Below, piece by piece: positions 1 to 64,000 of a stretch of 64,000 bases of DNA. Location: positions 23,936,001-24,000,000 of the forward strand of contig CP086569.2 in NCBI GenBank assembly GCA_009914755.4, read 5' to 3'. The translations under genes and the position numbers were made by a program. Source of the DNA: the human T2T-CHM13v2.0 reference genome, Homo sapiens. The stretch's first letter is position 1; each line of letters starts with the position of its first letter. The notes beneath the pieces were generated by a model. It did not search any database and was not told the origin of the DNA. It was given only the letters and a program-made list of their open reading frames with translations.

Positions 1-82
1 TTTGAGACTGAGTCTCATGCTGTCGCTTAGGATGGAGTGCAGTGGCGCGATCTCGGCTCACTGCAACAACCTCCGCCTCCGC
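1..82 (-). mobile_element. Alu right-arm 3' fragment (antisense), truncated by the window start
   Basis: tttgagactgagtctc..gcttaggatggagtgcagtggcgcgatctcggctcactgcaacaacctccgcctcc is the reverse complement of the Alu 3' region. Confidence 0.85.
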
Positions 83-85
83 GGT

Positions 86-360
86 CCTCAGTATTAAGTA
101 TCTTCCACTCCTAGCCTTCCCCAAACTCCCACCCTTCACCACAGGGTCCATAAATTCCCAGCAACAGCGAAATAGCAGGAGGCTCATGTTCGGCAGTCCG
201 TCTCGCTAAGCAGGGAGATGATCATCCCCATACCCCAAACTCCCCTCCTCTGAGCTGCTCCATGGGGGAAAACATGGAACATTCTGGGAGCTGGCACTTC
301 TTCCTTTTTTGCTTCTTGCTTATACTGTTGCATAAGTGAATAAAGTCTTGATGGTTTCTT
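86..360 (+). repeat. LTR-like fragment of an unassigned family (AATAAA then a T-run)
   Basis: ..tgcataagtgaataaagtcttgatggtttc followed by a poly-T run. The C/T-rich ..ccaaactcccacccttcaccacagggtcc.. is LTR U3/R-like. I cannot name the family from memory. Confidence 0.3.
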
Positions 361-1359
361 TTTTTTTTTTCTTTTTAAGTTTGGCCGTTTTCTTAACTGA
401 CCACGTTAAAACCTGGCAGCTCAGCTCTCTCTCCAGCTGAGCCCTCGACAGAGGCTATATTAATATACTAAAAGAAGTAAATCTTAGAGTGAAAAATGTT
501 ACCGTAGGCAGAGAGTCATTTCAGCATGACAAATTGGTCAGTTAATGAAAATGTGACAATCCTAAGGGTTTAGGTACTTCATAACAGTGCTTCAAATACA
601 TGAGGCAAAAACTAATAGATTGTAAGGAGAAATAAACACATCCATAATTGTAGCTGGGAATTTCAATAATCCTTTCTCGATAATTAATAGAACAAGTGGA
701 CAGAAAATCAGCAAGGATATAACAGATTTGAACAATACTATCAAACAACTCCTAATTGACATTTTTACAACACTCCATCCAATGGCAGCAGAATATATAT
801 TATTTTCAAGTACACATGGGCCATTTACAAAGACCAACTACATTCTGAGCCATAAAACCATTCTCAATATACGTAAAAAGATTCAAGTCATACAAATATG
901 TTCTTTGACCACAGTGAAATTAAATTAGAAATCAATAGAAGAGGGATAACTGAAAAATACCCAAATATCTAGAAACTAAATAACATGCTTCTAAATAACT
1001 CACAGTTCAAAGAAGAAATCAAAAGGGAAATTACAAAATATTCTGAGGTGAGTGAAAATGAAAATACAGTATATAAGAATTTGTAGGATGCCACTAATGT
1101 TTGGCATCTAATACTAATACTAATGGAACTGTATAACACCAAATACCTATTTTACAAAAAAAAAAAAAAATGATTCAAGGCAATGACCTCAGGATCCATC
1201 ACAAGAAATAAATAATAAAAACAAGAGTGCACATTAAACTCAAAGGAAGCAGACAGTAGGAAATAATAAAGATCAAAAGAGAAATCAATAAAATAGAAGA
1301 CAAAAATAGAGAAAATCAACAAAAACAAAGTTGGTTTCTTGACAAGAAAAATAAAATGG

Positions 1360-1669
1360 AGTTGGGCACACTGGCTCATGCCTGAAATCCCAACACTTTG
1401 GAAGGCCAGGGCAGGTGGATCACCTGAGGTCAGGAGTTCTAAATGAGCCTGACCAATATGGTGAGACACCATCTCTACTGAAAAATGCAAAAATTAGCTG
1501 GGCTTGGTGGTGCACACCTGTAATCCCAACTACTCAGGATGTTGACGCAGGAGAATTGCCTGAACCCAGGAGGCGGAGGTTGCCCCATTGAGCCGAGATC
1601 AACCCATTGCACTGCAGCCTGGGCAACAAGACTGAATCTCCATCTCAGAGAGGAAAAAAAAAAAAAAAA
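1360..1669 (+). mobile_element. Alu SINE nested in the old L1
   Basis: ggagttgggcacactggctcatgcctgaaatcccaacactttggaagg ... dimeric Alu with a poly-A tail ending at ~1669. Confidence 0.95.
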
Positions 1670-1880
1670 CAAAGCAAAAGAAAATGGATAAATCTCAAGA
1701 TAGATTGATTAGGAAAAAGGAGAGATCAAAATTTTTCACATTAGGAATGAGAGAATGGGTATCAGTGGTTTCTAAGATATTAAAAAGTATAAAAAGGGAA
1801 TATCACTTGTAAAATTTTATGCCCATAAATTTTACAATGGAAATGAAATTAACAAATGTCCTAAAACATATAAAATATCA

Positions 1881-2262
<382 letters not shown>

Positions 2263-2772
2263 TTTTCAATTTGTAGTTAGAAATCTTCCCACAAAGGAGA
2301 TTTGAGACCCAGATAGCTTTGCCAGTGAATTCTGCCAAACATTTAATGAAGAAATAATACCAATTCTATACAAACTATCCCAGAGAACTTATGAGGCAGG
2401 GAATATTTGTAAGAGACCAGAATTACCATGGCACAAAAACCTTACTAAGATGTTAACAAAAAAGCAAACTATAGGCCAAGATTCTTCATGAATATAGAAG
2501 AAAAAAATTAAAATTTTAGCAAGCTGAATTCAAAATCTATAAAAAGAATACAATATCATGATAAATTGGGATTTTACTTCCTAGGAATTCAGGATGATTT
2601 TACACTGAAAATAAATCAGTACAATTCTCCATGTTAGCAAAGAGATAAATCACATGATCATCTCAAAAGACACAGAAAAAGCAGGTAACAAAAATCTAAC
2701 ATGTATTATTAAATAAAAACTTTCAGCAAACTAAGCATAGAAAAGCATTTCCTCAAACTGATAAAGGGCATC

Positions 2773-3315
2773 TGTGATGGTTAATACTGAGTATTAACTT
2801 GACTAGCTTGAAGGATGCGAAGTAGTGTTCCTGGGTGTGTCTGTGAGGGTGTTGCCAAAGGAGATTAACATTTGAGTCAGTAGACTGGGAGAGGCAGACC
2901 CACCCTCATTCTGGGTGGCCACAATCTAATCAGCTGCCAGCACAGCTAGAATAAAGCAGGCAGAAGAACATGGAAGAACTAGACTTGCTGAGCCTTCCGG
3001 CTTTCATCTTTCTCCTGTGCTGGATGCTTCCTGCCCTCAAACATCGGAGTGCATGTTTTTCAGCTTTTGGAGTCTCAGGCTTGATGCCAGTGGTTTGCTA
3101 AGGGCTCTCAGGCCTTCGGCCACAGACTGAAGGCGGCACTGTTGGCTTCCCTATTTTTGAGGTTTTGGGGCTTGGACTGGGCTTTCTTGCTCGTCAGCTT
3201 GTAGACGGCCTATCATGGGATTTCACCTTGTGATCATGTGAGTCAATACTCCTTAATAAATTCCCTTTCATATACACATCTCTCCTATTAGTTCTGTTCC
3301 TCTGGAGACTCCTGA
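2773..3315 (+). mobile_element. MaLR LTR (MLT1-type) inserted into the old L1
   Basis: The characteristic segment gccaaaggagattaacatttgagtcagtagactgggagaggcagacccaccctcattctgggtggccacaatctaatcagctgccagcacagctagaataaagcaggcagaag ... is followed by ..gtgagtcaatactccttaataaattccc..ctctggagactcctga. L1 sequence resumes immediately after. Confidence 0.6.
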
Positions 3316-4126
3316 ATAATACAGCATCTATGAAAAATCTATAGCTAAAAACTTACTTCATGATAAAAGACTGAATGCATTTCCTCTGTGATCAGGACTA
3401 AGACAAGGATGTCTGCTCTCACCACTTGTATTCAACCTTGTGCTGGAGATACTGGAACATATAATCAGACATGAAAAAAATGCATCCAGAATGGAAGAAA
3501 TAAAACTGTCTTTATATATAGCCAACATGACTATCTATCTAGAAAATCTAATAGAAACACAAAAAAGTTAGAAGTAATAATTGATTTTAGCTAAGGTTTT
3601 AGGATAAAATATCAATAAAAAATCAACTGTATTTCTACAGACTAGCAAAGAACAATCACAAGTTGAAATTTTAAAAATACTTTGAATAACATAAAAATAT
3701 GAAATACATAGGGATAAATCTGACATAAAATGTGAAAGATGTGTACACTATAAACTATAATACATTGCCAAAAGAAATTAAGGACCTATATAAATGGAGA
3801 GATAGACCATGTTTATGGATTAAAAGACTCATTATTATTAATATGCCAATTATCTCCAAATTATGGATTCAATGGAATCACAATCAAAACCCTAGCAGAC
3901 ATTTTATAGAAATTGACAAGCTGACTCTAAGATTAATGTGGAAATGAAAAGGAACCATACTAGACAAAACAATTTGGGAAAAGAAGAACTAGGCGGATTA
4001 ACACTGTCTCACGTCAAGACTTATTACTAAGCTACAGTAACCAAAATAGTGGGTATTGACATCACAATAGACAAGGGATATCATTAAAAAATATAGAGAG
4101 CCCAGAAAGAGACCTAAATATATATG

Positions 4127-4128
<2 letters not shown>

Positions 4129-4171
<43 letters not shown>

Positions 4172-4198
4172 TGTCTGTCTGTCTGTGTGTTTGTGTTT
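4129..4198. repeat. (GT)n / (CTGT)n microsatellite
   Basis: gtgtgtgtgt... followed by ctgtctgtctgtctgt. Confidence 0.95.
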
Positions 4199-5439
4199 AC
4201 AAATGTGCAAATGTAATTAAGTGGAGAAAGGACAGTCTTTTCAACAAATGGTGCTAGAATAATTGGTTACCATATGCAAAATCCATACTTCACACTATAC
4301 CTAGAAATGAACTGAAAAATGGGTCACAGGCCTAAGTTAGAAACCAAAAACGATAACATTTCTAAAAGAAAATCTTTGTGACTTTGCACTGGGCAAAGAT
4401 TTCTTAGCTGTAACACCAAAAGCATGATCCATAAAAGAACAAACTGATAAACTGGATTTCATCAAAATTCAAAACTTCTGTTCTTCAGATGATGCTACTA
4501 AGAGAATGAGAAAACAAGCCAGACTGGGAGAAAATATTTGCACAGAATATGTCTGATAACAACCTTCATCCAGAATGTATAAAGTACTCTCAAAATCGAG
4601 TTAGAAAAACAATAAAACAATGGGCAAAATACTTGAACAGATACTTCCACAAAGAAGATACAGGGATGGGAAATAAGCATATGAAAAGATGTTCAAAATC
4701 ATTAGTAGTTAGGAAAATACAAGTTAAAAGCATTATATGCCTACCACAATAGCTAAATTTAAAAAGATTGACAATACCAAATGTTGTCAAGGAGGTGGAG
4801 GAATTAGAACTGATATACTGTTGGAAACGAAAAATGGAAAACCTGCAGTTTCTTAAAAAGTCAGACGTATTCCTGCTATGTGATCCAGCACTTGTATATC
4901 CAAGAGAACTAAAAGCGTATCATAAAGTGACTCATATATAAATGTTTATAGCAGCTTTATTTGTAAAAGTCTCACACTGAAAACAACCCAAATGTCCATA
5001 ACAGGTAACTAGATAAAGAAATGTTGGTGTATTCATACAATGAAATACTATTCAGCAAAAAAAAAAAAAAAAAAAAAAAAAAGGTCTATGGATACATACA
5101 ACAATATGAATGAATGTTAAAGTAATTATGCTGAATAAAAGAAGCCACACCAAAATAAACTACTTATTGTATTATTACATTGGTATATGCCTCTAGACAA
5201 TTAAAACCAATCTGTATGACAGAAAGGAGATCAGTGGTTGCCTGAGAAGAGGGTACATGGAGAGAGACAGGAAGGAGAGATTACAAAGGAGCACAAGGAT
5301 ACCTTTTGGGATGATGTTTATGTTCACTATATTGATCGGCTTCATGGGTATATACGTATGTCAAAACTTATCAAATTGTACACTAGATACATATGCTGTT
5401 TATTTTATGTCACTTATACTTCAAAATGCTGTTAAAACT

Positions 5440-5798
5440 CTCACCAAATTAGGTATGCAAGGAATGTTCCTCAACAGAATAAATGCCATATTGGACAAGC
5501 CCACAGCCAACATCATACCCAATGGTAAAAAGCAGAAAGCTTTTCTTCTATGATCAGGAACAAGGGTGCCCACACTCACCACTTCTATTGTGCATAGTAC
5601 CACAAGTGCTACCTAGAGCAGTTAGGCAAGAAAAAGAAATAAAAAATATCCAAATCAGAAAGGAAGAAGCAAAATTGTCTCCGTAGATGACATGACCTTG
5701 TATACAGAAACTCCACCAAAAAACTGTTAGACCTAAAAAGAGAATTCAGTAAAGTTCCAGAATACCAAAATCAACATTAAAATTGAATTGCAATTCTT

Positions 5799-5829
<31 letters not shown>

Positions 5830-6590
5830 ACTTTAAGTTTTAGGGTACATGTGCACAACGTGCAGGTTTGTTACATATGTATACATGTGCCATGTTGGTG
5901 TGCTGCACCCATTAACTCCAACAATGATAGACTGGATTAAGAAAATGTGGCACATATACACCATGGAATACTATGCAGCCATAAAAAATGATGAGTTCAT
6001 GTCCTTTGTAGAGACATGGATGAAGCTGGAAACCATCATTCTCAGCAAACTATCGCAAGGACAAAAAACCAAACACCGCACGTTCTCAATCACTGGTGGG
6101 AATTGAACAATGAATTGCACTTCTATACAGCACCAACAAATTATCTGAAAAAGAAAGAAAGAAAACAATCCTACTTACAATAGCAACAAGCACAATAAAA
6201 TTACTTAGGAATACATTTAACCAAGAAGTTTAAATATCAGCATATAAAACACTGAGAAAATAAATTGAAGATGACACAAATAAAAAGAAAGACATCACAT
6301 GTTCATGTATCAGAATTAATATTATTAAAATATCCATACTACCCAAGGTGATCTATAGGTTCATTGCAAACTCTATCAAAATTCCAATGGCAGCATTCTT
6401 CACAGATAGAGAAAAAATAATTCTAAGATTCATATGGAACCACAAAAAAACCTGACCAAAGCAATCTTGAGAAAGAAGAGCGAAGCTGGAGGCATCACAT
6501 TTCCTGATTTCAAACTATGTTACAAAGCTATGTTAATCTAAAGAGTATGGTACTGGCATAAAAACAAACACATAGACTAATAGAACATCA
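5440..6590 (+). mobile_element. Rearranged cluster of L1 fragments (ORF2 RT piece, L1PA-type 3' UTR end, ORF2 C-terminus) with an (ATT)n at 5801-5829
   Basis: ORFs 5257..5553 and 5483..5686 contain the RT motif ..[16 protein letters not shown].. 5826-5930 reads tactttaagttttagggtacatgtgcacaacgtgcaggtttgttacatatgtatacatgtgccatgttggtgtgctgcacccattaactc, typical of the young L1 3' end. 5930-6110 resembles the segment also seen at 47570-47760. Confidence 0.7.
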
Positions 6591-7274
6591 TGAGTTTGAA
6601 TGGTACAGGTCCACTTATATGTGAATTTTCTTCTGTTTCTGTCACATCTGAGACAGCAAGACCAATCCTCCTCTTCCTTCTCTTCCTCAGTCTACCCAAT
6701 AGGAACACAAGGAGTATGAAGACCTCTCCGCTTTGACTTAAGGAATAGTAAATATATTTTCTTTTCCTTATGATTTTCTTAATAACACCATCTTTTCTAT
6801 AGTTTACTTTAGCGTACAAATACAGTATATAATACATATACAAAATACATGTTAATCAAGTGTTTACGTTATTGGTAAGGCTATTGGTCAATAGTAGGCT
6901 ATTAGTAGTTAAGCTTTTGGAGAATCAAGTTTTAAGGCCAAGGTAATTCAAGGCCCAGTCTGGGAAACATAGTGAGACCCCATGCCTTAAGAAAAAGTTA
7001 TATGCTGATTTGCGACTATGCAGGGGTCAGTGCTCAAACTCCACGCTGTTCAAGGGTCAACAGTGTATTATATGCAGAATATAAGAGAGTTGAACTCATC
7101 AAAACATAGAGTACCATGGCAGTTGCCAGGGAATGGCGGTGGGGGAAATGGGTAGATTTTGACCAAAGGGGACAAACTTTCAGTTATAAGATGAGCAATT
7201 TCTGAGAATCTAATGTATAGCATGGGTGATAATGTATGTATTAATTAATTTGATTGTAGTAATTATACAATGTA

Positions 7275-7308
7275 TTAGGTTGGTGCAAACTAATTGCACC
7301 AACCTAAT
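7275..7308. mobile_element. MADE1 / Hsmar1-type palindromic MITE remnant (centre deleted)
   Basis: ttaggttggtgcaaactaattgcaccaacctaat matches the two terminal inverted repeats of MADE1 (TTAGGTTGGTGCAAAAGTAATTGCGG...). Confidence 0.55.
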
Positions 7309-9910
7309 TTAGGCATATCAAATAATTGCATTGTACACCTTGAGTATATACGCTCTTTGTCAATTAAATAAATAAAAATAAAAATGGTCAGATGAGTTTA
7401 ATAATTAAGAATCTGAAAGAGGGAAAAGTCAGTTAGAATTTTGCTTGTAGTTACAGAATAGAGCCAAATATGTAAAATTTCCCTGTTCAATTAAAAATCA
7501 CTAAAAAACTAACACTAATATGAATGTATGCTAATTCTGCAATGGTTTTGTACAGTGTGGTCATCTACAAGTTCAAATGCTACACAAGTATTCAAAAAAT
7601 CATTGGGAAAGTGTTTCTAGTCTAATGCTAAGTGAGTAAAGGAGACTGAAAAATTGTGCCTAAACCTATGGGTGACAACTTTCCTTCTCACTATTAAAAC
7701 TTGTTTCGAGCAATACTTTGTAATAAAATAGGAATGGAAACATTTTAAGGCTATTAACTTTTAATCAATGACTTAAAGACAGTCACTTATTTTTTTTTCT
7801 AAACTATTCAAAACCTAAACAGGTGGTATGGAGGAAAGACCTGCACTTTTTGAGGAGTTTGAATAATCAGGCAATTGACCACATCAAACAAATTAATCTC
7901 TAGGGAGAGGCTGAAAATCCCTTCTCCAAAATGCTTGAAACCAGAAGTGTTTCGGATTTGGCGGTTTTTTTGTTTGTTTGTTTTTGATTTTGATTTTGGA
8001 ATATTTGCATATATATAATGAGATATCTGGGAGTGAGACCCAAATCTAAACATGGAATTCATTTATGTTTCATATATACCTTAGGCACATAGTCTGAAAG
8101 TAATTTTATACAACACCTTAAATAATTTTGTCTATGAAACAATGTTTTTGTACACTGAACCATCTGAAAGCAAAGGTTTCACTATCTCATATTAGCACTG
8201 AAAAACTTTCAGATTCAGGGGCATTTCTGGATTTGGGATTTTTGTATTAGGATGCACACATCCTGTACTGATTTTAAAAGAAGGCTTTCCTGGGAATGAT
8301 GCAGCCCAATAGAAATGGCAACTACCATTAAAAGCAAAAAGCTAGATTGAAATATTATCAGAATAAGTTGCCACATCACTCATTATTCACTAAAACACTT
8401 CTATTCAAAAGGCCCAATTTTTGTAGATTCCTGAAGTAGGACTTGACACCAGGTATCACAAATTTACAAACTTACCACTTCAGCGTTTTAAAACTTTCTT
8501 ACCAGGATCCCTGGTCTTCTGGGTGCCATGGAAACTCCAACTAGAAAAGAAAATGAAATTCCCTTCGGCTGGAAACTGTTCGTGTCATTCCTGAGCCCCC
8601 CTAGGTGTCTGTTGTAGATTATATAAGCTGCAGTTCGCAAATGCACTTTGCATTTGTTCCACAAACCCTGTTGAATGCTTGTTTTGTAGGAGGTTCCACA
8701 TGCTGGGCAAAGAAGAATGAATAAAACACAGTCTCTGCCCTGGAAGAATTTACAAAGAAATAGTGGTACTACAGGTGCTGTGGAACAGCACAGAGTGTGT
8801 AAATGTTAGCTTAATGGTATCTTTCTAACATCAAACTTTTTTATTTCTTCTGTTTTCACACTCTCATTGCAAAAAACTCAAACAATTCAGAAAAGAATAA
8901 AGAAGAAAATTTAAAACTCTTTGAAATCCTACCATCAAGTAATAAGCATTGCTAACATTTGATGAACATCTTTCTTAAGCATTCATGTACTAAAAAAATG
9001 AGAATTACACCCTAAACGCTATTTTTATAAACTCAGTGCTATTTTTCAACATTCCTTTTCCTAATCAGGAGCATGTAGTAGATCTCATGAGATGCTGCAT
9101 CTTTTTCTTAATGTGATGTCAGCTATTATCATTTATATGCATTGGCCTGTCATAAAAGTCTGCAGAATCTAACTAAAGCCACCTAGGTTCATTCACCTCT
9201 ACCTTATCTTGCAGGTGCTGCCTCTTGTCCCAGTGTGGAAGGAACCCTGACCTTGCAATTGAAAGGCCTTGCTTCTGGTGCTGACCACGTTCTGACCCTC
9301 AGCCATCCCTTAAACCTCCCTAAGTTCCAATGTTCTCTTCTGTAAAACGAGGGTTGTAAATATTTGCCCTGCCTGCCTTCTTCCCACTGGCTATTCCCTC
9401 TGCCAAAAACTGGGCTACTTGACCTCCAGGAAGCTTGCATATGTGTCACTCTTTATTCTCCTTATCATCTTTCTCCTTCACTAGAACATAAAGCACTACA
9501 AGGGCAAACATTTTTGTATGCTTTGTTTCCCGATATTTCTGTCTAGAACAATGTCTAGTGTAGTAGATGACAAACAAATGCTTGCTGAATTAATTGGACA
9601 GAGCTGAACAGAGAATGGGAGGTGGGAAGACTGCCTCGCCACACAACTCTGGGGGAATCCTTCACATTGTAGTCCATGTGATGGCATCTCCTGGAAGTGT
9701 GCAACTGCACAGGCTTCACAGCTGTGCGGCAACCCCAACAACAACCGTGGAAGTACTCTGTCAAAGAGTATGAATTATTAAATAAAAATATTTTTTCTAG
9801 TAATGAAAAAATGTGAAAACAAATAAAGGAAAAAAATCATCTCAAATTCTTCAACCTAGTGATAATATCTTCGTTAGTATTTGCTGAACATCCTTCTAGA
9901 CACTTCTCTA

Positions 9911-9914
<4 letters not shown>

Positions 9915-9959
<45 letters not shown>
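9915..9959. repeat. (TA)n microsatellite
   Basis: Perfect TA run of about 22 units. Confidence 0.95.
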
Positions 9960-9961
<2 letters not shown>

Positions 9962-11159
9962 ATCTTCATTTTGCATAAGTGACATCATACCATAAATGCT
10001 ATACTAGTATCTGCTTTTGTTTTTGCCCAATAGTATATTATAATCAGCTCTCTTTGTCAGTAAATACAAATCCATATCATCTCTGTAAACCAGGGGTCTG
10101 CAAATTAAGGCTCATAAGCCAATTCCACCTGGGTTTTGTGTTTTTTTTTTTTTTGGTAAATTAACAAAGTTTTATTGGAACATGAATGTGCTGATTCCTT
10201 TATGTACTATCTATGCCCATTGCTGTGCTACAATAGCAGAATCGATTATTTCTGACAGACACCATATGGCCCACAAATCTACAATACTTACTATCTATTC
10301 TTTTCCAGAAAAGTTTACCAGCCCTGCTTCGTAGCTGAGTATTAAATGGTATGAAAATACTCTATTTGAATTATTCCTCTATCAGAACATATTTACCTTG
10401 TTCCAATTTTTGTTGATAAATACGTCGTATACACATCTTTCAACTCATATCCAGTACATCACCTTGAGATAACTTCCTAGAAGTGGATTGGCTGGGCCAG
10501 ACATGAACTCTATAAAGGTTCTTGATACACATGATTAAAATGCCCATGGCATGGAACCCTCATCTATTTCTGTGCTTTTGTATTTTCTGTGTGTATTTCA
10601 GTTTTGTTTAGTTGGCTCAAGTAAAATTAGTTCCTTTTGAAAACGTTCAGCTTGTATGAACTCAACTAAGGGTACCAGGAATTTCCATCCGCAACCCAGC
10701 CAGGAGTTTGCCAGAGGCCAGGAGAGCTCCTGTCCAGGCAGCTCCAAAGAGGCCAGGGGTCTGGTGAGGAATGGAGAAGAGCACGACTGAAAACTTAGAA
10801 GAGAGCAGCCAGGGACTGATGCCAGATCCGTTGACCCTGTCAAAAGATCTGAACTCTGCCCCACATTTGTCCTTTTGACCCCATCGAGTTAACCAGGAGT
10901 TTAGCCATCCATGCTCCACACAACTGTAGCTTTTCTTCTTCTTCTGTGCACCTATAACTCTGTCTCATTAGATTGCTCTGAAGTTTGTTATTGATTATCT
11001 AGGAAATAAATACAACCAACTTTTTGCCTATTTCCCAATTGTTACGGCTGGTAGAAATAATCAGCATAAAATAAAACTGACAACAGATGATACCACACAT
11101 GGCAACAATGCTATTGGTTAAAAATGGAAAGAAGGCTCGCATCCTTTTGATAAAATGCA

Positions 11160-11520
11160 TTCAAATTTTATTTTTTGTTTTTGTTTTTATTTTTTATTTC
11201 GATAGCTTTAGGGGTGCACGTGGTTTTTTGTTACATGGATGAATTGTATAGTGGTGAAGTCTGAAATTTTAGTGCACCCATCACCTGAGTAGTGTATATC
11301 GTACCCAATATGCAGCTTTTAGCCCTCATGCCTCACCCACCTTCTCCCCCTTTTGATTCTCTGATGTCCATTGTATAACTCTGAATGTCTTTGTGTCCTT
11401 ATAGCTTAGCTCTCACTTATAACTGAGAACACATGGTTTCTGCATCTCCATTCTTAAGTTACTTCATTTGGAATAATGGCCTCCAGTTACACCCAAGTTG
11501 CTGCAAAAGACATTTTCTTT
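11160..11520 (-). mobile_element. LINE-1 3' end fragment (older L1P/L1M), antisense
   Basis: The reverse complement matches the L1 ORF2 C-terminus and 3' UTR (..tatagcttagctctcacttataactgagaacacatggtttctgcatctcc..ctccagttacacccaagttgctgcaaaagacat), with a T-rich 5' border. Confidence 0.7.
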
Positions 11521-13186
11521 ACATTTAGACTTGCAAAATTTGATGTCAGAGAGATTTGGATTTGGAAAACAAAAGCAAAAATTGCAGTGGTTGAAACTAA
11601 ATAAGGAAAAATTAATGTGATACAAAAAAACTGATCAATGAATCTAATTTGTGTAAAAACAATGAAAATAAGGAAAGAATTGCAGTGAAAAGAAAGTTCA
11701 GTGAAATAAAATTAAACACAGCAAACATGGAAACTGGCTTTGCTGCATGGTACAGAATACAATCAAGGGATTAAATTGGCTTGAGATTGTGCTGGAAAAT
11801 ATTTTCTTGATGGAAAGCCACCTATGTTGGGGATGAAATTTCTTTAAACCGACAGCTAGACAAATAACTTTCTACTCATTATTGGACTTCTATAGTCAAT
11901 TTTTCACAAGAATGTTGGAGTCTCTGAAATCACTAAAGCCCCAGTAAAAAGGAAAATGGAATCTCCTATCAGTTGCTGTATGTAGAACCTCTTTTGTAAG
12001 CAAGTGGCAGCCAATGTTAACACTTCTCACACTGACCTTAACAATTCTTAGAATATTAAAAAAATTCTGCACAGAAATTAAGTATTATGTACTTATTTCT
12101 AACAATTCCAAGGAGGTAAACATTATTGTACAATTTCAAAGTCTTTTTTATAGTGTACATTTAATAGCAAATAAGAGAATATTTTACAATTTGATTACAT
12201 AATTTTACTTGTGAGTTTTGTAGGGTTTATGGGCCATATTATTTTTTACCCATCTACTATACTTATTTAATAGGCTTCTGGAGAGGATTTTATAATGTTA
12301 CACTAGTTAGTCTTATTTTTATTAGAATATGCTTTTTACTGAAGATTTCCTATATCAAAGAAACAAAGGAGAAAAATAAAATACAAAAATTAGAAATCAG
12401 CCATAGCCTCTATGGAGTGCAGTCACCAAAGTGCCAATTCCAGAGGCAAAGTATTTTTGTTTTATTTATATTGTTATGGCTCATGTGGTGACTTCATTTA
12501 AAGACACTGTTCCCAAAGCTGAATTATGTATGAAAGCAAATACGGGAGACAGGAAGCAGGGAAGGAAAAGAGTAAAATCAAGAAAGCAACATCTCAAATA
12601 CCATGAATGATCCCGTTACTTTTTCCCCCTCATCAAGATCGACTCAAGGCCTGGGCTGCACAATACTGAGAAAGACCAATTAAAAACTAAATTGTCTGAA
12701 ATGACTGTGGTCACACAGGTGAAATTTTGTTTTCTTAAGAGAAAAAAGAAATTTGTCAGCTTCTTGAGGGCAGAAAAATATTGTTGTAGATCTCTATGTT
12801 GCCAACACTTAGTATAGAGCTAGTATAGTTATTTTTGAATAAATGAATGGGTAAGAAAAAAATAACGCACAAATGAAAATATGTCATTATTTAAATACTT
12901 GGGACTTGTCGGTCTAGTCTTGCTCAGTGGTTCTCAGTGGTTCTCAATATTGACTGCACATTACAATCATTTCGAGAGTTATTTTTTCTTCACTTTTTAC
13001 TATGTATTATATACAGAGAAGTACACATTTCTAGGGGAGCTTTTAGAAACTGCTAATGACCCCTATAATGGTTTAAATTTAAGATACTGACAATATTGGT
13101 GGTGTGGCAAAAATGTAGGACAACTGAACACTCACACATCACTGGTGGATGTGTGAAATAGTACAACTACTTTGAAAAATGGTTTG

Positions 13187-14053
<867 letters not shown>

Positions 14054-14679
14054 ATTGACACCCAGACTCCACCTCAGACCAATTAAAATTAGAATCTCTA
14101 ATGGAATCCAGACATTGGACCTATTTAAAAGAGCTTCCTGAGTAGTCTGATGTGTAGGAAGAGTTGAGAACTAGTGGCCTTAACTTTAAGAGAATATTGG
14201 GGAGAAAATAAAACAACAAAATAATTTTTTAAAGAGTGACTATGAAGGATCATGGATGATTTTTATTTTCTTCTTTAAGCTACTCTTTATTTTTGGATCT
14301 TTTTCCATCATGAATTATGTGCATAATTTTAAAAGACAGTGTTATTTTATTTATTTACCTATTCTACTCCTCTCATCCTCTCCAATTTTGCCCTCTCATT
14401 CATTTTGGTTCAGATAAGCCATTATCTGACATTCGTTCATCCAAAGCTGATTAACCATCCTTTTATGCAAAGGACTGTCTTAGGAATTGAAGGTGCAAAA
14501 AAGAACAAACAAATCTGCTCCAGGCAATCAAAGGCATAGGAGACAAAGATGTACACATTTATTTTTAAAAGAACCTCCAAATATTATAGTAGCACAAAGA
14601 TGACAAGAGATAAGAATATGTTAATTTATTCTTGTGTGTTTCCAGAAAATGCGTGGAAATTTCTTTAAAAACTTAAAAT

Positions 14680-15235
14680 GCACCTAACATAGGACCTTGC
14701 TGTTCAATTCCTGGGTCTTTGCCCAAAAGAAATAAAAGCATACATCTACACAAAGACTTACACACTAATGTTAGTAGCACCTTTGTTTGCAATAGCCCCA
14801 AACGTGAAATAGCCCAAATGACCATCAGTATAAGAACGGATACACAAATTGTGTAAAATCTTTATTATGAAATACTACTCAGCAATAAAAAGGAAGAAAC
14901 TATTGATACATGCAACAACACAGACGAATCTAAAAATCATTATGAGAAATGAGAGAATTCACAGACTAAAGGGTATATACTGTATGATTCCATTTATATA
15001 AACTTCTAGAAAGCTTGAAGTAATTCATAGTGACAGAAAACAGATTATTAGTTGAGGGTGGGTTGGGGAATGAATTACAATGAGATGATGGGAATGTTTC
15101 TTATCTTCACTGTTGTGATGGTTTCACAGTTGTATACATATGTCAAAACTCAGCAAGGTGTACAATTTTAATATGTGCAGTTTATGTACAGTAATTATAT
15201 TGCAATGAACCTGTTAAAATTAAAAGGAGGAAGGA
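14680..15235 (+). mobile_element. LINE-1 3' end (L1M-type)
   Basis: ..gcaatagccccaaacgtgaaatagcccaaatgaccatcag.. ..gtatgattccatttatataaacttctagaaag.. ..gttgtatacatatgtcaaaactcagcaaggtgtacaattttaata. Confidence 0.75.
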
Positions 15236-15679
15236 AAAAATAGTGAAACCAACAAGGCTGTGAATGGGCCTGAATGAGACCCATGGCATCCAGTTGGTAT
15301 CCTTGCTAACAACAAGGAACCATCTTGTGGGTCTGGACTAGGGAGAAGAATCTGGTGACTTCCTCAACTTTAGAGTCTGTTACTAATAGGAGAAGCAGCC
15401 AGTGGAGAGGAGGACACTTGGGATGGGGCTTTGAACCTTGGGTTCAAAGAAGAACTTGGGTTCTTCTTTGAACCTTGAGAAGAACCTGCATGGATGACAG
15501 ACATATCAAGAAAACATGGGGCAGAGTCCCAGCACTTCCTTGTCTCACTGATTGTTTGGATTAAGCTAAAGTGATTTCAATCACTATTCAACAAACAAAA
15601 AGGTACCAAGACCTTTCAGTGGGGGAAAGAATTGTCTTTAATGATGCTGGGACAACTGAATATCCAAATGCAAAAGAAG

Positions 15680-17085
15680 AAAGTCGAGACCCTACTTCAT
15701 ACTATATAAAATGTTAACTCAAGATGAATCAATAACCTAAATATAAAAGCTAAAACTGTACCCCTTCGAAGAAAACACAGGTGTAAATCTTCTTCAAAGT
15801 GGATTCAGCAATAGATTATTACATATGACACCAAAAGCATGAAAAACAAAAATAGATAAATTATATTTTGTCAAAATTTTAAAATTTTATGCATCAAAGG
15901 AAGGACATTACCAAGAAAGTAAAAATCCAGCCTACAAAATGGGTGAAAATAATTGTGAATCATATTTTAATAAAGATCTAGTATTGAGAACATACATATA
16001 AACAACTTTTAACAACTCAACTACAAAAAACCTAACAATCCAATTTAAAAAGGAGCAAAGGACTGAATAGATATTTCTATAAAGAATATATACAAATGGC
16101 AAACAAACATGTTTTACAAATGTTCAATACCATTAGTCAGTAGGGAAATGCAAATAAAGGCCACAATAAAGTATCACTTCACAGCCTCTAGGATAGCTAT
16201 ACTTTTTTTAAATGGAAAATTAACAAGTGCTGGTGAGAAATCAGAACTTGTACATTGCTGGTTATAACGTAATATGGTTCAGCTGCTGTGGAAAACAGTT
16301 TGGCAATCTCTCAAATGATTAAACACACAATTACCATACGACCCTTAAGTTCATTGCTGTGTATACACCCCAGAGAATTAAAAATCGGAACTCAACAAAA
16401 AATAACAGATGCTAGTGAGGTTGCAGAGAAAAGGGAACCCTTATACACCATTGGTGGAGTGTAAATTCATTCAACCCTTATGAAAAGCGGTACGGCAATC
16501 CCTCAAACAGCTAAAAGCAGAACTGCCATTCGACCCAACAATCCAATTACTGGGAATATACCCAGAGGAATATAAATCATTCTGCCTTAAAGACAAATGC
16601 ACACAAATGTTCATTGCAGCACTATTCACAATAGCAAAAACAAGGAATCAACCTAAATGCCCATCAATGACAAATTGGATAAAGCAAATGTGGTACGTAT
16701 ACACTATCAAATACTACGTAGCCATACAGAAAGAACAAGATCATGTCTTTTGCAGGAAGTGGATGGAGCTGGAGGCCATTATCCTCAGCAAACTAGTGCA
16801 GGAACAGAAAACCAAATACTGCATGTTCTCACTTATAAGTGGGAGCTAAATGATGAGAACTTGTGAATACAAAGAAGGAAACAACAGGCACTGAGGCGCA
16901 CTTCAGGCAGGAGGGTGGGAGGAGAGAGAGGAGCAGAAAAGGTAACTGTTGGGTACTGGGTTTAATTCCTGGGTGATGAAATAATCTGTACAACAAACAC
17001 TCCCATGACATGAGTTTATCTGTGTAACACGCCTTCACATGTACCCCCAAACCTAAAATAAAAGTATTAAAAAAGAAGAAAATAG
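15680..17085 (+). mobile_element. LINE-1 ORF2 C-terminal region plus 3' UTR (L1PB-like), poly-A at ~17070
   Basis: ..gtgctggtgagaaatcagaacttgtacattgctggt.. ..cattgcagcactattcacaatagcaaaaacaaggaatcaacctaaatgcccatcaatgacaaattggataaagcaaatgtggtac.. ..acatgtacccccaaacctaaaataaaagtattaaaaaag. Confidence 0.8.
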
Positions 17086-17089
17086 GGAC

Positions 17090-17560
17090 TCATAAATAAG
17101 TACATGTGCACACATGTTCATAGCAGCACTATTTACAATAATCAAAAGGTAGAAACAGCCCAAAAGTCCAGCAGGGGGAATGGATAAACATAATGTGGTA
17201 TATTCACGGAACGGAATATTATTCAACCATGAAAAGGAATGAAGTATTGGATACCTGCTGCAATGTATGCTAAGTGAAGAAAACATGCTAAGTGAAAGCA
17301 GATAAAACATCACATACTGCATGATTCAATTTATACGAAATATCCAGAAAAGGTAAGAGTGCACCTAGGTGGTTTCCAGCGATTGCAGTTGCAGAGGGAT
17401 GGGGGAAAACGGCTTAAAGGTATTTTTACTTCGGCATGATGAAAACATTTTAGAACTAAGATAGAGGTGCTGTTTGTAAGACATTATGAATCTACTTAGT
17501 GCTACTTTAAAATGGTTAATTTCATTATTTTAATTTCACCTCAACAAATTATTTTTTTAA
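17090..17560 (+). mobile_element. LINE-1 3' end fragment (L1M-type)
   Basis: ..catgttcatagcagcactatttacaataatcaaaaggtagaaacagcccaaaagtccagcagggggaatggataaacataatgtggtatattcac.. Confidence 0.75.
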
Positions 17561-19128
17561 AAGATTCTCCATATTCTAAACAAATCAGATCTGTTCTGTG
17601 TAAACCACTGCCTTCTAAGAAAAGGGCATGGAGTGAGATGGGATTGAAGTTTAAGTGACAGAGGAATTTAGGGTGGTAAACTGGGGGGCTCTGCAGTCAG
17701 ACCCCTGACTCTGTAGCTAACTAGCTCTGTGACATTAGGTAAGATATTTTATAGTGTAAGTATTTGTGTTCCCATATATAAAAAATAAGAACAATATATA
17801 ACTTCACTAGGGTGTTGTAAGGATTAAATGAGGGGAGTTACTTAATGCAATTTTGTACAGAGCCTGCTGACACATGGTAAATTTTAGCTCAACCTATTCT
17901 AACTGAATTTTTTTCTCCCTCCAATTTTAAGTTGTCCATTTCGCATTATAGTCCTAGTTATAGCTTTCATAAAGCCCAGTCAAAAATATTTCTGTCTCTT
18001 GGATTAATTAAGAGCAAGGCTGACTAGAAGCCCCTAGAGCTTGTCTCCATCACAGATGCCAGAAAGACTAAAAAAACACTACGTTTTAATGAGAGTAACT
18101 GAAGGAGAGTTCCAGAGAAACTCAGAGGAATAGCAGGAACCCTGATGAGCACAGAAACAGAACAGCCACAAAGAGAATGGAAGGAAATGCCAGGCCTTCA
18201 CCACTCCATCCCCAAATTGAGATAAGCTAGGAACAAAGAGGAACTTCTTCATACAGTGAGGAGGTAAGCAAGAGAACACCAGCAACCCCGATCAACACCT
18301 TGGACATCCACAGACCTCACCATGGCAGAGGTGCCCTACGGTCCTCACAGGCACTACCTAAGCCCACCTGAAGGAGCTGTCTAGAGTTCACAAAGCTGTG
18401 CTCCCTTCAGAGAAGTAGCTAACACTATGTTCTCCTCTGTGGCCCACATGTCTACTGTGCTATACCATCTTGCAGCTAGACCTACGGCTGGAGTGTGTCG
18501 TGCTCAGGGTTCAAGTAGGCACAGGTCCCCTTCATCCCTGAGGCTAAACTGCCACCAAAACACCCCCAGCCTAGTGACTGAACATCCCCAAGGTGAGCTA
18601 TAAGCATCTCTTACACACTTCTCCTGGGGCCAAGTGGAGGTGGAGCTGATCCACCTACTCTTCCCCTAACTCCTCAGGCCAGATCTGAAACAGTACCCTG
18701 CCTCCAAGAAAACAATACCTTAGTCACTTTGAGCAGTCATGCCTCCCTGTGCCTAAGTTTTAGCAGTGCCCTGTATCCCAGAAAATGGTCTCTGGGCCAC
18801 CTGGGGAATCAGTGCCCTGGCCAAGCTGAGCTAAACTGCTGTAGTACCTTGCATCACAGAGAGGCAAAACCGTGGCTGAACTGAGACAGTCTGCCCTACA
18901 GGCCAAACAACTCTAGTATCCTAATTCCCTGGAGAGCTGGACTAGCCACCAAGAGCGGGAGCTGCTGAGACACCCCTCTCCCTGGAAAGTAAAATCATCA
19001 CAGTGCTGTTTCCTGCCTAACAGGGCCCAAAGGACAGCTGTGCTCCACTATTCAGGGTACTTGCTACTGCTACACCTGGCCTCACAGAATCTGGAATACT
19101 GCTGACTCCACCATCACAAGGTCTAGAG

Positions 19129-19208
19129 TCACTACTACTGCCACTACAACAACTATTACTACTACAACTACAACAACTACAACAACTACTACTACTACTA
19201 CAGCTACA

Positions 19209-19243
<35 letters not shown>

Positions 19244-19260
19244 CACTACTACTACTACAA
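19129..19260. repeat. Imperfect (TAC)n/(ACT)n trinucleotide tract (~130 bp) inside the old L1 5' region
   Basis: actactactgccactacaacaactattactactacaactacaacaactac...(actact)n..accactactactactacaa. It yields the poly-Val ORF 19082..19486 on the minus strand. Confidence 0.9.
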
Positions 19261-20898
19261 TGGGACCCACATTGCCACTGATACCTATTGGCTTGGGTTC
19301 CTGAATTGCAGCACTACCCTGCTCCCTAGGCCCAAACATCCAGAGCACCCCTTCTTCTCCAGAGTTGGTCCAGTGCTGCTCCCTGGCCACTAGGGATAGA
19401 ATCACAGCTACAACCCAAATCCCTGTAACCAAGCTGCTAGGGGGTACCTCAGAGTCACAGATCCTGGCTCTTTGGGCAACCTGCATTCAACCTCACCACA
19501 GAGAATAAACAGGCACCCCAAGACCCAAGTGCCACACATAGTTCATGAAACCTTGAGCCTAGGACCCTAGCACCATAGCCATTTGGAGCACCTAAACCTG
19601 GAACCCAGCACTGCTATAGCTACTTATAGGCCATGTCAGACCTGAATCCAGAAAGGATACTCTTGTCTAAATCTCCCCAGTGTGTGGAAAATGAGAATGA
19701 AGAAAACCCCCAAAGCCTTTGATATGGAGGTTATTAACAACTTATGCCATCATCACTACCACAAACTTGTATGGCCTAGGCAACTGAGGTACTCACAGCT
19801 ACTGCTGATATTGAATGCAGCCAAAGAAGCTGAATGAGGCCATACCACTTCAACTATCTTGAAAAAGAGTCACTGCACCCTTCTCAACTGGCACACTAAA
19901 ACTCAGATGCACGTGAAAGTCTTTCTCTACAAAAGCAAGAGAAAAGCATCAAGTCACATATAAGGGCATCTCCATTAGACTAGTAGTGGATTTCTCTGCA
20001 GAAGTCTTACAGGCCAGGAGAAAATGAGATGATATAATTCAACGTGCTAAAAAAAAAAAAAAAAAAAAAAGAAAGTTCAGTCAAGAATGCTATTCCCAGC
20101 AAAGCAATCCTTCATAAATGAGGGAGAAATAAAGTCTGCCTAAAGCAAGCAAAAACTGAGGGAGTCCATCAGTGCTAGACTGGCCTTACAAGAAATGGTT
20201 AAGGAAGTCCTACATCTGGAAGTAAAAAGATGATGATCACTATTACAGAGACATATACAAGTATAAAGATCACTGGTAGAGCAGATATACAACAAAAGGA
20301 ATAATAATCAAATCGTATCACTATAGAAATGACCAAACTGCAACGATAAACAATAAGGCAGAAATAAATGAACAAAGGATATACAAAACAACAAGAAAAT
20401 AATTAACAAAATGACAGGAGTAAGTCCTCACCTATCAGTAATACCTTGAATGTAAACAGATTAAATTCCTCACATAAAAGACTTAGGCTAGCAGAATGGA
20501 TTGAAAAAAAAAAAAAAAAATTACCCAACTGGATGCTGCCTACAAGTAACTGACTTCACCTGTAAAGACACTTGTGTGATTACATAGACTGAAAGTGAAG
20601 GAACAGAAAAAGATATTCCATGTGAACCAAAACCAAAAGTGAATTAGAGTAGCTATACATATCAAATGAAACAGACTTCAAGTCAAAAACTGTAAAAAGA
20701 GACCAAAAAGGTCATTATGTAATGATAAAGGGTCCAATTGAGCCAGAGGATATAACAATTGTGAATATATATTCACCCAACATCAGAGCACCCAGATATA
20801 TAAAAACCAAATATTATTAAATCTAAAGGGTGAGATAGACTTCAATATAGTAATAGTTGGGGACTTCCAACACTCACTCTCTGCATTAGACAGATATC

Positions 20899-20932
<34 letters not shown>

Positions 20933-21786
20933 CAGAAACCAACAAAGAAACATTTAACAGGAAATGAATCTGAGACCAGACAGACCTAACAGACATTTCT
21001 AGAACATTTCATCCAATAGCTGCAGAATACACATGCTTTTCATCAGTAAATTCTGCACATGGACTGTTCTTGGGGACAGACCACATGTTCATCCACACAA
21101 TTAAGTTTCAACAAATTTAAATGAACTGAAATCATGGTAAGTATCTTCTCTTAATCACAATGGAATAAAACTAGAAATCGATAACAAGAGTAACTTTTGA
21201 AATTACACAAATACATGGAAATTAAACAACATGCTCCTGAATGAGAAGTCAAATGAAAAAATTAAAACGATAATTTAAAAATTTCTGGAAACAAATGAAA
21301 ACAGCAACATTTGAAAACCTATGCGATACAACAAAGCCATTTTAAGAGGAAAACTTACAGCAATAAATACCTGTATCCGAAAAGTGGAAATAAAATTAAA
21401 AACCTAACGATGCATATCAAGGAACTAGAAAAGTAAGAGCAAACCATGACCAAAATTAGTAGAAGAAAAACATAATGAAGATCAGAGCAGAAATAAAATG
21501 GGGACTATAAAAATACAGAAGATCAACAAAAGAAAAAGTTGGTTTTGTGAAAAGGTAAACAAAATTTGCAAACGGTTAGCTACACAAACCAAGAATAAAA
21601 GAGAAAAAGACTCAAATAAATAAAATCAGAAATGAAATAGGAGACTACCAGAGAAATATAAAGGATCATTACAGACTATTCTGAACAACTATACACCAAA
21701 AAATCAGAGAACCTAGCAGAAAGAAATAGACAAATTCCTGGACACATAAAACCTACCAAGATTGAACCAGTAAGAAATAGAAAACA

Positions 21787-22069
21787 CGGGCCGGGCACGG
21801 TGGCTCACAGCTGTAATCCCAGCACTTTGAGAGGCAGAGGCGGGCGGATAATGAGGTCAGGAGATGGAGACCATCCTGGCTAACACGGTGAAACCCCATC
21901 TCTACTAAAAATACAAAAAAGTTAGCTGGGCATCATGACAGGTGCCCGTAGTCCCAGCTACTCAGGAGTCTGAGGCAGGAGACTGGCATGAACCCGGAAG
22001 GAGGAGTTTGCAGTGAGCCGAGATTGCACCACTGCACTCCAGCCTGGGTGACAGAGAGAGACTCCCTCT

Positions 22070-22101
<32 letters not shown>
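21787..22101 (+). mobile_element. Alu SINE (AluY-like) nested in the older L1 ORF2
   Basis: ggccgggcacggtggctcacagctgtaatcccagcactttgagaggcagaggcgggcgg ... with a 30-nt poly-A tail. L1 ORF2 sequence continues on both sides. Confidence 0.95.
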
Positions 22102-22103
<2 letters not shown>

Positions 22104-25100
22104 AATAGAAAACCTGAACAGACCAATTATGAGTAAGAAGATTGAATCTGTAATAAACAGCCTCCCATCAAATAACTGAGGAACTGAGGGCTTCAATGCT
22201 GAATTACACCACAAATTTAAATAAATAATAGCAATTCTTCTCAAACCCTTCCAGAAAGTTGAAGAGAATTCTTCAAAGTTCATTATTTGAGGTCAGCATT
22301 ACTCTGATACCAAATCCAGACAAGGACACAACAAAAAAAGAAAACTATAGACCAGTATCTCTGATTAACAGAAACGCAAAAAACCTCAACCAAATACTAA
22401 GAAACTGAAACCAACAGCACATTAAAAAGATCATTCCCCATGACCAAGTGGGATTTATCCCAGGGATGCAAGGGATTCATCCCAGTAGAGCAGATATACA
22501 AGGGAGAAAGGAAAAACAATCAAACTTTATCACTACAGGAAAATACTAAACTGCAATGATAAACAATAAGAAAGAAATCAACAAAGGTTATACAAACCAA
22601 CCAGAAAATAATTAACAAAATGACAGGATGTTTCCACATATGCAAACCAACTTAAATATGATACATCGCATTGACAGAGTGAAGAACAAAAACCATGTGA
22701 TCATCTCAATAGATGCAGAAAAAACATTTGATAAAATTCAACAGGGCTTCATGATAAAAACTCTCCACAAGTCAGACGTAAAAGGAATATATCTGAACAC
22801 AATAAAGGCCATATATAATAAACCCACAACCAACATCATACTGAACAGGGAAAAATTCAAAGGATTTCCTCTAACATACGGAAGAGACAAAAATATCCAC
22901 TTCACAACTTTTATTCAGCATAGTACCAGAAGTTCTAGCCACAGCAATTAGGCAAGGGAAAAAAAAGAGCATCCAGATTGGAAAGGAAGAAGTCAAATTG
23001 TCCCTGTTTGCAGATATAAAACCTTTAAAACTCCACCAAAAAACTTTCAGTAGTCATAAATGAATTCAGTAAATTTGTTTGCAGACACAAAACCCTTAAA
23101 ACTCCACCAAAAAAACTTTCAGAAGTGATAAGTGAATTCAGTAAATTTGCAGTACACAAAATTAATATACAAAAACCACTAGACTTTCTGTGTACCAACA
23201 AGCAGCCAGCAGGAAAAAATAATCAAGAAAGCAATCCCGTTTATAATAGGTATAAAAAATAAAATAAAGTATCTAGGAATAAATTTAACCAATGAGATAA
23301 AAACCTCTACAAGGAAAACTATTAAAAAACTTACAAAATAAATTAAAGATTACACAAAAAAGTAGAAAGACACCCCAACCCCATGTTCACAGGTTGGAAG
23401 AATTAATATTGTTAAAATAACCAATTCTGCCAAAAGTGATCTACAGATTTCATGCAATCCCCGTGAAAATGCCAAATACTTCTTCATAGAAATTAGAAAA
23501 AAAAATCATAAAATTCTATGGAACCACAAAAGACTCCAAGTAGCGAAAGCAATACTGAGTCAAAAGAATAAAGCTGAAGGCATCACGCTAGCGAATTTCA
23601 AAATGTACTGCAAAACTGTAGGAGTAACAAAAACAGCATGGCATGTTGAAGAGATCTCTGCACTCTCACGTTTATTGCAGTACTGTTCACAATATCCAAG
23701 ATTTGGAACCAGCCTAAGTATCCGTCAACAGATGAATGCATAAAGAAAATGTGGTACATCTACACAATGGAGTACTATTGAGCCGTTAAAAAGGATGAGG
23801 TCCGGTCATTTGCAGCAACACGGATGGAACCAAGGACATTATTTTAAGTGAAATAAACCAGGCACAGAAAGACAAATGTCTTTATTCTCACTCATATGTG
23901 GGAGCCAAAATAATTGATCTCATGGAGGTAAAGTGTAGAACAGTAGTTAACAGAGGCTATAGAGAGTGAGTGTTGGGGTTGGGGGACGGGAATTAAGGGA
24001 GGTTGTTTACTGGATACAAAAATACAGTTAGAAGGAATAAGTTCTAGTGTTTGACAGCACAGGAGGGTGACTATAGTTAACAATAATTTATTGTGTAGTT
24101 CCAAATAGGTAGAAAATGCTCCCCACACAAAGAAATGATAAATGTTTGAGGTGATGGATATCCCAGTTACCCTGTTTTGATCACCACACATTGCATGGAA
24201 GCATGAAATTGTCACAGATATCCCATAAATGTGTATAATTATTATGTATTAGTAAAAATATTTCTGTATTTTGATTTGGAGAGTCTGCTATCTATGAGAT
24301 AGTATAAAAAGCAATGGCCCAGATGTCAAGTCTCAGTTTCTTATTTATCTGAATCCCAGGGTGTGTAAATTTAAGAAAATCACACCTAAAACCTAGACAT
24401 GTCTAGCACTTCAAAGGAGTTGACGAAGACCAAACGAAATCATATATACGAAGTAGCTCTGAAAACCCTAAAATCCTATACAAATTTCAGGGAGTATGCA
24501 TGTGATGAGAAGAATGGGATATGAAATCCTGCCTGCCACCTCCAGCATTTCATGAAGGAAAAACAGAAATTGTGCTTAGGGAATGCTGGCCTATGTACCA
24601 TTATTTCACTCATTTGTTAGTGTTCTACTCATTCAAGGCCCTCTCAGAAAAAAGGGAACTATTCTAGAAAATATCCTGAAGAGCCTAGCATAATGAGCTG
24701 TTTCCTACTACCAAAGAAGATACGCAAAAGACTACATTTCAGGACACAGTCATTCACCAAACCATGGCTGCTCTATACACAGACCACGTGGGAAGTTCTA
24801 GTTACTGAAATGTAAAGGCTGCAGAAAACTTAGGTGGGTTTGAGTGGGATGCAGGTGGGTAGATCTGTGGATGGGAAGCTAACCACATTGATGTGTTGCC
24901 CCAAATAATCTCATAGTAACACTATAAAGTAGATACTAGTATTGTTGTTTTACAGAGGAGGAAACCAAGACTCAGTGAGAAGCTCGTCCAAGCTTACTCA
25001 GGAAGTATTTGGGGCTGGGATTTAAAGTTCACTCTTTTTTATGACATTCTAGTACCTAAGTGATCAGAGGCATTTAACAATGTTCGTAGGAGCATAGTTT

Positions 25101-27030
25101 GTAACAGCAATCAACGAATCAACACAATTTACATTTAAAATTTTAAAACAAAAAATAAAAGTCAATTGTCCCCCAGCAAGGGAAATAACAAACCGTAAAA
25201 TATTCAACTGATACAACTAAAAAGCAGTGAAAATAAATAGAATCTCCCAGTCAACACGGATGAGTCTAACAATGTGCCAAAAAAAAAAAAAAAAATAGTT
25301 TCAGTATATGTTCTCTTAAAGTTCAAAATATTGTGAAAAGAAACATTTTATTCAGCAGATGATTAAACCAAAATTCAATTTAGGTGGTTTCTTCTTCTTG
25401 GGGAGGAAGAGGGTGTGATCAGGGAGGGCATATTTTTTAATTAATGAAATGTTCTATTTCTCAAGCCAACTTGGGTATTTATTATTCTTTAAATAAATAT
25501 TTTTATACTTTTGAGTGAACTAAATGTGAAATTTTAAAACACAGACATATACAAAAAGAATATGGATATCAAATGCCTAAGGCTGTCTCTGGAACTTGAT
25601 CTCAACATATTTTTTTGATATTGATCTGTTATTATCATTCTTGCTTAAAGGTGTTAAGAGGTATTAGTTAATTCCACAGCAGGAAAAGGAGCAATGACAG
25701 GCCATACTTTTCTAAAAACCATGGGTAATACTATTTGTAAAGTGTGTCAAGTGAGTCAAAGGCATAGTTCTTCACTCCAGGAGGCAAACACAGTGTCTCT
25801 GTCCCCAGGATATCCACTCTGCCCTTTCCCACTCGAGCCTAGTCCCTCACCCTTGGCTTGCCTGCTCTTGGCCTTGGAATCCAGCTTTGCCTCTGTAGTC
25901 ACTCCCTCCTGTCACTGATTTCTGGCCACAAGTCTTGGTTTTCAAACTTTCTATTCAATCTATTTCAGCCCATTCATGAGTCACTCTTGCCTGTGGACAG
26001 CTGGCATTCCCAGGCACGGGCTTGGCAGGGAAAGATGAATTCGGTGAATTAAGCCAACGGAATCCTTTATGAAAGTCATAGTTGACCTGACAGGGCTGTT
26101 TCTATCCTAAATCCAGGGGTAGCTTGAGATGATCTAATGAGAGCTCCCCAACTGAGGCCATATTTCTCAAAGTATGTTACAGTGGTCAGAATCACCTGGG
26201 GCACATGTTAAAAATGCAGATTACTGGGCCCATCCAGAGCATTAGAATAAGAGCATCTGAGAATGGGGCCCAGGATTTGGCTTCTGAAAAACACCCCTTA
26301 TGATAGCTCTGATGCTCTTTGACTTCCCTGTAAAATTGGTATCTTGAGGAAACGTGCCCTATCGAATACTGCGCTGATCTAAACATGGACACAACTTTGG
26401 ATGGTGAGCATATCGGTTTGTCAAAGACCCATCACCAACCAAAATGATGAGCAACAACCAAGTCATGTTCAGGAAAAAAAAAAAAAAAAAAAGTGCAGGT
26501 CACGCTTTCCTCAATATAGTGGGTTTACTGCTTAAACACTGTTCAGATTTTACTCACAGTGAAGCTGCTCCAACACCAGGTAGGGGATCAGCATAGGTAA
26601 AAACAAGGAGAAAAATGTCCTCTGCCTTTTAAATTACCTCTCTCCATTCTTATGGGCCTAGTCAGATTTATGGAGGGTGTGAAGGAGGCGGGAAGAGTCC
26701 TATCAAAATTTTTAAACAAATGTACAAGGGCAGAGGGGACACGTCCACTTAAACAGCTGGCCTGGCTGTATCATTATCAACTGCCTTTCTTCTGGAGTTT
26801 CATCTAAGATTGAGCCAGAATGGAGTGTGTCTCTATCCATGTTATTTTGGGCAAAGACAATAGATGTGATTAGAACCTTAGTGTATTTTTGTTATTCTAT
26901 AAAAAGATCTGATTGAGGGTTATGAAACCTCCAATTTTCCAAAGTGCTTAAAATGTTACTATTGCTTCAAATTTATAAGGAGTGTTCATGACCTGAATAT
27001 CCCAGTCATGCAAGTATTTGTTCTATTGTT

Positions 27031-27109
27031 AAAGACCTAGTGAACCGGTATCTTGAAGTTTCATGTGGAAAAGACCTAGTGAACCGGCATCTTGAAGTTT
27101 CATGTGGAA
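27031..27109. repeat. Two-copy ~40-bp tandem duplication
   Basis: aaagacctagtgaaccggtatcttgaagtttcatgtggaa followed by aagacctagtgaaccggcatcttgaagtttcatgtggaa (one mismatch). Confidence 0.9.
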
Positions 27110-30100
27110 TTCCTGGCATGCAGCATTAATGAAGGTGCACGTAAGATACAAAGCCTTGTCTTGGGAAAACGAACTACAGACTTAACTAGAGAACTGTTTC
27201 AGACCAGTTAAAAACGTAAAATACAGCGACCATAGAGTTTAATTGTACAGTGGTAGAGTGGTAGTTTCAACTTCTGTACCAAGAGACAATTTTTTTTTTT
27301 TTTTTTTTTTTGCGTTTACTTAGGATTGGCCCACAGCTACATCCATACTGGACAGATGTTTTTAACTCTAAATGCAATGTTGAATTGTCTATTATTTCTT
27401 TGCTATGCAGATTATCTTGCATGAGCATTCAAAAACATGTTTATAGTTTGAACTTCTTATGTCTATTGTTTTCTACTACAAAATGTACTGTCTACAGATG
27501 GAAAGTTCTGTCTTTGGTGAGTGGCAAGGAATTGCTCACAACAATCAGTTACATACAGAGACATACTACACATGTTGGGAAGGGATAGATTACACTTATC
27601 AAAATATGTACAGGAGCAATCCTTATCTAGGGATTCCAAATGATCATACTCAATAGCTGGCCCATTCACAAGACTTGGTCAATGTAAAATACTGCTACTT
27701 TTTTCTCCCTTATGTTTCCCCACTTTCTCTATTGGCATCTTTGTGAAAGCAAGGTGGCACGCTGCCTTATCGTTGCTGCTCCTCATTACCCTCAACTGAC
27801 AGCAAGGAAAGCAGGCAAGGCGATTAAGCAATGTGGCAGCCCATTTTTATCAGTTTACCTTTAAAAAAAAGCCAAGAAAAATTTAGTGAAGAGGGGGCTA
27901 GAGGTGCTTTATAACGAGAGGGAAATGCTGTGGAGTATTTATTTTTAAGAGTCAATGACTTCCTTGCCAGACAGGTACTACCAATTCTGAAGTTATTTTG
28001 AATTAAAGGTAATCTGATTTTAGAAAAAGAAAAAAACCAACATGCAGAATACACTTAAGGAAGTGACCAACCTTTTTAGAGCTGCTTGATTTCACCATAA
28101 CTTGAACTTTTTACAAAAAAGTGCTTAACTGTTATTTTTCAATTCCAAAGATTTTTGTGGTAATAATTTAATAGGAAACTAGAAACAAGCTGGTGTAAAG
28201 CAACTATCTTAAACCATATGTAGTCTAGTTTTGGGGTCTGAAAATACTGAAAACCTACTAGCTTGATCAGCTAGAACCAAATATTCTGGATAATCGTTAG
28301 TATGTACATAACCATAAATATATGCATATATAGACACATATGTACACATATATACACATAGGCACATAAAAGAATTACTAATTTTTTGCCTATTATTGGA
28401 CACTAAACATCACAATTTAATCTTTGGTGATGCAGAAAGCACTGTTTGCTATCCTGCGTATCCTTGGAGTCAACTTTCTGGTTATGAATCAGCAAGCTTA
28501 CTAACTAATGAAATACAAGAGTGTCTGAGGAGTTTCCTCTCCACTGGACTCAGCTTATAGAACTGAGTACTAACACTAAAGCTAGAAGAAGCGGTACTGA
28601 TTTTTTTTTTTATGGTATCCACAGGAAGTACCTGCAATATAAAAAAATTAAGCTCCCTTAGGCAACTGCAATACCCCGAAATAAATGATCTAGAGACTAG
28701 GCCCAAAGTGTACAGTAGACAAAATGCTTCATAGGGTCCAAAATGTGAGGGACCTTAGCCGTGAGATAGCAGAGTCGGATGTGTTCATCAGCATTCCTAG
28801 TCTGCACTGCTGTTGATGCACCTCTTAAACTTATCTTTGTACCTACATTTGCTTTTATGGGCTAACTCAGACAGATTAGTATACTGAACTTTATACTTCT
28901 GCATTTTAAGAATCTAAAGCTTGTTATACGAATTTAAACCTTGTTACACAGTTCCCACGCAACTCCCCACCATTTTACATTATTACATCGGAAAGCCAAA
29001 AACACATTTGAAGAAAAAAAGTTTATTTTTATTCATTTATGCAAAGACAGTATCAGCAATAGGTAGTAGGAACATTTTTCTCAGTTTAGAATTAATTTTC
29101 CATTTTGAAAGGGACTTAATATCTTCTTTACCTTACTCTATTAAATACTTCAACAAAGACAAAAATTTATTCCTTTACTTTTCCTTAAGGTCATATCGGA
29201 ATAATTAGAATTAACTCTTTAGAATGTAGGTATCATTTACAGAAATCTGGAGATTTAATCACAGAATGATGTATGTCGGAATGTTAAAAGCACTAAAAAA
29301 ACTATGGATAATTTTTTAATGGACAAAGTCATGGTGCTTTCAATTTCTGAGGTGTAATAAAGCCTTCTTGGGAATTCTAAAGTTTAAAGACTGTATCCTT
29401 CGGATTCCGAATGAAAATTTTGAGAAATCATAGACCCCAGTGGGCATTAGTAATATGGCCCATAGTAACGACATTAACTTAGAGTCTCCACGTTTTAGGG
29501 AAGAAGCCATTGAAAGAAGGGCCAGAAAGCCACTTTAAACACATGTCCATGGCAGATCAAATGATACTGATACAAATGTTTCCCTTAGAAAGGTATTATA
29601 TCCCATTGCTACCATTCCACGGCTTGGCCTTTGAACTGCTCATACAGCTACTTCCATTCTTTACATCACCAGTTCTAAGAGCAAACCTCCTGAAAGACTA
29701 GTAAAAGAGGCTGGGAAAACAAGACTGTGAGTATAGCAAAAGGGCTCTGGTGCTCTAGCTGTGTGGTCACAATATAAAATGAGGACACTACCTAATCTAG
29801 AAACAACATGCCTCTTCTGGACATATTTTATTTTACAGAAGGAAATATAACAGGCTAAAAAACAAAAATAAAAATCTATTTATAGCAAGTAACTAATACT
29901 TCAATGTTTTTATAAAAACAATTCCTTTCAGATACTCCGATTAACCTTTGAGTGACATAAAAAAGCTGCAGCGTTCTTTAATACCAGTATTTTGCAAATT
30001 TCACATACAGCCATTAAGTTTAGCATTTCAAGGAACAATTTTTTTTATAAAAAAGAATGGTAACTCATTGAGAAGGTTATATACCCAGTAAAGTTTAGTT

Positions 30101-31909
30101 TGTCTTGGATTCTTTAAAAAATTAGGCCCAGAATTTTAGTTATCCTAACTACTATCCCAATCAAATTGGACATACATATGTGGATTCTAGATAAAAGATA
30201 AAATACTTTGAATAAACATTATGACTCACTGATTGGACTGTTTGCTTAGAATCTGTTTTACTGGGTTTGGATAAGACTTCAATAAAGCTAACTATACATT
30301 GAGTTCCACTGATTAAAAATGCAGTTTTAAAAATTCTGCTTTTGAGGTAAATTTCTAGATAAATCATAAATGCAAAGCTCAATACTGAAATATTGTACTG
30401 TTCACAGGTACTTCTTGGAGAAGTGAAATGCTTGTGTTCAGACTATCAAAATTGTTAGCTTTCAAATCAGGTTTTAAAAACTTTTTTGAAAGTCAGTATT
30501 TGCTTTTAAACACTTAAAATGCAAGTTTCAATTTTTTAAAAATCCTTGCAGATAAATCTTAACATTCTTTCAGTCTCGATTATTTGTTACTTTAAACTAT
30601 ATATTAAACACAGAACCAGGTTCTAAATAAACATCTAATGAAGAACAGTTTCAGTGTTAAGATAAAACTAGAGAGTCTAATAATACAAGTTATACAGAAA
30701 GTTTCAGTGTGATTTACCAAAATTCAGAATTTCTGTAATAGTGGAAAACTTTTAGCTTAATATTCAAAACCAGCAACTTCCCATGAAACTAGATAGCTGA
30801 GAGGATCCAACAGATTTAAATACTGCCAAACTTCTTCTAAAGCGATGCACTCTTTTACCCTGGAAAAGACAGAAATAGTCCTTTTATTTTACTGAAAATT
30901 TCTGATGACTACTATGGATCTGAAAGTTGTCAAAACTTAAACCATTTGTTTTGGGTTTAAACATTATAAATAATGAGAAAAAAAGATGATTCTTTTCAGG
31001 AAGCATATTTGAACACTGGGATAACAAATGTACCAAGATGGCTAGTTTTATTAAACAGTTAAAAAAAGAAATCAATAATTAAATAAAACAAATTCCAGTA
31101 AACTGAGAAATAAAAGGACTTAAACTCAGTATCATTTTATGTACTTCTTAGTTAATAATTTTGCAGTAATGTCCCAAAGACAGCTGGTAGAAAATGTAAT
31201 TGTAAAGAATACTTTTTTCACTAATTGAACTGCATTTAATACCAACTACAGCTTGCGAACTGCTCTCCAATCTGAAATTTCGTGTTTTTAGATTAAAATA
31301 TGTAAGTTTTGGCATTTGAAGAACATATCATTAACCTGTGAAGACATATCATTCTTTAGAAAGGAAGATAAAACTTTAAAATACATGCAAAACTTTCTTT
31401 TCACTCTATGTTGCCTGCAGACGTGCAGAGAGAAGTGAGAGGTCTTACAAGGAGGAATGGGAATGAGTGAACGAGTAATAACATTTCCTTTTCTACAAAG
31501 CTGTGCCCTTTTTTTAAGACTTCAGTTTCATTTTCATATAAATAAAAGTGGCTTCTGGAAGTTACCTCATCTGTCAAAAGAGTGATAATCAATTTAGGTT
31601 AAAATCTAGAAAACTGGTCACCAACATGTATATTCAGAGGTCATGTAGGAAACAAGATTGTGAAAGGGCTAGATAACTAAGACAATGAAGAGAAATCGGC
31701 TATGGAAATTGTAAATACATTCAAAAATATCTCAGGCATTCTAATTCAATATAACAACGTGCAGTCAATTAAAATAGGTCTAAATGTCAGACAACTGCAG
31801 GATGCCAACTTCTGATTCCTCTCCCAAATAAGCAGAAAACTCTGGAAGTTTCAAAGCGAGTCTTTTGTCTACCACCAGGTGAGAACTCAAGTTTAAAAAA
31901 ATATTTTCT

Positions 31910-32036
31910 GGGCTGGACATGGTGGCATACGCCTGTAATCCCAGCACTTTGGGAGGCTGAGGCAGGAGGATCACTTGAGCCCAGGAGTTCAAGACGAGCC
32001 AGGGCAATATAGTAAGATTCTCTCTTAAAAAAAAAT
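31910..32036 (+). mobile_element. Alu monomer (FLAM-like / left arm) with A-tail
   Basis: ggctggacatggtggcatacgcctgtaatcccagcactttgggaggctgaggcaggaggatcacttgagcccaggagttcaagacgagcc. Confidence 0.85.
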
Positions 32037-32041
32037 CTTTT

Positions 32042-32523
<482 letters not shown>

Positions 32524-32879
32524 CACAAAAAACTATCTTCTGCTTTGAAAATCACTTAAGTACTACTGTAGACACCAATGTAATCAGAATTTTCGGCAAG
32601 ATAAGCTGATGTACAATTCCAGTTCTTTCTTTTCTAAATTGTACTATCTATATAGAACGAAGCAACAAGAGAACAAATGTCAAATTTAAATATATTTACT
32701 CCATGTTGCAAAGATGTTAAGAACTTAATTCTGCTATCTGGCTCTACTCTTCTACATTATACAGAAGATTCATAATATAACCCTTTAAAAAGGCTTAGGC
32801 TTCATCCCATATCCATTCACAGACAAAAATAAGCTAGTTCTGTTGTAAGACACAAAGTGATGGTTAAACATTTTCTTTT

Positions 32880-33485
32880 GAATGTAAAGTGTGTAGCCAG
32901 TTTTGACAAATCTGGCAGTTCCACTAAAGGTTAAATATGACTTAGCAATTCCATTCCCAAGTATATACGCAAGAGAGGTAAGCACGTATGTCCCCACAGT
33001 AACTTGTACATGAATGTTCACAGCATTAGTTATAACAGCTAAAAAGTGGAAATAATCCAAATGTCTTTAACAGATGAATGCATAAACAGAATAAGGTAAT
33101 ATCTACAAATAAAAAGAAATGATTAAGTTCTGATACGTGCTAGAATATTGATGAACCTTACAAACATTATGCTGAGTGAAAAAATCCAGTCACAAAATGC
33201 CACATCATTATGTATGATTCCATATACAAGAAATCTCCAGGACAGGAAAATCCTTAGAGGAAAAAAGTAAATTAGTGTTTGCCTAGGGATACACACAAGT
33301 TCCAGGAAAATAGCAGGTGACTGCTAAGGTACGGGGGTGATTTTTGAGGTGATTTAAGTATTCTAAAATTGATTGTGGACATGGTTGCACAACTTTGAAT
33401 ATATGAAAAAACAGTGAAGTGCACATTTTAAATACATAAATTGTATTACTGGTATTATTTTAATAAAATTGTTATTTAAAAAACA
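32880..33485 (+). mobile_element. LINE-1 3' end (L1M-type)
   Basis: ..gttcacagcattagttataacagctaaaaagtggaaataatccaaatgtctttaacagatgaatgcataaacagaat.. ..catggttgcacaactttgaatatatgaaaaaacagtgaagtgcacattttaaatac. Confidence 0.75.
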
Positions 33486-33864
33486 CCTTCCCTTTATTAA
33501 CCATAATATTTTTCTCCCACCGGACTGACCAAGTTAGTTCTTTTTCGTATTTATAGACTTAGAACCACAGGGACCCAGAAACCTTTAGTCCTGTACCTTC
33601 TCATTTTAGACTTGTAAGAATTAGAGCCTTAATAAAAGATTTATCTATCCAACATGGATAGAAAGTGGGATCAGAAGTCAGATCTTTCTGGAATTCAACT
33701 AGCCACATTCTCTTCCGCTTCACCAACTCTGAATCAACCTCTCTTTCTACTCAACTTTTTACTGCTTCATTTTACCCCTTTTCTCCCTTCACACTGTTCA
33801 GGTGTATCATCTGAGTAAATCATTTCTTTTCTTCTCTTTAGTCCAATATGCATGTATTAAGTTC

Positions 33865-33867
<3 letters not shown>

Positions 33868-33905
<38 letters not shown>

Positions 33906-34191
33906 AGACAAGGTCTCTCACTCTGTTGCCCAGGCTGGACTACAACGGCACAATCATGGCTCAGTGCAGCCTCAACTTCCCAGGCTCAAGCGATCCTCCT
34001 GCCTCAGACTCCTCTGGAGTAGTTGGCACTACAGGCATGTACCATCACAACTGGCTGATTTTTGTATTTTTTTGTAGAGATGGTGTTTTGCCTTGTTACC
34101 CAGGGTGGCCTCGAACTCCTGAGCTCAAGCAATCCACCCACCTCAGCCCCCCAAAGTGTTGGGATTACAGGCGTGAGCCTCTGCACCCAGC
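33868..34191 (-). mobile_element. Alu SINE (AluS-like), antisense
   Basis: A poly-T run of 36 nt is followed by gagacaaggtctctcactctgttgcccaggctggactacaacggcacaatcatggctcag ... ggattacaggcgtgagcctctgcacccagcc. Confidence 0.95.
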
Positions 34192-34420
34192 CAAGATCTC
34201 CTTTCTGTATCTAAAATTTTATTTTACTATTTGGTCAAGGTAGTCAACTAACTCTCTTCTCTAGTAAACCCTTTCAATTACAAATTTCTGCTGCAGGATT
34301 CTTCCCTAAATTTGACTACATTATATCAAGGCTCGGCAGCAGAAAATATACTGCCAGGTAAAACCCACACTGGTTTACTGGGTTACAGTCAAATGCCAAC
34401 AGTTCAATTAAATGTTCTAG

Positions 34421-34733
34421 GCCGGGCACGGTGGCTCATGCCTGTAATCCCAGCACTTTGGGAGGCTGAGGCAGGTGGATCACGAGGTCAGGAGATCGAG
34501 ACCATCCTGGCTAACACGGTGAAACCCCGTCTCTACTAAAAATACAAAAAATTAGCTGGGCGTGGTGGTGGGCGCCTGTAGTCCCAGCTACTCGGAAGGC
34601 TGAGGCAGGAGAATGGCGTTAAGTAAACCTGGGAGGTGGAGCTTGCAGTGAGCCTAGATGGGGCCACTCACTGCACTCCAGCCTGGGCGACAGAGGAGAC
34701 TCCGTCTCAAAACAAAAAAAAAAGAAAAAAAAT
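34421..34733 (+). mobile_element. Alu SINE
   Basis: ggccgggcacggtggctcatgcctgtaatcccagcactttgggaggctgaggcaggtggatcacgaggtcaggag ... with an A-rich tail. Confidence 0.95.
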
Positions 34734-34832
34734 TCCTCTAAGAAAGCCCAAAATACATGTGCCACAAGGAAAACAGCTAACTTGAGAGGGAACAAGTGTG
34801 CTTTTTAATTATGCATGCCATTCCTTTCATAC

Positions 34833-34931
34833 CTTGAAGCAGTCATCTTGAGTAACAACGGAATTTATCAGTCTCTTCTCTGGATTAAACAGACAAGATA
34901 CCACCATTTGTATGCTTCGGTCCACAGATTT
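34833..34931 (-). CDS. DAZ: DAZ exon 10. CDS occupies 34868-34931 (..R NLWTEAYKWWYLVCLIQRRD stop). Bases 34833-34867 are 3' UTR within the exon
   Basis: Minus strand reads tgtgtttcag|AAATCTGTGGACCGAAGCATACAAATGGTGGTATCTTGTCTGTTTAATCCAGAGAAGAGACTGA...CTTCAAG|gtatgaaagg. Joined to exon 8 it gives AG+A = Arg, in frame. Frame 3 of the same exon reads KSVDRSIQMVVSCLFNPEKRLINSVVTQDDCFK, matching the DAZL exon 10 reading. This is the known frameshift behind the DAZ-specific C-terminus. Confidence 0.8.
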
Positions 34932-35071
34932 CTGAAACACAGAAGTTTTCAGTAATGTAAAGACAACTCTTTCTTTCACTCACTCTTAATAAGGGTGTGT
35001 TTTGGTTTTTCTTTTGATGGTTTAATGAACATATCAGTTTATTTCCAAAGAAATGCAAAAATGCTAAAAGA

Positions 35072-35361
35072 GGCTGGGAGCAGTGGCTCACACCTCTAAT
35101 CCCAGCACTTTGGGAGGCCGAGGAGGACGCATCACCTGATATCAGGAGTTCAAGACTATCCTGGCCAACATGGCGAAACCCCTTCTCCACTAAAAAATAC
35201 AAAAATTAGCTGGGTGACGGGTGCCTGTAATTCCACCTATTGGGGAGGCTGAGGCAGGGAGAATTACTGGAACCTAGGAGACAGAAGTTGCAGTGAGCCG
35301 AGATCACACCACTGCACTTCCAGCCTGGGCGACACCGCAAGACCCTGTCTCAAAAAAAAAA
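35072..35361 (+). mobile_element. Alu SINE
   Basis: ggctgggagcagtggctcacacctctaatcccagcactttgggaggccgagg ... gcagtgagccgagatcacaccactgcac ... with a poly-A tail. Confidence 0.95.
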
Positions 35362-36271
35362 GAAATTCATAAAAATGTGATTCATAATTCCTGCCACATA
35401 TCCTCAGTATGTACGTTTTCTGACAAATCGAAGAATTATTTTAGAACCTTAGCGATAGAATACTGGTTTAAAAAGCTGAATTTGTTAAATCCCTAAGTGA
35501 ATTCCAATGTTTCAAGAAAACATACTCAGAACAAAACCAGACAATTATACTGTAAGAGTTATGTTTTCATATTTATTCACATTTTAAAATCCAATATCAA
35601 ATCAAGGAATTTACACTGCAATGGGACTTCTTGGGTATTATACATATTACCAGCACATCAACTACTTCCACACGCCCACCTATCTAACAGAACATATGTG
35701 ACGCCAGGAGTGACAGTACTGTTATTACAGAAATTTGCACTAATGATAAAAAAAAGAAACAACCCTGTCTATTTCAGTGTTTGAATAATTACTACTGACT
35801 TCACCACTGTTGGAAACTTCTGCCACATATAATGTTATGGAGAGAATGCTTATTTAAATGGTATTTTTCACTGCTTAAGATCAAAACTGTTGTAAAAGAA
35901 AAGGGACATACAATTCGTACTAATTCTTCTTTTGAGTAGAATTCTAGAGGAAACCCTCCCATAGCATTCTGCCAAATCATATTAATACAGTATTTATTAA
36001 AGAATGGCTTTTTAAAATTAGTGAAACTGAAATACAGGAAAGGACTTGCTGAATCAGAAACTTTAGGTATATACTGAAAATTTGGGGTATCTGAAATTTC
36101 AACAACCTTTACATTAACTGCTGACTATCAGTCCATTATTTAAGCTCCATGATTTATGGCTAACATTTTTAAATTTGGGCAAAAATGTTTGCTTCTCAAA
36201 AAAAGTCATTCAAATTAGAAAAAAATATGAAATATATATTGTAAAAAAAATTCAAAATTAGATGTTTGCCT

Positions 36272-36385
36272 TTTGTGGGCCATTTCCAGAGGGTGGGGTA
36301 GCTTCATGAATTGAGCATTCATTTAGCACAACATCACCTCCTGTATCAACTTCACTACAGTGACAGTTAAGAGCTGAATAAGCCT
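36272..36385 (-). pseudogene. DAZ: Degenerate DAZL-type exon 9 remnant (pseudo-exon skipped in DAZ)
   Basis: Minus strand reads GGCTTATTCAGCTCTTAACTGTCACTGTAGTGAAGTTGATACAGGAGGTGATGTTGTGCTAAATGAATGCTCAATTCATGAAGCTACCCCACCCTCTGGAAATGGCCCACAAAAGG, which resembles DAZL ..AYSAVNYHCNEVDPGAEVVPNECSVHEATPPSGNGPQKK. The 5' part (YVVPP) is missing. Confidence 0.6.
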
Positions 36386-37134
36386 ATATTTAAAATAATG
36401 AAAGTGTAATTAAACAGATAATACAGATACGTTTAAAAGCTACTTATTTATTCCTCAAAAAGGTGAGCTGGTATCAAAAGTTTCAATGTAGGTTGTGTTG
36501 AAATTCAATTGTGTTACTTCAGAAACCTTGTTTTAAACGAAAAGTTGAAATGCATTAAGGCAGCCTTTTGTTTTAAAACGTCTTCCAGGTATCAACATAA
36601 TCAGAGGTAGAAGGATTCTAAGAAACAAATGTAGTTAAGGGAGTGTTTGAGAATTTTAACACTTACTATATCCTTCAAATATCCAATCGTGATGTAAGAC
36701 AGCAGCTCTGTTGTATTAGAGGTAATACTCTTGTTTTATTCCTATTCCTCTTTAAGAGTAATTAATAGCAAAACATTTCGGTTTCTCCTCAACAAATGTT
36801 TTATGGCTAGTAAAGCCAGAGGCATATTCTAGGCAGATACATGCTAATTCTAAAGCCAGTTAATACCGCCATTCCTGGATTATATAATCTATCAACAAGT
36901 AACTGAACACTTATCATTATGTGGACCAGCCACTGTTTCAGCACACAAAAATGTGAGAGACAAAAAGGCACTGTTGCTCCCATGGGAGTTTATAATTGGG
37001 TTAAAAATAAAGTAACAAAACATAAAACATTAATATAAAGAACCATTTAAAAATATCTACAGGCATATATGGCATAGAAAAAAGTCAAGAAAGATGAGGA
37101 AGTATACGTTTCACTAATTCACTTTACTCCATAA

Positions 37135-37170
37135 CCCCTTTTGCTCCCCAACAGGCCACTGCGGTAGCAC
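37135..37170 (-). pseudogene. DAZ: Exon-8-like pseudo-exon in the 3'-most unit (..LPQWPVGEQK). No ATG and no GT donor
   Basis: Minus strand reads ttttttaag|GTGCTACCGCAGTGGCCTGTTGGGGAGCAAAAGGGGttatgg. It keeps a DAZL-like Trp codon (CAGTGGCCT) where the functional DAZ exon 8 has TGC (Cys). Confidence 0.55.
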
Positions 37171-37866
37171 CTTAAAAAAATAAAAAGAAGGAAACCAAAA
37201 CTATTAAAATATTCCTACACATTTTCAAAAACTCATGAGATACACAATATTGAAGCACTTATCATGCTGGCTCATTTGTTATTAAAGTGAAAGAAACAGA
37301 GTAAAAAAAAAAAAAGAAGTACTTTATGTTTCTAATCCCTGATGTTCTTGTTACTTTTATACATAAAACCTCGCCATTTTCCCAATTTTCTGGAGTTGGC
37401 ATTGTGGAAATCTCAAGGATACTAGTTTTTTCAATTTATTACTTATCACCATAGATATGATTATGGGTCACAGATGTAGTCATATCTATGAAAAGAGGCC
37501 CAGAGAACTACTATCATGAAGCAGCAAGCTTAAAATAAAAATATAATTGGAATTCTGTGCTCTAAGAATGGGATGATAAAAAGATGAAAAAGATGAAAAA
37601 ATACACGCTGAAATATAGAAGGGGACAACGAATCTCAGAAAACTGTTTTACAGAAAAGTTATTGCTAAGTATATCCCTGTCAAAATGTTAATTCATTACT
37701 TCTAAATAATACAGAGGGCTTCATTCTAGACCATTGCAAGTGTTTTCCTAAATTTTAGGTACATTTCACTAGTTTAAAATGACACACTATTTGGGAAATT
37801 CATATAAACAAGTTAAAGGCTTCAATAATATCTGAAAACAAATCATTTTACTCCCTCTTCAATTAC

Positions 37867-37938
37867 CTGATAATTACATACAGGCAACTGACACCCAGTG
37901 GTGACCTGACCTGGTGAATTTGGATAAGTAGGATATGT
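37867..37938 (-). pseudogene. DAZ: Exon-7-like copy in the unit downstream of exon 8 (TYPTYPNSPGQVTTGCQLPVCNYQ). Probably not incorporated into mRNA
   Basis: 72 bp, open frame, splice-like flanks tactttcag| and CAG|gtaattg. It sits 3' of the intact exon 8 in gene orientation and is the most diverged copy, including Tyr to Cys changes. Confidence 0.55.
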
Positions 37939-39503
37939 CTGAAAGTAAGTTTACAGAAAGAATGAATATGGTAAAACATCTTTTTAAATTAGAAAAAAAT
38001 ATTATTCCCAAAATAAAAAAAATGAAAAACTTTAAAATATTTATTAATTTTCTATATAAAACAATGCAGAATTCTAAATGAATGAATGACTTCAGGAAGA
38101 AATAAATATTCTCTGTCAAGTGCTAAGCCCCTTTGGGTGGGGCGGGGGAACACACAAATGACAAAGTAGTGACTATTTCACCAGGCAAAGTTCACCTTAC
38201 TGACACTGTGTACTTATGCCCACCCAGAAGTTGTTTCTTACACTGCTGGTAAGGCTCCATTAAGACAGATCTCAATGTAAGTTAAGTTAATACATTTGCT
38301 ATTTCTTTGTCAATATACTTCCAGATAGTTTTGTGTTTGACAATATTACAGGGTAATATGTAGTTCTCCTACAGATGTTATGTTTTTTTTCTGTACTTCA
38401 TTTCGAAAAACTAAGGGCAGTGTACAATCCAAAACTGGAGAAGGACAGTACGATGTCTTATATGTTTCGATAAATACTTATTGTTTGAAAACATATAGGA
38501 AGCAGCATACATGAATACACCCAAATTCAGTAATGGCTCACCGTAAATGTTAGAAACAAGTAGGGCTTTGTCTCTAGCCATTGTTCAGAGAAGAAAAAAG
38601 AAGAAGAGGTATATCCTACACATTTCAAGTACACAGAAAATGTCAATAAATGAGAGACACTGAAGAACTATTTCACTACTATTTTGTTACTTTATTTTCC
38701 ATCAAAGAAAATGTCTTTTAAACTAACACATAAATAAAATGGACTAAGAAGAAAACAGACGTTATTTATCACCAATAAGTGATAGAGTATGTCAAATCCT
38801 ACTTTAAATATCAAAGTAATCAGGATCAGAGAAATTACATGCCAGAAATTCACAGGATTTATAGGTACAGTAAAATAGGTCAGAAATCTATACATTCCAG
38901 ACCGAGAATATATCCCGAAGTCAGCAGTTTATATGAGGAGTCAACTGGAAATCATTGCAAGTAAAGAAGAGCTAGATTAATCGCTATCCTTAAAGAATAA
39001 ACTAGGCAGAAACATTAGAACAGCTGCTTTCAAATGTTTTCAGAACTAGGTATAATGGGGGAAAGAAGTTCAGGTATTTTAGAGGTAATACTCTTTTTTT
39101 ATTCCTATTCTTATTTAAGAGTAATTAACAGCAAAACATTTCTGTTTCTCTTCAACAAATTTTTTGTGGCTGGTAAAACCAGAGGCAGACCCTACGCAGA
39201 TACATGCTAATTCTAAAGTGACATTAATACTATCTTTCTTAGATTACACAGTCTATCAACAAGTAACTGAACACTTATTATGTGGACCAGCCACTCCTTA
39301 AGCACACAAAAACCTGAGAGAGAAAAAGGCACTGTTGCACCCATGGGAGATTGTAACTGGGTTAAAAAGAAAGTAACAAAATGTAACACATTAATATAAA
39401 GAATCATTTAAAATATTTATAAGGCATAAATGATATGGAAAATAATCCAGAAAGAACAGAAGTACATGGTAGGCTAATTCACTTTACCAGAGGTACAACC
39501 TAC

Positions 39504-39538
39504 CTCCTTTGCTCCCCAACAGGGCACTGCGGTGGCAT
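39504..39538 (-). CDS. DAZ: DAZ exon 8 (35 bp). Encodes MPPQCPVGEQR plus two bases of the next codon
   Basis: Minus strand reads ttttttttttaag|ATGCCACCGCAGTGCCCTGTTGGGGAGCAAAGGAG|gtaggttgta. Every other unit's copy of this segment carries a stop or lacks ATG or the GT donor. Confidence 0.85.
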
Positions 39539-40283
39539 CTTAAAAAAAAAATAGGAAAACAAAATTATTCAAATATTCATAAACATTTTCAAAAACAAAT
39601 GATATATAAAATATTGAAGTACCTATGCTGGCTCCTTTGTTATTATAATAAAAGAAAGACAATGGAAAAAAAGAAGTACTTTATGGTTCTAATTCCTGAC
39701 ATTCTTGTTGTTACTTCCACATACAAATACGAAACCACACCTTTTCCCCAATTTTTGGATTTGGCATTGTGGAAATCTCAAAGATGTTACTACTTTGAAC
39801 TTATTATGCTACATATGATTATTGGTCATAGATAGAGTCCTCTCTACTATGAAAAGAGAACCAGACAACAATTGTCGGGAAACAGCCTACTAAATGAAAC
39901 TATAATTTGAATTATGTGCTCTAAGAATTGGGTAATAATTTTATTTACTCTATATCCCTAAAAAATTCATGAAAGTCATTCTGGAGGTTTCATTCAGCTA
40001 TTTGACAGCAAAGATGAAAACTATATCCTGAAATATAGAAGGGTCAAATCTCAGAAAACTGTTCTACAGAAAAGTTATTGCCAAGTACATTCCTGTCAAA
40101 ATATTACTTCATTACTTCTAAATCAGACAGAGGTCTTCATTCTACACTAATTCTAAGTGTTTCCTTAAATATTAGGTACACTTCACTAGTTTAAAATGAC
40201 CAACTATTCAGGAAATTTGTATAAACAAGTTAAAGGCCTCAATAATACCTGAAAGCAAATCATTTCATTCCTTCTTACATTAC

Positions 40284-40355
40284 CTGGTAATTGTATACAT
40301 GGAACTGATATCCAGTGGTGACCTGAACTGCTGAATTTGGATAAGCAGGAAATGC
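40284..40355 (-). CDS. DAZ: DAZ terminal exon 7 copy. Encodes AFPAYPNSAVQVTTGYQFHVYNYQ, the last DAZ repeat before exon 8
   Basis: 72 bp. Acceptor ctttcttttcag|GCATTTCC, donor CAATTACCAG|gtaatgtaag. It lies 745 bp upstream (gene orientation) of the only intact exon 8. Confidence 0.85.
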
Positions 40356-41885
40356 CTGAAAAGAAAGGTGGCAGAAAAAAAAGAATATGGTAAACCATTT
40401 TTTAAAATTAGAAAGAAATATCATTCCCAATGTAACAAAAATATTAAAAACGTTAAAATATCATTTTTCTACATACAACAATGCAGAATTCTAAATGAAT
40501 GACTGACTTTATGAAGAAAGAAATAGTCTATGTCATGTGCCACACTTTGGGTGTGAAGGGGGAACAAATGACAAAAGAATTGACTATTTCACCAAAGTTT
40601 ACCTTATACTGTGTACTTATTCACACCCAGAAATTCTTTCTTACACCGGTGATAAGGCTCCATTAAGACAGATTGCAATGTAAGTTAAATTTATACATTT
40701 GCTATTTCAATGTCAGAATATTTCTAGACTGTTTTGTATCAGACAATATTAAAGGGTAATATGTAGTTCTATAGATATTAGTGCTATGTTTGTACTTCAT
40801 TCCAAAAAACTAAGTGCAGTCTATAATCCAATACTGGAGAAGAGAAAGTATAATGTCTTATATGTTTCAATGAATTCTTATTGTTTGAAAACATACAGGT
40901 AGCAGCATACATGAATATGCCCTGATTCAGTAATGCCGCACAGTAAATGACAGAAACAAGTAGGGCTTTTTTTCCAGCCATTGTTCAGAGAAGGAAAAAG
41001 AAGAGGTATACCACACATGTTTCAAGTACATGGAAAACATCAACAAATTAGAGACACTGCAGAACTATTGGACTATTATTTTGTTACTTCATTTTCCGTC
41101 AAAGAAAATGTCTTTAAAGCTAACACATAAATAAAACGAACTAAGAAGAATATAAACGTCCTTTATCAACATTAAGTGATGGAGTATGTCAAAACCTACT
41201 TTAAATATCAGTGTAAGCAGGATCAGAGAAATTAGATGCAAGAAGCTCACGGGATTTATATACCTACTAAACCACATCAGAAATCTACCCATTCCCGAAC
41301 CAGAATATATCCAGAAGTCAGCAATTTATATGAGGAGGCATCTGGAAATCATTTCAAATAAAGGGTAGCTAGATGAACTGTTAAACTTACCGAAGAATGA
41401 AGTAGGCAGACACATAAGGAGAGCTGCTTTCATTCACTTTAGGAACTGGTTATAAGGAGGAAAGCAGCTCTGGTGCTTTGGAGGTAATACTCTCGTTTAC
41501 TCCTATTCTTATTTAAGCGCAATTAACAGCAAAGCATTTCTGTCTCTGTTCTACAAATTTTCTGTTGCTGGTAAAGCCAGAGGCAGAATCTACGCAGATG
41601 CATGCTAATTCAAAAGCCACATGAATACTACCTTTCTTTGATGATATGGTCTATCATTAAGTGGACCTGCCATTGCTTAAGCAAGTAAAAACCTCAGGGC
41701 AAAAAAGGCACTGTTGCTCCCATGGGAGTTTACAATCGGGTTAACAAGAAAGTAAAAAAATAAACTAAAACATTGATATAAAAATCACTTAAAAATAGTA
41801 ATAGGCATATACGACGTGGAAAAAAACCAAGAATGAACAGGAAGTCTATGTTTGGCTAATTCACTTAACATCAAGGAAAACATAA

Positions 41886-41920
41886 TCCCTTTGCTCCCCA
41901 ACAGGCCCCTATGGTGGCAT
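41886..41920 (-). pseudogene. DAZ: Exon-8-like pseudo-exon (ATGCCACCATAG.., premature stop), directly abutting the L1 5' end
   Basis: Minus strand reads ttttttttcaag|ATGCCACCATAGGGGCCTGTTGGGGAGCAAAGGGATTATG. It has TAG at codon 4 and no GT donor. Confidence 0.6.
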
Positions 41921-42846
41921 CTTGAAAAAAAAAGGGGGGTGGGGGAGGAGCCAAGATGGCCGAATAGGAACAGCTCCAGTCTACAGCTCCCAGCGTGAGC
42001 GACGCCGAAGACGGGTGATTTCTGCATTTCCATCTGAGGTACCGGGTTCATCTCACTAGGGAGTGCCAGACAGTGGGCGCAGGTCAGTGGGTGGGCTCAC
42101 CGCGTGCGAGCGGAAGCAGGGCGAGGCATTGCCTCACTTGGGACGCGCAAGCGGTCAGGGAGTTCCCTTCTGAGTCAAAGAAAGGGGTGACGGATGCCAC
42201 CTGGAGAATCGGGTCACTCCCACCCGAATACTGCGCTTTTCCGACGGGCTTAAAAAACGGCACACCACTAGATTATATCCCGCACCTGGCTCGGAGGGTC
42301 CTACGCCCACGCAGTCTCACTGATTGCTAGCACAGCAGTCTGAGATCAAACTGCAAGGCGGCAACGAGGCTGGGGGAGGGGCGCCCGCCATTGCCCAGGC
42401 TTGATTAGGTAAACAAAGCCGCAGGGAAGCTCCAACTGGGTGGAGCCCACCACAGCTCAAGGAGGCCTGCCTGCCTCTGTAGGCTCCACCTCTAGGGGCA
42501 GGGCACAGACAAACAAAAAGACAGCAGTAACCTCTGCAGACTTAAATGACCCTGTCTGACAGCTTTGAAGAGAGCAGTGGTTCTCCCAGCACGCAGCTGG
42601 AGATCTGAGAACGGGCAGACTGCCTCGTCAAGTGGGTCCCTGACCCCTGACCCCCCGAGCAGCCTAACTGGGAGGCACCCCCCAGCAGGGGCACACTGAC
42701 ACCTCACACGGCAGGGTATTCCAACAGACCTGCAGCTGAGGGTCCTCTCAGTTAGAAGGAAAACTAACAAACAGAAAGGACATCCACACCAAAAACCCAT
42801 CTGTACATCACCATCATCAAAGACCAAAAGTAGATAAAACCACAAA

Positions 42847-43868
42847 GAGGGGGAAAAAACAGAACAGAAAAACTGGAAACTCTAAAAAGCAGAGCACCTC
42901 TCCTCCTCCAAAGGAACGCAGTTCCTCACCAGCAACGGAACAAAGCTGGATGGAGAATGACTTTGACGAGCTGAGAGAAGAAGGCTTCAGACGATCAAAT
43001 TACTCTGAGCTACGGGAGGACATTCAAACCAAAGGCAAAGAAGTTGAAAACTTTGGAAAAAAAAATGTAGAAGAATGTATAACTAGAATAACCAATACAG
43101 AGAAGTGCTTAAAGGAGCTGATGGAGCTGAAAACCAAGGCTCAAGAACTACGTGAAGAATGCAGAAGCCTCAGGAGCTGATGCGATCAACTGGAAGAAAG
43201 GGTATCAGCAATGGAAGATGAAATGAATGAAATGAAGTGAGAAGGGAAGTTTGGAGAAAAAAGAATAAAACGAAATGAGCAAAGCCTCCAAGAAATATGG
43301 GACTATGTGAAAAGACCAAATCTACGTCTGCTTGGTGTACCTGAAAGTGATCAGGAGAATGGAACCAAGCTGGAAAACACTCTGCAGGATATTATCCAGG
43401 AGAACTTCCCCAATCTAGCAAGGCAGGCCAACGTTCAGATTCAGGAAATACAGAGAACGCCACAAAGATACTCCTCGAGAAGAGCAACTCCAAGACACAT
43501 AATTGTCAGATTCACCAAAGTTGAAATGAAGGAAAAAATGTTAAGGGCAGCCAGAGAGAAAGGTCGGGTTACCCTCAAAGGGAAGCCCATCAGACTAACA
43601 GTGGATCTCTCGGCAGAAACCCTACAAGCCAGAAGAGAGTGGGGGCCAATATTCAACATTCTTAAAGAAAATAATTTTCAACCCAGAATTTCATATCCAG
43701 CCAAACTAAGCTTCATAAGCGAAGGAGAAATAAAATACTTTACAGACAAGCAAATGCTGAGAGATTTTGTCACCACCAAGCCTGCCTTATAAGAGCTCCT
43801 GAAGGAAGCACTAAACATGGAAAGGAACAACCGGTACCAGCCGCTGCAAAATCATGCCAAAATGTAAA
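42847..43868 (+). pseudogene. L1 ORF1 remnant. The start codon is mutated (AGG where ATG is expected) and an in-frame stop falls at 43178-43180 (CGA to TGA)
   Basis: caaagagggggaaaaaacag aligns to L1HS caaagATGGGGAAAAAACAG. ORF-track pieces 42950..43180 and 43307..43792 belong to one L1 ORF1p split by stops. Confidence 0.85.
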
Positions 43869-43930
43869 GACCATCGAGACTAGGAAGAAACTGCATCAAC
43901 TAACAAGCAAAATAACCAGCTAACATCATA

Positions 43931-47758
<3,828 letters not shown>

Positions 47759-49291
47759 ACAATGAGATCACATGGACACAGGAAGGGATATATCACACTC
47801 TGGGGACTGTTGTGGGGTGGGGGGAGGGGGGAGGGATAGCACTGGGAGATATACCTAATGCTAGATGAGGAGTTAGAGGGTGCAGAGCACCAGCATGGCA
47901 CATGTATACATATGGAACTAACCTGCACAATGTGCACATGGACCCTAAAACTTAAAGCATAATTTTTTAAAAAAAAAGAATTGACTACTTCACCAAAGTT
48001 TACCTTATACTGTGTACTTATTCACACCCAGAAGTTATTTCTTACACTGGTGATAAGGCTCCATTAAGACAGATTGCAATGTAAGTTAAATTAATACATT
48101 TGCAATTTTGCTGTAAGAATATTTCTAGACTGTTTTGTATCAGACAATATTATAGGGTAATATGTAGTTCTATAGATGTTATGGCTTTGTCTGTACTTCA
48201 TTCCAAAAAACTAAGTGCAGTCTATAATCCAATACTGGAGAAGAGGAAGTATAATGTCTTATATGTTTCAATAAATGCTTATTGTTTGAAAACATACAGG
48301 CAGTAGCATACATGAATACACCCAGATTCAGTAATGGCTCACAGTAAATGACAGTAACAAGTAGAGCTTTTCTTCTACCCATTGTTCAGAGAAGGAAAAA
48401 TAAGAGGTATACCATACATGTTTCAAGTACATGGAAAATATCAACAAATTAGAAACACTGCAGAACTATTTCACTATTATTTTGTTACTACATTTTCCAT
48501 CAAAGAAAATGTCTTTTAAGCTAACACATCAATGAAATGAACTAAGAAGAATATAAACGTTATTTATCAACAGTAAGTGATAGAGTATGTCAAACCCTAC
48601 TTTAAATATCAATGTCACCAGGATCAGAGAAATTAGATGCCAGAAACTCAAGCGGTTTATATATATATACTAAATCACATCAGAAATCTACCCATTCCAG
48701 AACCAGAATATATCCAGAAGTCAGCAATTTATATGAGGAGGCATCTGGAAATCATTTCAAATAAAGGATAGCTAGATGAATTGCTAAACTTACGGAAGAA
48801 TAAAGTAGGCAGACACATAAGGAGAGCTGCTTTCATTCACTTTAGGAACTGCTTATACGGGGGAAAGCTGCTCTGGTGATTTGCAGGTAATACTCTCCTT
48901 TACTTCTATTCTTATTTAAGCATAATTAACAGCAAAGCATTTCTGTTTCTCTTCTATAAATTTACTACTGCTGGTAAAGCCAGAGGCAGATTCTATGCAG
49001 CTACATGCTAATTCTAAAGTCACGTGAATATTACCTTTCTTTGATTATATAGTCTATCATTATGTGGAGCTGCCATTGCTTAAGCACATAAAACCCTGAG
49101 GGCAAAAAAGGCACTGTTGCTGCCATGGGAGTTTATACTCGGGTTAACAAGAAAGTAACAACAACAACAACAAACATTAATATAGAGAGTCACTTAAAAA
49201 TATTTATAGGCATATATGACATGGAAAAAAAATCAAGAATGAACAGGAAGTCTATGTTTGGCTAATTCCCTTAACGTCAAGGACAACATAA

Positions 49292-49326
49292 TCCCTTTGC
49301 TCCCCAACAGGCCCCTAAGGTGGCAT
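49292..49326 (-). pseudogene. DAZ: Exon-8-like pseudo-exon (ATGCCACCTTAG.., stop)
   Basis: Minus strand reads aaag|ATGCCACCTTAGGGGCCTGTTGGGGAGCAAAGGGATTATG. It has TAG at codon 4 and no GT donor. Confidence 0.6.
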
Positions 49327-50070
49327 CTTTAAAAAAAAAAAAAAAAAAAGGAAACCAAAACTATTAAACTATTCCTACATATTTTCAAACACACATGAGA
49401 AACACAGTATTGAAGTACTTATTCCGCTGTCTCCTTTTTTATTATAATAAAAGTAACAGAAAGGAAAACTTAAGTACTTTATGTTTCTTGTCCATGACAT
49501 TCTTGTTACTTTAAATTTGAATCTTCACCTTTCTCCAAATTTTTGGGAGTTGGCAATGTGGAAACCTCAAAAATACTAGCTCTTTCAGTTTATTACCATA
49601 GATATAGTTATGGGTCATAGATATACTTGTATCTATGAGAAGAGATCCTGAGAATGACTACCGTCAAACAGCCAGCTAAAATGAAAATATAATTGGAATT
49701 CTGTGCTCTGAAAAGTGGATCATAATTTTATTTCACTCTATCTCCCTAAAAAAATTCATGAAAGTCAGTTTGGATGTTTCATTCAGCTATTTGACAGCAA
49801 AGATGAAAACTATATCCACAAATGAAGAAGGGGACACCAAATCTCAGAAATCTCTTCTACACAAATGTTATTGCCAAGGATATTCCTGTAAAAATATTAC
49901 TTCATTACTTCTAAATAAGACAGAGGTCTTCATTCTACACTAAGTCTTTCCTTAAATTTTAGGGACACTTCACTAGTTAAAAATGACCAACTATTCAGGA
50001 AATTTCTATAAACAAGTTAAAGGCCTCAATAATACCTGAAAGCAAACCATTTTACTACCTCTTACATTAC

Positions 50071-50142
50071 CTGATAATTGTATACAGGCAACTGATATCC
50101 AGTGGTGACCTGAACTGGTGAATTTGGATAAGCAGGAAATGC
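50071..50142 (-). CDS. DAZ: DAZ exon 7 copy. Encodes AFPAYPNSPVQVTTGYQLPVYNYQ
   Basis: 72 bp. Acceptor tgcaaccttttcag|GCATTTCC, donor ATTATCAG|gtaatgtaagagg. Confidence 0.85.
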
Positions 50143-51665
50143 CTGAAAAGGTTGCAGAAAAAATGAATATGGTAAACCACATTTTAAAATTAGAAAGAAA
50201 TATAATTCCCAATATAAGAAAAATATTACAAAACGGAAAATATCCTTTTTCTACATACAACAATGCAGAATTCCAAATGAATGACTTTATGAGGAAAGAA
50301 AGATTCTATGTCAAGTGCTACACTTTGGGTGTGAAGGGGGAACAAATGACAAAGAACTGACTACTTCACCAAAATTTACCTTATACTGTGTACTTATTCA
50401 CACCCAGAAATTATGTCTTACACTGGTGATAAGGTTCCACTAAGACAGATTGCAATGTAAGGTAAATCAATACATTTGCAATTTCGCTGTAAGAATATTT
50501 CCAGACTGTTTTGTATCAGACAATATTGTAGGGTAATATGTAGTTCTATAGATGTTATGGCTTTGTCTGTATTTCATTCCAAAAAACTAATTGCAGTCTA
50601 TATTCCAATACTGGAGAATAAAAAGTATAATGTCTGACATGTTTCAACAAATTCTTATTGTTTGAAAACATACAGGTAGCAGCATACATGAATACACCCA
50701 GAATCACTAATGCCTCACAGTAAACGAGAGAAACAAGTAGGGCTTTTTTTCTAGCCATGGTTCAGAGAAGGAAAAAGAAGAGGTATACCATACATGTTTC
50801 AAGTACATGGAAAATATCAACAAATTAGAGACACAGCAGAACGATTTCACTATTATTTCATTACTTCATTTTCTGTCAAAGAAAATGTCTTTTAAGCTAA
50901 CACATCAATGAAATGAACTAAGAAGAAAATAAACGATATTTATCAACAGTAAGTGACACACTATGTCAAACCCTACTTTAAATATCAATGTAACCACGAT
51001 CAGAGAAATTACATGCCAGAAACTCACCGGGTTTATATATATATACTAAACCACGTCAGAAATCTGCCCATTCCAGAACCAGAATATATCCAGAAGTCAG
51101 CCATTTATATGAGGAGGCATGTGGCAATCATTTCAAATAAAGGATAGCTAGATAAACTGCTAAACTTACCGAAGAATAAAGTAGGCAGACACATAAGGAG
51201 AGCTGCTTTCATTCACTTTAGGAACTGCTTATAAGGGGGAAAGCAGCTCCGGTGAGTTGGAGGTAATACTCTCCTTTACTCCTATTCTTATTTAGGCGTC
51301 ATTAACAGCAAAGCATTTCTGTTTCTCTTCTATAAATTTTCTACTGCTGGTAAAGCCAGAGGCATATTCTGTGCAGACACATGCTAATTCTAAAGTCACG
51401 TGAATACTCCCTTTCTTTGATTATATAGTCTATCATTATGTAGACCTGCCATTGCTTAAGCACATAAAAACCTGAGGACAAAAAAGGCACTGTTGCTGCC
51501 ATGGGAGTTTATAATCGGGTTAACAAGAAGGAAACAACAACAAAAAAAACATTAACATAAAAAGTCACTTAAAAATATTTGTAGGCATATATGACATGGA
51601 AAAAAATCAAGAATGAACAGGAAGTCTATGTTTGGCTAATTCCCTTAACGTCAAGGACAACATAA

Positions 51666-51700
51666 TCCCTTTGCTACCCAACAGGCCCCTAAGGTGGAAT
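51666..51700 (-). pseudogene. DAZ: Exon-8-like pseudo-exon (ATTCCACCTTAG.., no ATG, stop)
   Basis: Plus strand reads ccctttgctacccaacaggcccctaaggtggaat. The reverse complement has ATT in place of ATG and a TAG stop. Confidence 0.6.
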
Positions 51701-52447
51701 CTTAAAAAATCAATCAATAAATAAAAGGAAACCAAAACTATTGAAGTATTACTACACATTTTCAAAAACACATGAGAAACACAATATTAAAGTACTTATC
51801 CTGCTGTCTCCTTTTTTATTGTAATAAAAGTAACAGAAAGGAAAACTCAAATACTTTATGTTTCTAGTCCATGACATTCTTGTTACTTTTACATTGGAAA
51901 CTTCAGCTTTCTCCACATTTTCGGGATTTCGCAATGTGGAAACCTCAAAGATACTAGCTCTTTCAGTTTATTACCGTAGATATAATTATGGGTCACAGAT
52001 ACACTTGTATCTATGAAAAGAGATCCAGAGCATTACTATCGTCAAACAGCCAGCTAAAATGAAAATGTAATTGGGATTCTGTGCTCTGAAAAGTGCAGCA
52101 TAATTTTATTTCAGTCTATCTCCCTAAGAAAATTCATGAAAGACACTTTGGACGTTTCATTTAGCTATTTGACAGTAAAGATGAAAACTACATCCAGAAA
52201 TGAAGAAGAGAACACCAAATCTCAGAAATCTGTTCTACAGAAAAGTTATTGCCAAGTATATTCCTGTCAAAATACTACCTCATTATTCTAAATAACACAG
52301 AGGTCTTCATTCTACACTAAGTGTTTCCTTAAATTTTAGGTACAATTCACTAGTTTAAAATGAGCAACTATTCAGGAAATTTGTATGAACAAGTTAAAGG
52401 CCTCAATAATACCTAAAAGCAAATCATTTTACTCCCTCTGACATTAC

Positions 52448-52519
52448 CTGATAATTGTATACAGGGAACTGATATCCAGTGGCGACTTGAAATGGTGAAT
52501 TTGGATAAGCAGGAAATGC
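52448..52519 (-). CDS. DAZ: DAZ exon 7 copy. Encodes AFPAYPNSPFQVATGYQFPVYNYQ
   Basis: 72 bp, in frame, flanked by a cag acceptor and a gtaatgt donor on the minus strand. Confidence 0.85.
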
Positions 52520-54048
52520 CTGAAAAGAAAGGTTCCAGAAAAAAATGAATACGGTAAACCATTTTTTTAAAATTAGAAAGAAATATAATTCTGAATATAA
52601 CAAAAATAGGTAAAATATTGTTTTTCTACATACAATAATGCAGAATTCTAAATGAATGACTGACTTTATGAAGAAAGAAAGATTCTATGACAAGTGCTAC
52701 ACTTTGGGAGTGAAGGGGGAACTAATGACAAAAGAATTGACTATTTCACCAAAGTTTACCTTATACTGTGTACTTATTCACACCCAGAAGTTATTTCTTA
52801 CACTGGTGGTAAGGCTCCATTAAGAGAGATTGCAAGGTAAGTTAAATTAATACATTTGCTATTTCCCTGTCAGAATATTTCTAGACTGTTTTGTATCAGA
52901 CAATATTATAGGACAATATATAGTTTGACAGATGTTATGGCTTTGTCTGTACTTCATTACGAAAAACTAAGTGCAGTCTATAATCCAATACTGGACAAGA
53001 GAAAGTATAATGTCTTATATGTTTCAAAAAATTTTTATTATCTGAAAACATACAGGTAGCAGCATACATGAATACACCCAGATTCAGTAATCGCTCACAG
53101 TAAATGACAGAAACAAGTAAGGCTTTTTTTCTAGCCATTGTTCAGAGAAGGAAAAAGAAGAGGTATACCATACATGTTTCAAGTACATGGAAAATATCAC
53201 GAAATTAGAGACAACCGCAGAACTATTTCACTATTATTTTGTTACTACATTTTCCATCAAAGAAAATGTCTTTTAAGCTAACACATCAATGAAATGAACT
53301 AAGAAGAATATAAACGTTATTTATCAACAGTAAGTGATAGAGTATGTCAAACCCTACTTTAAATATCAATGTCACCAGGATCAGAGAAATTAGATGCCAG
53401 AAACTCAAGCGGTTTATATATATATACTAAATCACATCAGAAATCTACCCATTCCAGAACCAGAATATATCCAGAAGTCAGCAATTTATATGAGGAGGCA
53501 TCTGGAAATCATTTCAAATAAAGGATAGCTAGATGAATTGCTAAACTTACGGAAGAATAAAGTAGGCAGACACATAAGGAGAGCTGCTTTCATTCACTTT
53601 AGGAACTGCTTATACGGGGGAAAGCTGCTCTGGTGATTTGCAGGTAATACTCTCCTTTACTTCTATTCTTATTTAAGCATAATTAACAGCAAAGCATTTC
53701 TGTTTCTCTTCTATAAATTTACTACTGCTGGTAAAGCCAGAGGCAGATTCTATGCAGCTACATGCTAATTCTAAAGTCACGTGAATATTACCTTTCTTTG
53801 ATTATATAGTCTATCATTATGTGGAGCTGCCATTGCTTAAGCACATAAAACCCTGAGGGCAAAAAAGGCACTGTTGCTGCCATGGGAGTTTATACTCGGG
53901 TTAACAAGAAAGTAACAACAACAACAACAAACATTAATATAGAGAGTCACTTAAAAATATTTATAGGCATATATGACATGGAAAAAAAATCAAGAATGAA
54001 CAGGAAGTCTATGTTTGGCTAATTCCCTTAACGTCAAGGACAACATAA

Positions 54049-54083
54049 TCCCTTTGCTCCCCAACAGGCCCCTAAGGTGGCAT
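54049..54083 (-). pseudogene. DAZ: Exon-8-like pseudo-exon (copy of 49292-49326, shift 4757)
   Basis: Identical sequence context, with the same TAG stop. Confidence 0.6.
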
Positions 54084-54827
54084 CTTTAAAAAAAAAAAAA
54101 AAAAAAGGAAACCAAAACTATTAAACTATTCCTACATATTTTCAAACACACATGAGAAACACAGTATTGAAGTACTTATTCCGCTGTCTCCTTTTTTATT
54201 ATAATAAAAGTAACAGAAAGGAAAACTTAAGTACTTTATGTTTCTTGTCCATGACATTCTTGTTACTTTAAATTTGAATCTTCACCTTTCTCCAAATTTT
54301 TGGGAGTTGGCAATGTGGAAACCTCAAAAATACTAGCTCTTTCAGTTTATTACCATAGATATAGTTATGGGTCATAGATATACTTGTATCTATGAGAAGA
54401 GATCCTGAGAATGACTACCGTCAAACAGCCAGCTAAAATGAAAATATAATTGGAATTCTGTGCTCTGAAAAGTGGATCATAATTTTATTTCACTCTATCT
54501 CCCTAAAAAAATTCATGAAAGTCAGTTTGGATGTTTCATTCAGCTATTTGACAGCAAAGATGAAAACTATATCCACAAATGAAGAAGGGGACACCAAATC
54601 TCAGAAATCTCTTCTACACAAATGTTATTGCCAAGGATATTCCTGTAAAAATATTACTTCATTACTTCTAAATAAGACAGAGGTCTTCATTCTACACTAA
54701 GTCTTTCCTTAAATTTTAGGGACACTTCACTAGTTAAAAATGACCAACTATTCAGGAAATTTCTATAAACAAGTTAAAGGCCTCAATAATACCTGAAAGC
54801 AAACCATTTTACTACCTCTTACATTAC

Positions 54828-54899
54828 CTGATAATTGTATACAGGCAACTGATATCCAGTGGTGACCTGAACTGGTGAATTTGGATAAGCAGGAAATGC
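54828..54899 (-). CDS. DAZ: DAZ exon 7 copy. Encodes AFPAYPNSPVQVTTGYQLPVYNYQ
   Basis: 72 bp. Acceptor ccttttcag|GCATTTCC, donor CAATTATCAG|gtaatgtaag. Identical to 50071-50142 (shift 4757). Confidence 0.85.
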
Positions 54900-56422
54900 C
54901 TGAAAAGGTTGCAGAAAAAATGAATATGGTAAACCACATTTTAAAATTAGAAAGAAATATAATTCCCAATATAAGAAAAATATTACAAAACGGAAAATAT
55001 CCTTTTTCTACATACAACAATGCAGAATTCCAAATGAATGACTTTATGAGGAAAGAAAGATTCTATGTCAAGTGCTACACTTTGGGTGTGAAGGGGGAAC
55101 AAATGACAAAGAACTGACTACTTCACCAAAATTTACCTTATACTGTGTACTTATTCACACCCAGAAATTATGTCTTACACTGGTGATAAGGTTCCACTAA
55201 GACAGATTGCAATGTAAGGTAAATCAATACATTTGCAATTTCGCTGTAAGAATATTTCCAGACTGTTTTGTATCAGACAATATTGTAGGGTAATATGTAG
55301 TTCTATAGATGTTATGGCTTTGTCTGTATTTCATTCCAAAAAACTAATTGCAGTCTATATTCCAATACTGGAGAATAAAAAGTATAATGTCTGACATGTT
55401 TCAACAAATTCTTATTGTTTGAAAACATACAGGTAGCAGCATACATGAATACACCCAGAATCACTAATGCCTCACAGTAAACGAGAGAAACAAGTAGGGC
55501 TTTTTTTCTAGCCATGGTTCAGAGAAGGAAAAAGAAGAGGTATACCATACATGTTTCAAGTACATGGAAAATATCAACAAATTAGAGACACAGCAGAACG
55601 ATTTCACTATTATTTCATTACTTCATTTTCTGTCAAAGAAAATGTCTTTTAAGCTAACACATCAATGAAATGAACTAAGAAGAAAATAAACGATATTTAT
55701 CAACAGTAAGTGACACACTATGTCAAACCCTACTTTAAATATCAATGTAACCACGATCAGAGAAATTACATGCCAGAAACTCACCGGGTTTATATATATA
55801 TACTAAACCACGTCAGAAATCTGCCCATTCCAGAACCAGAATATATCCAGAAGTCAGCCATTTATATGAGGAGGCATGTGGCAATCATTTCAAATAAAGG
55901 ATAGCTAGATAAACTGCTAAACTTACCGAAGAATAAAGTAGGCAGACACATAAGGAGAGCTGCTTTCATTCACTTTAGGAACTGCTTATAAGGGGGAAAG
56001 CAGCTCCGGTGAGTTGGAGGTAATACTCTCCTTTACTCCTATTCTTATTTAGGCGTCATTAACAGCAAAGCATTTCTGTTTCTCTTCTATAAATTTTCTA
56101 CTGCTGGTAAAGCCAGAGGCATATTCTGTGCAGACACATGCTAATTCTAAAGTCACGTGAATACTCCCTTTCTTTGATTATATAGTCTATCATTATGTAG
56201 ACCTGCCATTGCTTAAGCACATAAAAACCTGAGGACAAAAAAGGCACTGTTGCTGCCATGGGAGTTTATAATCGGGTTAACAAGAAGGAAACAACAACAA
56301 AAAAAACATTAACATAAAAAGTCACTTAAAAATATTTGTAGGCATATATGACATGGAAAAAAATCAAGAATGAACAGGAAGTCTATGTTTGGCTAATTCC
56401 CTTAACGTCAAGGACAACATAA

Positions 56423-56457
56423 TCCCTTTGCTACCCAACAGGCCCCTAAGGTGGAAT
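56423..56457 (-). pseudogene. DAZ: Exon-8-like pseudo-exon (copy of 51666-51700, shift 4757)
   Basis: Plus strand reads ccctttgctacccaacaggcccctaaggtggaat. Confidence 0.6.
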
Positions 56458-57204
56458 CTTAAAAAATCAATCAATAAATAAAAGGAAACCAAAACTATTG
56501 AAGTATTACTACACATTTTCAAAAACACATGAGAAACACAATATTAAAGTACTTATCCTGCTGTCTCCTTTTTTATTGTAATAAAAGTAACAGAAAGGAA
56601 AACTCAAATACTTTATGTTTCTAGTCCATGACATTCTTGTTACTTTTACATTGGAAACTTCAGCTTTCTCCACATTTTCGGGATTTCGCAATGTGGAAAC
56701 CTCAAAGATACTAGCTCTTTCAGTTTATTACCGTAGATATAATTATGGGTCACAGATACACTTGTATCTATGAAAAGAGATCCAGAGCATTACTATCGTC
56801 AAACAGCCAGCTAAAATGAAAATGTAATTGGGATTCTGTGCTCTGAAAAGTGCAGCATAATTTTATTTCAGTCTATCTCCCTAAGAAAATTCATGAAAGA
56901 CACTTTGGACGTTTCATTTAGCTATTTGACAGTAAAGATGAAAACTACATCCAGAAATGAAGAAGAGAACACCAAATCTCAGAAATCTGTTCTACAGAAA
57001 AGTTATTGCCAAGTATATTCCTGTCAAAATACTACCTCATTATTCTAAATAACACAGAGGTCTTCATTCTACACTAAGTGTTTCCTTAAATTTTAGGTAC
57101 AATTCACTAGTTTAAAATGAGCAACTATTCAGGAAATTTGTATGAACAAGTTAAAGGCCTCAATAATACCTAAAAGCAAATCATTTTACTCCCTCTGACA
57201 TTAC

Positions 57205-57276
57205 CTGATAATTGTATACAGGGAACTGATATCCAGTGGCGACTTGAAATGGTGAATTTGGATAAGCAGGAAATGC
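57205..57276 (-). CDS. DAZ: DAZ exon 7 copy. Encodes AFPAYPNSPFQVATGYQFPVYNYQ
   Basis: 72 bp with the same splice-site context as the other copies. Identical to the copies at 52448-52519 and 61985-62056. Confidence 0.85.
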
Positions 57277-58809
57277 CTGAAAAGAAAGGTTCCAGAAAAA
57301 AATGAATACGGTAAACCATTTTTTTAAAATTAGAAAGAAATATAATTCTGAATATAACAAACATAGGTAAAATATTGTTTTTCTACATACAATAATGCAG
57401 AATTCTAAATGAATGACTGACTTTATGAAGAAAGAAAGATTCTATGACAAGTGCTACACTTTGGGAGTGAAGGGGGAACTAATGACAAAAGAATTGACTA
57501 TTTCACCAAAGTTTACCTTATACTGTGTACTTATTCACACCCAGAAGTTATTTCTTACACTGGTGGTAAGGCTCCATTAAGAGAGATTGCAAGGTAAGTT
57601 AAATTAATACATTTGCTATTTCCCTGTCAGAATATTTCTAGACTGTTTTGTATCAGACAATATTATAGGACAATATATAGTTTGACAGATGTTATGGCTT
57701 TGTCTGTACTTCACTACGAAAAACTAAGTGCAGTCTATAATCCAATACTGGACAAGAGAAAGTATAATGTCTTATATATTTCAAAAAATTTTTATTATCT
57801 GAAAACATACAGGTAGCAGCATACATGAATACACCCAGATTCAGTAATCGCTCACAGTAAATGACAGAAACAAGTAAGGCTTTTTTTCTAGCCATTGTTC
57901 AGAGAAGGAAAAAGAAGAGGTATACCATACATGTTTCAAGTACATGGAAAATATCACGAAATTAGAGACAACCGCAGAACTATTTCACTATTATTTTGTT
58001 ACTTCATTTTCCATCAAAGAAAATGTCTTTTAAGCTAACACATAAATAAAACGAACTAAGAAGAATATAAAGGTTAGTTATCAACATTAAGTGATGGAGT
58101 ATGTCAAACCCTACTTTAAATATCAGTGTAACCAGAATCAGAGAAATTAGACGCCAGAAGCTCACGGGGTTTATATATATACTAAACCACATCAGAAATC
58201 TACCCATTCCAGAAGAAGAATATTTCCAGAAGTCAGCAATTTATATGAGGAGGCATCCGGAAATCATTTCAAATAAAGAATAGCTAGATGAACTGCTAAA
58301 CTTACCAAAGAATAAAGTAGGCAGACACATAAGGGGAGCTGCTTTCATTCACTTTAGGAACTGGTTATAAGGGGGAAAGCAGCTCCGGTGATTTGGCGGT
58401 AATACTCTCGTTTACTCCTATTCTCATTTAAGCGTCATTAACAGCAAAGCATTTCTGTTTCTCTTCTATAAATATTCTATTGCTGGTAAAGCCAGAGGCA
58501 GATTCTATGCAGATACATGCTAATTGTAAAGTCACATGAACACTACCTTTCTTTGATTATATAGTCTGTCATTATATGGACCTGCCATTGCTTAACCACA
58601 TAAAAACCTGAGGGCAAAAAAGGCACTCTTGCTCCCATGGGAGTTTATAATCGGGTTAACAAGAAAGTAACAACAACAAAAAAATTAATATAAAGAATCA
58701 CTTAAAAATATTTATAGGCATATATGACATGGAAAAAAATCAAGAATGAACAGGAAATCTATGTTTGGCTAATTCACTTAACGTCAAGGACAACATAATC
58801 CTTTGCTCC

Positions 58810-58842
58810 CCAACAGGACCTTATGGTGGCATCTTAAAAAAA
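58810..58842 (-). pseudogene. DAZ: Exon-8-like pseudo-exon (ATGCCACCATAAGGTCC.., stop)
   Basis: Plus strand reads cctttgctccccaacaggaccttatggtggcat. The reverse complement has TAA at codon 4. Confidence 0.6.
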
Positions 58843-59600
58843 AAAAAGAAAGAAAAAGAAAGAAAAAAAAAGGACACCGAAACTATTATATGTATTCCTA
58901 AACATTTTCAAAAACACATGAGAAATACAACATTGAAGTACTTATCCGGCTGTCTCCTTTTTCATTATAATAAAAGTAACAGAAAGGAAAACTTAAGTAC
59001 TTTATGTTTCTAGTCCATGACATTCTTGTTACTTTTATATTGGAAACTTCACCTTTCTCCAAATTTTCGGGAGTTGGCAACGTGGAAACCTCAAAGATAC
59101 TACCTCTTTCAGTTTCTTACCATAGATGTAATTATGGGTCATAGATATACTTGTATCTATGAAAAGAGATCCAGAGCATTACTATCTTCAAACAGCCAGC
59201 TAAAATGAAAATGTAATTGGGATTCTGTGCTCTGAAAAGTGCAGCATAAATTTATTTCACTCTATCTCCCTAAGAAAATTCATGAAAGTCAGTTTGGATG
59301 TTTCATTCAGCTATTTCACAGTAAAGATGAAAACTGCATCCAGAAATAAAGAAGAGAACACCACATCTCAGAAATCTCTTCTACAGAAAAGTTATTGCCA
59401 AGTATATTCCTCTCAAAATACTACTTCATTACTTCTAAATAAGACAGAGGTCTTCATTCTACACTACTTCTACGTGTTTCCTTAAATTTTAGGTACACTT
59501 CACTAATTTAAAATGACCAGCTATTCAGGAAATTTGTATAAACAAGTTGAATGCCTCAATAATACCTGAAAGTAAATCATTTTACTCCTTCTTACATTAC

Positions 59601-59672
59601 CTGATAATTATATACAGGCAACTGATATCCAGCAGTGACCTGAAATGGTGAACTTGGATAAGCAGGAAATGG
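59601..59672 (-). CDS. DAZ: DAZ exon 7 copy. Encodes PFPAYPSSPFQVTAGYQLPVYNYQ
   Basis: 72 bp. Acceptor ctttcttttcag|CCATTTCC, donor TAATTATCAG|gtaatgtaag. Translation is visible in ORF 59592..59798. Confidence 0.85.
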
Positions 59673-61202
59673 CTGAAAAGAAAGGTTGCAGAAAAAAATG
59701 AATATGGTAAACCACTTTTTAAAATTACAAAGAAACATAATTCCCAATATAACAAAAATATTACAAAAGGTAAAATATCCTTTTTCTACGTACAACAATG
59801 CAGAATTCCAAATGAATGACTGACTTTATGAAGAAAGAAAGATTCTAGGTCAAGTGCTACACTATGGGTGTGAAGGGGGAACAAATGACAAAATTGACTA
59901 CTTCACCAAAGTTTACCTTATACTGTGTACTTATTCACACCCAGACGTTATTTCTTACACTGGTGGTAAGGCTCCATTAAGAGAGATTGCAAGGTAAGTT
60001 AAATTAATACATTTGCAATTTCTCTGTAAGAATATTTCTAGACTGTTTTGTATCAGACAATATTATAGGGTAATATGTAGTTCGACAGATGTTATGGCTT
60101 TGTCTGTACTTCATTACGAAAAACTAAGTGCAGTCTATGATCCAATACTGGAGAAGAGAAAGTATAATGTCTTACATGTTTCAATAAATTCTTATTGTTT
60201 GAAAACATACAGGTAGCAGCATACATGAATACACCCAGAATCAGTGATGCCTCACAGTAAATGACAGAAAAAAGTAGGACTTTTTTTCTAGCCATTGTTC
60301 AGAGAAGGAAAAAGAAGAGGTATACCATACAAGTTTCAAGTACATGGAAAATATCAACAAATTAGAGACACTGCAGAACTATTTCACTATTATTTTGTTA
60401 CTTCATTTTCCGTCAAAGAAAATGTCTTTAAAGCTAACACGTCAATAAAATGAACTAAGAAGAATATAAACGTTATTTATCAACAGTAGGTGACAGAGTA
60501 TGTCAAACCCTACTTTAAATATCAATGTAACCAGGATCAGAGAAATTAGATGCCAGAAGCTCACGGGGTTTACATATATATACTAAACCACATCAGAAAT
60601 CTACCCATTCCAGAACCAGGAAATATCCAGAAGTCAGCAATTTATATGAGGAGGCATCTGGAAATCATTTCAAATAAAGGATAGCTAGATGAACTGCTAA
60701 ACTTACCGAAGAATAAAGTAGGCAGACACATAAGGAGAGCTGCTTTCATTCACTTTAGGAACTGCTTATAAGGGGGAAAGCAGCTCCGGTGATTTGGAGG
60801 TAATACTCTCCTTTACTCCTATTCTTATTTAGGCGTCATTAACAGCAAAGCATTTCTGTTTCTCTTCTATAAATTTTCTACTGCTGGTAAAGCCAGAGGC
60901 ATATTCTATGCAGACACATGCTAATTCTAAAGTCACGTGAATACTCCCTTTCTTTGATTATATAGTCTATCATTATGTAGACCTGCCATTGCTTAAGCAC
61001 ATAAAAACCTGAGGACAAAAAAGGCACTGTTGCTGCCATGGGAGTTTATAATCGGGTTAACAAGAAGGAAACAACAACAAAAAAAACATTAACATAAAAA
61101 GTCACTTAAAAATATTTGTAGGCATATATGACATGGAAAAAAATCAAGAATGAACAGGAAGTCTATGTTTGGCTAATTCCCTTAACGTCAAGGACAACAT
61201 AA

Positions 61203-61237
61203 TCCCTTTGCTACCCAACAGGCCCCTAAGGTGGAAT
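61203..61237 (-). pseudogene. DAZ: Exon-8-like pseudo-exon (copy of 56423-56457, shift 4780)
   Basis: Same sequence with ATT and TAG. Confidence 0.6.
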
Positions 61238-61984
61238 CTTAAAAAATCAATCAATAAATAAAAGGAAACCAAAACTATTGAAGTATTGCTACACATTTTC
61301 AAAAACACATGAGAAACACAATATTAAAGTACTTATCCTGCTGTCTCCTTTTTTATTGTAATAAAAGTAACAGAAAGGAAAACTCAAATACTTTATGTTT
61401 CTAGTCCATGACATTCTTGTTACTTTTACATTGGAAACTTCAGCTCTCTCCACATTTTCGGGATTTCGCAATGTGGAAACCTCAAAGATACTAGCTCTTT
61501 CAGTTTATTACCATAGATATAATTATGGGTCACAGATACACTTGTATCTATGAAAAGAGATCCAGAGCATTACTATCTTCAAACAGCCAGCTAAAATGAA
61601 AATGTAATTGGGATTCTGTGCTCTGAAAAGTGCAGCATAATTTTATTTCAGTCTATCTCCCTAAGAAAATTCATGAAAGACACTTTGGACGTTTCATTTA
61701 GCTATTTGACAGTAAAGATGAAAACTACATCCAGAAATGAAGAAGAGAACACCAAATCTCAGAAATCTGTTCTACAGAAAAGTTATTGCCAAGTATATTC
61801 CTGTCAAAATACTACCTCATTATTCTAAATAACACAGAGGTCTTCATTCTACACTAAGTGTTTCCTTAAATTTTAGGTACAATTCACTAGTTTAAAATGA
61901 GCAACTATTCAGGAAATTTGTATGAACAAGTTAAAGGCCTCAATAATACCTAAAAGCAAATCATTTTACTCCCTCTGACATTAC

Positions 61985-62056
61985 CTGATAATTGTATACA
62001 GGGAACTGATATCCAGTGGCGACTTGAAATGGTGAATTTGGATAAGCAGGAAATGC
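61985..62056 (-). CDS. DAZ: DAZ exon 7 copy (unit 60798-63176). Encodes AFPAYPNSPFQVATGYQFPVYNYQ
   Basis: 72 bp, open in frame. Minus-strand acceptor ...ttcttttcag|GCATTTCC and donor CAATTATCAG|gtaatgt. Identical to the copy at 57205-57276. Confidence 0.85.
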
Positions 62057-63589
62057 CTGAAAAGAAAGGTTCCAGAAAAAAATGAATACGGTAAACCATT
62101 TTTTTAAAATTAGAAAGAAATATAATTCTGAATATAACAAAAATAGGTAAAATATTGTTTTTCTACATACAATAATGCAGAATTCTAAATGAATGACTGA
62201 CTTTATGAAGAAAGAAAGATTCTATGACAAGTGCTACACTTTGGGAGTGAAGGGGGAACTAATGACAAAAGAATTGACTATTTCACCAAAGTTTACCTTA
62301 TACTGTGTACTTATTCACACCCAGAAGTTATTTCTTACACTGGTGGTAAGGCTCCATTAAGAGAGATTGCAAGGTAAGTTAAATTAATACATTTGCTATT
62401 TCCCTGTCAGAATATTTCTAGACTGTTTTGTATCAGACAATATTATAGGACAATATATAGTCTGACAGATGTTATGGCTTTGTCTGTACTTCATTACGAA
62501 AAACTAAGTGCAGTCTATAATCCAATACTGGACAAGAGAAAGTATAATGTCTTATATGTTTCAAAAAATTTTTATTATCTGAAAACATACAGGTAGCAGC
62601 ATACATGAATACACCCAGATTCAGTAATCGCTCACAGTAAATGACAGAAACAAGTAAGGCTTTTTTTCTAGCCATTGTTCAGAGAAGGAAAAAGAAGAGG
62701 TATACCATACATGTTTCAAGTACATGGAAAATATCACGAAATTAGAGACAACCGCAGAACTATTTCACTATTATTTTGTTACTTCATTTTCCATCAAAGA
62801 AAATGTCTTTTAAGCTAACACATAAATAAAACGAACTAAGAAGAATATAAAGGTTAGTTATCAACATTAAGTGATGGAGTATGTCAAACCCTACTTTAAA
62901 TATCAGTGTAACCAGAATCAGAGAAATTAGACGCCAGAAGCTCACGGGGTTTATATATATACTAAACCACATCAGAAATCTACCCATTCCAGAAGAAGAA
63001 TATTTCCAGAAGTCAGCAATTTATATGAGGAGGCATCCGGAAATCATTTCAAATAAAGAATAGCTAGATGAACTGCTAAACTTACCAAAGAATAAAGTAG
63101 GCAGACACATAAGGGGAGCTGCTTTCATTCACTTTAGGAACTGGTTATAAGGGGGAAAGCAGCTCCGGTGATTTGGCGGTAATACTCTCGTTTACTCCTA
63201 TTCTCATTTAAGCGTCATTAACAGCAAAGCATTTCTGTTTCTCTTCTATAAATATTCTATTGCTGGTAAAGCCAGAGGCAGATTCTATGCAGATACATGC
63301 TAATTGTAAAGTCACATGAACACTACCTTTCTTTGATTATATAGTCTGTCATTATATGGACCTGCCATTGCTTAACCACATAAAAACCTGAGGGCAAAAA
63401 AGGCACTCTTGCTCCCATGGGAGTTTATAATCGGGTTAACAAGAAAGTAACAACAACAAAAAAATTAATATAAAGAATCACTTAAAAATATTTATAGGCA
63501 TATATGACATGGAAAAAAATCAAGAATGAACAGGAAATCTATGTTTGGCTAATTCACTTAACGTCAAGGACAACATAATCCTTTGCTCC

Positions 63590-63622
63590 CCAACAGGACC
63601 TTATGGTGGCATCTTAAAAAAA
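63590..63622 (-). pseudogene. DAZ: Exon-8-like pseudo-exon (copy of 58810-58842, shift 4780)
   Basis: Plus strand reads cctttgctccccaacaggaccttatggtggcat. Confidence 0.6.
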
Positions 63623-64000
63623 AAAAAGAAAGAAAAAGAAAGAAAAAAAAAGGACACCGAAAGTATTATATGTATTCCTACACATTTTCAAAAACACATG
63701 AGAAATACAACATTGAAGTACTTATCCGGCTGTCTCCTTTTTCATTATAATAAAAGTAACAGAAAGGAAAACTTAAGTACTTTATGTTTCTAGTCCATGA
63801 CATTCTTGTTACTTTTATATTGGAAACTTCACCTTTCTCCAAATTTTCGGGAGTTGGCAAGGTGGAAACCTCAAAGATACTACCTCTTTCAGTTTCTTAC
63901 CATAGATGTAATTATGGGTCATAGATATACTTGTATCTATGAAAAGAGATCCAGAGCATTACTATCTTCAAACAGCCAGCTAAAATGAAAATGTAATTGG

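What the first reader, a model, noticed from the sequence alone, without database searches (positions are those of the whole stretch)
36700..64000. The array is the DAZ gene 2.4-kb exon 7 repeat cluster (Y chromosome AZFc), 3' half of the gene on the minus strand
Nine ~2.38-kb tandem units each carry a 72-bp segment bounded on the minus strand by a pyrimidine-rich tract plus cag acceptor and a CAG|gtaatg donor. Each is open in the frame that gives AFPAYPNSPVQVTTGYQLPVYNYQ and close variants. This is the 24-aa DAZ repeat, encoded by 72-bp exons in 2.4-kb genomic repeats and unique to the Y-linked DAZ genes; autosomal DAZL has a single copy. Downstream, an intact ATG-containing 35-bp exon 8 (MPPQCPVGEQR) joins exon 10 to give RNLWTEAYKWWYLVCLIQRRD-stop, the DAZ C-terminus I recall. 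This is a well-described locus, not a new system. The window cannot distinguish DAZ1, 2, 3 or 4.
Basis: partly seen in the sequence, partly recalled or inferred. Interest (0 to 1): 0.6.

Follow-up and report, generated by a model that had tools for sequence, protein, structure and literature searches.

The report
Human DAZ gene 3′ half, DAZ3/DAZ4-type

Summary
A ~2.38-kb tandem array fills 36698-64000 on the minus strand. It carries eight (not nine) intact 72-bp exon-7 copies with AG/GT boundaries. One unit lost its exon to a full-length 6-kb L1 (41930-47974), and another unit's exon lies beyond the window edge. Only one exon 8 is intact (39538-39504); eight other copies carry stop codons. Joining exon 8 to exon 10 gives ...MPPQCPVGEQR-RNLWTEAYKWWYLVCLIQRRD-stop.

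The interpretation (Y-linked DAZ) is supported. Only DAZ/DAZL proteins are homologous, and Pfam finds seven Daz repeats (E=5e-87). Twenty-five published human DAZ primers match with 0 mismatches in 572 nt. Fourteen amplicons lie at one constant offset from GRCh38 DAZ3 coordinates. Divergence from the bonobo orthologue is ~1.6%.

The window does discriminate paralogues. sY587, two sequence variants, a 10-bp spacing difference and the absence of 7Y units exclude DAZ1/DAZ2. The array before the L1 (E-F-E-X-E-X, with the DAZ4 allele in the F unit) matches reference DAZ4. The part after the L1 (straight to 7Z, no 7Y) matches reference DAZ3. It is therefore a DAZ3/DAZ4 mosaic of a kind already reported in population assemblies. 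Already known; low interest.

The parts
36698..64000 (-). DAZ exon-7 tandem array of ~2.38-kb units (U0-U9). It runs off the window at its 5' (gene-sense) end and is interrupted by an L1.
   Evidence: Spacings of 2376-2403 bp. Unit map by BLAST against a reference unit. Identity matrix: U4=U6 100%, U7~U9 99.6%, U3~U5 98.3%, neighbours 91-93%, U1 and U0 ~82% to all others.
61985..62056 (-). Exon 7, E-type (AFPAYPNSPFQVATGYQFPVYNYQ)
   Evidence: cag|...CAG|gtaatg. 453-bp 12F/11R amplicon at 61787-62239.
59601..59672 (-). Exon 7, F-type (PFPAYPSSPFQVTAGYQLPVYNYQ)
   Evidence: 467-bp 12F/12R amplicon at 59396-59862. PSV VIII at 59736 reads G in gene sense, the DAZ4 allele.
57205..57276 (-). Exon 7, E-type
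   Evidence: Its unit U6 is 100% identical to U4 over 2377 bp.
54828..54899 (-). Exon 7, X-type (AFPAYPNSPVQVTTGYQLPVYNYQ)
   Evidence: 452-bp 11F/17R amplicon at 54629-55080.
52448..52519 (-). Exon 7, E-type
50071..50142 (-). Exon 7, X-type; the last exon 7 before the L1
   Evidence: Identical to the bonobo exon in the same position next to the L1.
41930..47974 (+). Full-length L1 (called L1PA2 in the literature), antisense to DAZ, inside the exon-7 array. ORF2 is broken. About 1,018 bp of target, including one exon 7, is missing, and there is no target-site duplication.
   Evidence: Pfam: Transposase_22, Tnp_22_dsRBD, Exo_endo_phos, RVT_1. Canonical 5' end GGGGGAGGAGCCAAGATGGCC and a short poly-A; junction registers q1567|q209. 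Same element at the same place in bonobo, 97.8% over 6,027 bp. Absent from one orangutan DAZ copy. 'Internal LINE (L1PA2)' in human DAZ genes: PMC13252187.
40356..41929 (-). Truncated unit U2 (no exon 7). Its pseudo-exon 8 abuts the L1 5' end.
41886..63612 (-). Eight pseudo-exon-8 copies, one per unit, all with in-frame stops. They read MPP*GPVGEQR or IPP*GPVG*QR and start at 63612, 61237, 58832, 56457, 54083, 51700, 49326 and 41920.
   Evidence: The same TAG stop is present in orangutan and bonobo copies.
40284..40355 (-). Exon 7, Z-type (AFPAYPNSAVQVTTGYQFHVYNYQ). It is the only exon 7 after the L1 and the last DAZ repeat of the protein.
   Evidence: 467-bp 15F/11R amplicon at 40079-40545. 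PSV VII at 40108 reads A in gene sense, the DAZ3/4 state.
39504..39538 (-). Exon 8, the only intact copy (35 bp, MPPQCPVGEQR + AG)
   Evidence: ag|ATGCCACCGCAG...AGGAG|gtaggt. The DAZ_18 amplicon at 39341-39740 is 400 bp, so PSV III is TT, the DAZ3/4 state.
37867..37938 (-). Exon-7-like segment downstream of exon 8 (TYPTYPNSPGQVTTGCQLPVCNYQ). It is the most DAZL-like copy and is not in the canonical CDS.
   Evidence: Covered by amplicon DAZ_26, which was designed on Ensembl r84 exons. Including it keeps the frame open and gives the same C-terminal tail.
37140..37174 (-). Exon-8-like segment without ATG (VLPQWPVGEQK), with donor gttatg
   Evidence: Covered by amplicon DAZ_19.
36261..36383 (-). 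Pseudo-exon 9: 41 codons, 73% identical to DAZL exon 9. The 5' part (SYVVPP) and the acceptor are degenerate. Skipping it causes the DAZ-specific frameshift.
   Evidence: tblastn with DAZL, E=2e-16; sequence.
34833..34931 (-). Exon 10 (99 bp). It is read in the DAZ frame as (R)NLWTEAYKWWYLVCLIQRRD with TGA at 34870-34868. The DAZL frame (KSVDRSIQMVVSCLFNPEKR...) is also still open.
29005..30859 (-). Exon 11 / 3' UTR (approximate 3' end). AATAAA signals at 29033 and 29027.
   Evidence: DAZL-frame remnant GKRVHRFRRSLAVFKSV. Amplicons DAZ_21 to DAZ_25 tile 28957-30932. Poly-A signals.
33234..33503 (-). STS sY587 (DAZ-SNV V) in intron 10: 270 bp, DraI fragments 26+48+196 (C allele, CTTAAA), the DAZ3/DAZ4 pattern
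   Evidence: Primers and alleles from PMC6055888 and PMC3402420. In-silico digest.
36444..37102 (-). DAZ-SNV IV amplicon: cut by AluI at 397, so allele B (DAZ1/3/4, not DAZ2)
28270..28704 (-). DAZ-SNV VI / Y-DAZ3 site just downstream of the gene. There is no AflIII site (not the reference DAZ4 state) and no 8-bp deletion (GAAATACA is present at 28510-28517, not the reference DAZ3 state).

Best explanation
The region is the 3' half of a human Y-linked DAZ gene (AZFc region), transcribed from the minus strand.

Layout in the window, gene 5' to 3': exon-7 units (D)-E-F-E-X-E-X, a full-length antisense L1, one truncated unit, exon 7Z, exon 8, a leftover exon-7/8-like pair, pseudo-exon 9, exon 10 with the stop codon, and exon 11 (3' UTR).

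How the gene works (established knowledge plus the papers cited):
- Each 72-bp exon 7 adds one 24-aa DAZ repeat.
- Only the last exon 8 survives; all others carry stops ('pruning').
- Skipping the degenerate exon 9 shifts the frame in exon 10 and gives the DAZ-specific tail RNLWTEAYKWWYLVCLIQRRD.
- The DAZ-repeat domain binds PABPC1, so that mRNAs bound by the N-terminal RRMs (encoded outside this window) are translated in spermatogonia.

How the array evolves: by unequal exchange and conversion between the 2.4-kb units. Alternate units are 98-100% identical.

Which copy: a DAZ3/DAZ4-class gene, not DAZ1/DAZ2. Relative to GRCh38 it is a mosaic. The array before the L1 is laid out as in DAZ4 and carries the DAZ4 allele in the F unit. 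Everything from the L1 to the 3' UTR is laid out as in DAZ3, with no 7Y units. This fits the DAZ3/DAZ4 hybrid copies that population assemblies attribute to recurrent inversion between the two genes.

Shown here: the anatomy, the homology, the marker states, the colinearity, and the age of the L1. Inferred: the splicing pattern, expression, protein function, and the event that produced the mosaic.
For: Anatomy.

Family:
- Only DAZ/DAZL homologues are found.
- Pfam finds the Daz repeat in 7 stretches, E=5.3e-87.
- The chimp DAZ protein H2RB57 ends ...AFPAYPNSAVQVTTGYQFHVYNYQMPPQWPVGEQRRNLWTEAYKWWYLVCLIQRRD, which supports the exon 7Z-8-10 joins.

Human origin:
- 25 non-degenerate published human primers match with 0 mismatches in 572 nt; the bonobo locus has 7 mismatches.
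- 14 of 14 amplicons lie at a constant offset (+24,734,066) from GRCh38 DAZ3 coordinates over 28.5 kb, with identical sizes.
- Substitution divergence from the bonobo orthologue is 1.6% over 16.9 kb. Exon 8 codes C here and W in chimp and bonobo.

Not DAZ1/DAZ2:
- sY587 is uncut by DraI.
- PSV III is TT and PSV VII is A.
- The DAZ_21 to DAZ_20 spacing is 4190 bp, against 4180 bp in DAZ1/2.
- There is no 7Y unit.
- SNV IV excludes DAZ2.

Mosaic:
- The layout before the L1 matches GRCh38 DAZ4 at 6 of 6 amplicons, and DAZ3 at only 4 of 6.
- PSV VIII reads G, the DAZ4 allele.
- After the L1 the array goes straight to 7Z, as in DAZ3. [quoted passage not shown]

Literature:
- Internal L1PA2 and recurrent DAZ3/DAZ4 hybrids: PMC13252187.
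- HG002 DAZ3 has insertions of sequence found only in DAZ1/DAZ4 of GRCh38: PMC10406601.
- The DAZ repeat domain binds PABPC1/CCT3: PMC11304246.
- 8-24 DAZ repeats, polymorphic: PMC2322974.
Against: - No human genome or human DAZ protein could be searched directly. Human DAZ1-4 were not among the protein hits. Identity to a particular assembly is therefore untested.
- The two markers just downstream of the gene fit neither reference DAZ3 (the 8-bp Y-DAZ3 deletion is absent) nor reference DAZ4 (the AflIII site is absent).
- I could not locate a one-mismatch AflIII proto-site at the published cut position, so that marker is weak.
- The 5' half (promoter, RRM exons) is outside the window, so RRM number and intactness of the gene are unknown.
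- Splicing and expression were not tested.
- The exon letters D/E/F/X/Y/Z were assigned by me, by matching amplicon size classes to the DAZ1 order given in the preprint. They were not read from an annotation.
Confidence: 0.9

Rival explanations
1. It is DAZ1 or DAZ2, the other palindrome pair (r1/r2 amplicons).
For: All four genes share the exon types, the L1 and the 3' exons. Most primers match all four copies.
Against: sY587 is uncut by DraI, the DAZ3/4 state. PSV III is TT and PSV VII is A, both DAZ3/4 states. A 10-bp spacing difference places the window with DAZ3/4. DAZ1 has one 7Y unit and DAZ2 six 7Y units after the L1; the window has none. SNV IV excludes DAZ2.
Confidence: 0.03
2. It is an unmodified reference-type DAZ3 (GRCh38 structure B-C-D-E-X-E-X-E-X | L1 | Z).
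For: 14 of 14 amplicons from the 3' UTR to the second E unit coincide with GRCh38 DAZ3 coordinates. There are no 7Y units. The gene lies on the minus strand, as DAZ3 does in GRCh38.
Against: The fifth unit before the L1 is a 467-bp F-type unit where GRCh38 DAZ3 has a 452-bp X-type unit. That unit carries the DAZ4 allele of PSV VIII. The DAZ3-specific 8-bp deletion (the Y-DAZ3 STS) is absent.
Confidence: 0.05
3. It is a DAZ4 that lost all its 7Y units. This is reported in some lineages and attributed to DAZ3-to-DAZ4 conversion. It would not be a DAZ3-position hybrid.
For: The layout before the L1 and PSV VIII are DAZ4-like. The eLife paper reports Y chromosomes in which all five DAZ4 7Y exons are missing.
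Against: The DAZ4-specific AflIII site downstream of the gene is absent. If the window follows the standard chrY orientation, a minus-strand gene sits at the DAZ3 position, but the orientation of the window is unknown. The window cannot separate this reading from the hybrid reading.
Confidence: 0.25
4. It is a DAZ gene of a non-human ape (chimpanzee, bonobo, gorilla).
For: The closest proteins retrievable are from Pan. Bonobo shares the L1 and the overall layout.
Against: Substitution divergence from bonobo is 1.6% with many indels. Exon 8 codes C here against W in both Pan species. The E-type exon is absent from the Pan sequences seen. There are 0 mismatches in 572 nt to human primers, and the window is colinear with GRCh38 coordinates without indels. 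Gorilla was not tested directly.
Confidence: 0.02
5. It is autosomal DAZL (chromosome 3) or a processed or dead DAZ-like pseudogene.
For: Exon 10 keeps the DAZL frame open, and exon-9-like and exon-11-like remnants are recognisable.
Against: DAZL has a single exon 7 and a used exon 9 (PMC2322974). Here there are eight exon-7 copies in 2.4-kb repeats, and exon 9 has lost its 5' part and acceptor. All canonical splice sites and the reading frame are intact through the stop codon. The preprint reports that all four DAZ genes and hybrid copies are expressed.
Confidence: 0.01

Closest known systems
Human DAZ3 (GRCh38 chrY ~24.763-24.815 Mb, minus strand)
   Same: From the 3' UTR through exons 11, 10 and 8, exon 7Z, the L1 and the first four units before the L1 (X-E-X-E), amplicon positions and sizes are identical (14 of 14). 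There are no 7Y units. The DAZ3/4 states of sY587, PSV III and PSV VII are present.
   Different: The window has an F-type unit (with the DAZ4 allele of PSV VIII) where DAZ3 has a third X. It also lacks the DAZ3-specific 8-bp deletion used by the Y-DAZ3 STS.
Human DAZ4 (GRCh38 chrY ~24.832-24.907 Mb, plus strand)
   Same: The layout before the L1 (E-F-E-X-E-X) is identical in position and size at 6 of 6 amplicons. PSV VIII reads G. The 3' spacing (11,122 bp from 7Z to DAZ_25) is the same.
   Different: Reference DAZ4 has five 7Y units between the L1 and 7Z, and an AflIII site downstream of the gene. The window has neither.
DAZ3/DAZ4 hybrid copies in population Y assemblies (PMC13252187); HG002 'DAZ3' (PMC10406601)
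   Same: These are mosaic copies with features of both paralogues. DAZ3 is described as gaining sequence otherwise found only in DAZ1/DAZ4. The exon-7 array is split by an internal L1PA2 into two segments.
   Different: No sequence or per-sample table was available to me, so identity with any catalogued allele is untested.
Bonobo DAZ (T2T chrY CM054483.2, locus L002)
   Same: It has the same gene layout, the same L1 at the same junctions, pseudo-exon 8 copies with the same stop, and the same leftover exon-7-like copy after exon 8. The 3' region is 97.5-98.0% identical.
   Different: It has two exon-7 copies after the L1 instead of one. Exon 8 codes W, not C. The exon-7 subtypes before the L1 differ. 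Exon 10 has WRYL where the window has WWYL.
DAZL (autosomal progenitor)
   Same: Exons 7, 8, 10 and 11 are homologous, and the 24-aa DAZ repeat is shared. The last exon-7/8-like pair in the window is the most DAZL-like copy.
   Different: DAZL has one exon 7 and uses exon 9, so exon 10 is read in another frame (KSVDRSIQTVV...). DAZL has no 2.4-kb array and no L1.

Membership tests
Y-linked DAZ genes | Multiple 72-bp exon-7 copies, each encoding a 24-aa DAZ repeat, in ~2.4-kb genomic tandem units | tested here: met
   Eight copies with a 2376-2403 bp period. Pfam PF18872 in 7 stretches, E=5e-87. Definition from PMC7016774 and PMC2322974.
Y-linked DAZ genes | Exon 8 degenerate in all units but the last ('pruning'), and exon 9 degenerate and skipped, giving a frame-shifted C-terminus in exon 10 | tested here: met
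   One intact exon 8 and eight copies with stops. Pseudo-exon 9 lacks its 5' part and acceptor. The exon 8+10 join gives RNLWTEAYKWWYLVCLIQRRD*, as in the chimp DAZ protein. Actual splicing was not tested.
Y-linked DAZ genes | One to three RRM-encoding blocks (exons 2-6, 10.8-kb repeat) at the 5' end | not testable with these tools
   The 5' half lies beyond base 64000. sY254, sY255, sY581, sY586 and SNV I/II primers are absent from the window, as expected.
Y-linked DAZ genes | Location in AZFc on the human Y chromosome | tested here: met
   Indirect. Published Y-specific STSs (sY587, DAZ-SNV IV, DAZ-SNV VI) amplify in silico with the published sizes. 14 amplicons lie at a constant offset from GRCh38 chrY coordinates. 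No genome alignment was possible.
Y-linked DAZ genes | Internal L1PA2 that divides the exon-7 array into two segments (human DAZ1-4) | tested here: met
   Full-length L1 at 41930-47974. PMC13252187. The subfamily name is taken from the paper and was not tested here.
DAZ3/DAZ4 pair (as opposed to DAZ1/DAZ2) | sY587 uncut by DraI; PSV III TT; PSV VII A; DAZ_21 to DAZ_20 spacing 4190 bp | tested here: met
Reference DAZ3 | No exon 7Y after the L1 | tested here: met
   X to Z distance is 9793 bp, as in GRCh38 DAZ3. No 467-bp Y amplicon lies between the L1 and 7Z.
Reference DAZ3 | No exon 7F; array D-E-X-E-X-E-X before the L1 | tested here: not met
   A 467-bp F-type unit at 59396-59862 is flanked by E units on both sides.
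Reference DAZ3 | Y-DAZ3 STS positive (8-bp deletion downstream of the gene) | tested here: not met
   The window has the undeleted sequence AACTAAT[GAAATACA]AGAGTG at 28503-28533. The STS is polymorphic in populations (PMC2360005).
Reference DAZ4 | Array D-E-F-E-X-E-X before the L1, with PSV VIII = G | tested here: met
   6 of 6 amplicon positions and sizes match, and position 59736 reads G in gene sense. The D unit itself lies beyond the window; U9 is 99.6% identical to the F unit.
Reference DAZ4 | Five 7Y units after the L1; AflIII site in DAZ-SNV VI | tested here: not met
   There are no Y units and no AflIII site in the 435-bp amplicon.

The most novel reading that the evidence does not exclude
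The window could represent a DAZ3/DAZ4 mosaic allele that is not yet individually catalogued. Its combination is a DAZ4-type array before the L1, a DAZ3-type part after the L1 without 7Y, and neither the Y-DAZ3 deletion nor the DAZ4 AflIII site. The leftover exon-7-like segment after exon 8 (37938-37867) could be spliced in without breaking the frame, which would add 24 residues ahead of the normal tail.
Probability: 0.1. Interest if true: 0.2.

Novelty: already known. Interest (0 to 1): 0.12.

Why it matters
DAZ is the main candidate fertility gene of the AZFc deletion interval, and its exon-7 array is one of the most variable coding regions in the human genome. Nothing here is new biology. 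The value of this check is practical:
- It corrects the exon count and adds the L1 that splits the array.
- It shows that a 64-kb window holding only the 3' half carries enough published markers and layout information to exclude DAZ1/DAZ2 and to recognise a DAZ3/DAZ4 mosaic. Such information is needed when interpreting partial AZFc deletions and copy-specific variation.

Tried and rejected
- Tandem Repeats Finder cannot see a 2.4-kb period because its limit is 500. I used the repeat finder and BLAST instead.
- The protein database returned no human DAZ1-4 entry, so no direct human protein comparison was possible.
- The chimpanzee contig carrying DAZ2 ends inside the array and lacks the 3' end. 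Look-ups for chimp DAZ1 and gibbon DAZ found nothing on record.
- From three RFLP markers (SNV IV, V, VI) I first concluded 'DAZ3'. I withdrew this after the Y-DAZ3 STS proved negative and after the layout before the L1 and PSV VIII proved DAZ4-like.
- I could not find a one-mismatch AflIII proto-site at the published cut position in the SNV VI amplicon, so I treat that marker as weak.
- An Rfam scan of the whole window at gathering thresholds found nothing.
- Fernandes et al. 2004 (PMC1181906) is not held. The preprint's per-sample DAZ tables are not held either.
- I did not use the phage, plasmid, E. coli, metagenome or bacterial-genome collections, because they cannot bear on a human Y locus.

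Full report
OBSERVATION. A tandem array with start-to-start spacings of 2376-2403 bp runs from 36698 to the end of the window. Tandem Repeats Finder missed it only because its period limit is 500. On the minus strand I find eight 72-bp segments, all preceded by a pyrimidine tract plus cag. Seven are followed by CAG|gtaatg and one by CAG|gtaatt. All are open in the frame that gives the 24-aa DAZ repeat. The array has ten unit pieces (U0-U9). The exon of U9 lies beyond base 64000. The exon of U2 is gone, because about 1,018 bp of repeat is missing where a 6,045-bp insert sits at 41930-47974. Each unit also holds an exon-8-like segment. Eight of these carry in-frame stops (MPP*GPVGEQR or IPP*GPVG*QR). 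Only the copy at 39538-39504 is intact, with ag|ATG...AGGAG|gtaggt. Exon 10 is 34931-34833.

WHAT IT IS. The conceptual protein finds only DAZ and DAZL proteins among 5.8 billion sequences. It matches Pfam 'Daz repeat' in seven stretches, E=5e-87. The chimpanzee DAZ protein H2RB57 ends with the same last repeat, exon 8 and tail. The only difference is W where the window has C, which supports the inferred exon 7Z-8-10 joins. A tblastn with DAZL maps the rest of the ancestral gene:
- a further exon-7-like and exon-8-like pair downstream of the real exon 8 (37938-37867 and 37174-37140), which is the most DAZL-like copy;
- a pseudo-exon 9 (36383-36261, 73% identical to DAZL over 41 codons, with its 5' part and acceptor lost);
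- exon 10, which still keeps the DAZL frame open;
- exon 11 (from 30859, with poly-A signals at 29033 and 29027).
Skipping exon 9 is what shifts exon 10 into the DAZ-specific frame.

THE INSERT. The 6-kb insert is a full-length L1 on the plus strand, antisense to DAZ. It has the ORF1 RBD and dsRBD domains and the ORF2 endonuclease and reverse transcriptase, with ORF2 broken. It starts with the canonical primate L1 5' end and ends in a short poly-A. The poly-A abuts ...ACAAAA|GAATTGAC, a T-rich site on the opposite strand of the kind L1 endonuclease cuts. The 5' end joins an A-run next to pseudo-exon 8 in a different unit register. There is no target-site duplication, so one exon 7 was lost with the target. 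A 2026 preprint on 142 human Y assemblies describes this 'internal LINE (L1PA2)' as a standard feature that splits the exon-7 array of human DAZ genes into pre-LINE and post-LINE segments (PMC13252187). The same element lies at the same junctions in the bonobo T2T Y (97.8% over 6,027 bp, colinear across both flanks). It is absent from one orangutan DAZ copy whose array is uninterrupted. The insertion therefore dates between those two splits. The stop codon in pseudo-exon 8 is already present in orangutan.

SPECIES. No human genome could be searched, so I used three indirect tests.
- (i) Window 24948-41936 aligns colinearly to the bonobo DAZ 3' end with 270 substitutions in 16,941 positions (1.6%) and many small indels. 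Exon 8 codes W in chimp and bonobo and C here.
- (ii) Twenty-five non-degenerate published human DAZ primers match with 0 mismatches in 572 nt, while the bonobo locus has 7.
- (iii) Fourteen amplicons lie at one constant offset (+24,734,066) from their GRCh38 chrY coordinates over 28.5 kb, with identical sizes.
The sequence is human, or indistinguishable from human by these tests. Gorilla was not tested directly.

WHICH DAZ COPY. Published markers say otherwise.
- sY587 in intron 10 (33234-33503) gives DraI fragments of 26+48+196, the DAZ3/DAZ4 pattern.
- DAZ-SNV IV is cut by AluI, so the copy is not DAZ2.
- From the eLife AZFc re-sequencing paper (PMC8009663, supplements 17, 18, 21): PSV III is TT and PSV VII is A, both DAZ3/4 states. 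The DAZ_21 to DAZ_20 spacing is 4190 bp as in DAZ3/4, not 4180 bp as in DAZ1/2.

I then rebuilt the four GRCh38 arrays from the amplicon coordinates and the DAZ1 exon order given in the preprint (B C D E F E X Y Z):
- DAZ1: ...D E F E X | L1 | Y Z
- DAZ3: ...D E X E X E X | L1 | Z
- DAZ4: ...D E F E X E X | L1 | Y Y Y Y Y Z
- DAZ2: ...E X | L1 | six Y, then Z
The window reads (D) E F E X E X | L1 | Z. [quoted passage not shown] Before the L1 it matches DAZ4 at 6 of 6 amplicon positions and sizes, against 4 of 6 for DAZ3. The F unit carries the DAZ4-specific allele G of PSV VIII.

Just downstream of the gene the window has neither the DAZ3-specific 8-bp deletion (the Y-DAZ3 reverse primer spans that deletion, and the window keeps GAAATACA) nor the DAZ4-specific AflIII site. 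My first call of 'DAZ3' from three RFLPs was therefore too simple and is withdrawn. The copy is a DAZ3/DAZ4-class mosaic that does not exist in GRCh38.

Such mosaics are already reported. The preprint describes recurrent DAZ3/DAZ4 inversions that give copies with features of both genes. The PGR-TK paper notes that HG002 DAZ3 has insertions of sequence found only in DAZ1/DAZ4 of GRCh38 (PMC10406601). The eLife paper reports DAZ4 copies that lost all 7Y exons. The window alone cannot tell a DAZ3-position hybrid from a DAZ4 that lost 7Y.

ARRAY DYNAMICS. Alternate units are nearly identical: U4=U6 100% over 2377 bp, U7~U9 99.6%, U3~U5 98.3%. Neighbouring units differ by 7-9%. The two units around the real exon 8 are only ~82% identical to any other unit. 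This is the pattern expected from recent two-unit (4.76-kb) duplication or conversion inside an older array. It agrees with the reported polymorphism of 8-24 repeats (PMC2322974).

FUNCTION (from the literature, not tested here). DAZ proteins are germ-cell RNA-binding translational activators. The N-terminal RRMs, encoded outside this window, select the mRNAs. The DAZ-repeat region encoded here is necessary and sufficient to bind PABPC1 and CCT3 (PMC11304246).

VERDICT. The locus has been known since the 1990s, and even its mosaic form has been described. Novelty: already known. Interest: low.

Noticed in passing
window 41930-47974 and both junctions; L002 40769-46789; L003: The L1 inside the array removed about 1 kb of target, including one exon 7, and left no target-site duplication. 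It is shared with bonobo and absent from one orangutan DAZ copy. It therefore inserted between those two splits and has been carried in a coding array ever since.
   Followed up: yes
window 37867-37938 and 37140-37174: An exon-7-like and an exon-8-like segment lie downstream of the functional exon 8. They are the most DAZL-like copies (TYPTYPNSPGQ..., and W retained in VLPQWPVGEQK). They are covered by amplicons designed on Ensembl exons. Including the 72-bp segment after exon 8 keeps the frame open and gives the same C-terminal tail.
   Followed up: partly
window 50143-52519 vs 54900-57276: Two non-adjacent 2377-bp units are 100% identical, while each differs by ~8% from the unit between them. 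This points to a very recent 4.76-kb two-unit duplication or conversion.
   Followed up: yes
window 28503-28533: The Y-DAZ3 STS is a deletion-junction primer assay. The window keeps the 8 bp (GAAATACA) that reference DAZ3 lacks. So 'Y-DAZ3 deletion' calls in clinical papers (7.5% of UK men; ~60% in one Indian series) could reflect loss of this small marker rather than loss of the gene.
   Followed up: partly
window 36261-36383: Pseudo-exon 9 still has 41 stop-free codons that are 73% identical to DAZL, although its 5' part and acceptor are lost.
   Followed up: partly
window 3326-6587, 16404-16858, 20666-23903: Older, diverged L1 fragments (67-93% identical to the intact L1) lie on the plus strand downstream of the gene. 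A 72-bp x2 tandem at 23005-23149 lies inside one of them.
   Followed up: no
window 18100-19600: A GC-rich (0.45-0.53), C-skewed block with an (ACT)n run at 19131-19258. It is probably another interspersed repeat and was not identified.
   Followed up: no
window 27031-27109: A 39-bp unit repeated twice (97% match), about 2 kb downstream of the DAZ poly-A site. Not investigated.
   Followed up: no
protein database: Human DAZ1-4 proteins did not appear among the homologues, although chimp, bonobo, orangutan, gibbon and monkey DAZ did. The human identification therefore had to rest on published primers and coordinates.
   Followed up: no
PMC8009663 supplementary file 21: The GRCh38 coordinate given for PSV VIII in DAZ3 (24798136) is out of register with the other copies, which all lie at the 127th base of the amplicon. 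PSV IV and PSV IX list identical coordinates. These look like typing slips in the table.
   Followed up: no
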